A stretch of DNA of 54,509 bases from a virus (lineage: Duplodnaviria; Caudoviricetes), in the IMG/VR virus record IMGVR_UViG_3300020477_000032, positions 1-54,509 of that record, one strand, 5' to 3'. A program made the translations under genes and the position numbers. The notes beneath the pieces are model-generated. The model saw only the letters and a program-made list of their open reading frames with translations, did no database searches and was not told the origin of the DNA. This document shows, one piece after another, positions 1 to 54,509 of the stretch; the first letter of the stretch is position 1; the number at the start of each line of letters is the position of its first letter.

Positions 1-1
1 A

Positions 2-217
2 ACATTTAAGATTGGGTGTGCAACGGATGCTACCAATACAATATTAGAAAATACACAGACCACAGACCTAACGGCTGCAAAGAAAAGAGAGAGGTACATT
101 CCAAACAATTCAGAAGATGGTCTACAAACTATAACTGTAGAAATTTCAACTGGAGCATCTGCTACGACTGCCAAAGGAAGATTTTATTTCAAGGGCATGT
201 TAGTCGAAGATGAATAA
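2..217 (+). CDS. 3' end of an upstream CDS (partial), probably virion-associated
   Basis: Frame 2 is open from the window edge (TFKIGCATDATN...KGRFYFKGMLVEDE*) with phage-typical codons and stops just before a late promoter; preferred over the listed 16..213 ORF. Confidence 0.7.
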   Translation, partial: TFKIGCATDATNTILENTQTTDLTAAKKRERYIPNNSEDGLQTITVEISTGASATTAKGRFYFKGMLVEDE

Positions 218-219
218 CA

Positions 220-227
220 TATAAATA
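220..227 (+). promoter_or_regulatory. T4-type late promoter TATAAATA
   Basis: Exact gp55 consensus, intergenic, followed by ACAATAC; SD AAGGAG before 276. Confidence 0.85.
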
Positions 228-275
228 ACAATACCAAGAAAATTTTGGTATGATTACTATTTAAGGAGAAAACAA

Positions 276-584
276 ATGGCATTTACAGCAAGTGTTACAG
301 AATTCGGACATACTTTTACCGATGCGGTGGTAGAAGTTACAGAAGCAAATTTAGAATATCGTTTAAACGATTTTGGTGCAGGCCCAGAGGGAGAAACCCC
401 ATCACCTACTACTAAACTAAGAATTAATTATAAAGTCTATGTCAGTCAGGCCGCAAAAGATGCTGGTGGACGAGAAATTATAAATGAATGGGATGAGTCT
501 GATGCTGGTGATGATACCGACATCGTAGACGGAAATCTTTTGGCAGTTGCCGAAGCAATAGTGGCGGCAAAATTAGCAAGTTAA
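276..584 (+). CDS. hypothetical acidic late protein
   Basis: Strong SD, late promoter, position in fibre region. Confidence 0.75.
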   Translation: MAFTASVTEFGHTFTDAVVEVTEANLEYRLNDFGAGPEGETPSPTTKLRINYKVYVSQAAKDAGGREIINEWDESDAGDDTDIVDGNLLAVAEAIVAAKLAS

Positions 585-617
585 ATTATTTTACTAACTT
601 TTTGAAGTGAGGTCGTA

Positions 618-1523
618 ATGGATTTTGATAAGATTATTTTCCACGCAAATGGTGGCATCGGCAAAAATGTCGTTGCTACTGCGGTTTTGAAAGCAATAAA
701 GAAAAAATATGATTTGCCCATTTATGTTGTTACAGGATGGCCAGAGATTTATAAATTCGATCCAAACGTGGCAAGGGTGTTCAAATTTGGAGCAACCCAA
801 TATTTCTACGAGGATAATATTAAAAGAGGGAAACCTTTAATTTTAGCACAGGAGCCTTACTTATCAACACAACATATTGTTGAACGTAAACCATTGCGAC
901 AAAGTTGGATTGAAATGTATGGGCTGGAATACGATAATGAGTATCCAGAACTACATTTCAATCACCGACATCATGAAATAGTAAGGCAGAATTTTCAAAG
1001 AGACAAACCAACAGTTTTAATACAAACTAATGGTGGAGCTCCAGACCCCGAAGGAAAGAGATTATATAGTTGGGCAAGAGATATGCCAATGATTACGGCA
1101 CAGGGTGTCGTAGATAGATTGAAATCTAAATATCATTTCTTTCAAATCTGTTACAATGAACAACAAGTTTTAAAGGATGCAGAACCAATACAGGGTTTGA
1201 ATGAAATGGAACTTTTCGCATTACTAAAAGAAACAAAGGGTAGGGTATTGATAGACAGTTCGATGCAACATGGTGCAGGGGCAATGAATTTGCCGAGTAC
1301 AGTAGTTTGGATTGCAAACGAACCAGAGGTATGGAGTTATACCTGTCATAGTCATATTTTACCGAAAGTAGAGAAAAAATTCGATACACCAGCAAAGGAC
1401 TTATATCAGAGGTATGATATTGGTGGATCAACTGACGAATATCCGTATGAAACGGATGATATATTTGATGTAGATGAAATAGTGAGTTCAGTTGAGAAAC
1501 AAATCAACGAATCTGGTGTTTAG
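618..1523 (+). CDS. glycosyltransferase, GT-B fold, GT9 (heptosyltransferase)-like
   Basis: N-terminal GGIGKxxxxTAVLKAIKKKY and C-terminal IDSSMQHGAGAMNLPSTVVW match the GT9 pattern (GxGD... / DSGxxHxAxAxxxPxxxL). Confidence 0.7.
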   Translation: MDFDKIIFHANGGIGKNVVATAVLKAIKKKYDLPIYVVTGWPEIYKFDPNVARVFKFGATQYFYEDNIKRGKPLILAQEPYLSTQHIVERKPLRQSWIEMYGLEYDNEYPELHFNHRHHEIVRQNFQRDKPTVLIQTNGGAPDPEGKRLYSWARDMPMITAQGVVDRLKSKYHFFQICYNEQQVLKDAEPIQGLNEMELFALLKETKGRVLIDSSMQHGAGAMNLPSTVVWIANEPEVWSYTCHSHILPKVEKKFDTPAKDLYQRYDIGGSTDEYPYETDDIFDVDEIVSSVEKQINESGV

Positions 1524-1534
1524 TAAGTAAATAC

Positions 1535-1565
1535 GGTTTCCTAGTTCCCCACTAGGAAACCTTTA
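1535..1565 (+). terminator. perfect 11-bp hairpin (terminator or mRNA stabiliser)
   Basis: GGTTTCCTAGT-tcccc-ACTAGGAAACC followed by TTTAT. Confidence 0.6.
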
Positions 1566-1582
1566 TCTAAGGACTAGGACAT

Positions 1583-4500
1583 ATGGCACTATATAAATTT
1601 AATTTCGGAGCAGATACAGACACGACACTTTTTCACAATTCTGATGCGAGTGGTCGTGATTTTAACATGTATTCCACTTGCCATAGTGCTGGTGAAGCAG
1701 TTTTCGGGAATATTAGGGTTTCAGGAACTTCTCAATTTGGCATTATTTGTGCCGATTCATGTATTCATTTAATCAAATCATCTGGAAATGCAATTATAAA
1801 ATCAGAAAGTGGTAATAATGCTGGTGATTTATACCTAATCGGAAATCGAACTTCTAACAATGATACTAGTAACCTAACTTTCTACAATTCTTCTGAACCA
1901 ATTGCAAGGATAAGAGCATATCGACATGGAGCAAATGATGCTGGAAAATTAACATTTGCCACTCAAGCAACTGGTGGAAATCCAGTTGAACATATGACGA
2001 TATGTCCAGATGGCAAGGTATGTGCAACAAGTGCTTTTTATGGTCATTTATACGGTGTTGATCTTAAAATTACTGGTACATCTTGTTTTCAACAAAATAT
2101 ATGTTTGCAGGGTGGAAATCGTGCAGTAGTTGTTCCTAGTGGATATGGTGCTTTACAGGCAGGGTCTTGCGAGAATATCAGATTTTGTACTAATGGAATT
2201 GTCTATGTAAATTCCACTCTTTGTACTGGTAATAAATGGAAAGTTACTGAAGATGGTGTAACTTCTTGGGGTGATAGTCAAGCACAAGGTACACTTACAT
2301 GGGATACTGGTAAGGCCGTAGTGGGTGGTTTATCAGGAAATGCTTTATCACTTATTGCTGGTGGTTCTTCAAAATTGTTTATCTGCACAGGTGGCAACGT
2401 AGGAATAGGAACTGCCTCGCCAGCAAAGATACTTGAAATATCTTGTGCTGACCAACAGGTAGAACCAAGAATTACATCTACTCATGCTAGTGGGTATCCT
2501 TCTTTAAATTTCTATGTAGATACAACTACACATACAGGAAGAATTCAAGGTGGGTTGAATGATGCATATAATGCTCATGGTTCTAATTTGTTTATACATA
2601 GTCCAGAATCTGGCAGTAAGGTAGTAATTAGAGCATATCAGTGCAATGCAGTTTATATAGTTAATGATGGCAATGTAGGAATCGGAACTGCTACACCTTG
2701 TACTAGTTTAACAGTTGCCACACCAAGTACATTTACCGACCACGAATGCATCAAACATAAAATTTGTTGTAGTGGGATACACATTCTAGGTGGAACATAT
2801 GCATCTGGTAATGCATATGGAGGTTTGGTCTGGTCTGATTCCGATCAACCAACAAAACCAAAAGCAGGGATATGGTCTAAGGTTAGTTCTTCTGGTTCTT
2901 GTATAATAATGGGAACATCGAACAGTTATGTTACTGGTATCACTAATAATGCATTTGTTATGGATCAGGCCGGAAATTTTTATTTTTATGGCAATGCATA
3001 TGTAGTTGGCACTGGGGCAAGGACATGTATAAATGATGGAACTAATGTGGTACAGATGGGATTATGGGATGGTGCTACCAATAGAATAGAATCTTTTGGA
3101 GGTAGACCACTATTTATTACTTCTTATAGTGGTGGAATACGATGGGGTCTTTCTGGTAGTGTTCATATGTGTATGGATACTTCTGGAAACTTAGGAATTG
3201 GAAGTAGTTTTGACCCAACAGCAAAATTGATGGTTTCTGCTGGTGGAACTAAAGCAAAGACAGGAAGTGTATTCCATGCTATAGCTGGTAATAGTTACTC
3301 AGATACTTTATCTGGTGGGGCAAATTTTGTATTTGAAAATCCATCAACATCTCAGAATGCTGGTGATGGAGTTGTCTTAATAAAAACGGCAACTACTACT
3401 GGTACTGCTTTTGCGGTCTGTAATAATACTGCTAATATATTTAATATCTGTAATAGTGGCAACGTAGGAATCGGAACTGATACACCAGCAGTACCACTTC
3501 ATGTTTCTGGTGTAACTTGTTCTTCTTGGTTTTGTGCTGATACTGGTGTTTGTTTCAAATCTAGTAGTGCTTGTATTTCTCTCAATCAGCATTACTTTGA
3601 TACGAGGGGTGCTTCTGGTGCTTGGTGTGGATTTTCTGCTATATTTAGAACAGCAGCTGGTAATGACCCCAATAATAAATGGGTTGGAATAGGAGCAACT
3701 AACGATCATGGTTGGTTAAGTTTTGCCTCTGGTGCAGATAAACATTTGGTATTGTGTTCAGATGGAAAAGTAGGAATCGGAACTACTGCACCAGATACGA
3801 AATTAGAAGTCAAGACTTCTGTTAGTGGTGCATCAGCAAGATGTACACCACATTCTTCATTCATTCTTTATCCACATCATTCAGGTGATATACCTTATGG
3901 TCATATTACTGGTGGAAATTTTGGTACAGGTATAGAATGGAAATCCAGAACATATAACAATAGTACAGTAAAGGTTCGTGGTTATATTAGATATGGGTTA
4001 TGGGATAATTCTTCATGTACAGGTGCTGGTTATGGGCCAGGACTTGCATTTGGTCTTTCTGATTGTGGGAATGATGCTTGTGATCCTACTACTTTAATGA
4101 CTTTAAGAAGTAGTGGCAACGTAGGAATCGGAACTACTTCACCAGCACAGAAATTACATGTTTGCGGTACTGGTCAGACTCAGGTACTAATTCAAAGCAA
4201 TGGTTCTAGTAGAGCTCAACTGAAGATATATACACAACATAATGAACCAAATGACATTATCTTTGGTAGTAATGGTGATGAAGATAGATTTTCTTTATCA
4301 GGAAGGGGTTCTTCTCAAAGTCATCAATTAATAATGTATTCAAATAATGCTGGATGGCAAGAACTTCAGAAATGGCATTTTGATTGTGATGTTGTATCTT
4401 TTCCTTCTGGTTGTGTAGGAATCGGAACTGATACACCATCAGAAAAATTAACTGTTAGATGCTCTCAAGGAAGTTCTGCTTCAGTTCAGACGTTGTTGCA

Positions 4501-7500
4501 TTTGGGTCTTAATGATGGTACTGCGGTTGGAACTGGTTCTGCATTATTTCTCAAGACATCAAACAATCAAACAAGTAATAGATATGGTGCAAGAATATGG
4601 GCTCAACGTTCATCTGCTGATAATGGTGAAGCAGATTTTGGTATTGATTTAGAGTGTAGCAATGCTGGTCAGGTTAATAGATTTTTTATAGATGGTGGAA
4701 CTGGCAACGTAGGAATAGGATGTGCAGACCCAACAGAGAAACTTCATGTTAATGGTAGTATTTTGGTAGATGGTTTTAATAATGCTGGTCATGGAATATT
4801 TTTTAGACCAACTTATAGCACAAGTGGTTCAAATTCCGCATGTAATGGTGGGGTATTTACTGGTGATTTTAATGGAAGTGGTCATTATGATGGATTGAAA
4901 ATTGCTGGTTGGGATGGATTGGGTTTTTATACCAATAACGAAGAACGTATAAGAATTTGTAATAATGGCAACGTAGGAATTGGACAAGATAATCCAACTG
5001 CTAAATTTCATCTTAGTGCAAACCAAACTGGATACACTGGAGTCTTTTATAATAGTAATGCAGCCTCTGAAGGTGTAACTATTCGTGCTGGAAATACGAG
5101 TAGTCAGAACTCGTTAAGTGTTCAGAATTATGATGGTAATACTGCTATCCTGACTGCTCGTAGTGATGGCAACGTAGGAATCGGAGACGCAAATCCAGAC
5201 CACTTACTATCATTACAGAAAACTGATGGTGCAGCCATTATTGCTATTGATGCAAAAACGGGAACTAATACTTCTGGTATAATACTGAGAAATGAAGAAG
5301 CAGATAAATGGATTATTAAAAATGATGGTGGTGCAGATCAATTTGCTATTTACAATTATGCAGTTTCAAATACTGCCTTTTATATAGACCCAAATGTTTG
5401 TGCGATTGGACTTGGTAGAGCTCATACGGTAACTGCTGGTTCAAGGTCAACTGCAATCGGTTTTGAAGCAAAGGCAACTGGAGCAGCTTCTGTTCATGTT
5501 ACAGGTGATGGTGGGTGTGCAGTTGGTGATGTTTCTTCTGCCTTTGGAAAGGCAAGTAAAGCAATTGGTGCATGTTCTACTGCGATAGGTGCTTGTAATG
5601 TAGCAGAAGCTGCAGGTTCGACAGCAATAGGATTCAATGCATCAACTAACCAAGCTTGTGCATTAATTCTAGGTGGGTGTACGGTAGGAATCGGAACTTC
5701 TTCACCAGCATCGAAATTAGTTGTTGCTGGATGTTTGACTCCTTCTCAACCTGCGGCGAATGGTACAGTAAGTGGAGCAGCTGCAGATTTTGATGGTGGT
5801 GATATATATACTGGTCGTGCCTTTTTTCAAGGTTATAAAAAACAAAATGCTGGAGATTTGATTGGTATTAATAGGGAAAGTAATAATCTAATTTTTTATA
5901 ATTATACTGATGGATGTCCATTATTAAGACTTTATGAGAATGGTTGTGTTGTTGGATGCCATTTCGTAACCAATTGTCAACTTTGGAGTTCTTCTGACAT
6001 GGCAGTTGGTAATTTCCTTATTGGTGGTGCTAATGGGGCATCTGATTCTTTCAAGATGGATCAGGGAACATCTGTTTTTGATATGTGGGTTAAAGATTCT
6101 AGCATTACCTGTCCTAGAAATATATTTCGTGCTTATAATAATGGTTCATGTATAGTAATCGGTCAAGGATGCAATGCTGATGATACTGCATCTATTCCTG
6201 TCTATTTTTGTGGTGGAGTGGGAGGAAGATTAGGATTGAATTGTGGTCTATGTCATGCTTGGAAAGGAATTGACCTGACAGCTGGTTCATATAACAAGTT
6301 TTATCCAGTTGGTGTGAATGTTGGTTGTGGAGATTATTGGTCTGATGATGAAGTAGAAATTGTCCAATATAATGTACACTCCCCTTCTAGTGGTTGTGGT
6401 GCTATGTATCTTAAATTCAGGGCAAATATTACTGGTTGGGGTCATATCAATCCCGGCGTTATAGTTGAGAAGTACAATTCTGGTGGAGCCAACCAGTTGG
6501 TTTCACAGATACGAAACTGCGACCATTTTACATGTCGATATGTAGTTTGGTTAAGAGGTGGTCTGAGTTATTGTGGTAGAACTTGCATGGGTGGTGAATT
6601 TAGTAATATTACTAATAGTAGTGATGATAATTGTCTGGTTTATGACAATTCTAATAATGCTTATGACCGATATGCTCAATATGTTACTTCAATCGGTGAT
6701 CCTGAATTTGCACAGTTAGACCACAATGGTGGTGATGTAGCAATGTCATTAACCAGTAATAATATTGATAATACTCTATCTGCTGGTTGTTATGCACCAA
6801 TAGTATATGCCTGTTCATATCTTAGAGGTGGAGGATTACTCTTAACGCCGGGTACTGCTAATAATGTATCTGGTGGTTGTGATGCAACTTTATGGATTGA
6901 AGCACCAAGTGATAATGATTGGGGTCTGGTAATAAATAAAGCAAGTAATGAATATGGACAGATAATAAAGATGAAATCTGATTCTACTCATGCTTTTGGT
7001 GTTGAATTTGGTGGTACTAGAAAATTTGATGTGAGACACGATTATGCTTGTCATAATACTAAAATTTCTTCACCTATTGTTAATATTGGTGGTAGTGGTT
7101 GTTTTCAATGTCTTAGTGGAAATACAAGTTCCATTAATCTCAAAGGTGTTGGTACTACTGACATGAGATTTGGTTTTATGAATTCTTCTGGTACTCAACT
7201 GGGTTTCCTTTACGGTACTAATAATTTAGATTTTGGTTTTTTGGATGCGGGTGGGTCATGGTCATATAGACATACTAACGATGCTTCTCATTGTTGGTTT
7301 ACTAATGGTGGAACTTTCAGGGCATTATTAACTAATGGTGGTACTTTTTGTGCTACGGGGGATGTTATAGCATATTCTTCCGATAAAAGATTGAAATGCA
7401 ATGTCTTGACTATTAGTTGTGCCATAGATAGAATAAAATCAATTCGTGGTGTTGAGTTTGAATGGGATAGAGAATATATCTGTAACAACAAACTTACATT

Positions 7501-7768
7501 TACACCTTCAGAAAACGAAAAAACATTCGGTTTTATTGCACAGGAATTAGGTGAAGTAATACCTACTGCGATGGTCGAAGCACCATTTGAAGAAGCATTA
7601 TGTAGAGAGGTATCTTGGGAAGAAAAATATAAAACGATTAAACCAGAAAAGGTGATACCACTTCTGGTAGAAGCAACCAAAGAGCAACAGTGTACCATCG
7701 AAAAACAACAAAGACAAATAGATACCTTGACATGTCAGGTAGAATTGTTACTAAAGAGGTGTGCATAG
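1583..7768 (+). CDS. long tail fibre with GNVGIGT repeats, YadA-like STAIG repeats and C-terminal intramolecular chaperone (Peptidase S74-type); Cys-rich
   Basis: About ten GxVGIG modules; AYSSDKRLK cleavage motif, GFIAQE and terminal coiled coil. Confidence 0.9.
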   Translation: MALYKFNFGADTDTTLFHNSDASGRDFNMYSTCHSAGEAVFGNIRVSGTSQFGIICADSCIHLIKSSGNAIIKSESGNNAGDLYLIGNRTSNNDTSNLTFYNSSEPIARIRAYRHGANDAGKLTFATQATGGNPVEHMTICPDGKVCATSAFYGHLYGVDLKITGTSCFQQNICLQGGNRAVVVPSGYGALQAGSCENIRFCTNGIVYVNSTLCTGNKWKVTEDGVTSWGDSQAQGTLTWDTGKAVVGGLSGNALSLIAGGSSKLFICTGGNVGIGTASPAKILEISCADQQVEPRITSTHASGYPSLNFYVDTTTHTGRIQGGLNDAYNAHGSNLFIHSPESGSKVVIRAYQCNAVYIVNDGNVGIGTATPCTSLTVATPSTFTDHECIKHKICCSGIHILGGTYASGNAYGGLVWSDSDQPTKPKAGIWSKVSSSGSCIIMGTSNSYVTGITNNAFVMDQAGNFYFYGNAYVVGTGARTCINDGTNVVQMGLWDGATNRIESFGGRPLFITSYSGGIRWGLSGSVHMCMDTSGNLGIGSSFDPTAKLMVSAGGTKAKTGSVFHAIAGNSYSDTLSGGANFVFENPSTSQNAGDGVVLIKTATTTGTAFAVCNNTANIFNICNSGNVGIGTDTPAVPLHVSGVTCSSWFCADTGVCFKSSSACISLNQHYFDTRGASGAWCGFSAIFRTAAGNDPNNKWVGIGATNDHGWLSFASGADKHLVLCSDGKVGIGTTAPDTKLEVKTSVSGASARCTPHSSFILYPHHSGDIPYGHITGGNFGTGIEWKSRTYNNSTVKVRGYIRYGLWDNSSCTGAGYGPGLAFGLSDCGNDACDPTTLMTLRSSGNVGIGTTSPAQKLHVCGTGQTQVLIQSNGSSRAQLKIYTQHNEPNDIIFGSNGDEDRFSLSGRGSSQSHQLIMYSNNAGWQELQKWHFDCDVVSFPSGCVGIGTDTPSEKLTVRCSQGSSASVQTLLHLGLNDGTAVGTGSALFLKTSNNQTSNRYGARIWAQRSSADNGEADFGIDLECSNAGQVNRFFIDGGTGNVGIGCADPTEKLHVNGSILVDGFNNAGHGIFFRPTYSTSGSNSACNGGVFTGDFNGSGHYDGLKIAGWDGLGFYTNNEERIRICNNGNVGIGQDNPTAKFHLSANQTGYTGVFYNSNAASEGVTIRAGNTSSQNSLSVQNYDGNTAILTARSDGNVGIGDANPDHLLSLQKTDGAAIIAIDAKTGTNTSGIILRNEEADKWIIKNDGGADQFAIYNYAVSNTAFYIDPNVCAIGLGRAHTVTAGSRSTAIGFEAKATGAASVHVTGDGGCAVGDVSSAFGKASKAIGACSTAIGACNVAEAAGSTAIGFNASTNQACALILGGCTVGIGTSSPASKLVVAGCLTPSQPAANGTVSGAAADFDGGDIYTGRAFFQGYKKQNAGDLIGINRESNNLIFYNYTDGCPLLRLYENGCVVGCHFVTNCQLWSSSDMAVGNFLIGGANGASDSFKMDQGTSVFDMWVKDSSITCPRNIFRAYNNGSCIVIGQGCNADDTASIPVYFCGGVGGRLGLNCGLCHAWKGIDLTAGSYNKFYPVGVNVGCGDYWSDDEVEIVQYNVHSPSSGCGAMYLKFRANITGWGHINPGVIVEKYNSGGANQLVSQIRNCDHFTCRYVVWLRGGLSYCGRTCMGGEFSNITNSSDDNCLVYDNSNNAYDRYAQYVTSIGDPEFAQLDHNGGDVAMSLTSNNIDNTLSAGCYAPIVYACSYLRGGGLLLTPGTANNVSGGCDATLWIEAPSDNDWGLVINKASNEYGQIIKMKSDSTHAFGVEFGGTRKFDVRHDYACHNTKISSPIVNIGGSGCFQCLSGNTSSINLKGVGTTDMRFGFMNSSGTQLGFLYGTNNLDFGFLDAGGSWSYRHTNDASHCWFTNGGTFRALLTNGGTFCATGDVIAYSSDKRLKCNVLTISCAIDRIKSIRGVEFEWDREYICNNKLTFTPSENEKTFGFIAQELGEVIPTAMVEAPFEEALCREVSWEEKYKTIKPEKVIPLLVEATKEQQCTIEKQQRQIDTLTCQVELLLKRCA
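2393..5698 (+). repeat. dispersed intragenic DNA repeat (GGCAAC)GTAGGAATHGGA(ACT), 10 copies
   Basis: Core begins at about 2399, 2675, 3464, 3770, 4121, 4415, 4709, 4973, 5174, 5684. Confidence 0.85.
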
Positions 7769-9265
7769 ATGAATTTTTACGAATACCCCATTACACAGGA
7801 TTATAGTTACATTTCCACACCATATAATGAGACTTCTTATTATGCTATGCCAGAGACGATTCATATGGCAACTTCTGGCACATTGAGTTTAGGAACGTCT
7901 GCTGGTGTTGGTCAATGTGCTTGTTTTGTTACAATGGCATGTCCGAGTGGTCTTTCGACACTCACTAATAATAATGCTAGAGATATTTCGGGTATTTCAG
8001 CAATACAATGTGGTTATATTATTACTGGAGCCCATGAACAGGGGGTTGCTTCTTGGAGTTTTGATACTTGTATGCAACCCGATTCAGCTGTCTGTCAAAT
8101 ACTTCGATCATGTAGTGGTTGTTATGTTGCTATTTCAGATGCGGTTGCTTCTTGTGAAGCAGATGGTTATGTTTTTTTAGGAACTTGTTACGGAAATGGT
8201 GCATTCGGTGTTTGTTGTAATGGAGTTATATCTATCCACGTTGGGTCAAACGGATGCTTAACACTTAAAGATTCGGAAAATGTTTCTTGGGGGAGTAACA
8301 ATTATGGTCAGGTGGCGGGTGGTATGTATCATGACCAAAAGAGTAAATTTATCTATGTAAATACATATGAAGGCCCATCAATCTATTGCTATAATTCTTC
8401 AGATGGAAGTCTTACTGTTTGTAGTTTCTGTTATGCAATTGATTCAATGGGGAGGGGCATATATGCTATGGATTTTTATGGATGTTGTTATCTATTAACA
8501 GCAAATGATACATATGGAATATATGCATACTGTTTACATCAGGGAACAAATTGTATTTGTACTGGAGCTGCCTACTACAATAGTGGAAATTGTAAGATTG
8601 GATGTGGTTATAGTTCTACGTCAGCGGGGTATGGAATGAATTATGGTATTAATAGTAATTGTCCTGCTTGTCATATTTGGGGTGGTTGTGCCACACATTG
8701 TGATGCAGACGATGGTGGTTTTTTTGTTACTTCAAACGGTAGGTGTCTTTATATTATGTGTCTTTGGTGTAACAATTTAAATCCATTTGTAATGTGCTTG
8801 AAATGTAGTTATGAACTTCATAATAGTAGTTCGTCTAGTTGCCAAATTCATGGTGTGTCGGGTGATGATGAATATATTTATGTCATACAATGTAGTTGGA
8901 TTCAGGTATTTTCTATTTCTACCAGTGGAGCAGTAACTAGAATTTCGTGCTGTCCTAATAGTTATTCACCTAATAGTGGTAGATATACCATTAATGCAGT
9001 TCCGAATAATTCTAATTATGCTTCTACATGTCATGTATGGGTGTCTTGGCGTTCTGAATGGGCATCAAATAATAGTCAGAAAGGAAGATTATTGGCATAT
9101 ACTAAACCAGCACAACACAGAAGTATTAGAGGATTGTTTGGTGGTTCTGCTCCTGATGCTATTTCCGAATATTATGCAGGGGGTAGTTATGTTCCGAGTT
9201 GGAATAGTGGAGTACCAACAAGTGGTGAAATAACATTTTCAGATTTCTATAACGCAGGTAAGTAA
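7769..9265 (+). CDS. putative fibre-tip adhesin, Cys-rich
   Basis: Directly follows the fibre; C-terminal FGGSAPDAISEYYAGG...VPTSGEITFSDFY motif typical of fibre-associated proteins; alternative start at 7865. Confidence 0.65.
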   Translation: MNFYEYPITQDYSYISTPYNETSYYAMPETIHMATSGTLSLGTSAGVGQCACFVTMACPSGLSTLTNNNARDISGISAIQCGYIITGAHEQGVASWSFDTCMQPDSAVCQILRSCSGCYVAISDAVASCEADGYVFLGTCYGNGAFGVCCNGVISIHVGSNGCLTLKDSENVSWGSNNYGQVAGGMYHDQKSKFIYVNTYEGPSIYCYNSSDGSLTVCSFCYAIDSMGRGIYAMDFYGCCYLLTANDTYGIYAYCLHQGTNCICTGAAYYNSGNCKIGCGYSSTSAGYGMNYGINSNCPACHIWGGCATHCDADDGGFFVTSNGRCLYIMCLWCNNLNPFVMCLKCSYELHNSSSSSCQIHGVSGDDEYIYVIQCSWIQVFSISTSGAVTRISCCPNSYSPNSGRYTINAVPNNSNYASTCHVWVSWRSEWASNNSQKGRLLAYTKPAQHRSIRGLFGGSAPDAISEYYAGGSYVPSWNSGVPTSGEITFSDFYNAGK

Positions 9266-9266
9266 T

Positions 9267-9548
9267 ATGTATAATTTTTTAGCAGATTTTTCGGATAATA
9301 GAAGAACTGAATCTGATGTAGAAGTCATTTTAGTTACCTTTAATTATTTTTATAGTGTACCAGAACAACAGACATTGAGAATTGGTTATGAATTACATTT
9401 CGATAGTGATTTAGAACAAAAAGTTATAGAAGTTAGTGGTGAAATTCTTGAAACCTTTAATATAAATAACAGAGATACTGTTGAAGAATGTGTTCTTGAT
9501 TATCTGAAAACAAAAAGTGAATTTAGCAATATTAGAAATGTTACATAA
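9267..9548 (+). CDS. hypothetical protein
   Basis: Tightly packed ORF after the adhesin. Confidence 0.65.
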   Translation: MYNFLADFSDNRRTESDVEVILVTFNYFYSVPEQQTLRIGYELHFDSDLEQKVIEVSGEILETFNINNRDTVEECVLDYLKTKSEFSNIRNVT

Positions 9549-9551
9549 ATA
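9544..9551 (+). promoter_or_regulatory. late promoter variant CATAAATA
   Basis: One mismatch from consensus, followed by ACAAT as in other late promoters here; SD AAGGAG downstream. Confidence 0.7.
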
Positions 9552-9588
9552 ACAATGTATAGAAAAAAAAGAAGGAGAATAGTAAATC

Positions 9589-9954
9589 ATGTCTGAACAA
9601 TTAGCATTAGATCAAAATGAATTGACAGAGGCACAAACTCACATCAATCTGATTCAAAAGGCATATCGCAAACTTGAATCAGCACAATACGCAGCTCGGG
9701 AATTAGAAAACGATTTTCGTGATCTAATCAATACCCATATCCAATCAAAAGGGGGTGATCCTAATCTGCAATACACCCTAAACACCGATACGGGAAGTTT
9801 AGAAGTCGTAACTGAACAACAGGTTCAGCAACAAGAAGGAAATCAAAGTAATGGATCAGCACCAAACTCGGAGGAAGTTGATCCGACAGGAAATTTTAAA
9901 TTTGGAGATGAATCAACAGGAGCATTCAAAGACGGAGACGCAGACGAGGTGTAA
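9589..9954 (+). CDS. hypothetical coiled-coil late protein
   Basis: SD AAGGAG, helical N-half, acidic tail. Confidence 0.75.
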   Translation: MSEQLALDQNELTEAQTHINLIQKAYRKLESAQYAARELENDFRDLINTHIQSKGGDPNLQYTLNTDTGSLEVVTEQQVQQQEGNQSNGSAPNSEEVDPTGNFKFGDESTGAFKDGDADEV

Positions 9955-9964
9955 AAAATAAAAT

Positions 9965-12112
9965 ATGCCAACTAAAATACCACTCAGGGCAACGTATGAT
10001 GCATCTGGCAACGTTGCAACTGGTTTATCTGAATATCAAACCAATGAGTTCATTTCTACCACTTTTGGTGGAACTGGTGCGAATACCTATGCTCAGGGTG
10101 AGATTTTAGTTGGTAATGCTTCTGGTTCATTAACGAAAAGTACCATACAAGGTACTGCTGGTCAAATAACCGTAACAACGGGTGGAAACACAGTTACTAT
10201 TGGTTTGGATAGTTCATTAGGATTTAATACTGCAACCAAAAATATATTAGGAACAGTTAAAGTTCCAGATAGATTAGCAGTTACAGAATTTTGCTCTAAT
10301 ATATCAGGTGGAACTGGTTATTCTGATGCAAATAATGTTCTTACAAGAGGTGGTGCAGTTGGTTCTTCTGGATTGACGGTTAATATTTCTACTGATAATT
10401 CTGGTGGGGTTTGCTCTGCTACAGTTGTAACTTCAGGTACTAGATATGCTGTTGATGATGTCATAACAATTACAAGAGCAGTATCCAATTTAGAAACTTC
10501 AACACCTACTCCTTCTGGAGCATGGAAAACTTCGACAACATATAGTAATGTATCCTCAACAGCAGAAGTTTGCACTGGAATTGAAACTGTTTCGGATTTA
10601 ACCCCAACACCGTCTGGTGTATGGCAATGCGAACAAACATATAATAATGTTGCACCATCTCAAAATTCTGGAAGTGGAAACGGTGCATTATTTACAATTT
10701 CTACTGGTGTTGATGGGAATCCACTTTTTGTATTGTCTAATGCTGGTAATGGTTATACGATAGGTGATACATTACAATTTACCGATCCTGGCGACACTAG
10801 CAATACAGCATCATTCAAAATATGTACATTACTAACTGCTAGTGGTGTAAGTGCTGGTGCTGGTGCAACCTTTGACATAACCACTGATAGTTCAGGAGAT
10901 CCTACTCTTTCTGTCAATTCGGGTGGACAAAGTTATATCAAAACGGATCAAATTGTTGTAACAGAACCAACAGGTTCTCTTATTAATTTAAGTGATACAA
11001 CACCTACTGAAGCAGAAGGTACTTTATCTTGTTATTGGCAACCTAATCAAAATACCGTTGTTTTAACGCAATGTGCTACCTCTGGTTCTGGTACTGGGGC
11101 ATCATTTAATGTTACTACTGATAATAATGGAAATCCAACTTTTGTATTGAATAATATCGGTCAAGATTATAAAATTGGTGAAACTATTACAATCGTTGAT
11201 GGTGGTACAACATCAGAAACTGCAACATTAACAGTTTCGTGTGCTAATGATAGTTATATCTCTAACGTATGGCAGTCAAGTGTAACACATTCTTCAATTG
11301 CACCTTCTTCGACTTCGGGTTCAGGTACAGGTTCGACTTTTAGTGCAACAACAGATACAAATGGTTTTCCTACATTTGCTATTGTTGGTGGTGGTTCTGA
11401 TTATGTAGTAGGAGATACGGTTACTATAACAGAACCAACAGGTGTATTAACAGTTTTTAGTACTTTGCCAGAACCATCAGATGCATGGGAACCAAATCAA
11501 TCACATACAGGTGTTTCACAACACTATACTGCTGGTAATGGAACTGGTATCTCTGTTAATATTACAACAGACGGAGACGGGAATCCATCTTTTACATTGG
11601 TTGATGGTGGTGCTGGTTATGCAATGAACGATCAAATAAGATTTACCGATCCACATTCAAATACAACTAGTTGTGCAACTTTAGTGGTTACTAGTATTAT
11701 TGTTCAAGCAACTGCTATATTAACTGTAAAGACTATTAATAGTGGGGCAATAACTGCAATATCTAATACAATTCCAATTAAACGATCTACTGCAATTGTT
11801 AGTAGTTCCAACCAAGATGCAACAGCAAATGTTAAAACTATTTCAAATGGTGGGTTGGCAGTTGATTCACAGGGAAATTTGAGTATTGCCAAATTGGTAG
11901 GTATGTCTGATGGAGCAATTTTTAATAATAATAACACTTATTTAGAAGTAATTACTCGATTGGATATAGACGAAGGTGGTCGTGTTACGAATATAGATAA
12001 AAAGGAAATGCAGTTTAAAGATGGTGTGCAATTAAAGCAAAACGATAATGGAACTATGCAAGTTCAATCAGATGGGTTAGCAGTAGCAATGTCTATTGTC
12101 TTTGGGGGATAG
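9965..12112 (+). CDS. virion structural/fibre-like protein with tandem ~50-70 aa beta repeats
   Basis: Repeats of SGxGTGAxFxxTTDxxGxPTF...GxxYxxGDxIxxTxP; S/T/G-rich; C-terminal AVAMSIVFGG. Confidence 0.75.
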   Translation: MPTKIPLRATYDASGNVATGLSEYQTNEFISTTFGGTGANTYAQGEILVGNASGSLTKSTIQGTAGQITVTTGGNTVTIGLDSSLGFNTATKNILGTVKVPDRLAVTEFCSNISGGTGYSDANNVLTRGGAVGSSGLTVNISTDNSGGVCSATVVTSGTRYAVDDVITITRAVSNLETSTPTPSGAWKTSTTYSNVSSTAEVCTGIETVSDLTPTPSGVWQCEQTYNNVAPSQNSGSGNGALFTISTGVDGNPLFVLSNAGNGYTIGDTLQFTDPGDTSNTASFKICTLLTASGVSAGAGATFDITTDSSGDPTLSVNSGGQSYIKTDQIVVTEPTGSLINLSDTTPTEAEGTLSCYWQPNQNTVVLTQCATSGSGTGASFNVTTDNNGNPTFVLNNIGQDYKIGETITIVDGGTTSETATLTVSCANDSYISNVWQSSVTHSSIAPSSTSGSGTGSTFSATTDTNGFPTFAIVGGGSDYVVGDTVTITEPTGVLTVFSTLPEPSDAWEPNQSHTGVSQHYTAGNGTGISVNITTDGDGNPSFTLVDGGAGYAMNDQIRFTDPHSNTTSCATLVVTSIIVQATAILTVKTINSGAITAISNTIPIKRSTAIVSSSNQDATANVKTISNGGLAVDSQGNLSIAKLVGMSDGAIFNNNNTYLEVITRLDIDEGGRVTNIDKKEMQFKDGVQLKQNDNGTMQVQSDGLAVAMSIVFGG

Positions 12113-12114
12113 TA

Positions 12115-12480
12115 ATGGCAACCGATTTTCAAACTAAAACAATTAAAGATGCACCTACTGATATTACCAATGCAAATGCAGTTCTAACAGGTGTTTATAC
12201 TTCTGGTGAAGCAACAGTTCATGCAATTTATATTTCTAATAAAAACAATGCTAGTAGAACTGTTAATTTAGGGTTATATGATGGTGCTGGAACAGGAGAG
12301 TCTAACAGACAAGCATATATATTATACAATACGGAAGTTCCACCAGCATCAACTTTAGTTTTAGAAAAACCTATAAATTTGAATACTAGCACAACGACAT
12401 CAGAACAAAGACAGTTGAGAATTAGTGCTAGTGCTGGATCGTCAATAGATGTTATGGCATCAGTATTAGTAATTACATAG
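12115..12480 (+). CDS. small virion structural protein
   Basis: Beta-rich pattern (IYISN...VPPASTLVLEKPINL...DVMASVLVIT) common next to fibre genes. Confidence 0.65.
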   Translation: MATDFQTKTIKDAPTDITNANAVLTGVYTSGEATVHAIYISNKNNASRTVNLGLYDGAGTGESNRQAYILYNTEVPPASTLVLEKPINLNTSTTTSEQRQLRISASAGSSIDVMASVLVIT

Positions 12481-12487
12481 GTGTGTT

Positions 12488-12694
12488 ATGCTAAAATATA
12501 TAGGAATAGACGCATCAAGAATAAAGGCAAAGTATAAAGAATTTATTGATTTGACTATTTTTAAAGAAACAGATCATAGCAAAAAAGTAGTGCTGTCAAC
12601 AGCACATGATGGAACAGATTTAGAATTACAGATAACAGATGGTTCTACTGGAGATGTAGTAATAGATTGCGGATCATTGCCATCAGTATCATAA
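12488..12694 (+). CDS. hypothetical protein
   Basis: SD AGGTG, packed ORF. Confidence 0.6.
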   Translation: MLKYIGIDASRIKAKYKEFIDLTIFKETDHSKKVVLSTAHDGTDLELQITDGSTGDVVIDCGSLPSVS

Positions 12695-12704
12695 GGAGAG
12701 GGTC

Positions 12705-13103
12705 ATGGCAAATCAAATACCATTAAAAGCACTTTTTGATGAAAATGGAAATGTAACTAGTTTGGGGCAATTTACACCAACTGATACCGTTTCGGTTGCT
12801 GATGGTGGAACAGGTGAAACATCTTTTACGATAGGAAATATTATTATTGGAAATGGTACTAATGGTTTTCAATCAATATCGAGAGGTTCGTTGATTGCTG
12901 GAGATGCATCTGTTACGGTTACGGGTGGAGCAAATTCAGTTGTTGGTGGTAATGTTACTATACAATTTAATACTGGAAATATAGATATTTCTCAGACTTC
13001 TGGTTTTTTACCAGCAAATAGGGTTACAGCAAATTTGAGTGATCAATGGATCGAATCTAAAATTCCATCGTTAGATGGAAATAAAAGTACAGGAAATTTT
13101 TAG
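12705..13103 (+). CDS. virion protein paralogous to the N-terminus of 9965..12112
   Basis: QIPLKALFDENGNV...GGTG...GNIIIGNG aligns with KIPLRATYDASGNV...GGTG...GEILVGNA. Confidence 0.7.
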   Translation: MANQIPLKALFDENGNVTSLGQFTPTDTVSVADGGTGETSFTIGNIIIGNGTNGFQSISRGSLIAGDASVTVTGGANSVVGGNVTIQFNTGNIDISQTSGFLPANRVTANLSDQWIESKIPSLDGNKSTGNF

Positions 13104-13112
13104 GAGATTCTA

Positions 13113-13853
13113 ATGGCAGTTCCAAATTCCAGAGCAACATTAAAAACATATTGTAAACGAAGATTAGGTTCTGGTATGGTGGATATTAACATCACTTCAG
13201 ATCAAGAAGACGATGTTATAGATGACGCATTGCAATTTTATCAGGATTATCATTATGATGCAATCGTAAGAAGTTTTCTCAAGCATCAAGTTACTTCATC
13301 AGATAAGACGAATAAATATATTTCAATTGGAACTAGTGTAACTGGTGTTATTAATGTCTATCCGATTAGTTCTGATTCTACGGTCAATATGTTCGATCTC
13401 AAATATCAAATGAGACTCAACGATTTGCACGATTTTTCTGACGTTCAGATGATGCACTATTCGATGGTTAGTCAAAATTTAGAATTGATTGACCAAATGT
13501 TGGTAGGAAAACATCCTTTCGATTTTTCCAGACACCAAGATCGTTTGCATATTCACATGGATTGGACAAATGATATTGCAACAGATGAATATTTACTTAT
13601 CGAAGCATATGAAATTTTGAGTCCAGAAACATATACATCAGTTTATAACGACAGGTTCCTAAAGCAATACGCAACGGCATTGATGAAAAGACAATGGGGT
13701 CAAAATTTAAGCAAATTTGAAGGTTTGCAACTTCCCGGCGGTGTAACCTATAGTGGTAGTACCCTGATGCAAGAAGCAACTACAGAAATAGAAACACTTG
13801 AAACACAAATGCAAATGAGATACGAAGAAATGCCACAATTTTTAGTGGGGTAA
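13113..13853 (+). CDS. gp13: neck protein gp13
   Basis: LKTYCKRRLG, KRQWGQNLSKFEGLQLPGGV; synteny. Confidence 0.95.
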   Translation: MAVPNSRATLKTYCKRRLGSGMVDINITSDQEDDVIDDALQFYQDYHYDAIVRSFLKHQVTSSDKTNKYISIGTSVTGVINVYPISSDSTVNMFDLKYQMRLNDLHDFSDVQMMHYSMVSQNLELIDQMLVGKHPFDFSRHQDRLHIHMDWTNDIATDEYLLIEAYEILSPETYTSVYNDRFLKQYATALMKRQWGQNLSKFEGLQLPGGVTYSGSTLMQEATTEIETLETQMQMRYEEMPQFLVG

Positions 13854-13856
13854 GAA

Positions 13857-14480
13857 ATGACAGTCAGAACGGGTTTTACACATCATTCGTCTACAACTGA
13901 ACAAAGCATGGTTCAGAATCTAGTAACTGAAGCAATACAAATTGCTGGATTTGATATTAATTATTTGCCTAGAACTAGCAACAATATTGATACATTGTTT
14001 GATGATGCAGAAAAAAATTCATTTACGACTTCGTATACCATAGAAATGTATTTTGGACAAGATACCATTAATGGTATGGGTGGTACAGGAGATATTGCTG
14101 GTAGATTTGGGTTAGAAATACAAGATACCTGTCAATTAGTTTGTTCAGTTCAAAGATTTACCGATGTTGTAACCGCAGGGGATGCGACTATAACTAAACC
14201 CAGAGAAGGTGATTTAATATATCTTCCTTTATCGAGTCAGTTGTATGAGATTACTTTTACGGAAGACATGGTTCCATTTTTTCAATTAGGAAAAAATTAT
14301 GTCTGGCAGATGGAATGTTCATTATTCCGTTATGCACAAGATACAATGGATACTGGTATTACAGCAGTTGATGCTATTGCCACAGAAACAGACAACTTTA
14401 CACAAAGCACAGATATTGAATCTGATGCTGATGGTGGTATTGTTGATTTTACAGAATCTAATCCATTTGGTGTATTCTAA
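13857..14480 (+). CDS. gp14: neck protein gp14
   Basis: EQ..LVTEAI, PREGDLIYLP, FFQLGK, DFTESNPFG. Confidence 0.93.
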   Translation: MTVRTGFTHHSSTTEQSMVQNLVTEAIQIAGFDINYLPRTSNNIDTLFDDAEKNSFTTSYTIEMYFGQDTINGMGGTGDIAGRFGLEIQDTCQLVCSVQRFTDVVTAGDATITKPREGDLIYLPLSSQLYEITFTEDMVPFFQLGKNYVWQMECSLFRYAQDTMDTGITAVDAIATETDNFTQSTDIESDADGGIVDFTESNPFGVF

Positions 14481-15235
14481 TGCTTGGAACAACATTTTAT
14501 AACGAATCTATTAGAAAAGCACTTGTTGCTTTTGGTACGTTGTTTAACAATATTACTATTCAACGTGTGGATTCTAGCAACAATACACAGAATATTCTTG
14601 TACCATTAGCATATGCTCCTAGAGCAAGGTTTAGACAGTTGGCACAAGCGGCAACAGGTGTAGAAACCCAATTTGAACTGCCAAGAATGAGTTTTGAATG
14701 GACATCTCTGACATACGATTCAACTAGAAAATTAAATACCATGCAAAAAATAGGAACTGCTGTTAGTGGTGATACCTCACAAGTAAACTATAGATGGCAA
14801 AGAGTTCCTTATAATTTGGATATTACATTGTCAATTGCTTGCGATCAGACAGAAGATGGATTAAAAGTTGTAGAGCAAATTTTGCCTTATTTTACACCAG
14901 AATTAACTGTTGCTATTAATGATGTTGTTAAACATGACATGCCAGTTATTTTATCGGATGTTTCACAAGAGGATCAATGGGAAGGTGGATTAACTGGTGA
15001 AAGACGATTAATTATTTGGACATTAAATTTCCAGTTAAAAACTTATTTATACGGCCCAAGTGCGACATCTAAAGTTGTTACAGAAGCAATTGCACAGATG
15101 TATAGTAATGTATTTAACGATTTTGATACTATTGGTCATACATCAGGAGATCATTCTGAGACATTAGACGCAGATGGAAAGGCAGTTAGTCGAATTATAA
15201 GAACTAATACGACAAATGTCAAAACGGATAGATAA
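14480..15235 (+). CDS. gp15: tail sheath stabiliser/terminator gp15
   Basis: AFGTLFNNI, VPLAYAP, LPRMSFE, EQILPYFTP. Confidence 0.95.
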   Translation: MLGTTFYNESIRKALVAFGTLFNNITIQRVDSSNNTQNILVPLAYAPRARFRQLAQAATGVETQFELPRMSFEWTSLTYDSTRKLNTMQKIGTAVSGDTSQVNYRWQRVPYNLDITLSIACDQTEDGLKVVEQILPYFTPELTVAINDVVKHDMPVILSDVSQEDQWEGGLTGERRLIIWTLNFQLKTYLYGPSATSKVVTEAIAQMYSNVFNDFDTIGHTSGDHSETLDADGKAVSRIIRTNTTNVKTDR

Positions 15236-15237
15236 TT

Positions 15238-15672
15238 ATGAATCACAAAGTGGATTATATTCTTAACGATATTTTTGATATGGAAGAACCAGAAACCAAA
15301 GAAGTGGAAGAAAATTTACAGGTGGTAGAATCCAATCCAGAAAATCGAACAATTGACGTTGAAGAAGATTACATAAAAAGTCGGGAACATTACTATAAAT
15401 TATTTAATCAAGGTGTTGATGCAATGGAATATGCTCTGGAATTAGCAAAGCAATCAGATAATCCAAGAGCATTTGAGGTATATGGGCAACTGTTAAAGAA
15501 TACATCCGAAGTCAATGATCGTTTGATTGATTTACAAAAGAAAATGGAAGAACTGAAAGCAATAGAAAAAAAAGGAAATCCGACAAAGGTTACAAATGCT
15601 TTGTTCGTGGGTTCCACATCTGAATTACAGAAATTAATCAAGAATAAAAAGAAAGAAGATGCAGTCGATTAA
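15238..15672 (+). CDS. gp16: terminase small subunit gp16
   Basis: PRAFEV, NALFVGSTSELQK. Confidence 0.95.
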   Translation: MNHKVDYILNDIFDMEEPETKEVEENLQVVESNPENRTIDVEEDYIKSREHYYKLFNQGVDAMEYALELAKQSDNPRAFEVYGQLLKNTSEVNDRLIDLQKKMEELKAIEKKGNPTKVTNALFVGSTSELQKLIKNKKKEDAVD

Positions 15673-17269
15673 TTATCTAGGAAATCCTTTACTAAAGAAG
15701 GCAAATGTACCGATAGATTTTACACCAGAACAGGTGGAAGAATATATCAAATGTGCCGATGATCCGATTTATTTCATCAAAACATACATGAAAATTGTAA
15801 CGGTGGATGACGGTTTGATTGGATTTGATATGTGGGATTTTCAAGAGGATATGGTTCAGCAATTTCATGATAACAGATTTGTTATTTGTAAAATGCCCCG
15901 ACAGACGGGAAAATCGACTACCATTATTTCATATTTGCTTCATTATGTACTTTTTAATCAAGATGTTAGGATAGGAATTCTAGCAAACAAGGGAAGCACA
16001 GCAAGAGAGTTACTAGGACGATGGCAATTAGCATATGAAAATTTGCCAATTTGGATGCAACAAGGTGTAGTTGAATGGAACAAAGGTAATATCGAACTAG
16101 AAAATGGTTCTAAAATTCTCGCATCATCTACATCGTCAAGTGCAATCAGGGGTGGAACATTCAATATTATATTTTTAGATGAATTTGCCTTTGTACCAGA
16201 ACATATTGCTGAAGATTTTTTCAGATCAGTTTATCCTACAATTTCATCTGGTAATACAACTAAAGTATTGATAGTTTCAACACCTAATGGTATGAATCAG
16301 TTTTATAAAATGTGGACTGATTCAGTAGAAGGACGTAGTGATTATGTACCGATTGACGTACATTGGTCAGCAGTTCCTGGCCGGGATAGTAAATGGAAAG
16401 AACAAACCATACGAAACACCTCAGAAGATCAATTCAGGATAGAATTTGAAACTGAGTTTATAGGTTCAACCAATACACTAATTTCACCTAGCAAATTGAC
16501 AACATTGGCATTCAGAGAACCGATTGCTAGAGGTGATAGTCTGGATATTTACGAAACGGCAAAGAAAGGACATATTTACATGATGTCTTGTGATGTTGCT
16601 AGAGGTGCTGGTAAGGATTATTCAGCATTTTCGGTGATTGATATTACAGATACACCTTATAAATTGGTAGCAAAATATCGTGATAATCACATTTCACCTT
16701 TATTATATCCCAATGTTATAGAAAAGGTAGCAAGGGATTATAATGAAGCATATGTATTAGTAGAAGTAAATGATATTGGTGGTCAAGTTGCTGACACACT
16801 TTATCAGGATTTAGAATATGAAAATCTTTTATCATCTACTGTTAAGGGTCGTGCTGGACAAGTGCTGAGTGCTGGTTTTGGTCGTGGTTCAGAAATGGGA
16901 ATCAAAACAACCGCACAGGTCAAAAGAATAGGTTGTCGAGTACTAAAAACTTTGATAGAAGAAGATAAATTATTGATAGTTGATTTTCAGACTATTGCTG
17001 AATTGACTTGTTTTGCAGTCAAAGGAAAAAGTTATCAAGCAACAGAAGGTTCGCATGACGACTTAGTTATGACGTTGGTATTATTTTCTTGGGTAAGTAA
17101 TCAAAGATATTTTAAAGATTTGATGGATCAAGATTTAAGATTGAAATTGCATGAACAGAGAATTCGTGAAATAGAAGATGATGTAACTCCTTTTGGAATT
17201 ATCAATACTGGATTGGAGATTGAAACTTTTTTGGATTCAGATGGTCAGATGTGGGAAGTTGTCGAGTGA
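15659..17269 (+). CDS. gp17: terminase large subunit gp17
   Basis: YLGNPLLK, PRQTGKST, FLDEFAF, STPNG, HDDLVM. Confidence 0.98.
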   Translation: MQSINYLGNPLLKKANVPIDFTPEQVEEYIKCADDPIYFIKTYMKIVTVDDGLIGFDMWDFQEDMVQQFHDNRFVICKMPRQTGKSTTIISYLLHYVLFNQDVRIGILANKGSTARELLGRWQLAYENLPIWMQQGVVEWNKGNIELENGSKILASSTSSSAIRGGTFNIIFLDEFAFVPEHIAEDFFRSVYPTISSGNTTKVLIVSTPNGMNQFYKMWTDSVEGRSDYVPIDVHWSAVPGRDSKWKEQTIRNTSEDQFRIEFETEFIGSTNTLISPSKLTTLAFREPIARGDSLDIYETAKKGHIYMMSCDVARGAGKDYSAFSVIDITDTPYKLVAKYRDNHISPLLYPNVIEKVARDYNEAYVLVEVNDIGGQVADTLYQDLEYENLLSSTVKGRAGQVLSAGFGRGSEMGIKTTAQVKRIGCRVLKTLIEEDKLLIVDFQTIAELTCFAVKGKSYQATEGSHDDLVMTLVLFSWVSNQRYFKDLMDQDLRLKLHEQRIREIEDDVTPFGIINTGLEIETFLDSDGQMWEVVE

Positions 17270-17282
17270 AAAATGTGTTTTT

Positions 17283-17290
17283 TATAAATA
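17283..17290 (+). promoter_or_regulatory. late promoter TATAAATA (gp18)
   Basis: Exact consensus followed by ACAATAC. Confidence 0.9.
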
Positions 17291-17359
17291 ACAATACAAT
17301 CTTAATTGATATTTAAGAAAACGAAAAGTTTCAAAAACAATTGAACAAGGAGAAAGAAT

Positions 17360-19684
17360 ATGGCATTTCAAGTAAGTCCAGGCGTAAGTGTTTCGGAAAT
17401 TGATGCTACTAATGTCTTAGCACCGAGTGTTTCATCAAATACTGGGTTTGCATCTGCCTTTGTGTGGGGGCCCGCAGACAAAATAGTTTCGATTACTTCT
17501 GAACAAGACTTAGCAAATATATTTGGAAAACCGACAAATACAGATGTTGAAGGAAATTGGCACGTTGCTTCTAGTACTTTAGCATATGGTGGATCATTAA
17601 ACGTTGTTAGAACATTGGGTACAAACTCATTAAATGCATTAGATGGAGCATCTGTTACGAGTGAAGGTACAGTTGTATCTTTTAATGGTGGTGTAATTCA
17701 AACAGTAGAAATTGCAACAGGTGGTTCTAGTTATGCCGATGCAACTGGTTTGGCAGCTTCTGGTGGAACTGGCACAGGTGCAACAGTTGATATTGATGCA
17801 ACTGGTGGTGTAATTCAAACTATTACTGTAAATAATGGTGGTAGAGGATATAAATCAGGGGATACATTAACTGTTACGCAAGGTGGTGCAAGTGGTGGTA
17901 CTTTTACGGTTGAAACCGTTGACGGTGCAGTTGTTTTAGGAACAACGGAACTCCTTACATCCAATGCATGGAATGGTGGAACCGATCAAACAAACGTAGC
18001 ATCTGGTGCTACTACTGTAAGTCCAGCTGGTGGAACTGGTTTTACTGCCACTCTCACAACCACCAATAGTGGAACTAAAGTCAAAATCGTTTCAATAACT
18101 AATGCTGGTTCAGGATATAGTTCTGGTGATGTAATTACAATCGAAGATCCTGGCTCTACTGAAAATACAGTTTCGTTAGTGATAATGGATACTTCTTCAG
18201 ATGGTGGTCAGAAAATTGCTAATGAAGATGTTTTCGATAGTAATGATAGTGGTTCAACAAATTCCTCTGCTGGAACTGCTAGTTTTGCCGCTCGGTATGC
18301 TGGTGCATTAGGAAATGCAATACAAGTTAGATTGTTCCATCAAACAGGAGCATTAGCAGGGTGGAATGGTTCTTATACTCAAAATGGATCAGCAAAAACA
18401 GTAGATTTTGGTGGTTTGTTTGATAGAAAACCGAATACCTCAGATTATGTTCTAAATAATAATGGTGGTACGGATGTCAATGACGAAGTACATTTAGTCG
18501 TTGTTGATAGAACAGGTGAAATTTCTGGTATTGCAGGTACTGTTTTAGAAAAATATGCTCATGTTTCACTTGCAACAGATGCTAAAGATTCTCAGGGAAA
18601 TAGTAACTACATTAAAGATGTAGTTCGTAGAGATTCAAAATACATCTATGTTACAGGACAATGGGATAATATTCAGAGTGCATGGGAAGGGAAAAATTCA
18701 GCAAACACAACTGCTTTCACTGCTTCAGCTGCACAATCCATCAACCTCTCAGGAGGAGTTAGTGATGATGATTCTGGTGCTGGTGGTGGAAATCATTCTG
18801 CAAAACGTTATTCCGCAACAACTGGTTATGGATTATTTTCAGATAAAGAAGCAATTGACATTGATTTATTGCCAATAGGTGTAGATTCATCTGGTGCATT
18901 AGCAATACAAGTAATCGACAATATTGCTAAAATTCGTAAAGATTGTATCGTTTTTCTTTCACCTGATAGTGCAAGTGTTCTTGGAACTAGTACAACAAAA
19001 GCAGATTCTGTGATAACAGATTCTGAACAATCTGGATTATCCAGTACATCATATGCTGTTATGGATTCTGGATGGAAAAGAACATACAACAGATATACAG
19101 ATAAATATATAGACATACCATTAAATGGTGATGTTGCTGGTCTTTGTGTTAGTGTTGATAATGCATTAGGTGCTTGGTGGAGTCCAGCAGGGTTAAATCG
19201 TGGAGCAATTCGCAATTTAGTAAAATTGCACTTCGATCCAAATAAGACAGACAGAGATAAATTGTATAAAGCAAATGTTAATCCAGTTGCTACTATTTCT
19301 GGTGCTGGTACAATATTATACGGAGATAAAACATTCTTGAAAAAACCTAGTGCTTTTGATAGAATTAATGTACGCAGACTATTTAACCTACTAGAACGAA
19401 CAATTGCGAATTCTGCTAAGTATATGTTATTTGAATTTAATGACGAATTTACTAGAGCATCATTCCGTAATATGGTAGAACCATTCCTTGCTGGTATTAA
19501 AGCAAAACGTGGTATCTTCGATTATAAAGTTGTTTGTGATACTTCCAATAATACAGCAGATGTAGTTGATAGAAATGAATTTGTTGGTGATATTTACATT
19601 AAACCAGCACGTTCCATCAATTATATTCAATTGAACTTTATTGCTGTTAGAACTGGTGTATCGTTCTCAGAGGTTGCAGGATAA
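17360..19684 (+). CDS. gp18: tail sheath gp18
   Basis: MAFQVSPGV, WSPAGLNRG, FDRINVRRLF, IKPARSINYI. Confidence 0.98.
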   Translation: MAFQVSPGVSVSEIDATNVLAPSVSSNTGFASAFVWGPADKIVSITSEQDLANIFGKPTNTDVEGNWHVASSTLAYGGSLNVVRTLGTNSLNALDGASVTSEGTVVSFNGGVIQTVEIATGGSSYADATGLAASGGTGTGATVDIDATGGVIQTITVNNGGRGYKSGDTLTVTQGGASGGTFTVETVDGAVVLGTTELLTSNAWNGGTDQTNVASGATTVSPAGGTGFTATLTTTNSGTKVKIVSITNAGSGYSSGDVITIEDPGSTENTVSLVIMDTSSDGGQKIANEDVFDSNDSGSTNSSAGTASFAARYAGALGNAIQVRLFHQTGALAGWNGSYTQNGSAKTVDFGGLFDRKPNTSDYVLNNNGGTDVNDEVHLVVVDRTGEISGIAGTVLEKYAHVSLATDAKDSQGNSNYIKDVVRRDSKYIYVTGQWDNIQSAWEGKNSANTTAFTASAAQSINLSGGVSDDDSGAGGGNHSAKRYSATTGYGLFSDKEAIDIDLLPIGVDSSGALAIQVIDNIAKIRKDCIVFLSPDSASVLGTSTTKADSVITDSEQSGLSSTSYAVMDSGWKRTYNRYTDKYIDIPLNGDVAGLCVSVDNALGAWWSPAGLNRGAIRNLVKLHFDPNKTDRDKLYKANVNPVATISGAGTILYGDKTFLKKPSAFDRINVRRLFNLLERTIANSAKYMLFEFNDEFTRASFRNMVEPFLAGIKAKRGIFDYKVVCDTSNNTADVVDRNEFVGDIYIKPARSINYIQLNFIAVRTGVSFSEVAG

Positions 19685-19700
19685 AAGGAGAAATAAGTAA

Positions 19701-20339
19701 ATGGATATTTCTGGTTTCAAACAAGCAATGGCAGGGGGTGGGGCAAGACCCACTCTCTACTATGTTCAAATTATGCCCCCATCAGGTCTGAGTGGAAATG
19801 TTGGAACGCAAGGTTCCAATTTTATTCAATTCATGGCACAAACTGCTTCTATACCAGCAGGTACTATCGGAATGATAGAAGTACCTTTTATGGGAAGAAA
19901 AGTTAAGATGGCAGGGGATAGGACGTATGAAGATTGGAATACAACGATTGTCAACGATGAAGGGTTTACGGTCAGAAATTATGTCGAAAAATGGCAAGAA
20001 TTGATTAATGGCCCTATAAGTAATCTAACTTCTGCTAAAGATTATGCAGATTATACATCTGTTGCTCATGTTGTTCACTTATCAAAATCTGGTGAAAAAA
20101 TTGCTGAATATGCCATGCAAGATTGCTGGCCCAGCACAGTTGCCGCTATTGAATTGGGATGGGAAACTAACGATTCATTAGAAACTTTTGATATAACTTG
20201 GACATTTAATCAATGGGTTAATCTAGGTTCTGAAAATAGTTCTACTGATTTGGGAGATGAGGTTATAACACCTATTATAAATAAAATGAGAGATGGATTA
20301 TCACAAAGAATTACTAGTTTAACAGACAAATTAGTATAA
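19701..20339 (+). CDS. gp19: tail tube gp19
   Basis: GGGARPTL, VPFMGRKVKMAGDRTY. Confidence 0.95.
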   Translation: MDISGFKQAMAGGGARPTLYYVQIMPPSGLSGNVGTQGSNFIQFMAQTASIPAGTIGMIEVPFMGRKVKMAGDRTYEDWNTTIVNDEGFTVRNYVEKWQELINGPISNLTSAKDYADYTSVAHVVHLSKSGEKIAEYAMQDCWPSTVAAIELGWETNDSLETFDITWTFNQWVNLGSENSSTDLGDEVITPIINKMRDGLSQRITSLTDKLV

Positions 20340-20352
20340 TAAAAAAACAATC

Positions 20353-20381
20353 GGGGGGAGTTACAAATATCCCCCCATTTC
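20353..20381 (+). terminator. GC-rich hairpin after gp19
   Basis: GGGGGGA-N10-TCCCCCC then ATTT; A-tract upstream. Confidence 0.6.
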
Positions 20382-20395
20382 TCTAGGTATCAAAG

Positions 20396-22048
20396 ATGGC
20401 AAAATTTTTAGGATTTGAAATAACGAGAGCAAAGAAAAAGAATTTAGAAACGTTTGCTCCACCAGAAAACGATGACGGTGCGTTGCCTATTGCGTCAGGT
20501 GGTGCATTTGGTCAATACGTTGATATGGCAGGGTCTATCAAAAATGAGATAGAACTGATTAATCGTTATCGTGATATGGCACTTCACCCAGAATGCGATG
20601 CAGCTATAGATGATATAGTAAATGAAGCAGTCATAATGCCAGAAGATGAAGAAAGTGTTGTCAAATTAGATTTAAATCAATTGGGTGCGCCCGATACTGT
20701 CAAGAAAAAAATACATCAATCCTTTGATGAAATAGTTGACAAACTAAAGTTTGACACCCAAGCATATGAAATTTTTAGACGATGGTATGTTGATGGTAGA
20801 CTCTATTATCACATAATTATTGATGAAAAAAATAAAAAACAAGGAATTCAAGAACTTAGGTACGTTGATCCAAGAAAGATCAGAAAGGTCAGAGAAAATA
20901 AAAAAGTAAAGACCGATAAAGGTGATATGGTCAAGAAGACCGAAGAATATTTTGTATACAATGAAAAAGCAATAAAACCAGATGCACAAATATCAGAAGC
21001 AGTTAGGATATTGCCTGATGCAATTGCCCATGTAACATCTGGTTTGTTTGACCACGCAAAGAATGTGGTCGTAAGTCATTTGCATAAAGCAATAAAACCG
21101 TTAAATCAATTGAGGATGATGGAAGATGCGTTAGTAATCTACCGTATCAGTCGGGCTCCAGAAAGACGACTATTCTACATTGATGTAGGAAACTTACCCA
21201 AAGCAAAAGCAGAACAATATTTGCAAGACACAATGAATCGGTATCGTAATAAACTGGTTTATAATGCTGATACGGGTGAGATTAGAGATGACAGGAAGCA
21301 TATGTCAATGTTAGAGGATTTCTGGTTGCCTAGACGAGAAGGTGGACGAGGTACAGAAATTTCAACATTGCCCGGCGGTCAGAATTTAGGAGAAATGGAA
21401 GATGTTATTTACTTCCTCCAGAAATTCTACAAGTCGTTGAATGTACCATCGTCCAGAATTGATGACCAGAATAGTTCTGGTTTCTCTTTAGGTAGAGAAT
21501 CGGAAATAACAAGAGATGAATTGAAATTTTCAAAGTTTGTTCAGAGGTTGAGAACAGAATTCACTGATTTCTTCAATCAACTGCTCAAGGCACAATTAGT
21601 ACTACAGGGCATAATCAAACCTCAAGATTGGGATAAGATTAAGCACGAAATTCAGTACGTCTATGCAGAAGATAACTTTTATAGAGAACAGAAGAACAGT
21701 GAAATTTTAAACATGCGATTGGAAGCACTCAGCACAATATCCGAGTATGCTGGACGTTACTTCTCAATGGCATGGATAAAAAAGAATATTATGCAAATGA
21801 CGGATAAGGAAATAGTCGAAATGCAAAAACAGATTGATGCAGAGGTTGATGGTGGGAAAATTGTTAAAGATGCTACAATCGAGTGGGGTGGTGTAGGGCC
21901 ACAGGGGCCTCCAGAACCCGAAGTTCCAGAAAAACCACCCGAACAAGCACCTGACAATCAACCATCACCAACCGATGCACCAACTGAAGAGGAAGTACAA
22001 TTTTTAAAAGAATTAGACACAATTCATAGTCAAATAGAGGATGTATAA
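20396..22048 (+). CDS. gp20: portal protein gp20
   Basis: IYRISRAPERR, DFWLPRREGGRGTEI, EITRDELKF. Confidence 0.98.
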   Translation: MAKFLGFEITRAKKKNLETFAPPENDDGALPIASGGAFGQYVDMAGSIKNEIELINRYRDMALHPECDAAIDDIVNEAVIMPEDEESVVKLDLNQLGAPDTVKKKIHQSFDEIVDKLKFDTQAYEIFRRWYVDGRLYYHIIIDEKNKKQGIQELRYVDPRKIRKVRENKKVKTDKGDMVKKTEEYFVYNEKAIKPDAQISEAVRILPDAIAHVTSGLFDHAKNVVVSHLHKAIKPLNQLRMMEDALVIYRISRAPERRLFYIDVGNLPKAKAEQYLQDTMNRYRNKLVYNADTGEIRDDRKHMSMLEDFWLPRREGGRGTEISTLPGGQNLGEMEDVIYFLQKFYKSLNVPSSRIDDQNSSGFSLGRESEITRDELKFSKFVQRLRTEFTDFFNQLLKAQLVLQGIIKPQDWDKIKHEIQYVYAEDNFYREQKNSEILNMRLEALSTISEYAGRYFSMAWIKKNIMQMTDKEIVEMQKQIDAEVDGGKIVKDATIEWGGVGPQGPPEPEVPEKPPEQAPDNQPSPTDAPTEEEVQFLKELDTIHSQIEDV

Positions 22049-22059
22049 GGAGTTTTTAG

Positions 22060-22242
22060 ATGGCAACAACCGATTTAGTAAATGCGATTTTGAATGATGA
22101 TAATGTAGAAGCAATGAATCAGTTCAATATAGTTCTTGCTGATAAAATAAATGATGCTTTAGATGTTAAAAAAGAACTTGTTGCCACTGATTGGTTGAAT
22201 AGCATCGACAATGAAGAAGAAGTCGAAACAGAGGTAAAGTAA
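22060..22242 (+). CDS. small acidic prohead core protein (gp67-like position)
   Basis: Synteny after gp20, size, acidity, SD AAGGAG. Confidence 0.6.
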   Translation: MATTDLVNAILNDDNVEAMNQFNIVLADKINDALDVKKELVATDWLNSIDNEEEVETEVK

Positions 22243-22243
22243 T

Positions 22244-22621
22244 ATGGCACAAAAAGTTTTATTCGATCAATCGACAATAAAAGGAAAGGCATCGTATTTA
22301 ATCAATCTTGCTAGTGGTGGTTCCGAAACGTTAGATATTTCTGCGTTGGATGATTCTAGTGGTGCAACAGCAAGAGTTAATATAGTTGATGTAAAATGGA
22401 CATCTGCCGCTGGTGTAACTATTGCTTGGGATGCTGGAACAGATGAAACAGCAATGCAATTATCAGGAAATGGTGTCTGGAAAGAAGCACAACTTCCATA
22501 TAGTACTGCTAGTGGTGCAACTGGTGATATTATAGTAACTGCTGGTAGTGGTGTTGCAACTGTTGTCATTACCGTTAGAAAAGTTGCTGGTTTCACTGGT
22601 AGAACAGACTATTCTGGATAA
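22244..22621 (+). CDS. hypothetical virion protein
   Basis: Packed between gp67-like gene and gp21; beta-rich. Confidence 0.65.
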   Translation: MAQKVLFDQSTIKGKASYLINLASGGSETLDISALDDSSGATARVNIVDVKWTSAAGVTIAWDAGTDETAMQLSGNGVWKEAQLPYSTASGATGDIIVTAGSGVATVVITVRKVAGFTGRTDYSG

Positions 22622-22631
22622 AGGGGTAAAA

Positions 22632-23285
22632 ATGAAACTTATAACGGAAGTTAATGAAGAATTGGAAGTTATTGAGATTGAAGAAGGTACAGACGGCAAA
22701 AAAGGTCTGTATTTAGAAGGTGTTTTCCTTCAATCCGAAACTGTCAATCGTAACAAAAGGTCTTATCCAAGATCAATCTTGGAGAGGGAAGTAAAACGAT
22801 ATAAGAAAGATTATATCAAAGAAAATCGTGCTTTTGGTGAACTTGGACATCCAGAAGGCCCGACTATCAACTTAGAACGTGTGTCTCACATGATAACTGA
22901 ATTGCGAAGATCTGGCAACGATTGGGTCGGCAAAGCAAAGGTTATGCGTGATACACCATACGGAAAAATAGTTGAAAGTTTGCTCAAAGAAGGTGCTAGA
23001 CTTGGTGTATCTTCTAGGGGTATGGGTTCATTAGATGAACAGTCAAATGGTACGAAGATAGTAAAAGATGATTTTCATCTGGCAACTGCCGCTGACATTG
23101 TTGCTGATCCGTCTGCACCTAATGCATTTGTTAATGGTATTATGGAAGGAAAAGAATGGGTCTGGAATAACGGTATTATTCAAGAATCTGATGTTGCTGA
23201 AATGAAACAGAAGGTAGATGTACCAAAACAAGAACGTGAACAAATCGCATTACAAGAATTTGAAAGGTTTTTGTCAAAATTATAG
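22632..23285 (+). CDS. gp21: prohead protease gp21 (start revised to MKLITE)
   Basis: GELGHP, GVSSRGMGS, DIVADPSAP. Confidence 0.96.
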   Translation: MKLITEVNEELEVIEIEEGTDGKKGLYLEGVFLQSETVNRNKRSYPRSILEREVKRYKKDYIKENRAFGELGHPEGPTINLERVSHMITELRRSGNDWVGKAKVMRDTPYGKIVESLLKEGARLGVSSRGMGSLDEQSNGTKIVKDDFHLATAADIVADPSAPNAFVNGIMEGKEWVWNNGIIQESDVAEMKQKVDVPKQEREQIALQEFERFLSKL

Positions 23286-23289
23286 TTAT

Positions 23290-23297
23290 TATAAATA
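23290..23297 (+). promoter_or_regulatory. late promoter TATAAATA (gp22)
   Basis: Exact consensus followed by ACAATAC. Confidence 0.9.
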
Positions 23298-23342
23298 ACA
23301 ATACAAATAAATCTATACATAGATTAGCAAGGAGAAAGTAAC

Positions 23343-24764
23343 ATGGAAGCATTGGAAAAAGATTTTCAAGACTTAGTTGCTTCTGAAGAACAGGAAATTT
23401 TGGATGCGGTAGAACCAATCCAAGAAGAACCAGTTGCTGAAGAAGATACTGAAGAAATTCTTGAAGAAGAAGAAGAAATAACTGCTGAAGAACTCGAAGC
23501 ATTTAAAGAGTTAATTGCTGAACTCAAAAAGGAAAATCCTGACATCGACTTCGATAATGTTGATATAGTAATATCCGAAGATGGTGAGGTTGAAGTGTAT
23601 GAAGAAAAATTTGCAAAAGGTTCAACACCACAATCAAGACGAAATGCTAGATTACGGTATAAGGCAAATAAGGTCAAAATTAAACTACAACGAAAGCAAA
23701 GGGCAAACAAACCCATTGACAAAGAAAAGTCAAAAAGAATGAAAAAGGCCTTTGCATTATTAAAACATTTTGACCCATCTGATGTTGCTTCTGATGATGC
23801 CGTTGCAATCGGTGAAGAACAGCAAGACGTTCAAGAATATACTGCTGGTGTTCAAAAACGACCAGTTAATGTCCTAGTATGGAGAACTATTGGTGGTGAA
23901 CTAAAGAAAGTAAAACGTTGGACAAGCAAAGGTAAAAAAGGTATCAACAAAGGGCCGAAATCTGCCGCTCATAAAACTGCTATTTCCAAAGCAATGTTAA
24001 GAGCATGGAAACCCGGCGGAGCTGCTCGAAAAGCTGCTGGTAAAGCAGAAGAATCAGTTGATTACATTGATGCTTTAGGAAACGGTGAAACGTTATCCGA
24101 AACCTTTAAAGATAAAGCAAAAGTTATCTTTGAATCCGCAGTAAACACCGAAGTCGAATCAGTTTTGAATACTTTGGAAGAAGAAGTACATGCTATCTTT
24201 GACGAAGAATATCAAACTGCTGTCAACGAAATGACCACTAAAGTCGATTCTTATATGGCATATGTCGTAGAAGGATGGATGGAAGAAAATAAAATGACAA
24301 TCGAATCTGGCATTCGTGCTGATATTGCCGAAGATTTCATGTCAGGTCTGAAAAAACTGTTTACAGAAAATTACATCACCGTTCCAGAAGAAAAGGTTGA
24401 TGTGGTAGAAGAATTGGCAACTAAGGTCAAGGTGCTTGAAGAAAAATTGAACCAAGAAGTTACTGCCAATATCGAGTATAAGAAAGAATTGTCAGAACAC
24501 AAGCAATCTGACATACTAACTTCTTTGACATCCGATTTAACTTTCAATGACCAAGAAAAATTGAGAGAAGTCGCAAAGGGTGTTATTTTTGAAAACGAAT
24601 CGGATTATACTGAAAAAATCCAAACGTTAAAAGAAAGTTATTTTCCTAAAGAAGAAAAAGAGCAAGAAAGTGCTTTACTTACGGAAGATACTGAACCAAC
24701 GTTTGAACAGTCATCAGGTTCAATGGATGTTTACACGCAAGCAATTGCCAGATCAATCAAATAA
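23343..24764 (+). CDS. gp22: prohead scaffold gp22 with basic insertions
   Basis: LSETFKDKAKVIFESAV, WMEEN, FMSGLKKLF.ENY, LKESYF; synteny. Confidence 0.92.
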   Translation: MEALEKDFQDLVASEEQEILDAVEPIQEEPVAEEDTEEILEEEEEITAEELEAFKELIAELKKENPDIDFDNVDIVISEDGEVEVYEEKFAKGSTPQSRRNARLRYKANKVKIKLQRKQRANKPIDKEKSKRMKKAFALLKHFDPSDVASDDAVAIGEEQQDVQEYTAGVQKRPVNVLVWRTIGGELKKVKRWTSKGKKGINKGPKSAAHKTAISKAMLRAWKPGGAARKAAGKAEESVDYIDALGNGETLSETFKDKAKVIFESAVNTEVESVLNTLEEEVHAIFDEEYQTAVNEMTTKVDSYMAYVVEGWMEENKMTIESGIRADIAEDFMSGLKKLFTENYITVPEEKVDVVEELATKVKVLEEKLNQEVTANIEYKKELSEHKQSDILTSLTSDLTFNDQEKLREVAKGVIFENESDYTEKIQTLKESYFPKEEKEQESALLTEDTEPTFEQSSGSMDVYTQAIARSIK

Positions 24765-24771
24765 CAAGTTT

Positions 24772-24779
24772 TATAAATA
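24772..24779 (+). promoter_or_regulatory. late promoter TATAAATA (gp23)
   Basis: Exact consensus upstream of SD AAGGAG. Confidence 0.9.
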
Positions 24780-24813
24780 GGAATAGAACATTCCGAACAC
24801 AAGGAGAAAAGAA

Positions 24814-26211
24814 ATGCAAGGGATTTCACAACATTTAATCGAAAAATGGAAACCTGTTTTGGATCACGAAGCACTCCCTGCTATCAGTGATTCTTACAGA
24901 CGATCCGTAACTGCCATGCTTCTTGAAAATCAAGAAAAGGCAATATCCGAACAAAAATTGGCAGAAAATTCAATCGGTTTACTGACTGAAGCTGCTCCAA
25001 CAAACTCTGCTGGAACTGGTGGTTTTGCTACTGCTGGTGGAAGTGGTGTTGCTGGTTACGATCCAATTCTAATTAGTTTGGTTCGTAGAGCTGCTCCTCA
25101 AATGATTGCTTATGACATTTGTGGTGTTCAACCAATGTCTGGCCCATCTGGTTTGATTTTCTATATGAAATCATCCTATGTTGGAGATCAAGCAACTGAT
25201 GGAACTATGGCAAAAATCTCTGACCCAGAAGCACTCTTTGGTGAATCACAGACTGCTTTCTCGGCATCCGAAGAACAGGATGAAGTTGCTGGTATTGATA
25301 CTGCCGCTACTAACGCTGCTTCGACAGACCCCTTTGCCGCTGATTACTATGGTGCTAGTCAAGACACCGTAACTGGTATGAATACGTCAAAGGCAGAAGC
25401 ATTAGGTGGTGCAACTGTTAATAATTTCCGTGAGATGGGATTCACCATCGACAAGGAAACTGTAACTGCCGTAACCAGAGCATTAAAAGCAGAATATAGT
25501 ACCGAATTAGCACAAGACTTGAAAGCAGTTCATGGTCTTGATGCTGAAACCGAACTGTCAAATATCCTCTCAACTGAGATCTTATCCGAAATCAACCGAG
25601 AAGTTATCCGTACAGTTATTGGTTCTGCTAAATATGGAGCTCAAACTGGAACCACAACTGAAGGTACTTTTGACTTAGATACCGACAGTAATGGTCGTTG
25701 GTCAGTCGAAAAGTTCAAAGGTCTACATTTTAGTTTAGACCGAGATGCTAATGCTATTGCCGTTGATACCAGACGTGGACGTGGAAATATCATCATCTGT
25801 AGTGCTGATGTTGCTTCTGCTCTGTCAATGACAGGTACGTTGGATACTGGTGGTGGTGGTGGACAAGGTGGATTATCTGCTGATGGTGTTACTGGTAATA
25901 CCTTTGTAGGTACTCTGAATGGCAAATACAAAGTATATGTCGATCCTTATTTCAATGCCGCTCATGAATTCTACACAGTTGGATATAAAGGTTCTTCACC
26001 ATTTGATGCTGGAATCTTCTATTGTCCATATGTACCATTACAAATGGTCAAAGCAACTGGTGAGCAAACATTCCAACCAAAAATCGGATTTAAAACCCGA
26101 TATGGTTTGACTGCTAATCCGTTTACTACGTTGACTGAACCATCTTCAGTAGCAAATGCCACTAATGGTAATGCTTATTATCGTAAAGTTAAAGTTTCAA
26201 ACCTAATGTAA
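24814..26211 (+). CDS. gp23: major capsid protein gp23
   Basis: LLENQE, GVQPMSGPSGLIF, ELAQDLKAVHG, FQPKIGFKTRYG. Confidence 0.99.
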   Translation: MQGISQHLIEKWKPVLDHEALPAISDSYRRSVTAMLLENQEKAISEQKLAENSIGLLTEAAPTNSAGTGGFATAGGSGVAGYDPILISLVRRAAPQMIAYDICGVQPMSGPSGLIFYMKSSYVGDQATDGTMAKISDPEALFGESQTAFSASEEQDEVAGIDTAATNAASTDPFAADYYGASQDTVTGMNTSKAEALGGATVNNFREMGFTIDKETVTAVTRALKAEYSTELAQDLKAVHGLDAETELSNILSTEILSEINREVIRTVIGSAKYGAQTGTTTEGTFDLDTDSNGRWSVEKFKGLHFSLDRDANAIAVDTRRGRGNIIICSADVASALSMTGTLDTGGGGGQGGLSADGVTGNTFVGTLNGKYKVYVDPYFNAAHEFYTVGYKGSSPFDAGIFYCPYVPLQMVKATGEQTFQPKIGFKTRYGLTANPFTTLTEPSSVANATNGNAYYRKVKVSNLM

Positions 26212-26235
26212 GATTAGTTCTACCTTAGGGCTAAC

Positions 26236-26275
26236 AAAGGGGAGTTCCATCGACCTACTGGACTCCCCTTTTTTT
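26236..26275 (+). terminator. intrinsic terminator after gp23
   Basis: AAAGGGGAGT-TCCA...TGGA-CTCCCC followed by T7. Confidence 0.85.
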
Positions 26276-26307
26276 GTTGCCTAAATATAAATGATTAGAG
26301 GGGTATT

Positions 26308-26841
26308 ATGAGTTTCTTAGACAACTTACCAGACAATTATAATTTACTATCACCAGTTGGGTTTCGTTTGACTTTTAGAAAGTTGCCTAATGTAGCATAT
26401 TTTTGTCAAACCATCAATATACCCGATCTTTCAGTTTCTGAAATAACTGTACCGACACCAATGCGTGATTTTCCTATTTTTGGAGATAATTTGACCATTG
26501 GAACAGTTGATTTGAGTTTCGTGGTTGATGAAGATTTAGCAAACTATCAGGAAATACAGTTATGGATGCGTGGACTGACATCACCAGATGATTTTACTTC
26601 ACACAGATCATTGATTGATTCACCTACTAATAATTTTTCAGATGAAGGTGATCTGCTCTCGGATGCAACTTTGCATATATTAACTAATACAATGAACAAT
26701 AATAAAAATGTAGAATTCAAGGGCATGTTTCCGACATCTCTGGGAGCAGTAGAATTTACAACACAGGATACCGAAGTTTCTGCCATTACGGTTAGTGCTT
26801 CGTTTGCTATAAGGGATTATATAATTAAAACAGTTACATGA
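26308..26841 (+). CDS. gp3: tail completion protein gp3
   Basis: LSPVGF, YFCQ, FVVDEDLANY, SDATL, FPTSL. Confidence 0.9.
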   Translation: MSFLDNLPDNYNLLSPVGFRLTFRKLPNVAYFCQTINIPDLSVSEITVPTPMRDFPIFGDNLTIGTVDLSFVVDEDLANYQEIQLWMRGLTSPDDFTSHRSLIDSPTNNFSDEGDLLSDATLHILTNTMNNNKNVEFKGMFPTSLGAVEFTTQDTEVSAITVSASFAIRDYIIKTVT

Positions 26842-27260
26842 TGACGTTACAACAATTATATGCAGAAACAGAAAAAGATGTGGGGGATGATCTGATAACC
26901 ACGAATAGTAAAATACCATATCTTTATGATAAATATCTAAAATTATTGATTACAAACCGTTTAGAACTCACCAGAAAAAAACAAGAATACAGCAGAGTAT
27001 ATAAAGACAAACACGAATATTATACTGGAAAAAAATCACCACAGGTCTATAAAGAAAAACCTTTTGATATTAAAGTTCTGAAAGGAGATTTGCCGATTTA
27101 TCTTGATGCAGATGATGATTTGGCAAAATTGAATGAAGGTGTTGAGTATCAAAAGGCAAAAGTTGAATTTCTTGAGCAAACTCTAAAGAATATTAGTAAC
27201 AAGTCGTTTGCTTGTAAAAACTATATTGAATGGGAAAAATTACAGAATGGTATCACCTAA
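26838..27260 (+). CDS. uvsY: recombination mediator UvsY
   Basis: KIPYLYDKY, YYTGK, YLDAD, KNYIEWEK; synteny. Confidence 0.9.
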   Translation: MMTLQQLYAETEKDVGDDLITTNSKIPYLYDKYLKLLITNRLELTRKKQEYSRVYKDKHEYYTGKKSPQVYKEKPFDIKVLKGDLPIYLDADDDLAKLNEGVEYQKAKVEFLEQTLKNISNKSFACKNYIEWEKLQNGIT

Positions 27261-28719
27261 TGCATTATACATCTCAAAAATAGATGAGGTGTATATTAAA
27301 ATTGATTGTGAAATGGGAATTGCTCAAGAACTATGTGATTTTTTTACATTCTATGTTCCTGGCTACACTTTTGTTCCATCTTATCGTGCCAAACTTTGGG
27401 ATGGAAAGATTCGTTTATATTCCATTGCAACTAGAAAACTCTATGGTGGTCTGCTACCATACGTTTTACAATTTGCTGATAAACGGAAATATAAATATGA
27501 GTACCCCAAAGAAATGAAAATAGAACGGACTCAAGTTAGTAATGAGTTCGTTGATTCATTGAAATTACAGTCTAATGGAAAGGGAATTGATGTTCGTGAT
27601 TATCAAAAAGATGCCATTAATCATGCACTTACCAGCAAAAAAGCACTTCTCATTTCACCAACAGCATCTGGAAAATCTTTAATAATTTATACCATATTGA
27701 GATATTTGCAAAAACAGTCATTGATAATTGTTCCTACCACTTCTTTGGTTGAACAAATGTATAACGATTTTATGGATTATTCGACTAATGATAAATGGTA
27801 TGTTGATCTGAATTGTCATAGGATATATTCAGGTCAGTCGAGGAAAACAGATTTGCCTATTGTTATATCGACATGGCAATCGTTAGTAAACGAAAAAAAG
27901 GATTTCTTTAAAAGGTTTGAAGTGGTTATTGGTGATGAAGCACATGGTTTTAAGGCAAAATCCTTAACTTCTATTATGACTAAATTGGTCAATGCAGAAT
28001 ATAGGATTGGAACAACTGGAACTTTGGATGGAACAAAAACCCATCAGTTAGTGCTTGAAGGATTGTTTGGTGTTGTCAAGCAAGTTACAACAACCAAAAA
28101 ATTGATGACTGAAAACCATTTGGCAAATTTAGACATACATTGTATTGTTTTAAAATATCCAAAGGAAATATGCCAACAGACCAGAGAATATGATTATCAA
28201 CAGGAAATAGATTTTTTAGTAACTAATGAATTGAGGAATAATTTCCTAGTGGAAATGGTTTCCAAACTGAAAGGAAATACATTAGTCTTATACCAATTAG
28301 TCGAAAAGCATGGAATTATATTGTACGATTTAATCAAAGAAAAACTGCCTAATAAAAATGTCAGTTTTATACATGGTGGGGTAAAAACTCTTGAAAGAGA
28401 AAGAATACGAAATGAAACTGAGGTTGGAGATAGTAATATTATCGTTGCATCCTACGGAACGTATAGCACTGGTGTCAACATCCGTAACTTACATAACATT
28501 GTATTTGCCTCACCGACCAAAAGTAGAATACGCAATTTGCAGAGTATCGGGCGTGTTCTCAGAAAATCCGAAAGCAAAATAAAAGCAAATCTTTTTGATG
28601 TTTCGGATAATCTTACCTACTTATCACATCAAAATTACACTTGGAAACATTTATTGGAGAGATTGAAAATATATCGTGATGAGAAATTTGACTTCCATGT
28701 AAAGGAATTTTCCCTGTAA
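27247..28719 (+). CDS. uvsW: UvsW helicase (start uncertain)
   Basis: WDGKIRL, SPTASGKS, DEAH, QSIGRVLR. Confidence 0.96.
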   Translation: MVSPNALYISKIDEVYIKIDCEMGIAQELCDFFTFYVPGYTFVPSYRAKLWDGKIRLYSIATRKLYGGLLPYVLQFADKRKYKYEYPKEMKIERTQVSNEFVDSLKLQSNGKGIDVRDYQKDAINHALTSKKALLISPTASGKSLIIYTILRYLQKQSLIIVPTTSLVEQMYNDFMDYSTNDKWYVDLNCHRIYSGQSRKTDLPIVISTWQSLVNEKKDFFKRFEVVIGDEAHGFKAKSLTSIMTKLVNAEYRIGTTGTLDGTKTHQLVLEGLFGVVKQVTTTKKLMTENHLANLDIHCIVLKYPKEICQQTREYDYQQEIDFLVTNELRNNFLVEMVSKLKGNTLVLYQLVEKHGIILYDLIKEKLPNKNVSFIHGGVKTLERERIRNETEVGDSNIIVASYGTYSTGVNIRNLHNIVFASPTKSRIRNLQSIGRVLRKSESKIKANLFDVSDNLTYLSHQNYTWKHLLERLKIYRDEKFDFHVKEFSL

Positions 28720-28746
28720 TTTGCTCCCTCTTGGCAAGACGAGCCA

Positions 28747-28775
28747 AGCTTACCATATAAAATTTCATTTGTCAA
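28747..28775 (-). promoter_or_regulatory. divergent sigma70-type promoter antisense to uvsW
   Basis: Minus strand TTGACA-N17(ending TGG)-TAAGCT. Confidence 0.5.
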
Positions 28776-28789
28776 GTTTTTTTTATTTC

Positions 28790-28818
28790 TTGACTTTTTT
28801 AGTAAAATATGTTATAAT
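28790..28818 (+). promoter_or_regulatory. sigma70-type promoter
   Basis: TTGACT-N17-TATAAT with extended TG. Confidence 0.85.
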
Positions 28819-28845
28819 ATGTCAAATATCAAAAATGAGGGAATC

Positions 28846-29391
28846 ATGAAGAATGATAAACATTACATTGATAATAAGTTATTCTATCAAGAGATGGTCG
28901 ATTTCAGAAAAAGAGTAGATCAAGCAAGAGAAGAAGGGAATCCTGATCCACCAGCAACAGAATTTATGGGCAAGTGTTTTTTGGGAATTGCTAATGGTCT
29001 TTCATATCGACCTAATTTTATTAATTATACCTACAAAGAAGAAATGATTGCTGATGGCATAGAAAATTGTTTACAATATTGTTCTAACTTCAATCCAGAA
29101 GCATCAAAAAATCCATTTTCATACTTTACTCAAATAATATATTATGCATTCGTTCGTAGAATTGAAAAAGAAAAAAAGCAATCGTACATAAAAAGCAAAA
29201 TTGCAATGAAAATGATAGATGAAAAAACATTGGCAGAATTTTCAGAACAGGATGATATTTTGTCTAAGAGATATTTAGAAGATTTGGTTACGACTGATCC
29301 AGAGAATGTAATTGCTTTTGAAAATCAATTAGCAAGAAGAAAGGAAGGTCGTAAAAAATATAAGAAAAATTTAGAGAGGTTTATGGAGTGA
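28846..29391 (+). CDS. gp55: late sigma factor gp55 (start revised)
   Basis: HYIDNK, RPNFINY, MIADGIENC, NPFSYFTQI; ATG 28819 abuts the -10 box. Confidence 0.96.
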   Translation: MKNDKHYIDNKLFYQEMVDFRKRVDQAREEGNPDPPATEFMGKCFLGIANGLSYRPNFINYTYKEEMIADGIENCLQYCSNFNPEASKNPFSYFTQIIYYAFVRRIEKEKKQSYIKSKIAMKMIDEKTLAEFSEQDDILSKRYLEDLVTTDPENVIAFENQLARRKEGRKKYKKNLERFME

Positions 29392-30428
29392 AAGTTGCAC
29401 TTATTACCGATACCCATTTTGGTGCAAGAAATGATAATAGAGTAATTCAGAAACATATTAATCAGTTTTTTGATGATACCTTTTTCCCGTATTTAAAGGA
29501 ACACGATATAAGGGAAATAGTACATTTAGGGGATTTGATGGACAAAAGAAAATCTGTTTCCTATTTGACTTTAAAGTATGTTCGAGAAAATTTTATAGAG
29601 AAAATAACTGAAAATGCTATTCAGACTCACGTTATAGTCGGGAATCATGATGCTTACTATAAAAACACCAATCAGGTTAATTCGGTCAATGAGTTATATG
29701 GTGAAACTCCGTATTTGCATATTTACGATACAGCAAAAACTGTAAATTTGGGTGATAAACTCAAAGTTTGTTTCATTCCCTGGCTCTGTGCAGAAAATGA
29801 AGTTGCATCTTATATTCATATGGACAAAACAGATGCTGAAATTGCAATGGGTCATTTGGAATTAACAGGATTTTTGATGTTTAAAGGTTCTATTGCAACA
29901 CATGGACTAGACAAAGATATATTTGCCAAATTTGATAGAGTGTATTCTGGACATTTTCATTTGAAGAACGATGATGGACATATTTACTATCTAGGCACAC
30001 CATATGAGTTGATGTGGTCAGATTATGGTACGGATCGTGGTTTTCATATATTTGATTTAGAAACACAAGAATTGGAATTTATTCGTAACCCAAACACTTT
30101 ATTCACCAAGATTTTTTATGATGAAAAGAAACCATTAGAAGACTTGAGTGTTTATACTGATAAATTTGTTAGGGTGGTTGTGGCAGAAAAACCGACTGAC
30201 CCATATAGATTTAATCTCTATATTGACCGTTTATATGAGGTTAATCCAGCACAATTAACAGTTGTAGAAAATTTTGAAGAATATCAGGAAGAACAGCAAA
30301 TTGAAGGTACTGAGGATACAATTACTATATTGGGAAATTATATCAGAGGTTATCGAACAGATTTGGATTCTGCAAAATTGGAAAATATGGTTAGGACATT
30401 ATATACAGAGGCATTGAGTGTAGAATGA
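29388..30428 (+). CDS. gp47: recombination nuclease gp47 (Mre11-like)
   Basis: DTHFG, HLGD, GNHD, SGHFH. Confidence 0.96.
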   Translation: MKVALITDTHFGARNDNRVIQKHINQFFDDTFFPYLKEHDIREIVHLGDLMDKRKSVSYLTLKYVRENFIEKITENAIQTHVIVGNHDAYYKNTNQVNSVNELYGETPYLHIYDTAKTVNLGDKLKVCFIPWLCAENEVASYIHMDKTDAEIAMGHLELTGFLMFKGSIATHGLDKDIFAKFDRVYSGHFHLKNDDGHIYYLGTPYELMWSDYGTDRGFHIFDLETQELEFIRNPNTLFTKIFYDEKKPLEDLSVYTDKFVRVVVAEKPTDPYRFNLYIDRLYEVNPAQLTVVENFEEYQEEQQIEGTEDTITILGNYIRGYRTDLDSAKLENMVRTLYTEALSVE

Positions 30429-32137
30429 TCGTTTTTAAAAAGGTACGATGGAAAAATTTTCTATCAACAGGCAACGCATTTACCGAAATGGATTTGACTG
30501 CTTCACCCACTACATTGATTGTGGGTGAAAATGGTTCTGGTAAGTCAACTATGTTGGATGTATTGACATATGTACTCTATTCTAAACCATTTCGTAGAAT
30601 AAATAAACCACAATTGATAAATTCTGTTAATAATGTAGATTTGCTAGTTGAGGTTGAATTTACGGTAGGAAGTAAAGAGTATAAAATCCGAAGAGGAATG
30701 AAACCCAATCTATTTGAGATTTTTGTTGATGGTAAAATGATGGATCAAGACTCAACGGTTCGTGATTATCAGGAACGGTTAGAAAAATATATTCTCAAAC
30801 TGAATTATAAAAGTTTTACGCAGATTATCGTTTTGGGGTCTAGTTCTTTTCAACCATTTATGCAATTATCTGCATCAAATCGTAGAGAAGTAATAGAGGA
30901 TTTGCTGGATATTGGTATTTTTTCGACTATGAATCAACTATTGCGTGAACGAGTGGTTGAGACTCGTATGAAATTGAATCGGTTTGAGCAAGATTTAAAA
31001 ATGACCGATGAACGTATTGCAATTCAACAAAAATATATTGATGATGTTGCTGAAATCCAAAACAATAAAATTGAAGACACGTTGAAAGAATTGGATTCTG
31101 CCGAAAGACAAAGATCCGAATTGGATTTGGAAATTCAGTTAATTAAGAATCGAATTGCTGTACTAGAACCAGATGTTGATGGTATTGAGGTTATAAGAGA
31201 ACGATTGCAAAAACTGAAGACGATGGAGAAGAAGATAAGAAGTAACCTCAAAAAAGTAGATGCCGATATAAAATTTTATGATGACAATGATAATTGCCCA
31301 ACGTGTGGTCAGACTTTGGATTATCAGCATGTTCAATTAATATTATCCGAAAAACAAAAACAGGCAGATGAATTTAGACAAGGGTCGGTTGATATTTCGG
31401 AAGAAATTCATTCAACCGAAAAGGGAGTAGAAACCAAAGAGATTATAGAAGGTGAAATACAAAATCATGAAATTTCTATCACCAATTGTGCTAATAGTAC
31501 GGTAGCACTCAACAAATATATCAATAAATTAAATAAGGATATTGAGTATTTACATCAGGTTCGTGATAAATCTGATGGTGATCTTGAGAAGATTACTAAA
31601 CTCAATGAAGAACGATATAGGATTGCTGAAGCAATAACTGAATTGGCAGAAGAACAGAAATATTATCATACTATGGGAGACATGCTTAAGGATGGTGGAA
31701 TTAAAACCCAGATCATCAAGCAATATTTGCCCGTAATGAATAATTTGGTTAATAAATATCTGACTGCAATGGAATCTTATTTTAATTTCACTATTGACGA
31801 ACAGTTTAACGAAATCATCAAAAGTAGGTATCGTGATGAATTTAGTTATGCTTCATTTAGTGAAGGTGAGAAAATGAGAATCGACCTAGCACTCCTATTT
31901 ACTTGGAGATCGGTTGCTCAATTGAAAAATAGTGCTAATACAAATCTGCTGATTTTGGACGAAGTGTTTGACAGTTCACTTGATACAAACGGCACAGATG
32001 AGTTTCTGAAACTCTTGCAGTCATTAGATTCCAAGAGCAACGTTTTCGTAATTTCGCATAAAGGTGATACTTTGTATGATAAATTCGATTCTACGATAAA
32101 ATTTGAGAAAATACAGAATTTTAGTAAGGTGGTATAA
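30425..32137 (+). CDS. gp46: recombination ATPase gp46 (Rad50-like)
   Basis: GENGSGKS, CPTC hook, FSEGE, LDEVFD. Confidence 0.97.
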   Translation: MIVFKKVRWKNFLSTGNAFTEMDLTASPTTLIVGENGSGKSTMLDVLTYVLYSKPFRRINKPQLINSVNNVDLLVEVEFTVGSKEYKIRRGMKPNLFEIFVDGKMMDQDSTVRDYQERLEKYILKLNYKSFTQIIVLGSSSFQPFMQLSASNRREVIEDLLDIGIFSTMNQLLRERVVETRMKLNRFEQDLKMTDERIAIQQKYIDDVAEIQNNKIEDTLKELDSAERQRSELDLEIQLIKNRIAVLEPDVDGIEVIRERLQKLKTMEKKIRSNLKKVDADIKFYDDNDNCPTCGQTLDYQHVQLILSEKQKQADEFRQGSVDISEEIHSTEKGVETKEIIEGEIQNHEISITNCANSTVALNKYINKLNKDIEYLHQVRDKSDGDLEKITKLNEERYRIAEAITELAEEQKYYHTMGDMLKDGGIKTQIIKQYLPVMNNLVNKYLTAMESYFNFTIDEQFNEIIKSRYRDEFSYASFSEGEKMRIDLALLFTWRSVAQLKNSANTNLLILDEVFDSSLDTNGTDEFLKLLQSLDSKSNVFVISHKGDTLYDKFDSTIKFEKIQNFSKVV

Positions 32138-32248
32138 AAATATAAGAAAAAAGTTGATTTGACCTAAACCTTTTGGGTGTCTCATACGTCTAATATAGTG
32201 TAAGGGGTAAGGGTTGAGTATGAAAAACTTTGATTTGACGAGGTTATT

Positions 32249-32458
32249 ATGATTAGTACATTTATGCATCCGAGTTTTCTGCGACAGAGCAAGATTGCCA
32301 ATTTCAGTACATTGGAACAATATCAACTATATAACGAAGTCCAACGTGCCAAACGTGAAGTACGAATAGAAGCAACCGTAGAGTTGGCAAGGCATGAGAG
32401 GAAGAAAGTAAATTCTACCAAAGCAGGGTTTGGAACAAAATTGGATATTTATGCCTAA
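32249..32458 (+). CDS. hypothetical protein
   Basis: SD GAGG; own upstream intergenic region. Confidence 0.6.
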   Translation: MISTFMHPSFLRQSKIANFSTLEQYQLYNEVQRAKREVRIEATVELARHERKKVNSTKAGFGTKLDIYA

Positions 32459-32473
32459 AAAGTGCTTTTTCTC

Positions 32474-32503
32474 TTGACAAGCACTTGCCGAATGTGGTAT
32501 AAT
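32474..32503 (+). promoter_or_regulatory. sigma70-type promoter
   Basis: TTGACA-N18-TATAAT with TGTGG before the -10. Confidence 0.85.
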
Positions 32504-32555
32504 ATAGACGTAACAAGGGGGAAAGAAAAAGTTCTTCCCCAATCAAACTTGAATT

Positions 32556-33686
32556 ATGGAGTACATAATGGATAGAGAATTACATTACATTCAAGATGCG
32601 TTAGAAGCATACTGTGTTGCTAAATTGACCGAATTATCGGAGAATGATGGTTTATCCATCAGCAATGATTCTCATGAAAAATATCGAGTATATAAAGAAT
32701 ATTGTGATACGAGACAAATAGATCCTTCTACTGATAAAAAGGGTAAGGTTTACTACAAATTGTATAATGAATATCTTCCCGTATTTTGGAATAATCTAAA
32801 AAACGAATATCCTGATTCCAAGATAGATTTTGTTGATGTTGAAAAAGAATATAGAAATCTGAAGAAAAAGGGTGATTTTCTGATTAAGGTAGAGAATGGT
32901 GTTACCAAGTCAGTTTCATTGAAAGCATATAAAAAAAGCATTAAAAGAATTCAGGTATGTAGTGGAACTTTTAATTCCTTTATTACCAATTTCCTGTTTG
33001 ACGGAAAGGGTGTCGGTACTTATTATACTGAATCTGGTGATAGTTTTAATAGTAAGAACGTGGAAGCAAGAGATTCTGAAATAGAAAAATTGGGATTGGG
33101 TAGTATCTTGCCTGATTTACATGAACTTGATAGAATAAATGCAGTTGTTAAAGAGAAATTTGTTTATGGTACAAAATCTGCATGGTATCAGGATATAGAA
33201 CAGGATTGGGTTCATGATCGTAAAAGTTATGGTCATTCGGCAAAAGATCTAACACTGAAAATTATTAGTGAAAATTTTACAGATGAACAGGTTAAGTCCA
33301 GACTATTAGAACAGGTCGGATTTAATGGTGAAGAAGAATTGTTGTTGTTAGACCCCGATAGAGTTATTGATAGTATTACGAATGAGAAGTTTAAAACTCT
33401 TATACATAATGTCAGATTTAATTCTTCGATTGAGTATTATATAAAGGGGCAAGGAATTAATTTTGATTTTATCGGTAAAGATGGTAGTGTTTTATTGAGT
33501 GTGAATATACCATTTACTTTGAATTCAAATGGTGCTTGGTTTCTTCCTAAAAACAAAAAGGGAAGTTTTAATGAAAAAGAAGAAATTTTCTTGGAATACG
33601 GACAACGTAGACCGAAAAAATCAAAGGAACTCGCCACTTCAATCAACTCATATGTTAATCTTGGCAAGACGGGTATTCTAGGTTGA
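32556..33686 (+). CDS. putative PD-(D/E)xK restriction-like endonuclease (start may be 32568)
   Basis: KGDFLI...KSVSLK resembles a D-x(n)-SxK active site; overlaps the MTase start. Confidence 0.5.
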   Translation: MEYIMDRELHYIQDALEAYCVAKLTELSENDGLSISNDSHEKYRVYKEYCDTRQIDPSTDKKGKVYYKLYNEYLPVFWNNLKNEYPDSKIDFVDVEKEYRNLKKKGDFLIKVENGVTKSVSLKAYKKSIKRIQVCSGTFNSFITNFLFDGKGVGTYYTESGDSFNSKNVEARDSEIEKLGLGSILPDLHELDRINAVVKEKFVYGTKSAWYQDIEQDWVHDRKSYGHSAKDLTLKIISENFTDEQVKSRLLEQVGFNGEEELLLLDPDRVIDSITNEKFKTLIHNVRFNSSIEYYIKGQGINFDFIGKDGSVLLSVNIPFTLNSNGAWFLPKNKKGSFNEKEEIFLEYGQRRPKKSKELATSINSYVNLGKTGILG

Positions 33687-34978
33687 ATTTCAGAAATATA
33701 GTGGGAAATCCACCTTTTCAGGATACTGCCAATCGTGGTAAAACTCAGCATAAGGTATGGATAGATTTCACTGCACGAATTTTCGATCAGGTGTTATCAT
33801 TTGGTGGCAATTTCGGTTGGATAACACCTACTAGTTTTTCAAGTCCTAGTAATAAAGTATTAAATTTGTTTCGAGAACATGAAGTCAAAGTCATCGACTT
33901 TGACACTGGTAGGTATTTTCCAACCGTTGGTTCTACTTTCAGCAATTATACTATTGTTAAAGGAAGAAATCAGACAAATACCACAATGGTTAGAAGAAAT
34001 GCTAGAGAATTCGAGGTTTGTTTTGATAACAGTACATTTTATTTACCCAATGATTTTTGTGATGAATCGTATTCCATTCATAAAAAAGTTATGTTTGATA
34101 ATGTAGACAGGTTTAATGTTAAGAAGGATTATGTAAGTTGTCATAATATTTTGTTGAACAAGGAAAATTCGACATTGAGTAAAACCAAAACGGACAAACA
34201 TATTTATCCTGTTTTTCATACCAACAGACAAAAATGGTTTACAACATTTAAACAGGATTTTGCTGATTCAAAGAAAGTTATGTGGACAAGAAGTGGTTAT
34301 ACCAAACCATTTTATGATGATGGTACTATGGGGTGTACTGATATGGGTTATTACATTACAGTACAGACTGATGAAGATGGCATAAACTTGGAAAACAATT
34401 TCGATACAGAGTTATTCAGATATATTTTCAAAACCGCAAAGTGGTCTGGTTTCGGGAACGAAAAGGTTTTTTCGGCATTACCAGAGATTCCGATAGATAG
34501 GAAAATGACCGATGATGAAATGTATAATTTCTTTTCCATATCAGACGATGAAATTAATTACATAAAAACCTTTAGTAATAAAAAAGTATTAAAAGATAAA
34601 ACTAAAAAACTTATTAAGTCTGATACCAGAGTTAAGAATTTGGGAGAAGTTTTTACACCCAAAGAACTAGTTAATACAATATTGGATACTTTTCCGCAAG
34701 AAGAATTCAGTTCAAATCAACTTTTTTTAGATCCGTCTTGTGGGAATGGTAATTTTTTGGTTGAGGTGGTCAAAAGAAAGAAGAACATGGGTATACCAGA
34801 TGATAAAAATGCGAGTACTATTTACGGGGTTGACATTATGGAAGACAATGTTTCAGAGTGTAGGGAAAGATTACTAAGTATATTGGGAAATAAATATAAA
34901 AGGGTTTTGGACAATAATATACTATGTACAAATGGTTTTGAGTATGATTATAGTTTTTTTGATTTATATAGTATATGA
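33683..34978 (+). CDS. amino (probably N6-adenine) DNA methyltransferase, circularly permuted
   Basis: IVGNPPF at the N-terminus; GEVFTP, FLDPSCGNGNF, IYGVDI at the C-terminus. Confidence 0.85.
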   Translation: MNFRNIVGNPPFQDTANRGKTQHKVWIDFTARIFDQVLSFGGNFGWITPTSFSSPSNKVLNLFREHEVKVIDFDTGRYFPTVGSTFSNYTIVKGRNQTNTTMVRRNAREFEVCFDNSTFYLPNDFCDESYSIHKKVMFDNVDRFNVKKDYVSCHNILLNKENSTLSKTKTDKHIYPVFHTNRQKWFTTFKQDFADSKKVMWTRSGYTKPFYDDGTMGCTDMGYYITVQTDEDGINLENNFDTELFRYIFKTAKWSGFGNEKVFSALPEIPIDRKMTDDEMYNFFSISDDEINYIKTFSNKKVLKDKTKKLIKSDTRVKNLGEVFTPKELVNTILDTFPQEEFSSNQLFLDPSCGNGNFLVEVVKRKKNMGIPDDKNASTIYGVDIMEDNVSECRERLLSILGNKYKRVLDNNILCTNGFEYDYSFFDLYSI

Positions 34979-35814
34979 AATATCAATTGATTCGTGGTGA
35001 TTGTCTTGTTGAGATGAAGAAAATTGATGATGCAAGTATTGACTTGATTTTATGTGATTTGCCTTATGGTACAACTGACCAATACAGTGATAGCAATGAA
35101 AACAGAGTTTTCGATTGGGATATGGTCATTCCATTAGATTTGTTATGGGAACAGTATAAAAGAATATTGAAACCGAAGGGAACAGTTGTTTTAACTGCTG
35201 ACCAACCTTTTACTTCACAATTGGTCATTTCAAATTATGAATGGTTTAAGTACGAGTGGATTTGGGTTAAGGAGAAAGTGATTGGGTTTTTATTGGCAAA
35301 TTATCGACCAATGAAACAGACAGAAGATATTCTGGTTTTTTCACCAGCAGGGGCATCTGCTGGTTCTGCCAAATCTGGAAATTCTATGACATATAATCCG
35401 CAAGGGTTGATACCTAAACGGGTCAAGAAAAGGAATAATCCTAAACGACTTGGTGTTGTTATACATAATCCAGATCATTTGGGTAGTGGCAATAAATTAT
35501 TAACGGATTCGGAATATGAGCAGAAATTTACTAATTATCCATCAGAAATAATAAATTGCTCACTTGATGATGAACGTGTTCATCCTACACAAAAACCAGT
35601 TGCTTTGATGGAATATCTGATTCGGACACATTCAAACGAAGATGATTTGGTTTTGGATAATTGTATGGGCAGTGGAACAACTGGTGTTGCTTGTGGTCGA
35701 ACAGGCAGGAGATTTGTCGGGATAGAACAGAATCAAGAATTTTTTACTATCGCAGAAGAAAGGATCAAAGACTCCTATTTTAATTTAGAAACTATGTTTG
35801 GGGGAGACAAATGA
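34975..35814 (+). CDS. beta-class N4/N6 DNA methyltransferase
   Basis: GDC, DLPYG, HPTQKP, LDNCMGSGTTG. Confidence 0.93.
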   Translation: MKYQLIRGDCLVEMKKIDDASIDLILCDLPYGTTDQYSDSNENRVFDWDMVIPLDLLWEQYKRILKPKGTVVLTADQPFTSQLVISNYEWFKYEWIWVKEKVIGFLLANYRPMKQTEDILVFSPAGASAGSAKSGNSMTYNPQGLIPKRVKKRNNPKRLGVVIHNPDHLGSGNKLLTDSEYEQKFTNYPSEIINCSLDDERVHPTQKPVALMEYLIRTHSNEDDLVLDNCMGSGTTGVACGRTGRRFVGIEQNQEFFTIAEERIKDSYFNLETMFGGDK

Positions 35815-35990
35815 AATGGTTTTTCGATTTTTTGAGCAATAACTCACACGAAGTTTATTGCTGGTCTTGGGCAATAACAATTTGTACTGCTTGCTTGCTT
35901 TTTCTTTTAATAATAGATAGATATTGGACTCAGGCATATTCAGAAGGATATGAACAGGGGTTCAAAGATGGTTGTGAAGAAAGTTCTTGA
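35811..35990 (+). CDS. 59-aa membrane protein (not in ORF track)
   Basis: MKWFFDF...AITICTACLLFLLII...AYSEGYEQGFKDG; SD GGAG and ATGA overlap. Confidence 0.6.
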   Translation: MKWFFDFLSNNSHEVYCWSWAITICTACLLFLLIIDRYWTQAYSEGYEQGFKDGCEESS

Positions 35991-36015
35991 CAAAATGATT
36001 TTTTTGTGGTATAAT
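35987..36015 (+). promoter_or_regulatory. sigma70-type promoter
   Basis: TTGACA-N17-TATAAT with TGTGG. Confidence 0.88.
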
Positions 36016-36041
36016 ATACCTGTTATATGATGAGGGAAAAA

Positions 36042-36524
36042 ATGAACGTATTTTACTTACACCATAATCCTAAAACCTGTGCCAAATATCATAATGACAA
36101 ACATTGTGTCAAAATGATATTAGAATATGCACAATTGATGTCAACTGCACATCGCATCGTAGATGGTGATGATGCAGACAATTTAGTTTATAAGGCAACG
36201 CATAAAAATCACCCATCAGCAATATGGGCAAGACATTCCGATCTCAATTATGATTGGTTGTATAAATTATTTGAAGAATTGTCAAGTGAATATACCCATC
36301 GTTATGGCAAACAACATTTGTCATATACCAAACTCAAGGATATTCTACGGTATCCACCAGACAATATTACTATTGGTGAATTTACCCAACCTACTCCAGC
36401 AATGCCAGAACATTGCAAAATTCCTAACGATTCGATTGCTTCCTACCGAAATTATTACAAAACAGAAAAAAGTCATTTAGCAAAATGGACTGCTCGACCA
36501 GTTCCAAAGTGGTATAAAAAATGA
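36042..36524 (+). CDS. pyrimidine-dimer DNA glycosylase (DenV)-family protein
   Basis: MNVFYL, DKHCVKMILEYAQL, HKNHPSAIW, EYTHRYGK.H. Confidence 0.75.
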   Translation: MNVFYLHHNPKTCAKYHNDKHCVKMILEYAQLMSTAHRIVDGDDADNLVYKATHKNHPSAIWARHSDLNYDWLYKLFEELSSEYTHRYGKQHLSYTKLKDILRYPPDNITIGEFTQPTPAMPEHCKIPNDSIASYRNYYKTEKSHLAKWTARPVPKWYKK

Positions 36525-36595
36525 ATGAGAATATTAGAATAGCATTAACAATTTGGTTTGTATTTGTGTTTATATTTTTTGTAGGTAGTTGTTAG
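36521..36595 (+). CDS. 24-aa hydrophobic microprotein
   Basis: MNENIRIALTIWFVFVFIFFVGSC*, ATGA-coupled, fills the gap exactly. Confidence 0.45.
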   Translation: MNENIRIALTIWFVFVFIFFVGSC

Positions 36596-36598
36596 ATT

Positions 36599-37708
36599 AT
36601 GGAATTGAGTTACGATGATACGATGCATGTAAAAAAGGTCTATGAGGATTTTTATGGACAGTTGACAGATGTTTCTGATTATATGCGAATCAAGAAATTA
36701 GAAGCACTTTCGCAACTTCCACCACAACTTTTCAGTCATTCTGATGATTACTTTGACTCTTATGATATGAGTCCAATGGACATGGATTTCGAGATAGTTG
36801 ACGTATCACAACAACAATTTACGAGTTTATTAGAATACACTACATCGTGGGGATTTGAAACAACACCCGGCCGATTATTGCGGTATGGGATTAAGGAAAA
36901 GAATACAAATAGATTTATAGGTTTGATTAAAATGGGTTCACCTGTTATTAATATGAAACCGAGAAATGTAATGCTTGGTGGTGTTCCTAAATTGCCAATT
37001 TTCAACCGACATGCAACAATGGGTTTTTGTATTGTACCTATGCAACCATTTGGATTTAACTATTTGGGTGGTAAATTACTTGCTCTGATATGTGCATCGC
37101 ATTTTATCAGACGGGAATGGAACAAAAAATACGATACAGAAATATGTATGTTTGAAACTACATCCTTGTATGGTGATATAAAGGGTGTTTCGCAATATGA
37201 TGGACTCAAACCATTTATGCGTTATAAGGGTTTGAGTGAATCTAAATTTTTACAGAGTTTTTTGGATAAACAGTATGACTATTTGAGGGATTTCTTTAAA
37301 ATTAGGAATGGTGGTGTTCCTATCTTAAAACGACCACAAGCAAGTTATCGAATGAAAATTCAAAATATGATTTTAGGTATTTTGAAGAAGAATTTGAGAA
37401 TACACGATCAACAGATGTACGATGATTTTAGTAAATTTATTAGTGAACGGGTTTCTCTGACTAGCAAAAAACGGTATTATGTAGGTCATTATGGTTATAA
37501 AAATGCATTAGAATATATTAAGGGTGATGAACCAAAACTAATCAAGAATGTAAATTTTGACCGTTTTGAAATGGATAATGTCATTGAGTGGTGGAGAAAA
37601 AAAGCACAACGCAGATTCGAGACATTAAAAAAGGATGGTAGATATAGAACTGAACAGGAAATTTGGGATATTAACGAGGTCAGGAAAGAATTTGATATCA
37701 TTAGATGA
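36599..37708 (+). CDS. DUF4338/DruA-like protein, possible DNA-modifying GNAT fold
   Basis: PFGFNYLGGKLLAL, ETTSLYG, SQY motifs. Confidence 0.6.
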   Translation: MELSYDDTMHVKKVYEDFYGQLTDVSDYMRIKKLEALSQLPPQLFSHSDDYFDSYDMSPMDMDFEIVDVSQQQFTSLLEYTTSWGFETTPGRLLRYGIKEKNTNRFIGLIKMGSPVINMKPRNVMLGGVPKLPIFNRHATMGFCIVPMQPFGFNYLGGKLLALICASHFIRREWNKKYDTEICMFETTSLYGDIKGVSQYDGLKPFMRYKGLSESKFLQSFLDKQYDYLRDFFKIRNGGVPILKRPQASYRMKIQNMILGILKKNLRIHDQQMYDDFSKFISERVSLTSKKRYYVGHYGYKNALEYIKGDEPKLIKNVNFDRFEMDNVIEWWRKKAQRRFETLKKDGRYRTEQEIWDINEVRKEFDIIR

Positions 37709-37715
37709 TTTAGTC

Positions 37716-37744
37716 TTGACTTTTAGTAAAATATGTGGTATAAT
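37716..37744 (+). promoter_or_regulatory. sigma70-type promoter
   Basis: TTGACT-N17-TATAAT with TGTGG. Confidence 0.88.
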
Positions 37745-37753
37745 AGGTGTATT

Positions 37754-38086
37754 ATGAAATATGATTACAAAAAGGTATTAGAGGATGTGAATGACTATGT
37801 TTCATCTTTTCGGGGTAATAATTATTATTCTGATGGTGATGATGGTGTGGAAGTGATAGATTTGCTCAAGGCAAAAGACCATTTAGAGGGATTTTGTATT
37901 GGCAATATTATAAAATATATATCCAGAGCAGGGATCAAAACTGAAGATTCACGTTCTGATTTGATGAAGTGTTTTCATTATTTAATTATTTTGATGGTTC
38001 TGGAAAATCCAGAACGATATGGAGATAAAAATTATGCAATTGACAAAGGCAACGGTGGATTTGCTGAAGAATTTCTCGACCATTAA
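37754..38086 (+). CDS. DUF3310-family protein (start revised)
   Basis: EVID...GFCIGNIIKY..RAG.K...DLMK..HY. Confidence 0.75.
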   Translation: MKYDYKKVLEDVNDYVSSFRGNNYYSDGDDGVEVIDLLKAKDHLEGFCIGNIIKYISRAGIKTEDSRSDLMKCFHYLIILMVLENPERYGDKNYAIDKGNGGFAEEFLDH

Positions 38087-38720
38087 TGGTTCTATTTTAG
38101 TAAAGGCAGGGAAGAAATTAGAAACTATTTCTGCAACTAAAAATATTTTGGCATCAGCAGATGTATCGGAGACTTTTGAAACACAATTTGGTATTTACGA
38201 TTTGAATGAATTTTTGAATTTGGCAACTTCTGAAGCATTTATTGGTGCAGATTTGCAATTTCAAGAGAAATCTGTTGTACTGAAAAATGGTCGTTCTCGA
38301 TCACGATATTATTATGCTGATCCTAGTACAATTATTTCACCTACGCAAATGTTGACAATGCCTGATATTGATGTTAGGGTCAAGATTAGTTCAGATGATT
38401 TGAAACGAATTAAAAGTATGGCATCAATTCTAGGCAAGAATGACTTTACTATTTCTGGTGTAGACGATGAAATAATTATGTCAGTTTCAGACAAGAAAGA
38501 TCCGACAACTAATAATTTTGAGATGAACATTGCAAAGTTTGATGAAAATGATGTGTATGAACCGTTTTCAATGAGTATGAAAATAGAAAATCTGAAACTT
38601 ATGGGGGGAGATTATGTCGTTAATCTGGCATCTAAAGGTATTGCACATTTCGTCAATAGTGATGTACCTGTGGAGTATTATATAGCAATGGCAGATGCAT
38701 CTTATGGAAAAGAGGGTTAA
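38034..38720 (+). CDS. gp45: sliding clamp gp45 (start revised)
   Basis: LKNFSTIN, FGIYDLNEFL, KIENLK, YYIA; SD GGAG. Confidence 0.95.
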   Translation: MQLTKATVDLLKNFSTINGSILVKAGKKLETISATKNILASADVSETFETQFGIYDLNEFLNLATSEAFIGADLQFQEKSVVLKNGRSRSRYYYADPSTIISPTQMLTMPDIDVRVKISSDDLKRIKSMASILGKNDFTISGVDDEIIMSVSDKKDPTTNNFEMNIAKFDENDVYEPFSMSMKIENLKLMGGDYVVNLASKGIAHFVNSDVPVEYYIAMADASYGKEG

Positions 38721-38727
38721 GTAATTT

Positions 38728-39666
38728 ATGCGTGAAGAATTTCTTTGGGTTGAAAAATATCGACCTAAAACAATAGATGAATGTATTTTGCCCGAAGATT
38801 TAAAGAGTACCTTTGGGCAATTCGTGGATAACAAAGAAATTCCAAATTTGTTATTATCTGGCACATCTGGCATCGGTAAAACCACCGTTGCCAGAGCATT
38901 GTGCGAACAGTTGGATACTGATTATATTCTTATCAATGGTTCAGAAGAAAGTGGTATTGGGGTATTGCGTACTAAAATTAAAGACTTTGCTAGTACAGTT
39001 TCCTTATCTGGGATGGCAAAAGTAATCATTTTAGATGAAGCAGATTATCTTGAACCGAATTCTACACAACCAGCATTAAGGGGGTTTATTGAAGAATTTA
39101 GCAAAAATTGTCGATTTATATTGACTGCAAATTATGCCAATAAGATCATTAAACCTTTGCATTCCAGATGTAGTGTAATTCGTTTTTCTATTCCACAATC
39201 AATAATGGCACATATGGCAAGTGGTTTTATGCAACGTGCTATATATATTCTTGGAGAAGAAAAGGTTAATTATGAAGCAAGGGTGCTTGCGGAATTGATT
39301 ACTAAATACTTACCAGATTGGAGAAGAATATTGAACGAACTCCAACGGTATTCTGCGAGTGGAACTATTGATGTTGGTATTCTAACTAACTGGAAAGAAA
39401 AACCAATTACAGATTTGGTTGCATTGATAAAGAAGAAGAATTTTACCGAAATGCGAAAATGGGTTGAGCAAAATTTGGATAACGATCCAAGTGTGATGTT
39501 TCGTAAAATTTATGATGTCATGGGTGAAGATTTGACCCCACAAACACTACCACTTGCAGTTGTTTCGATTGCTGATTATAGTTATAAATCAGCATTTGTG
39601 GTAGATCAAGAGATAAACATGGTAGCATGTTTGACTGAGATTATGGGGCAATGTGAGTTTAAGTAA
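38728..39666 (+). CDS. gp44: clamp loader gp44
   Basis: WVEKYRP, GIGKTT, DEAD, SRC. Confidence 0.97.
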   Translation: MREEFLWVEKYRPKTIDECILPEDLKSTFGQFVDNKEIPNLLLSGTSGIGKTTVARALCEQLDTDYILINGSEESGIGVLRTKIKDFASTVSLSGMAKVIILDEADYLEPNSTQPALRGFIEEFSKNCRFILTANYANKIIKPLHSRCSVIRFSIPQSIMAHMASGFMQRAIYILGEEKVNYEARVLAELITKYLPDWRRILNELQRYSASGTIDVGILTNWKEKPITDLVALIKKKNFTEMRKWVEQNLDNDPSVMFRKIYDVMGEDLTPQTLPLAVVSIADYSYKSAFVVDQEINMVACLTEIMGQCEFK

Positions 39667-40055
39667 TGGCATTATTTGATTTTATAAATGCAATCAATTA
39701 TAATAAGAACAAGGATTTATACAAGGAAGATCCTTTAGCAGACAAAGAGTATAAACCATTTGTGATAAACAAGTTTCTATCACAGCATCTCGATTGCGTA
39801 TTGTTCGTAAATGAGATGAACATTAGACCACATTGTGATAATGAGTTACAATTTCATTATTTTATAAATAGTCTTAGGAAGAAAAAAAGAATTGCCAAAA
39901 AATGGCATAAATCCGAATTATCTGATGATGTCAAGTGCATACAAGAATATTACAACTATAGCAGACAGAAGGCAGAAGATGCACTTACTATTCTTGGTAG
40001 TGAGGAACTTTCTTATATTAAGGAGAGACTATATAAAGGTGGTACTAAAAAATGA
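39666..40055 (+). CDS. gp62: clamp loader subunit gp62
   Basis: YKPFVIN..LS, NEMN, YYNYS..KA; synteny. Confidence 0.93.
   Translation: MALFDFINAINYNKNKDLYKEDPLADKEYKPFVINKFLSQHLDCVLFVNEMNIRPHCDNELQFHYFINSLRKKKRIAKKWHKSELSDDVKCIQEYYNYSRQKAEDALTILGSEELSYIKERLYKGGTKK
39863..39870 (+). promoter_or_regulatory. possible late promoter inside gp62
   Basis: Exact TATAAATA about 180 nt upstream of regA. Confidence 0.45.
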
Positions 40056-40435
40056 TAGATACTATGATAGAAGTTGCTCTGGCAGAACCAGACGATTTTC
40101 TAAAGATAAAGGAAACATTGAGTCGAATTGGTGTTGCTTCACGCAACGATAGGAAATTGTTCCAATCATGTCATATTCTGCATAAGCAGGGTAGATATTA
40201 TATTGTCCATTTCAAGGAATTGTTTGCTTTAGATGGAAAACCAACTAATTTTTCGGAGAATGACGAAGCACGAAGGAATACGATTGTTAATTTGCTAAAG
40301 GAATGGGGATTACTAACTATTGTGAGAGGTGATACAGAAACAAATATTGCACCTCTAAATCAAATAAAAGTTCTTGCTTATGCCGATAAGGATGAATGGG
40401 AACTAATTCCGAAATATAATATCGGAAAAAAATAA
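40052..40435 (+). CDS. regA: translational repressor RegA
   Basis: DDFLKIKETL.RIG, QSCHILHKQG, HFKELF.LDG. Confidence 0.97.
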   Translation: MIDTMIEVALAEPDDFLKIKETLSRIGVASRNDRKLFQSCHILHKQGRYYIVHFKELFALDGKPTNFSENDEARRNTIVNLLKEWGLLTIVRGDTETNIAPLNQIKVLAYADKDEWELIPKYNIGKK

Positions 40436-40441
40436 GGATGT

Positions 40442-40540
40442 TGGGTATCGGGGTTGTCCTGATACCCACTTTACAAGTGGTTGATTCTTAGAATAACCAC
40501 GAAATTTCAATCTTGCTTACAAGATAAGGAGACTATTATG
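40442..40540 (+). promoter_or_regulatory. structured hsp20 leader, ROSE-like RNA thermometer
   Basis: Hairpins 40442-40468 and 40477-40500, then UCUUGCUUA pairing with SD UAAGGAGA around a bulged G. Confidence 0.6.
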
Positions 40541-40972
40541 ACTAGAATGCTTGCAACTTTAAATCGTAATACTATTGATCCATTTTTCGTAGGGTTTGAC
40601 CGTTTATTCGATCAACTCAATTCTTTTGATCCTTCCAAAAAACCTACAAATTATCCACCGTATAATATCATCGAAACGGGTGAAAACACTTATACAATTG
40701 AGATTGCACTTGCAGGGTTTACCGAAGACCAGATAGAAATTACCCATTTGCCAGAAAAGAGCAGTTTGGTTGTTTCTGGTTCAAATGAAACCGAAGACAA
40801 TAATTATTTGCATCAAGGAATTTCTAGTAGAAAATTCCAGAGAACATGGACTGTTGCGGATACTATTGAAGTTAGGGGTGCTGAGTTTGTCAATGGAATT
40901 TTGCAAATTCAGTTGGAAAATGTCATTCCAGAAGAAAAGAAACCGAAACAGATTAAAATTACATCTAAATAA
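40538..40972 (+). CDS. hsp20: small heat-shock protein (IbpA/Hsp20) (start revised)
   Basis: GFDRLF, YPPYNI, IEIALAGF, YLHQGI, NGIL.I.LE..IPEEKKP. Confidence 0.95.
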   Translation: MTRMLATLNRNTIDPFFVGFDRLFDQLNSFDPSKKPTNYPPYNIIETGENTYTIEIALAGFTEDQIEITHLPEKSSLVVSGSNETEDNNYLHQGISSRKFQRTWTVADTIEVRGAEFVNGILQIQLENVIPEEKKPKQIKITSK

Positions 40973-40994
40973 TTGCAACTTGTTGTAATATATC

Positions 40995-41024
40995 AGGGTA
41001 GGGTAAAACCTACCCTATTTTTTT
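40995..41024 (+). terminator. intrinsic terminator after hsp20
   Basis: AGGGTAGG-gtaaaa-CCTACCCT then AT7. Confidence 0.85.
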
Positions 41025-41027
41025 GTC

Positions 41028-41056
41028 TTGACTTTTTTAAAAAAATGTGGTATAAT
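41028..41056 (+). promoter_or_regulatory. sigma70-type promoter for gp43
   Basis: TTGACT-N17-TATAAT with TGTGG. Confidence 0.88.
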
Positions 41057-41063
41057 AAGGACT

Positions 41064-43544
41064 ATGAAAAAGTTTTATACAAACGTTCTGACATTGGGAA
41101 ATAAGGTCTGTGTTCGTTCCATCGAGAATGGTGAACGCAGAAAATATAGAGATGAATTTAAACCTACTGTTTTTGTTCCATCAAAGAAAAGAGGAAGTAG
41201 ATATAAGACTATTGATGGGGTAGTTGTTGAATCCATACAGCCGGGAACCATTAAAGAAACTAGAGATTATATCAAAGAATATAAAGGAATACCCAATTTT
41301 CAAGTATATGGGTATACTGAGTGGTCGAATCAGTATATTGGTGAAAATTTTGATAATTGTGATTTTGATACTGAACAGATAAAGACATGTATTATTGATA
41401 TTGAAGTTGCGTCTGAAATGGGATTTCCCACTGTATCTGAGGCAAGAGAAGAAATTATTGCAATCACGATGAAAGACAGTACTACGGGAAATCTATATGT
41501 TCTTGGTCGTGAACCCGTTGTTATTGATCGGGATGATGTTTATTATCTATGTTGTCCAACTGAGACAGAATTATTAGAAAAGTTTTTAAATATATGGCAG
41601 ACTATGGAACCAGATGTTATAACTGGTTGGAATAGCAAAATGTATGATATGCCATATTTGGTTAGAAGAATCGAGAAAATCTTGGGTAAGAAAGAGGTGA
41701 AACGTCTTTCTATCTGGGAATTTGTTAAAGAAAAAACTGTTCGTGTGATGAACAGAGAAGAAATTGTTTATATGGTCGGTGGTTTGGCACAACTTGATTA
41801 TCTTGATCTATATCGAAAATTTACATATCAGAATCAAGAAAGTTACAAATTGGATCACATTGCTTTTGTGGAATTAGGAGAGAAAAAGTTATCATATGCT
41901 GAACATGATAGTATGCACACATTCTATAAAGAGGATTATCAGAAGTTTATAGAATACAATATCAAGGACGTTGAGTTAGTCAGTCGTCTTGAAGATAAAA
42001 TGAAACTGATTGATTTGGCAGTTGTAATGGCATATGATGCTGGTATAAATTATGAAGATGTCTTTGGTCAAACACGATATTGGGATGCAATGATTTACAA
42101 TCATTTACGCAGAAAGAATATTGTTGTACCAAGAAAACCAGAAGATGCAGATAAACCAAAATTGGTTGGTGCATATGTTAAAGAAATTCCAGATGGTGGT
42201 ATTTCATCTGATTGGGTTGTATCATTCGATCTGAACAGTCTATATCCACATTTGATTATGCAGTATAATATTTCACCTGAGACATTGTTGGAAGATGTTC
42301 CAAAGTGGGAAGGCAATATTGATGATTTGGTTACAGGTCAGGCAAAATTACCCAATGTCAAGAACGGATCTATGGCAGGGAACGGTTGGTATTTTCGTAA
42401 TGATACGCAAGGATTTTTACCTGAATTGATGCAACAGTTGTATGATGATAGGGTTACATATAAAAAGTTGTATTTGGAAGCAGAAAAGGCAAATGATGAT
42501 GTTAATAAGTCTAAATATAACAATCGACAAATGGCACGAAAAATATCACTAAATAGTGCTTATGGTGCTATTGGTAATGAATATTTTCGGTATTTTGATA
42601 TTCGTAAAGCAGAAGCAATTACGATGTCAGGTCAATTAGCAATTCGTTGGATTGAACGAAAAATGAATGATTATATGAATGGATTGTTACAGACAGAGGA
42701 TGTTGATTATGTGGTTGCAAGTGATACCGATTCTGTGTATATTAACATGGGAGATGTGGTTGAAAAGTTTTTATCTAAAATAGACGATAAAAATAAAATT
42801 GTTGATGCTTTGTCTCAATTTTGTGATGATAAAGTTGAACCATTTATTGATGGTGCATATCAAGAATTGGCAGATTATATGAATTCATATCAGCAACGAA
42901 TGGTGATGAAACGAGAGGTCATTGCTGATCGTGGTTTATGGACTGCTAAAAAACGATATATTTTAAATGTACATGACAGTGAGGGTATACGTTATGATGA
43001 ACCAAAGTTAAAAATTATGGGAATTGAAGCAGTTCGTAGTTCAACCCCATCTGCTTGTAGGGATACGATTCTGGAGACTATGAAATTGATTCTAAATGGT
43101 ACAGAAGATGAATTGATTGATTATGTTTCTAATTTTCGTGATGAATTTATGGAATTGCCAGCAGAAGAAATTTCATTTCCACGTTCTGTTAGGGGGTTGG
43201 ATAAATATTATGATAGTGTTACAAGATATACTAAAGGAACACCAATTCATGTGAAAGGTAGTTTGATACATAATCTTTTATTGAAGGAAAAATCGTTATC
43301 TAGCAAATTTATGACCATCAAAGATGGTGATAAAATAAAATTTACATATTTAAAAGAACCGAATCCGACAAAGGATAAAGTGATTGCATTTGCAAATGCG
43401 TTGCCAAGTGAATTTGATTTGGATTCCCATATTGATAGGGATATGCAATTTGAAAAAGCATATCTCGAACCCATTAAAACTGTTTTGAATGTTGTGGGAT
43501 GGCAACACGAAAAACAAGAAAGTTTAGAATCATTTTTTGTATGA
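41064..43544 (+). CDS. gp43: family B DNA polymerase gp43 (start revised)
   Basis: DIE, TGWN, DLNSLYP, KISLNSAYG, SDTDS, KKRY. Confidence 0.98.
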   Translation: MKKFYTNVLTLGNKVCVRSIENGERRKYRDEFKPTVFVPSKKRGSRYKTIDGVVVESIQPGTIKETRDYIKEYKGIPNFQVYGYTEWSNQYIGENFDNCDFDTEQIKTCIIDIEVASEMGFPTVSEAREEIIAITMKDSTTGNLYVLGREPVVIDRDDVYYLCCPTETELLEKFLNIWQTMEPDVITGWNSKMYDMPYLVRRIEKILGKKEVKRLSIWEFVKEKTVRVMNREEIVYMVGGLAQLDYLDLYRKFTYQNQESYKLDHIAFVELGEKKLSYAEHDSMHTFYKEDYQKFIEYNIKDVELVSRLEDKMKLIDLAVVMAYDAGINYEDVFGQTRYWDAMIYNHLRRKNIVVPRKPEDADKPKLVGAYVKEIPDGGISSDWVVSFDLNSLYPHLIMQYNISPETLLEDVPKWEGNIDDLVTGQAKLPNVKNGSMAGNGWYFRNDTQGFLPELMQQLYDDRVTYKKLYLEAEKANDDVNKSKYNNRQMARKISLNSAYGAIGNEYFRYFDIRKAEAITMSGQLAIRWIERKMNDYMNGLLQTEDVDYVVASDTDSVYINMGDVVEKFLSKIDDKNKIVDALSQFCDDKVEPFIDGAYQELADYMNSYQQRMVMKREVIADRGLWTAKKRYILNVHDSEGIRYDEPKLKIMGIEAVRSSTPSACRDTILETMKLILNGTEDELIDYVSNFRDEFMELPAEEISFPRSVRGLDKYYDSVTRYTKGTPIHVKGSLIHNLLLKEKSLSSKFMTIKDGDKIKFTYLKEPNPTKDKVIAFANALPSEFDLDSHIDRDMQFEKAYLEPIKTVLNVVGWQHEKQESLESFFV

Positions 43545-43553
43545 GGTATAACA

Positions 43554-44018
43554 ATGCGAGTTTATGAATTATCAAAAGAATATGGCAAAGTTTCCACTGA
43601 ATTTCTTGATGAAATACAGGGTTATGGTGTTGATGTCAAAAGTCATTTAGCATCATTAACTGACGATCAAGTTGCAGTTATAAGACAGAAGATTGCAGAT
43701 CAAGAAAAACCAGAAGTTAAAGAATTTTTACCACCACCAGATGTGGTAAAACCTGATGCTATAACAGAAATAAATGAGTCTGCTAATAATTTGCTTGAGG
43801 AAACTGCCGAAAAAACAAAAAGATTGGCAGATGAAACACAAAAAACTGCTGAACGTTTGAAGGAAAGACGTGAAGAACGTATTTCTGAACAACAAGCAGA
43901 ATTGGAGAAAAGAGCAGAAGAAGTGAAGTCCAAATTGCAGGAAGTTAAGGAACAGCAATGGGCAGAAATTGATAAACCAAAGGGTTTCTTTGGTTGGTTG
44001 GCAAGTTTATTTACATAG
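43554..44018 (+). CDS. IF2 N-terminal-domain protein with coiled coil and amphipathic C-tail
   Basis: MRVYELSKE...GVDVKSHLASL.DD matches the IF2_N pattern (RVYELAKEL...GI.VKSH.S.L); ends KPKGFFGWLASLFT. Confidence 0.7.
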   Translation: MRVYELSKEYGKVSTEFLDEIQGYGVDVKSHLASLTDDQVAVIRQKIADQEKPEVKEFLPPPDVVKPDAITEINESANNLLEETAEKTKRLADETQKTAERLKERREERISEQQAELEKRAEEVKSKLQEVKEQQWAEIDKPKGFFGWLASLFT

Positions 44019-44270
44019 ATGTTAGATAATTCAAAGATTATAGTACCAGATGATACCTCATCTGATGGGGCAAATCCAAGCATGTGGGGTCAGTTTCTTG
44101 GTGGTGAAGCAGATATTGGTGTGTTTAGATGCACCTTTTGCTTCAGAACTATCGAAGCAAAATTTCCGAGATATGATAAGATTTTAGATAGAACATACGA
44201 GGTTGATAATTCTATTACGAAAAAATGGAAATCACCTTGTTGCGTACATAGTATAGAGAGGATAAAATAA
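44019..44270 (+). CDS. hypothetical protein, possible Zn-binding (CTFC...SPCC)
   Basis: Fills the gap exactly between neighbours. Confidence 0.6.
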   Translation: MLDNSKIIVPDDTSSDGANPSMWGQFLGGEADIGVFRCTFCFRTIEAKFPRYDKILDRTYEVDNSITKKWKSPCCVHSIERIK

Positions 44271-45344
44271 ATGAGTTTTTTAACTGATCTTGTAAAAGAA
44301 TTAGATGATGAACATACTACTATAGCGGCAGATGCAAAATCATCTGCCGAGTTTAGTGGTACAATAGATACAGGTTCGCATATTTTGAATGCTGTATTGT
44401 CTGGTTCTTTATGGGGTGGTGTACCCAATAATAAAATAACAGTATTTGCTGGTGAATCGGCAACTGGTAAGACATTTTTCGTGTTGGGTGTGATAAATCA
44501 GTTTTTGAAAACATATCCTGATGGGGGTGTGATATATTTTGATACTGAAAGTGCTGTAACCAATGAAATGATGCGAAGTCGAGGTATAGATTCACGACAA
44601 GTTATTAAATCTGAACCAGAGACTATTCAGAAATTTCGTCATACATCATTGCAGATAATTGACAATTATTTAGCACAGGATGAATCAGAACGAAGACCTA
44701 TGATAATGGTACTTGATAGTTTGGGTCAATTATCCAGTACTAAAGAAATTGAAGATACGGCAAAAGGTGAAGAAACGAGAGATATGACTAAAGCACAGAT
44801 TTTAAAGGCAACATTTAGGGTGTTGAATTTGAAATTATCAAAGGCACAAGTTCCTCTGATTGTTTGTAATCATATTTATGATGTGGTTGGTTCATATGTT
44901 CCTATGAAAGAAATGTCAGGTGGTTCTGGTCTGAAATATTCTGCATCTACTATTGCATTTTTGTCGAAAAAGAAAGAAAGGGATGGTACTGATGTTGTTG
45001 GAAATATTATTAAAGTTAAGATGCAGAAAAGTCGTTTGTCCAAAGAAAATAAGGAAGTTTCTTGTTTGCTTAATTATGAAAAGGGTTTAGATAGGTATTA
45101 TGGATTGCTCGATTTAGGTGTAGATGCTGGTATATTCAAGAAGGTATCAAATAGGATAGAACTACCAGATGGTAAGAAACTATATGCCAAGCAGATATAT
45201 GAAAATCCAAAGGAGTATTTTACAGATGGAGTGATGGAAGATTTAGAAAAGTATTGTAATTCAGAGTATATGTACGGTGTATCCGAAAGTTCAGAAGATG
45301 TTGAACCAAGTACATTGGCATTGATTGATAGTGATGTGGAATGA
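44271..45344 (+). CDS. uvsX: RecA-like recombinase UvsX
   Basis: AGESATGKT, FDTE, LDSLG, RDMTKAQ, MSGGSGLKYSAS. Confidence 0.96.
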   Translation: MSFLTDLVKELDDEHTTIAADAKSSAEFSGTIDTGSHILNAVLSGSLWGGVPNNKITVFAGESATGKTFFVLGVINQFLKTYPDGGVIYFDTESAVTNEMMRSRGIDSRQVIKSEPETIQKFRHTSLQIIDNYLAQDESERRPMIMVLDSLGQLSSTKEIEDTAKGEETRDMTKAQILKATFRVLNLKLSKAQVPLIVCNHIYDVVGSYVPMKEMSGGSGLKYSASTIAFLSKKKERDGTDVVGNIIKVKMQKSRLSKENKEVSCLLNYEKGLDRYYGLLDLGVDAGIFKKVSNRIELPDGKKLYAKQIYENPKEYFTDGVMEDLEKYCNSEYMYGVSESSEDVEPSTLALIDSDVE

Positions 45345-45439
45345 TAGGAATTTTGTTGAATGAGTTATGGGCAATCGGACTTGTTTCGATTTGTTATTGG
45401 ATGGTATATTATATTTTTATGGTGAATGAGGATGAATGA
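45341..45439 (+). CDS. 32-aa membrane microprotein
   Basis: MIGILLNELWAIGLVSICYWMVYYIFMVNEDE*, ATGA-coupled to uvsX. Confidence 0.45.
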   Translation: MIGILLNELWAIGLVSICYWMVYYIFMVNEDE

Positions 45440-46403
45440 ATCTATAGCAAAAATTGGTGAATTGGTTGAGTCTACAAACCGTTCTGAGGTTTTGGGTGAT
45501 ATAGGGTCGTTTGGTGGTTTGTTTGCTTTGCGAAAATACGAGAAACCCGTACTAGTATCTAGTACGGATGGGGTTGGTACAAAGTTAAAAGTTGCTACAA
45601 TGCTAAACAGACATGATACAGTTGGTTATGATCTTGTTGCCCATTGTGGAAACGATATTGCAGTTCATGGTGCAGAACCATTATTCTTTTTAGATTATTT
45701 TGGTACAAGCAAACTAAATCAAGATGTGTTTTTGGAAGTTATTCGTGGTATGACTGAGGGATGTCGGGAGATTGGTGCAACACTTATTGGTGGTGAAACT
45801 GCTGAAATGGCAGATTTTTATCACAACGAAGATGAATATGAGTTAGTCGGTACTATTGTGGGTGTGGTAGAACAAGATCAACTAATAACTGGTGAGAATA
45901 TCAGAAGTGGTGATGTGATACTTGGAGTACCGTCTTTGGGATTGCACACAAATGGATACACATTAGCAAGGGAGATTTTCTTTGATAAATGCGGATATTC
46001 ACCTGATGATTATATTGAGAGATTAGGTTGTACTGTTGGAGAAGAACTGTTAAAAAACCATTGTAGTTATGTTAGTATAATTGACTATATTAAGCATTAT
46101 CGACCAATTCATGGATTGGCACATATAACAGGTGGTGGTATTTCTGGCAATTTGGTCAGAATTTTGCCTGATAATTGCTGTGCAGTTATAGATAAAAAAT
46201 TATTACCCACTTTACCCATCTTTCCATTTTTAAAGACTAAGGGTGAATTGAGTGAAACAGAAATGTTTGATACATTCAATATGGGTGTTGGTTTGGTTAT
46301 TGTTGTAAATTCAGATAGTGCTAAGTTTATACTAAATAGATTCAAGCAAGTCAAAAAAATCGGAGAAATAAAGGAGTACCAAATTGGAGTTGTAATAAAA
46401 TGA
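45426..46403 (+). CDS. purM: AIR synthetase PurM (auxiliary metabolic gene), N-terminally short
   Basis: GSFGGLF, STDGVGTK, PLFFLDY, GGETAEM, GLHTNGY, AHITGGG, FNMGVG. Confidence 0.95.
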   Translation: MRMNESIAKIGELVESTNRSEVLGDIGSFGGLFALRKYEKPVLVSSTDGVGTKLKVATMLNRHDTVGYDLVAHCGNDIAVHGAEPLFFLDYFGTSKLNQDVFLEVIRGMTEGCREIGATLIGGETAEMADFYHNEDEYELVGTIVGVVEQDQLITGENIRSGDVILGVPSLGLHTNGYTLAREIFFDKCGYSPDDYIERLGCTVGEELLKNHCSYVSIIDYIKHYRPIHGLAHITGGGISGNLVRILPDNCCAVIDKKLLPTLPIFPFLKTKGELSETEMFDTFNMGVGLVIVVNSDSAKFILNRFKQVKKIGEIKEYQIGVVIK

Positions 46404-46750
46404 GCAACATGAAAAAATGGACAATGGTTGTTAATGAATTTGTCCAGATATGTCAGAGATATAAAATCCCTGCACCAAAATTTGAATATTCTAGTGATGA
46501 AGAATATACAACTTCGGAGTTAGTCAGATTAACACCTGATGCTGAACCAAGACATGTATTTGGTCATTATCTTATAGACTTACACGAAAAGGAACCAGAT
46601 GTTGTTGCTGATTGTATCAAAGATATGATTATCAATAATGAGAGATTTATGTCTGTCAGGGGGTTAGATTATTTTGATAGGGGTGATTTCAAATGGTGGA
46701 CGAAGTGGTTAGACCCAATTAAAGAAGAAAAGGATAGGATTAGTGAATGA
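46400..46750 (+). CDS. hypothetical protein
   Basis: ATGA-coupled, SD GGAG. Confidence 0.65.
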   Translation: MSNMKKWTMVVNEFVQICQRYKIPAPKFEYSSDEEYTTSELVRLTPDAEPRHVFGHYLIDLHEKEPDVVADCIKDMIINNERFMSVRGLDYFDRGDFKWWTKWLDPIKEEKDRISE

Positions 46751-46971
46751 GAGTCGTATTACATATCGGAGAGGGTAGTGCTGAATATTATGTACCAGAA
46801 AAAATGTATGCTAGATTTCAGAAGGAGATAATGGAATATCACGAAGCAAAGAAAAATCGAGAGGGGTGGGTTTGCACCGAATGTGGTGAATCTACCTATG
46901 AAGTTGATTATGATTATCTATCTGCACCTAATTTACATCTAAGTTGTGCTTTAGAACTTGACAAACAATAG
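46747..46971 (+). CDS. small Zn-finger-like protein (CTEC...HLSC)
   Basis: CxxC/HxxC pattern, ATGA-coupled. Confidence 0.6.
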   Translation: MRVVLHIGEGSAEYYVPEKMYARFQKEIMEYHEAKKNREGWVCTECGESTYEVDYDYLSAPNLHLSCALELDKQ

Positions 46972-46987
46972 CATTTTATGGTATAAT
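46958..46987 (+). promoter_or_regulatory. sigma70-type promoter for gp41
   Basis: TTGACA-N18-TATAAT with TGG. Confidence 0.8.
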
Positions 46988-47010
46988 ATATTGTAAAATA
47001 GTGAGGAAAA

Positions 47011-48396
47011 ATGCGAATAGAAAAGACGATTCTAAGGAATTTGCTGTATAATGAAGAATTTACCCGAAAAGTATTACCGTTTATTGATAACAAATATTTC
47101 CACGATTCAACGGAGAAAGTTTTATTTGAGAGAATAACAGAACACATACACAAATACAATGGTTTGCCTAGCAAGGAAGCAATCGAAATTTCGATTAATG
47201 ATATAGATGATATATCAGATACCATATTCCAGCAGACTATTGATTTGATTGGAGAGTTAGAAACTGAGAAGGATACAGCAACTGATGAAGATTGGTTGCT
47301 TGCTGAAACAGAGAAATTTTGTCAAGAAAAGGCAGTTTATAATGCCATTATGAAGTCGATACAGATCATTGACGATAAAAATGGCAAAACAGGTCAGGGT
47401 GAAATACCAAAGATTTTAAGTGATGCATTATCAGTTAGTTTCGATCCCAACATTGGTCATGATTATTTTGAGGATATAGAAGAACGGTTCGATTTTTATC
47501 ATCGTGAGGAAACTAAAATACCGTTTGATATTTCGTTATTAAATTCCATCACAAAGGGTGGTTTGCCTAATAAGTCTTTGAATATTGTAATGGCAGGTAC
47601 TGGTGTTGGAAAAAGTTTATTCATGTGTCATTGTGCAGGGGCAAACTTGAACGATGGCAAGAATGTATTGTATATAACTTTAGAAATGGCAGAGGAAAGA
47701 ATTGCAGAACGAATTGATGCTAATTTGCTTGATATGGATATTGCCGATTTGGTCGGATTATCTAAGGACAATTACAACAGAAAAGTCGAGAACGTCCAAA
47801 GCAAAACAGTTGGTAGATTGATTGTTAAAGAATATCCAACTGCGGTTGCTAGTTCAACACATTTTCGTCATTTGTTGAATGAGTTACACCTAAAAAAGAA
47901 TTTCAAACCAGATGTCATCTATATAGATTATCTAAATATTTGTGCATCTAGTAGGATAAAGATGGGAGCAAATGCGAATTCTTACACGTTGGTTAAATCT
48001 ATTGCAGAAGAATTACGGGGTCTGGCAGTTGAGTATGATGTTCCAGTGGTTTCTGCAACACAAACTACCAGAACTGGTTTCTCTAGTGGTGATCTTGAAC
48101 TCACTGATACTTCAGAAAGTTTTGGATTGCCAGCAACTGCGGATTTTATGGTAGGGATGATTTCGTCCGAAGAATTAGAAGAACAGGGTTTGGTCATTAT
48201 CAAACAATTGAAAAATCGGTATAACGATTTGACCAAAAACAAACGGTTTACGGTTGGTATTGATAGAGATAAGATGCGTCTATTTGATTCAGAAGATCAG
48301 GAATTTATGCATCAGGTCAATGATGATGAAGATGATTATCAAATGAGTCAACCATTTGGCAATCGAAAGCAATTGGATTTTAGTCAAATGGTTTAG
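47011..48396 (+). CDS. gp41: replicative helicase gp41
   Basis: AGTGVGKS, TLEMAEE, IDYLNIC, SESFGLPATAD, KQLKNRY. Confidence 0.97.
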   Translation: MRIEKTILRNLLYNEEFTRKVLPFIDNKYFHDSTEKVLFERITEHIHKYNGLPSKEAIEISINDIDDISDTIFQQTIDLIGELETEKDTATDEDWLLAETEKFCQEKAVYNAIMKSIQIIDDKNGKTGQGEIPKILSDALSVSFDPNIGHDYFEDIEERFDFYHREETKIPFDISLLNSITKGGLPNKSLNIVMAGTGVGKSLFMCHCAGANLNDGKNVLYITLEMAEERIAERIDANLLDMDIADLVGLSKDNYNRKVENVQSKTVGRLIVKEYPTAVASSTHFRHLLNELHLKKNFKPDVIYIDYLNICASSRIKMGANANSYTLVKSIAEELRGLAVEYDVPVVSATQTTRTGFSSGDLELTDTSESFGLPATADFMVGMISSEELEEQGLVIIKQLKNRYNDLTKNKRFTVGIDRDKMRLFDSEDQEFMHQVNDDEDDYQMSQPFGNRKQLDFSQMV

Positions 48397-48399
48397 AAT

Positions 48400-48407
48400 T
48401 ATAAATA
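48400..48407 (+). promoter_or_regulatory. late promoter TATAAATA
   Basis: Exact consensus, intergenic, heads the capsid-targeted cluster. Confidence 0.85.
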
Positions 48408-48441
48408 GATATATGCTACAAAATAAAAGGGCAAGTGTCTT

Positions 48442-49998
48442 ATGCTAAGTTTTAAAAGTTTTTTATTAGAAGCATCTTTAGAAAAAAACCATTTAGTATT
48501 GGGAAATAAGTACAGAAATCGAATTATTAGTGCTATTGAAAACGATGATTTACAACTTGCTAAATCACCCAATACTAAAATTGTGGTCATAAATAAGGAA
48601 GATTTGATTCAGAGAATAAAAGATGCAAAGACCAAAGATCAACTGAGTGCGATATTCAATCGGGATACATATCCATTTGAAACTAAAGAACATGGTAAAT
48701 TAAAACTAAAGGATATTGACAAATCACCATTTAGTGGTTATGGTGGTAGTGGTGGTAAAATATCAGGTGCTGATTGGGAAAAGGTTATATGTGTTGCTTG
48801 GAATCAATATATTATGAAACAAGATGAAGAAAAGGCAAAGAGTGATGCTGGAATTACCGAATGGAAACCACATTTTTCTGATGAAGTTTCCGAAAGTGGA
48901 ATTATCATAACAGATATAATGTTAAAAAATGGTGCAAGCAAATTCAAAAATAAACCTATGTTGCATTATGGTGCTGGAAGTGTTTCGGTTTCGGCAACAT
49001 GGAAAAAACATTACGATGATATGCGTTCGCACATTAAAGGATGGAAAGCATCAGATCAACCAGCATCTGCTAGTCGAACACCCAAAACAGATATGCGTTT
49101 TGAGAATGGTCATAAAATTTCTGCGAAGAAAAGTGGTGGTTCTCAATTAATGAGTGGTGGGGATTTTGAGACAGTAGGAACCATAGCAGTTGCTATGGCA
49201 AAGATACGAGAGCATTCGGATTTTTCCAAAGAATTGGAAACGAAATTGAAACGTCATGAATCGGATATTTTAAAAGAAGTGCGACCTAAAGTTGATAAAA
49301 CTGGTGCAAAAACTGGTAAGGGGTTTATTACCAAAGGGTTTACCGATATTTGGCAGACTATGAGTGGTGCATCAGGGGCTCAAACACAAATGAAAATTGA
49401 TCCTAAAGCAAAACGAGGAGAAAGAGCAAGTCTCAAAAAGGGTGTTAAAGATTCAGATGGGTTTTTGAAATGGATGGTAGAAACGACTAATATGCAAGAT
49501 AGAGTACAACAAAGTTTGGAATCTATTATTAATGAGGGTGATATTGGGTTTTTGTTTCAAAAGGCAATGGTTCACGAAGCAATGACAGGTCAGGTTAAAT
49601 TCGGAGAAGATTCTGATGCTTCTGCTGATTGGATTTTGAAATGGACTGAATCTGGTGAAGGAACTGAGTATCATGCAATTGGAAGTGCTGATAGTGATTA
49701 TGTGGAGTATGTTACCAAAAAAACTGGTTTTAATGTATCTTTTAAAACTTCTGGTGCTGGAAAATCTGCATGGTCTGCATTGAAAATGATTTTTGGAGAA
49801 TCCTTCGAGGAATTGGGTGGACAATATTTATCAGAACAAGATATGTTAGACGAAGGTGTAATTTGGAATTTTATCAAAAAATGGATTAGTCGAGCATGGA
49901 AGAAAATCGTTTCATTAGTTAGGAAATCTCTGAGCAAATTGATGGAGATTTTTGGACTAACTTTACAGGTAGATTTGAGAAAAAATTATACATTCTAA
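48442..49998 (+). CDS. putative internal head protein with nuclease-like motif
   Basis: MLSFKSFLLE N-terminus; TPKTD...KISAKKSGGSQLMSG resembles a PD-(D/E)xK core. Confidence 0.55.
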   Translation: MLSFKSFLLEASLEKNHLVLGNKYRNRIISAIENDDLQLAKSPNTKIVVINKEDLIQRIKDAKTKDQLSAIFNRDTYPFETKEHGKLKLKDIDKSPFSGYGGSGGKISGADWEKVICVAWNQYIMKQDEEKAKSDAGITEWKPHFSDEVSESGIIITDIMLKNGASKFKNKPMLHYGAGSVSVSATWKKHYDDMRSHIKGWKASDQPASASRTPKTDMRFENGHKISAKKSGGSQLMSGGDFETVGTIAVAMAKIREHSDFSKELETKLKRHESDILKEVRPKVDKTGAKTGKGFITKGFTDIWQTMSGASGAQTQMKIDPKAKRGERASLKKGVKDSDGFLKWMVETTNMQDRVQQSLESIINEGDIGFLFQKAMVHEAMTGQVKFGEDSDASADWILKWTESGEGTEYHAIGSADSDYVEYVTKKTGFNVSFKTSGAGKSAWSALKMIFGESFEELGGQYLSEQDMLDEGVIWNFIKKWISRAWKKIVSLVRKSLSKLMEIFGLTLQVDLRKNYTF

Positions 49999-51251
49999 TG
50001 AAAACATTTGCCGATTTTATAACAGAACAAGCAGTCAAGAATCTACACCTAGAACACATCGAAGATGAAGTGTTCAATAATGGTATAGTTGGTGCAAGGG
50101 AATCTATAAATTTTGTACAATCCTTGCGAGACATGCTTTCTGGTAGTTCAGACTCCAGTGTTGATGTTACGGTCAAGTTCGATGGAGCTCCAGCAATATT
50201 TGTTGGTACTGACCCAAGTGATGGTGAATTTTTCGTAGGAACTAAAGGTGTTTTCAATAAGAATCCAAAGTTGATTAAAAGACCAACTGACATAGCAAGA
50301 TTTGGGTATAGTGGTCAGTTGGCAGAGAAATTGCTAATTTCTTTTGTTGAGTTGAAGAAATTAGGCATAAAGAATGTGCTTCAAGGTGATATGATGTATA
50401 CGTCAAAAGACCTAGATAGCATTGTAGTTGATGGAGAACAATATATTTCTTTTCAACCTAATACCATCGTGTATGCTGTACCGAAAAGGTCGGAAATGGC
50501 ACGAAAAATATTAAAGTCAAAGATTGGTATAGTTTTTCATACAACCTACAACGGTGCGTCATTAGAAGAAATGAGTGCCGAGTTTGGAGCAGATATTTCT
50601 GGTCTAAACGAAATTGATAGTGTATGGTTTTCTAATGCAGAATATAATGATAAATCAGGAACTATCACATTTACAAAACAGGAAACCAGTGTCATCACTG
50701 GTTTCCTTTCTAATGCTGGTAAGGCATTTCGCAAGGTCAAATCAGCAGAACTCAAAAACTTTTTAGAATTCCAAGAATCACTTCCATCTGGAGTCGCAGG
50801 GATAAAAATAAAAACTTATCTCAACTCACTGATTCGACAAGGTACTTCTATAACAGGGGTCAAAGATCATGTTAGCAATTATGTCCAGTATGTTACAGAC
50901 TATGCGGAAACTAAAACAATTGGAAAAGTCAAAACCGAAAAAGCAAAAAAAGCAAAGACCGAACAAAGAGATCAAATCATCGCAAACATTAAGCAAAATG
51001 AAAGAACCATTCTAGCAGTCATGGAAATATATGCGAATCTGACGTATTCCAAAGAAATGATTTTGAACAAATTGGATACGGGGGTTCGTTTATTTCCCAA
51101 TACATTTATTAGAACTGATAATGGTTATAAGATTGTTAATGACGAAGGATATGTTGCCATTGATAAAATGAAGGGCAACGCAGTCAAACTGATAGACCGA
51201 TTGGAGTTTTCATATAACAACTTCAACGGTATTAAAAACTGGGATAAATAG
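49998..51251 (+). CDS. putative internal head protein with ligase-like nucleotidyltransferase motifs (DUF6267-like)
   Basis: MKTFADFITE; HLEHIED, TVKFDGAPA, QGD, EGYV, VKL. Confidence 0.65.
   Translation: MKTFADFITEQAVKNLHLEHIEDEVFNNGIVGARESINFVQSLRDMLSGSSDSSVDVTVKFDGAPAIFVGTDPSDGEFFVGTKGVFNKNPKLIKRPTDIARFGYSGQLAEKLLISFVELKKLGIKNVLQGDMMYTSKDLDSIVVDGEQYISFQPNTIVYAVPKRSEMARKILKSKIGIVFHTTYNGASLEEMSAEFGADISGLNEIDSVWFSNAEYNDKSGTITFTKQETSVITGFLSNAGKAFRKVKSAELKNFLEFQESLPSGVAGIKIKTYLNSLIRQGTSITGVKDHVSNYVQYVTDYAETKTIGKVKTEKAKKAKTEQRDQIIANIKQNERTILAVMEIYANLTYSKEMILNKLDTGVRLFPNTFIRTDNGYKIVNDEGYVAIDKMKGNAVKLIDRLEFSYNNFNGIKNWDK
51243..51250 (+). promoter_or_regulatory. possible late promoter GATAAATA before amt
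   Basis: One mismatch from consensus, directly upstream of SD AGGAG. Confidence 0.4.
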
Positions 51252-51262
51252 GAGATTTATAC

Positions 51263-52522
51263 ATGGTGGATACATTAGAAATTCTTAGGGATGATTCAAA
51301 CATTTTATGGACTTGTATAGCGGCATTTTTAGTGTTTTTTATGCAAGCAGGGTTTGCGTTAGTTGAAGCAGGGTTCACCAGAGCAAAGAATGTATGTAAT
51401 ATAATCATGAAGAATTTAATGGATGTTTCCATTGGGTCTGTTATTTTTTGGTTATTTGGTTTCGGTTTGATGTTTGGTGCATCGAATGGATATTTCGGTA
51501 CAAATTTCTTTATGTTCGATGGTTCGTCTGAAATAGCAAAGGAAACAGGAAATTCGGTTGGTTTTAACTGGGCATTTTTATTATTTCAAACAGTGTTTTG
51601 TGCAACTACAGCAACCATAGTTAGTGGTGCGGTAGCAGAACGTACTAAATTCACATCGTATTTGTTATTTTCACTAATTATTTGTGGTTTGATTTATCCT
51701 ATTTTTGGTTCGTGGGCATGGGGTAGTCTATATGCTGGTGAGGGATGGTTGGAAATAATAGGGTTTCACGATTTTGCTGGTTCAACTGTAGTTCATTCTA
51801 TTGGTGGTTGGGCGGCATTAGCAGGGGCAATAGTTGTAGGTGCTAGACGAGGAAAATATTTAGAAAATGGAACTATGAGATTGATTGCACCACATAATGT
51901 ACCAATAGGTGCGTTGGGTGTGTTTATTCTATGGTTGGGTTGGTTTGGATTTAATGCTGGTAGTACAACTTCACTTGGTGGAGATTTGGCATTTATTGCA
52001 GTCGTTACAAATTTATCTGCATGTGCAGGAGCAATTGGTGCTGGTTTATTGAGTTGGTTTTTATATCGAAAACCAGACCCAACGTTAGCATTGAATGGTG
52101 CTTTAGCAGGGTTGGTTTCGATAACTGCTGGATGTGATATTATTTCACCTAGTATGGCAGTTTTAACAGGTTTGATTGGTGGTGTTATTGTTGTTAGTGC
52201 AGTTAGATTATTCGATAGGTTGAAAATTGATGATCCAGTTGGTGCAATTTCGGTGCATGGAGTTTGTGGTGCATGGGGTACGTTAGCAATAGGATTGTTA
52301 AGTTCTAAAGCAAGTCTTGGACAACTCTTTATACAGTCCGTTGGAGTTTTTGTTGCCTTTTTATGGGCATTTGGACTGAGTTTTCCATTATTTCTTCTAA
52401 TCAAACATACTATCGGAATCAGGGTTGATGAACGTGAAGAATTTGAAGGTTTAGACATTGCAGAGCATGGAATTTCTGGTTACGAAGGAGTACCGATTCT
52501 AGTGAATCAAAGAGAGATGTAG
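51263..52522 (+). CDS. amt: ammonium transporter (Amt family)
   Basis: FFMQAGF, SGAVAER, HDFAGSTVVH, WFGFNAGS, DDPVGAISVH, GLDIAEHG; multiple TM segments. Confidence 0.97.
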   Translation: MVDTLEILRDDSNILWTCIAAFLVFFMQAGFALVEAGFTRAKNVCNIIMKNLMDVSIGSVIFWLFGFGLMFGASNGYFGTNFFMFDGSSEIAKETGNSVGFNWAFLLFQTVFCATTATIVSGAVAERTKFTSYLLFSLIICGLIYPIFGSWAWGSLYAGEGWLEIIGFHDFAGSTVVHSIGGWAALAGAIVVGARRGKYLENGTMRLIAPHNVPIGALGVFILWLGWFGFNAGSTTSLGGDLAFIAVVTNLSACAGAIGAGLLSWFLYRKPDPTLALNGALAGLVSITAGCDIISPSMAVLTGLIGGVIVVSAVRLFDRLKIDDPVGAISVHGVCGAWGTLAIGLLSSKASLGQLFIQSVGVFVAFLWAFGLSFPLFLLIKHTIGIRVDEREEFEGLDIAEHGISGYEGVPILVNQREM

Positions 52523-52585
52523 ATGTCAGAATTTGAACTTGCCGTTATGGTATTGATGGTAGTTCTTATTATACTGAATAATTAA
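52523..52585 (+). CDS. 20-aa hydrophobic microprotein
   Basis: MSEFELAVMVLMVVLIILNN*, starts immediately after the amt stop. Confidence 0.35.
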   Translation: MSEFELAVMVLMVVLIILNN

Positions 52586-52599
52586 AAAGGGGCAGAACG

Positions 52600-52941
52600 A
52601 TGCAAGGAACAATAATGGAAAAATATGTACAAGCAATCGACCATCTTGAGGAAGGTGGTCGTTCTTCGCAAGGTACATTATTTCAAGCAATTGGTTGGAT
52701 TGATAACAGTCGATATATCCGAAAGGGTAGTGTAGTTGGGAATACTAAAACTAATTCCATTTCATTCAAAATGAATGATGGTACTGATATAACTATCAAT
52801 AACGTTGTTTACAAGAAGGATAAAAGAAAATTTTGCTACGATGAAATATTGGGTGTCGAAGATGATTTTAATAGAACTTCTGATATAATAAATACTTTAG
52901 CAGAAATTGGTATAGACTTCAATACAGACGAGAAATATTAA
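52600..52941 (+). CDS. hypothetical protein
   Basis: Packed ORF; start may be 52615. Confidence 0.6.
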   Translation: MQGTIMEKYVQAIDHLEEGGRSSQGTLFQAIGWIDNSRYIRKGSVVGNTKTNSISFKMNDGTDITINNVVYKKDKRKFCYDEILGVEDDFNRTSDIINTLAEIGIDFNTDEKY

Positions 52942-52943
52942 AA

Positions 52944-53396
52944 ATGAAATCGTTCAGGAACTTCATCACCGAAAATAGGAATTTGGCATTACAAATTTCA
53001 GATGTTATATATAGATTTACCAGTGGTCTTCTTTTCGGTGATGATAGAGTTCAGTGCCATGAATCTGTCAAAAAAGTTAAAGAAGAAGGTCAGGAATTAC
53101 AGGTTGGTAAATTTAGATTTCACGGAATTCTAAGTTTCATAGAGTGGGATGAGTCAAAATGGGATTTATTTGAAAAGGTTGTAAAATCCGATACATCGTG
53201 GAAAAAAATAAATATCAAAGAATTTCAGAATTTGGTTATAGACATTTCTGATGGGTCGGTAAATGGGCATAGTTTTATAAAGGTATTTGATTATTATATT
53301 GACCCGTATTTTAATTCTGCTGGTTTAAGTTTTCAGGAAATACAAAAATCTTGTAAATGGTTTGCAAAGATTTACAAGAAAATGGGGATAATATGA
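52944..53396 (+). CDS. putative internal head protein
   Basis: MKSFRNFITE N-terminus. Confidence 0.65.
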   Translation: MKSFRNFITENRNLALQISDVIYRFTSGLLFGDDRVQCHESVKKVKEEGQELQVGKFRFHGILSFIEWDESKWDLFEKVVKSDTSWKKINIKEFQNLVIDISDGSVNGHSFIKVFDYYIDPYFNSAGLSFQEIQKSCKWFAKIYKKMGII

Positions 53397-54421
53397 TAAG
53401 TTTTAAGCAATTCATTACAGAAGCAGTTGGACAACGAGAACTGAAAGACATGGTTTTTGTTCCTTTCAGTAGAACTGATGCCAGTTCAGATAATGTTAGT
53501 TTTATGCGACAGTTGGTAATGCCAATGTCTAAAAAGATGTCTCAACGTCTTTTTGGTGAAAGAAATCGAGTTAAAGCGGCACATATCACCAGTGAAGGTT
53601 CTGTGGATGGATTGGTTAAAATGCAAGGAACCCAAAAATCATTGGCATGTATGACCAATCCATCTGACCCAAAAATATGGAGAGAAGGTGTTGCAACGGG
53701 TGGTGGTATTGTTTTTATTGTTGAAGGTTATCCTACACTCATTGCTAATATTGACTTATATAGCAGATTAGACCAACAAGGTAGACGTTTTATACCTTTG
53801 TCGAGTTTATTTCCACTTGACAGAGGTGAGTTCACATATCCACCTGAGCATGACAAGTTAATGAAGCAATTACGCAGTACAATATTCAGACAGATTAAAG
53901 AAGCACAGAGCAATATTCTTTTCAATTTGGTTTCTAGCAAATTAGTCAAGGGCAATGATAACTTGGTAAATCATATAATGCAGTCTGGATTCCATAACAT
54001 TCCAAAACTGAAAATCAAGGAATGGGGTGATTGGTTGGGTGTTGATAAAAAACTCTATGGAAAAATTATGTCATTTTGTATTAAGATGTGGTTCGATGAA
54101 ATGGAAAAAATATGGAAATCCAACTACAGAAAAATGGAATATATTTTCGATCCAGAAATGATGTCAGAACGAAGGATGGGTTGGGATGAAATCAATTTGG
54201 TTGATATAAAATTGCTCAAGTGTTATGTTGTATCTGAAACTGCTGGTGATTTATGGGGAGATTTCGGAGTACAAGATGACGATATTTGGAATGATGGTGA
54301 AGAAGTTGATACAGGTGGAGTTCCAATTGCTGGATATTTGGAAATTGATATGTCTCATGATGAATATTCAGAAAAGGGTTGGAAGGCAGTTCGAGATATA
54401 CAACAGGAGATACGTCAATGA
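53393..54421 (+). CDS. putative internal head protein (start revised)
   Basis: MISFKQFITE at an ATGA overlap. Confidence 0.7.
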   Translation: MISFKQFITEAVGQRELKDMVFVPFSRTDASSDNVSFMRQLVMPMSKKMSQRLFGERNRVKAAHITSEGSVDGLVKMQGTQKSLACMTNPSDPKIWREGVATGGGIVFIVEGYPTLIANIDLYSRLDQQGRRFIPLSSLFPLDRGEFTYPPEHDKLMKQLRSTIFRQIKEAQSNILFNLVSSKLVKGNDNLVNHIMQSGFHNIPKLKIKEWGDWLGVDKKLYGKIMSFCIKMWFDEMEKIWKSNYRKMEYIFDPEMMSERRMGWDEINLVDIKLLKCYVVSETAGDLWGDFGVQDDDIWNDGEEVDTGGVPIAGYLEIDMSHDEYSEKGWKAVRDIQQEIRQ

Positions 54422-54509
54422 AATCGTTTAAGCAATTTATCACTGAAGGTACTGCTTCCGAAATTAAGGAATTGATTTTTGTAGATAGTGAGTATGAGTA
54501 TCCAATTCC
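54418..54509 (+). CDS. putative internal head protein, 5' part only
   Basis: MKSFKQFITEGTASEIKEL..., SD AGGAG, ATGA overlap. Confidence 0.7.
   Translation, partial: MKSFKQFITEGTASEIKELIFVDSEYEYPI

What the first reader, a model, noticed from the sequence alone, without database searches (positions are those of the whole stretch)
1..54509. Hidden window-wide pattern: VGCB is scarce, yet overlaps every unavoidable GCNGC, CCNGG and GGNCC site checked
Seen: GC dinucleotides are mostly TGC or GCA (Ala tends to be GCA after A/C/G and GCT/GCC after T), so the palindrome VGCB looks depleted. Where protein sequence forces a classic restriction site, VGCB overlaps it. All 13 Pro-Gly pairs I located (forced CCNGG) are CCN GGC B or V-G CCN GG (e.g. 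CCC GGC G in gp13/gp20/gp22, CCT GGC in gp17/gp18/uvsW, CAG CCG GGA in gp43), never plain CCA/CCT GGT/GGA. Gly-Pro is GGC CCN or GGG CCN. Every Ala-Ala checked is of the type GCA GCT, GCC GCT, A GCG GCA or A GCT GC. GDGCHC appears as GAGCTC/GGGCTC/GAGCCC. These codons are unexpected in such AT-rich DNA. Inference: the phage modifies C in VGCB, loses the site where it is not needed, and keeps it where the modification shields an overlapping site from several host restriction enzymes, so one broad modifier plus codon choice acts as multi-enzyme anti-restriction. Stray VGCB exceptions seem commoner in the fibre genes, consistent with recent import.
Basis: partly seen in the sequence, partly recalled or inferred. 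Interest (0 to 1): 0.85.

Follow-up and report, generated by a model that had tools for sequence, protein, structure and literature searches.

The report
Phage genome recoded around GC-modification shields
This marine T4-like phage has removed nearly every GC dinucleotide in the context VGCB, except where it overlaps a restriction-type site that its proteins force on it. The pattern points to a GC-directed cytosine modification used sparingly as a shield against host restriction enzymes.

Summary
VGCB occurs 89 times against 413±13 in synonymous-codon shuffles. Every CCNGG (15/15), GGNCC (13/13), GCNGC (34/34), GDGCHC (10/10), CCGG (9/9) and CGNCG (6/6) overlaps a VGCB; un-overlapped sites are 0 against 17-40 expected. 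Conversely, 68 of 89 VGCB sit inside such sites, and free VGCB is 21 against 352. Pro-Gly, Gly-Pro and Ala-Ala are themselves 2-3 fold depleted. Two other strains reproduce the pattern (L325, L331).

The modification-shield reading has comparative support. Relatives with the same CCNGG-only-as-CCNGGC signature (L081, cultured phage Melnitz) encode a C5-cytosine transferase. It is homologous to SpCmoX, which was shown experimentally to modify GC motifs (PMC12783734). In 76 contigs with that enzyme, 216 of 221 CCNGG are GC-flanked against 59 expected.

No such gene lies in this ~30%-complete window. Why free VGCB is purged only in this lineage is unexplained. No chemistry was tested.

The parts
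1..54509 (.). Window-wide purge of free VGCB. 94% of GC dinucleotides are TGC and/or GCA.
   Evidence: 89 vs 413±13; free VGCB 21 vs 352.
4037..41245 (.). The 15 CCNGG sites, all CCNGGC/GCCNGG with a V..B flank. They start at 4037, 6452, 6848, 10787, 13734, 16376, 16381, 17378, 18149, 21371, 24012, 27358, 29779, 36866 and 41241. Thirteen are Pro-Gly codon pairs.
381..25146 (+). The 11 Gly-Pro pairs, all encoded GGC CCN or GGG CCN (GGSCC containing GGCC). They start at 381, 4034, 8372, 15053, 17468, 20010, 21896, 21905, 22857, 23952 and 25141. GGWCC is absent from the window.
73..53578 (.). The 34 GCNGC sites (32 are Ala-Ala pairs), each containing a VGCB. Examples: GCA GCT, GCC GCT, V GCG GCA.
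618..9265 (+). Tail-fibre region: ORFs 618-1523, 1583-7768 (PHROG tail fibre) and 7769-9265. It holds 13 of the 21 free ('stray') VGCB.
   Evidence: The stray at 922 is absent in three other runs.
32459..35810 (+). Strain-variable cassette: orphan P0001 (32556-33686), permuted N6A-type MTase P0002 (33683-34978), CcrM-like N6A MTase P0003 (34975-35814). It is not the source of the pattern.
29388..32137 (+). gp47/gp46-like nuclease pair. In relative L081 the slot just downstream holds a MamI-like REase, an N6_N4 MTase and the C5-cytosine transferase.
36599..37708 (+). It is conserved in many marine T4-like phages.

Best explanation
The window is about 30% of the genome of an uncultured marine T4-like phage that is under very strong restriction pressure.

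1. It has removed most palindromic restriction-type sites outright.
2. Where proteins force G+C-rich sites (Pro-Gly gives CCNGG, Gly-Pro gives GGNCC, Ala-Ala gives GCNGC), it keeps them only in a spelling that overlaps a GC dinucleotide flanked by non-T on the 5' side and non-A on the 3' side (VGCB).
3. Inferred: the C of VGCB is modified at C5 by a GC-directed DNA cytosine transferase of the family found in relatives (L081, Melnitz; homologous to SpCmoX). That places a modified cytosine inside the overlapping site on at least one strand and blocks several host endonucleases with one enzyme. The gene would lie in the unsequenced ~70% of the genome.
4. Inferred: in this lineage each modified or modifiable VGCB also carries a cost. 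Free VGCB has therefore been recoded away by wobble and flank changes, and the forcing dipeptides have been thinned at the protein level.

Shown: the statistics, the recoding, the strain replication, and the association of the architecture with the enzyme family. Inferred: the chemistry, the enzyme's presence in this phage, and the nature of the cost.
For: - Mutual exclusivity. The sites exist only with VGCB, and VGCB exists almost only inside the sites. Shielded CCNGG is enriched, 15 vs 4.7±2.0, although VGCB is never forced by protein sequence apart from Trp-Pro.
- GGCA/TGCC never serve as the flank (0 of 15), although GGCA is 85% of GGCN.
- Selection rather than mutation bias. Depletion occurs in all codon phases. 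At orthologous codons, 56 VGCB of un-purged relative L326 become 2 VGCB in the window; 29 keep the GC with a flank changed to T/A, and 25 lose the GC.
- Protein-level avoidance. PG, GP and AA have o/e 0.34, 0.29 and 0.54, against 1.03, 0.76 and 1.11 in 157 other T4-like loci.
- Enzyme link in L081. The nearest relative has 13/13 CCNGG GC-flanked and encodes a PF00145 enzyme (E 4e-51). Its best PDB match is 8YF3, SpCmoX (E 3e-64).
- SpCmoX modifies GC motifs. About 75% of GC sequences are modified in S-B43 virion DNA, and the carboxymethylation blocks HhaI (PMC12783734, sections 8, 9 and 12).
- Cultured phage Melnitz has a full-length homolog and 19/19 flanked CCNGG, with un-flanked 0 vs 19.6.
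- In 76 enzyme-bearing contigs, 216 of 221 CCNGG are flanked vs 59.2 expected.
- In seven of those contigs the shield is of the VGCB type. GCNGC without VGCB is 5 vs 38; CTGCAG is 14 shielded vs 4.0 and 0 unshielded vs 13.2.
- Strains L325 and L331 repeat the pattern.
Against: - No C5-transferase gene in the window, in L325's 5.3-kb extension, or in the records of L326, L327 and L328. The enzyme's presence in this phage is a prediction.
- The L081 and Melnitz enzymes have Leu where SpCmoX has the carboxymethyl-binding R350. The tblastn match of the L081 enzyme to S-B43 covers only its N-terminal 46%. In the three-way alignment the region between the catalytic motifs aligns Melnitz with SpCmoX, but L081 carries large insertions there. 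GC specificity and the chemical nature of the adduct are therefore transferred by homology plus genome signature, not shown.
- At CCNGG, CCGG and GGSCC the flank is necessarily GGC/GCC. In relatives these sites cannot separate GC from GGC specificity.
- S-B43 and 80 SpCmoX-type contigs show no shield (118 of 735 CCNGG flanked). The modification alone does not produce the architecture.
- Enzyme-bearing relatives do not purge VGCB (synonymous-shuffle o/e 0.73-1.03 in 18 of 19 tested, 0.40 in L293). The purge needs an extra, unidentified cause.
- No methylome or chemical data exist for this phage.
Confidence: 0.6

Rival explanations
1. The shield modification is made by a host orphan GC-directed methylase. 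The phage merely exploits it and carries no such enzyme.
For: No enzyme gene was found in about 60 kb of this phage. The Melnitz paper says that both the phage and its host encode a type II methylase (PMC9004378, passage read).
Against: The architecture tracks a phage-borne enzyme: 216 of 221 flanked CCNGG in 76 enzyme-bearing contigs. Only about 30% of the genome has been seen.
Confidence: 0.15
2. There is no modification. VGCB words and the other palindromes are all simply restriction targets, and the overlaps are what is left where proteins force sites.
For: The genome avoids many sites that VGCB cannot shield, such as ATCGAT 0 vs 18 and TTCGAA 0 vs 17.
Against: VGCB is avoidable at every one of these places by a synonymous change, yet it is present at 15/15 CCNGG (4.7 expected) while being 17-fold purged elsewhere. 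Overlapping two targets would bring no benefit.
Confidence: 0.06
3. The window's own methyltransferases (33683-34978, 34975-35814) or the DruA-like gene create the VGCB modification.
For: They are the only DNA MTases in the window.
Against: Their motif IV is NPPF and DLPY, and they have CcrM-like NCBIfam hits, all adenine-type. VGCB has no invariant A. Strain L331 lacks 32459-35810 yet has 3 VGCB in 173 GC. L164, the only other contig found with a P0001 homolog followed by an ORF of P0002's size, has neither feature. DruA-like homologs occur in 31 phage records, among them cyanophages and HTVC008M.
Confidence: 0.02
4. Mutation bias: modified C deaminates, and VGCB decays except where selection holds it.
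For: GGTG/CACC and TGGT/ACCA are enriched.
Against: V|GCB Ala codons are equally depleted, although C>T or G>A there is non-synonymous. Recoding against L326 is mainly a flank change to T/A, for example AGCT>AGCA. The protein-level loss of PG, GP and AA is not explained.
Confidence: 0.04
5. Assembly or base-calling artefact at modified sites.
For: None found.
Against: The sequence is held by 20 runs from 10 studies. Three separately listed contigs of 92-97% identity share the pattern. ORFs are intact at 96% coding.
Confidence: 0.01

Closest known systems
SpCmoX/CmoA/CmoY of Synechococcus phage S-B43 (5-carboxymethyl- and 5-glycyl-carboxymethyl-cytosine at GC motifs; PMC12783734; abstract, sections 9, 12, 13, 24 and passages read)
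   Same: A T4-like marine phage. C5 modification of cytosine in GC. Protection from a restriction enzyme was shown (HhaI). It is homologous to the enzyme in the window's nearest relative (E 3e-64).
   Different: No such gene is seen in the window. The L081 and Melnitz homologs lack R350. S-B43 and 80 SpCmoX-type contigs show no shield architecture or purge. The paper does not report flank dependence or genome recoding in the parts I read; its supplements were not seen.
Methylophilales phage Melnitz 'HhaI-like' methylase (PMC9004378; passages read)
   Same: A full-length homolog of the L081 enzyme, 41% identical. Its genome has the same CCNGG-only-as-CCNGGC, GGWCC-free architecture.
   Different: VGCB is only mildly depleted (302 vs 442). 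7 of 19 flanks are the GGCA/TGCC type. The paper only suggests general protection.
GpC methyltransferase M.CviPI and the RGCY system CviJI of chlorella viruses
   Same: Virus-encoded cytosine methylation centred on GC, with short degenerate specificity.
   Different: They are eukaryotic algal viruses. No V..B flank rule is known to me, and no reported genome-wide shield and purge.
Multispecific C5-MTases of Bacillus phages SPR, phi3T and rho11s (recalled)
   Same: One phage enzyme protects against several host enzymes (GGCC, CCGG, CCWGG, GCNGC, GDGCHC).
   Different: There the breadth comes from several target-recognising domains. Here it comes from one short motif plus codon-level placement of overlaps.
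Classical restriction-site (palindrome) avoidance in phage genomes (recalled as general knowledge; searches found no case like this)
   Same: Strong under-representation of palindromic sites relative to codon-preserving nulls.
   Different: Here avoidance is conditional on overlap with a second motif and reaches amino-acid sequence.

Membership tests
Restriction-site avoidance | Palindromic sites under-represented relative to a codon-preserving null | tested here: met
   many sites at 0 vs 7-40 expected.
Phage with a GC-directed C5-cytosine transferase (CmoX / Melnitz-type) | A PF00145-family gene with the SPPC motif in the genome | tested here: inconclusive
   None in the window or in L325's extension. 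Only about 30% of the genome is available. The gene is present in L081 and Melnitz.
Phage with a GC-directed C5-cytosine transferase (CmoX / Melnitz-type) | Modified cytosine at GC in virion DNA | not testable with these tools
   Needs a methylome or LC-MS.
Phage with a GC-directed C5-cytosine transferase (CmoX / Melnitz-type) | Genome signature shared with enzyme-bearing phages: CCNGG only as CCNGGC, and GGWCC absent | tested here: met
   Window 15/15. Enzyme-bearing contigs 216/221. Melnitz 19/19.
True CmoX (carboxymethyl-transferring) | Arg at SpCmoX position 350, plus CmoA and CmoY partner genes | tested here: not met
   The L081 and Melnitz homologs have Leu there. Among the window ORFs scanned against Pfam none matched an asparagine-synthase-like (CmoY-type) family and the only methyltransferase-fold hits were P0002 and P0003; not every ORF was scanned against Pfam. 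This concerns the relatives' enzyme; the window's own enzyme is unseen.
Modification by the window's own MTases | Cytosine-type catalytic motif, and presence wherever the pattern occurs | tested here: not met
   NPPF and DLPY motifs. The cassette is absent in L331, which keeps the pattern.

The most novel reading that the evidence does not exclude
This lineage is caught on two fronts. A GC-directed cytosine modification is indispensable against the host's type II enzymes, but the host, or the phage's own machinery, also penalises each modified VGCB, for example through modification-dependent restriction. The phage has therefore rewritten its whole genome, down to which dipeptides its proteins may contain, so that the modification sits only where it shields a forced site. 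If so, sequence alone reveals three things for an uncultured phage-host pair: the specificity of an unseen modification enzyme (VGCB), the host's restriction repertoire (CCNGG, GGNCC, GCNGC, GDGCHC, CCGG, CGNCG, CTGCAG and many 6-mers), and a counter-defence against the modification. The same reading would apply to the roughly one in six marine T4-like contigs that show fully flanked CCNGG (21 of 117).
Probability: 0.35. Interest if true: 0.88.

Novelty: new variant of a known kind. Interest (0 to 1): 0.78.

Why it matters
Sequence-specific DNA modification and restriction-site avoidance are both known anti-restriction strategies. Here they are combined at codon level: one short modification motif is placed by synonymous, and even non-synonymous, choice so that it covers every unavoidable site.

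- **A sequence-only test.** The architecture can be used to detect phages that rely on GC-directed modification and to infer enzyme specificity and host restriction repertoires in uncultured systems.
- **Restriction shapes protein sequence.** Pro-Gly, Gly-Pro and Ala-Ala are 2-3 fold depleted in this phage.
- **A tractable experimental system.** Melnitz on OM43 strain H5P1 is cultured and shows the shield architecture.
- **An open question.** The lineage-specific purge of free VGCB implies a cost of the modification, such as a modification-dependent defence, that is not yet described for this group.

Tried and rejected
- The search of earlier findings was not open.
- P0001 has no Pfam, PHROG or NCBIfam family. 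It has no similarity to L081's MamI-like nuclease. I did not fold it.
- Walking beyond the 3' end (L325) gave three orphan ORFs and a cytidylyltransferase-like gene, with no modification gene. I did not walk further or from the 5' end.
- PF00145 was not found in the records of L076, L326, L327, L328 or L325. All are fragments, so this says little.
- The strain-variation test was underpowered. Only 40 of 411 variant places were listed. None of the 40 creates a VGCB (1.6 expected, P=0.17), all 3 new GC dinucleotides are of TGC/GCA type, and 1 variant removes a stray.
- Host inference from the ammonium transporter gave only 61-64% identity to Planctomycetota MAGs. That is too weak to name a host.
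- I asked whether the purge goes with true CmoX enzymes. It does not: 80 SpCmoX-type contigs have median base-composition o/e 0.52 and no shield.
- No contig among the 80 with L081/Melnitz-type enzymes reaches the window's purge. The minimum base-composition o/e is 0.28 against 0.13 for the window. Only the best 80 of 480 matches were examined.
- Literature searches found no description of this architecture: GpC methyltransferase/bacteriophage/restriction, restriction site avoidance/cyanophage, CCNGGC and variants, restriction site avoidance/phage/methyltransferase/overlapping. Subscription journals and paper supplements were not searchable.


Full report
**What the window is.** It is a 54,509-bp, 35.3% G+C IMG/VR virus record that CheckV rates about 30% complete. 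All large ORFs are on the + strand. It encodes a T4-like structural and replication set:
- neck and head-completion proteins, sheath stabiliser, small and large terminase, sheath, tube, portal, prohead protease, scaffold and major capsid protein;
- UvsY, gp47/gp46-like nuclease, sliding clamp, clamp loader, RegA, UvsX and a DnaB-like helicase;
- the auxiliary genes Hsp20, a PurM-like gene and an ammonium transporter.

Its capsid protein is about 56% identical to those of Melnitz, HTVC008M and cyanophages alike. The nearest relative found is metagenome contig L081, at 65%.

**The observation.**
- Of 1,506 GC dinucleotides, only 89 are VGCB. Within-gene synonymous-codon shuffles (300 shuffles; 55 ORFs of my own calling; 17,316 codons) give 412.7±12.9, with a minimum of 378.
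- Depletion is present in all three codon phases. The AGC codon is followed by A in 49 of 49 cases and CGC in 11 of 11. Ala after T is GCT 275 / GCA 199 / GCC 66 / GCG 39. Ala after A is GCA 233 / GCT 23.
- Every CCNGG (15/15), GGNCC (13/13), GCNGC (34/34), GDGCHC (10/10), CCGG (9/9) and CGNCG (6/6) overlaps a VGCB. Un-overlapped sites are 0 against 26.0, 20.0, 18.3, 17.5, 40.1 and 18.9 expected. Overlapped CCNGG is enriched, 15 vs 4.7±2.0.
- Conversely, 68 of the 89 VGCB have their GC inside one of these sites, against 14.7±1.7% in shuffles. Shield VGCB is at expectation (68 vs 60.6±7.3). Free VGCB is 21 vs 352.
- GGCC, which looked exempt (19 vs 22.7), follows the rule. Sixteen of the 19 are shields, and free GGCC is 3 vs 13.2.
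- Thirteen of the 21 strays lie in the tail-fibre region, 618-9265.
- The genome also lacks many sites that VGCB cannot cover: ATCGAT 0 vs 18, TTCGAA 0 vs 17, TGATCA 1 vs 18, GATATC 1 vs 15, TCTAGA 0 vs 11, GTTAAC 0 vs 10.

**Selection reaches the proteins.**
- All 13 Pro-Gly, 11 Gly-Pro, 32 Ala-Ala and 2 Trp-Pro pairs are VGCB-overlapped.
- Pro-Gly is written CCN GGC B in 10 cases and VG CCN GGN in 3. Gly-Pro is always GGC CCN or GGG CCN.
- These dipeptides are themselves scarce. PG, GP and AA have o/e 0.34, 0.29 and 0.54. In 157 other T4-like loci (452,659 aa) the values are 1.03, 0.76 and 1.11. They are near normal in L081 and L076.

**Not an artefact and not mutation bias.**
- Window 20001-30000 is held by 20 runs from 10 studies, 2014-2025.
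- Contigs L325 (94.5% nt identity, reaching 5.3 kb beyond the window) and L331 (92-96%) show the same purge: 8 VGCB in 196 GC and 3 in 173.
- I compared the window with the syntenic but un-purged relative L326, using 8 ortholog pairs of 48-85% aa identity. Of 56 VGCB in L326, 2 remain VGCB in the window, 29 keep the GC with a flank changed to T/A (AGCT>AGCA, GGCT>GGCA, AGCT>TGCT), and 25 lose the GC. This is selection on flanks, not C>T decay.
- L326 shares the window's 6-mer avoidance set but tolerates AGCT (75 vs 64.5) and RGCY (138 vs 130). The purge is therefore a recent, specific change.

**What the shield probably is.**
- In L081, L076 and the window, every CCNGG is CCNGGC or GCCNGG: 13/13, 12/12 and 15/15.
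- Just after gp47/gp46, L081 carries a MamI-like endonuclease, an N6_N4 MTase and a PF00145 C5-cytosine enzyme (E 4e-51). The best PDB match of that enzyme is 8YF3 (E 3e-64).
- 8YF3 is SpCmoX of the T4-like Synechococcus phage S-B43. It is a DNA cytosine C5-carboxymethyltransferase that acts at GC motifs. About 10% of C and about 75% of GC sequences in virion DNA carry 5-glycyl-carboxymethyl-C, and carboxymethylation blocks HhaI (PMC12783734; abstract, sections 9, 12, 13, 24 and passages read).
- The cultured Methylophilales phage Melnitz has a full-length homolog, 41% identical. It shows the same architecture: CCNGG 19/19 GC-flanked (9.4 expected; un-flanked 0 vs 19.6), GGWCC 0 vs 18.5, CGNCG 7/7 and CCGG 3/3.
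- In 76 IMG/VR contigs with this enzyme type, 216 of 221 CCNGG are flanked (59.2 expected). 164 of the flanks are of the VGCB type (139 expected).
- Seven of those contigs also show the VGCB-specific rule. GCNGC without VGCB is 5 vs 38.0, and with VGCB 78 vs 51.5. CTGCAG is 14 shielded vs 4.0 and 0 unshielded vs 13.2.
- MCP-selected T4-like loci are bimodal: 21 of the 117 with at least 4 CCNGG are at least 90% flanked.
- S-B43 itself, and 80 SpCmoX-type contigs, show no shield (118 of 735 flanked). The architecture evidently needs both the enzyme and a host that cuts these sites.

**Caveats on the enzyme.**
- No such gene is in the window or in the other fragments of close relatives.
- The L081 and Melnitz enzymes keep SPPC but have Leu at SpCmoX R350. 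The region between the catalytic motifs aligns between Melnitz and SpCmoX, while L081 carries large insertions there, and the L081 enzyme's tblastn match to S-B43 covers only its N-terminal 46%. Their cofactor and exact specificity are inferred.
- At CCNGG, CCGG and GGSCC the flank is GGC/GCC by geometry. Only GCNGC, GDGCHC and CTGCAG show that AGCT, CGCT and AGCG also shield.
- In the window, GGCA/TGCC never shield (0 of 15, although GGCA is 85% of GGCN). In L081 they do in 4 of 13 cases, in L076 in 3 of 12, and in Melnitz in 7 of 19.

- P0002 (33683-34978) has NPPF at its N-terminus and motif I near its C-terminus. P0003 (34975-35814) has DLPY and CcrM-like hits. Both are adenine-type.
- Together with the orphan P0001 they form a cassette (32459-35810) that strain L331 lacks while keeping the purge and shields.
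- The only other contig found with a P0001 homolog (L164, 28% G+C), which also has an adjacent 436-aa ORF of P0002's size that I did not compare, has neither feature.
- The DruA/DUF4338-like gene is conserved beside the clamp loader in 31 phage records, among them cyanophages and HTVC008M.

**What remains open.** Why free VGCB is purged only in this lineage is not known. Enzyme-bearing relatives have synonymous-shuffle o/e of 0.73-1.03 in 18 of 19 tested and 0.40 in L293. Candidate costs, none tested:
- a host nuclease that senses the modification;
- self-cutting by a phage nuclease aimed at unmodified VGCB;
- interference of a bulky adduct with polymerases;
- titration of the modifying enzyme away from the sites that matter.

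**Verdict.** The shield interpretation is the best-supported reading (about 0.6), but it rests on statistics and on homology and association in relatives, not on chemistry. The phenomenon is a new variant of known anti-restriction strategies, and it generalises to a sizeable group of marine T4-like phages.

Noticed in passing
window 51263-52522: A phage-borne ammonium transporter (Pfam Ammonium_transp, E 1e-117). It is 85% identical to the copy in relative L326. The closest cellular homologs are Planctomycetota MAGs at 61-64%. It is an unusual auxiliary gene for a T4-like phage and a weak host hint.
   Followed up: partly
window 32459-35810: A strain-variable 3.35-kb cassette: orphan 376-aa P0001, a circularly permuted N6A-type MTase and a CcrM-like MTase. 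It is absent from strain L331. A P0001 homolog (54% identical) followed by a 436-aa ORF of P0002's size lies in an unrelated 28%-GC contig (L164). It may be a mobile R-M module; P0001 was not folded.
   Followed up: partly
L081 17252-20475 (same contig as L245): The slot after gp46 holds a MamI-like restriction endonuclease, an N6_N4 MTase and a C5 transferase. This looks like a complete-looking R-M module carried by a T4-like phage.
   Followed up: partly
L163 (Melnitz 1-50000) and L076: GATC is almost absent (4 vs 116 and 2 vs 48). In L076, ACGT and GTAC are 0 vs 29 and 0 vs 33. Avoidance sets differ sharply between related phages.
   Followed up: no
window 1583-7768: A 2,061-aa tail-fibre gene. 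Contigs from other runs join across parts of it (skips of 303-3,666 bases, table 5). This suggests repeat-mediated length variation or mosaicism, in keeping with its excess of stray VGCB.
   Followed up: no
window 36599-37708: A DruA/DUF4338-like protein (PHROG 19197, E 6e-122), conserved next to clamp-loader genes in marine T4-like phages. Among the features one GenBank record lists under the match is 'methylcarbamoylase mom'. Its function is unknown.
   Followed up: partly
L001-L160: Most marine T4-like loci show moderate VGCB under-representation against synonymous shuffles (o/e 0.4-0.85 in 8 controls). This is a background context bias that any survey must subtract.
   Followed up: partly
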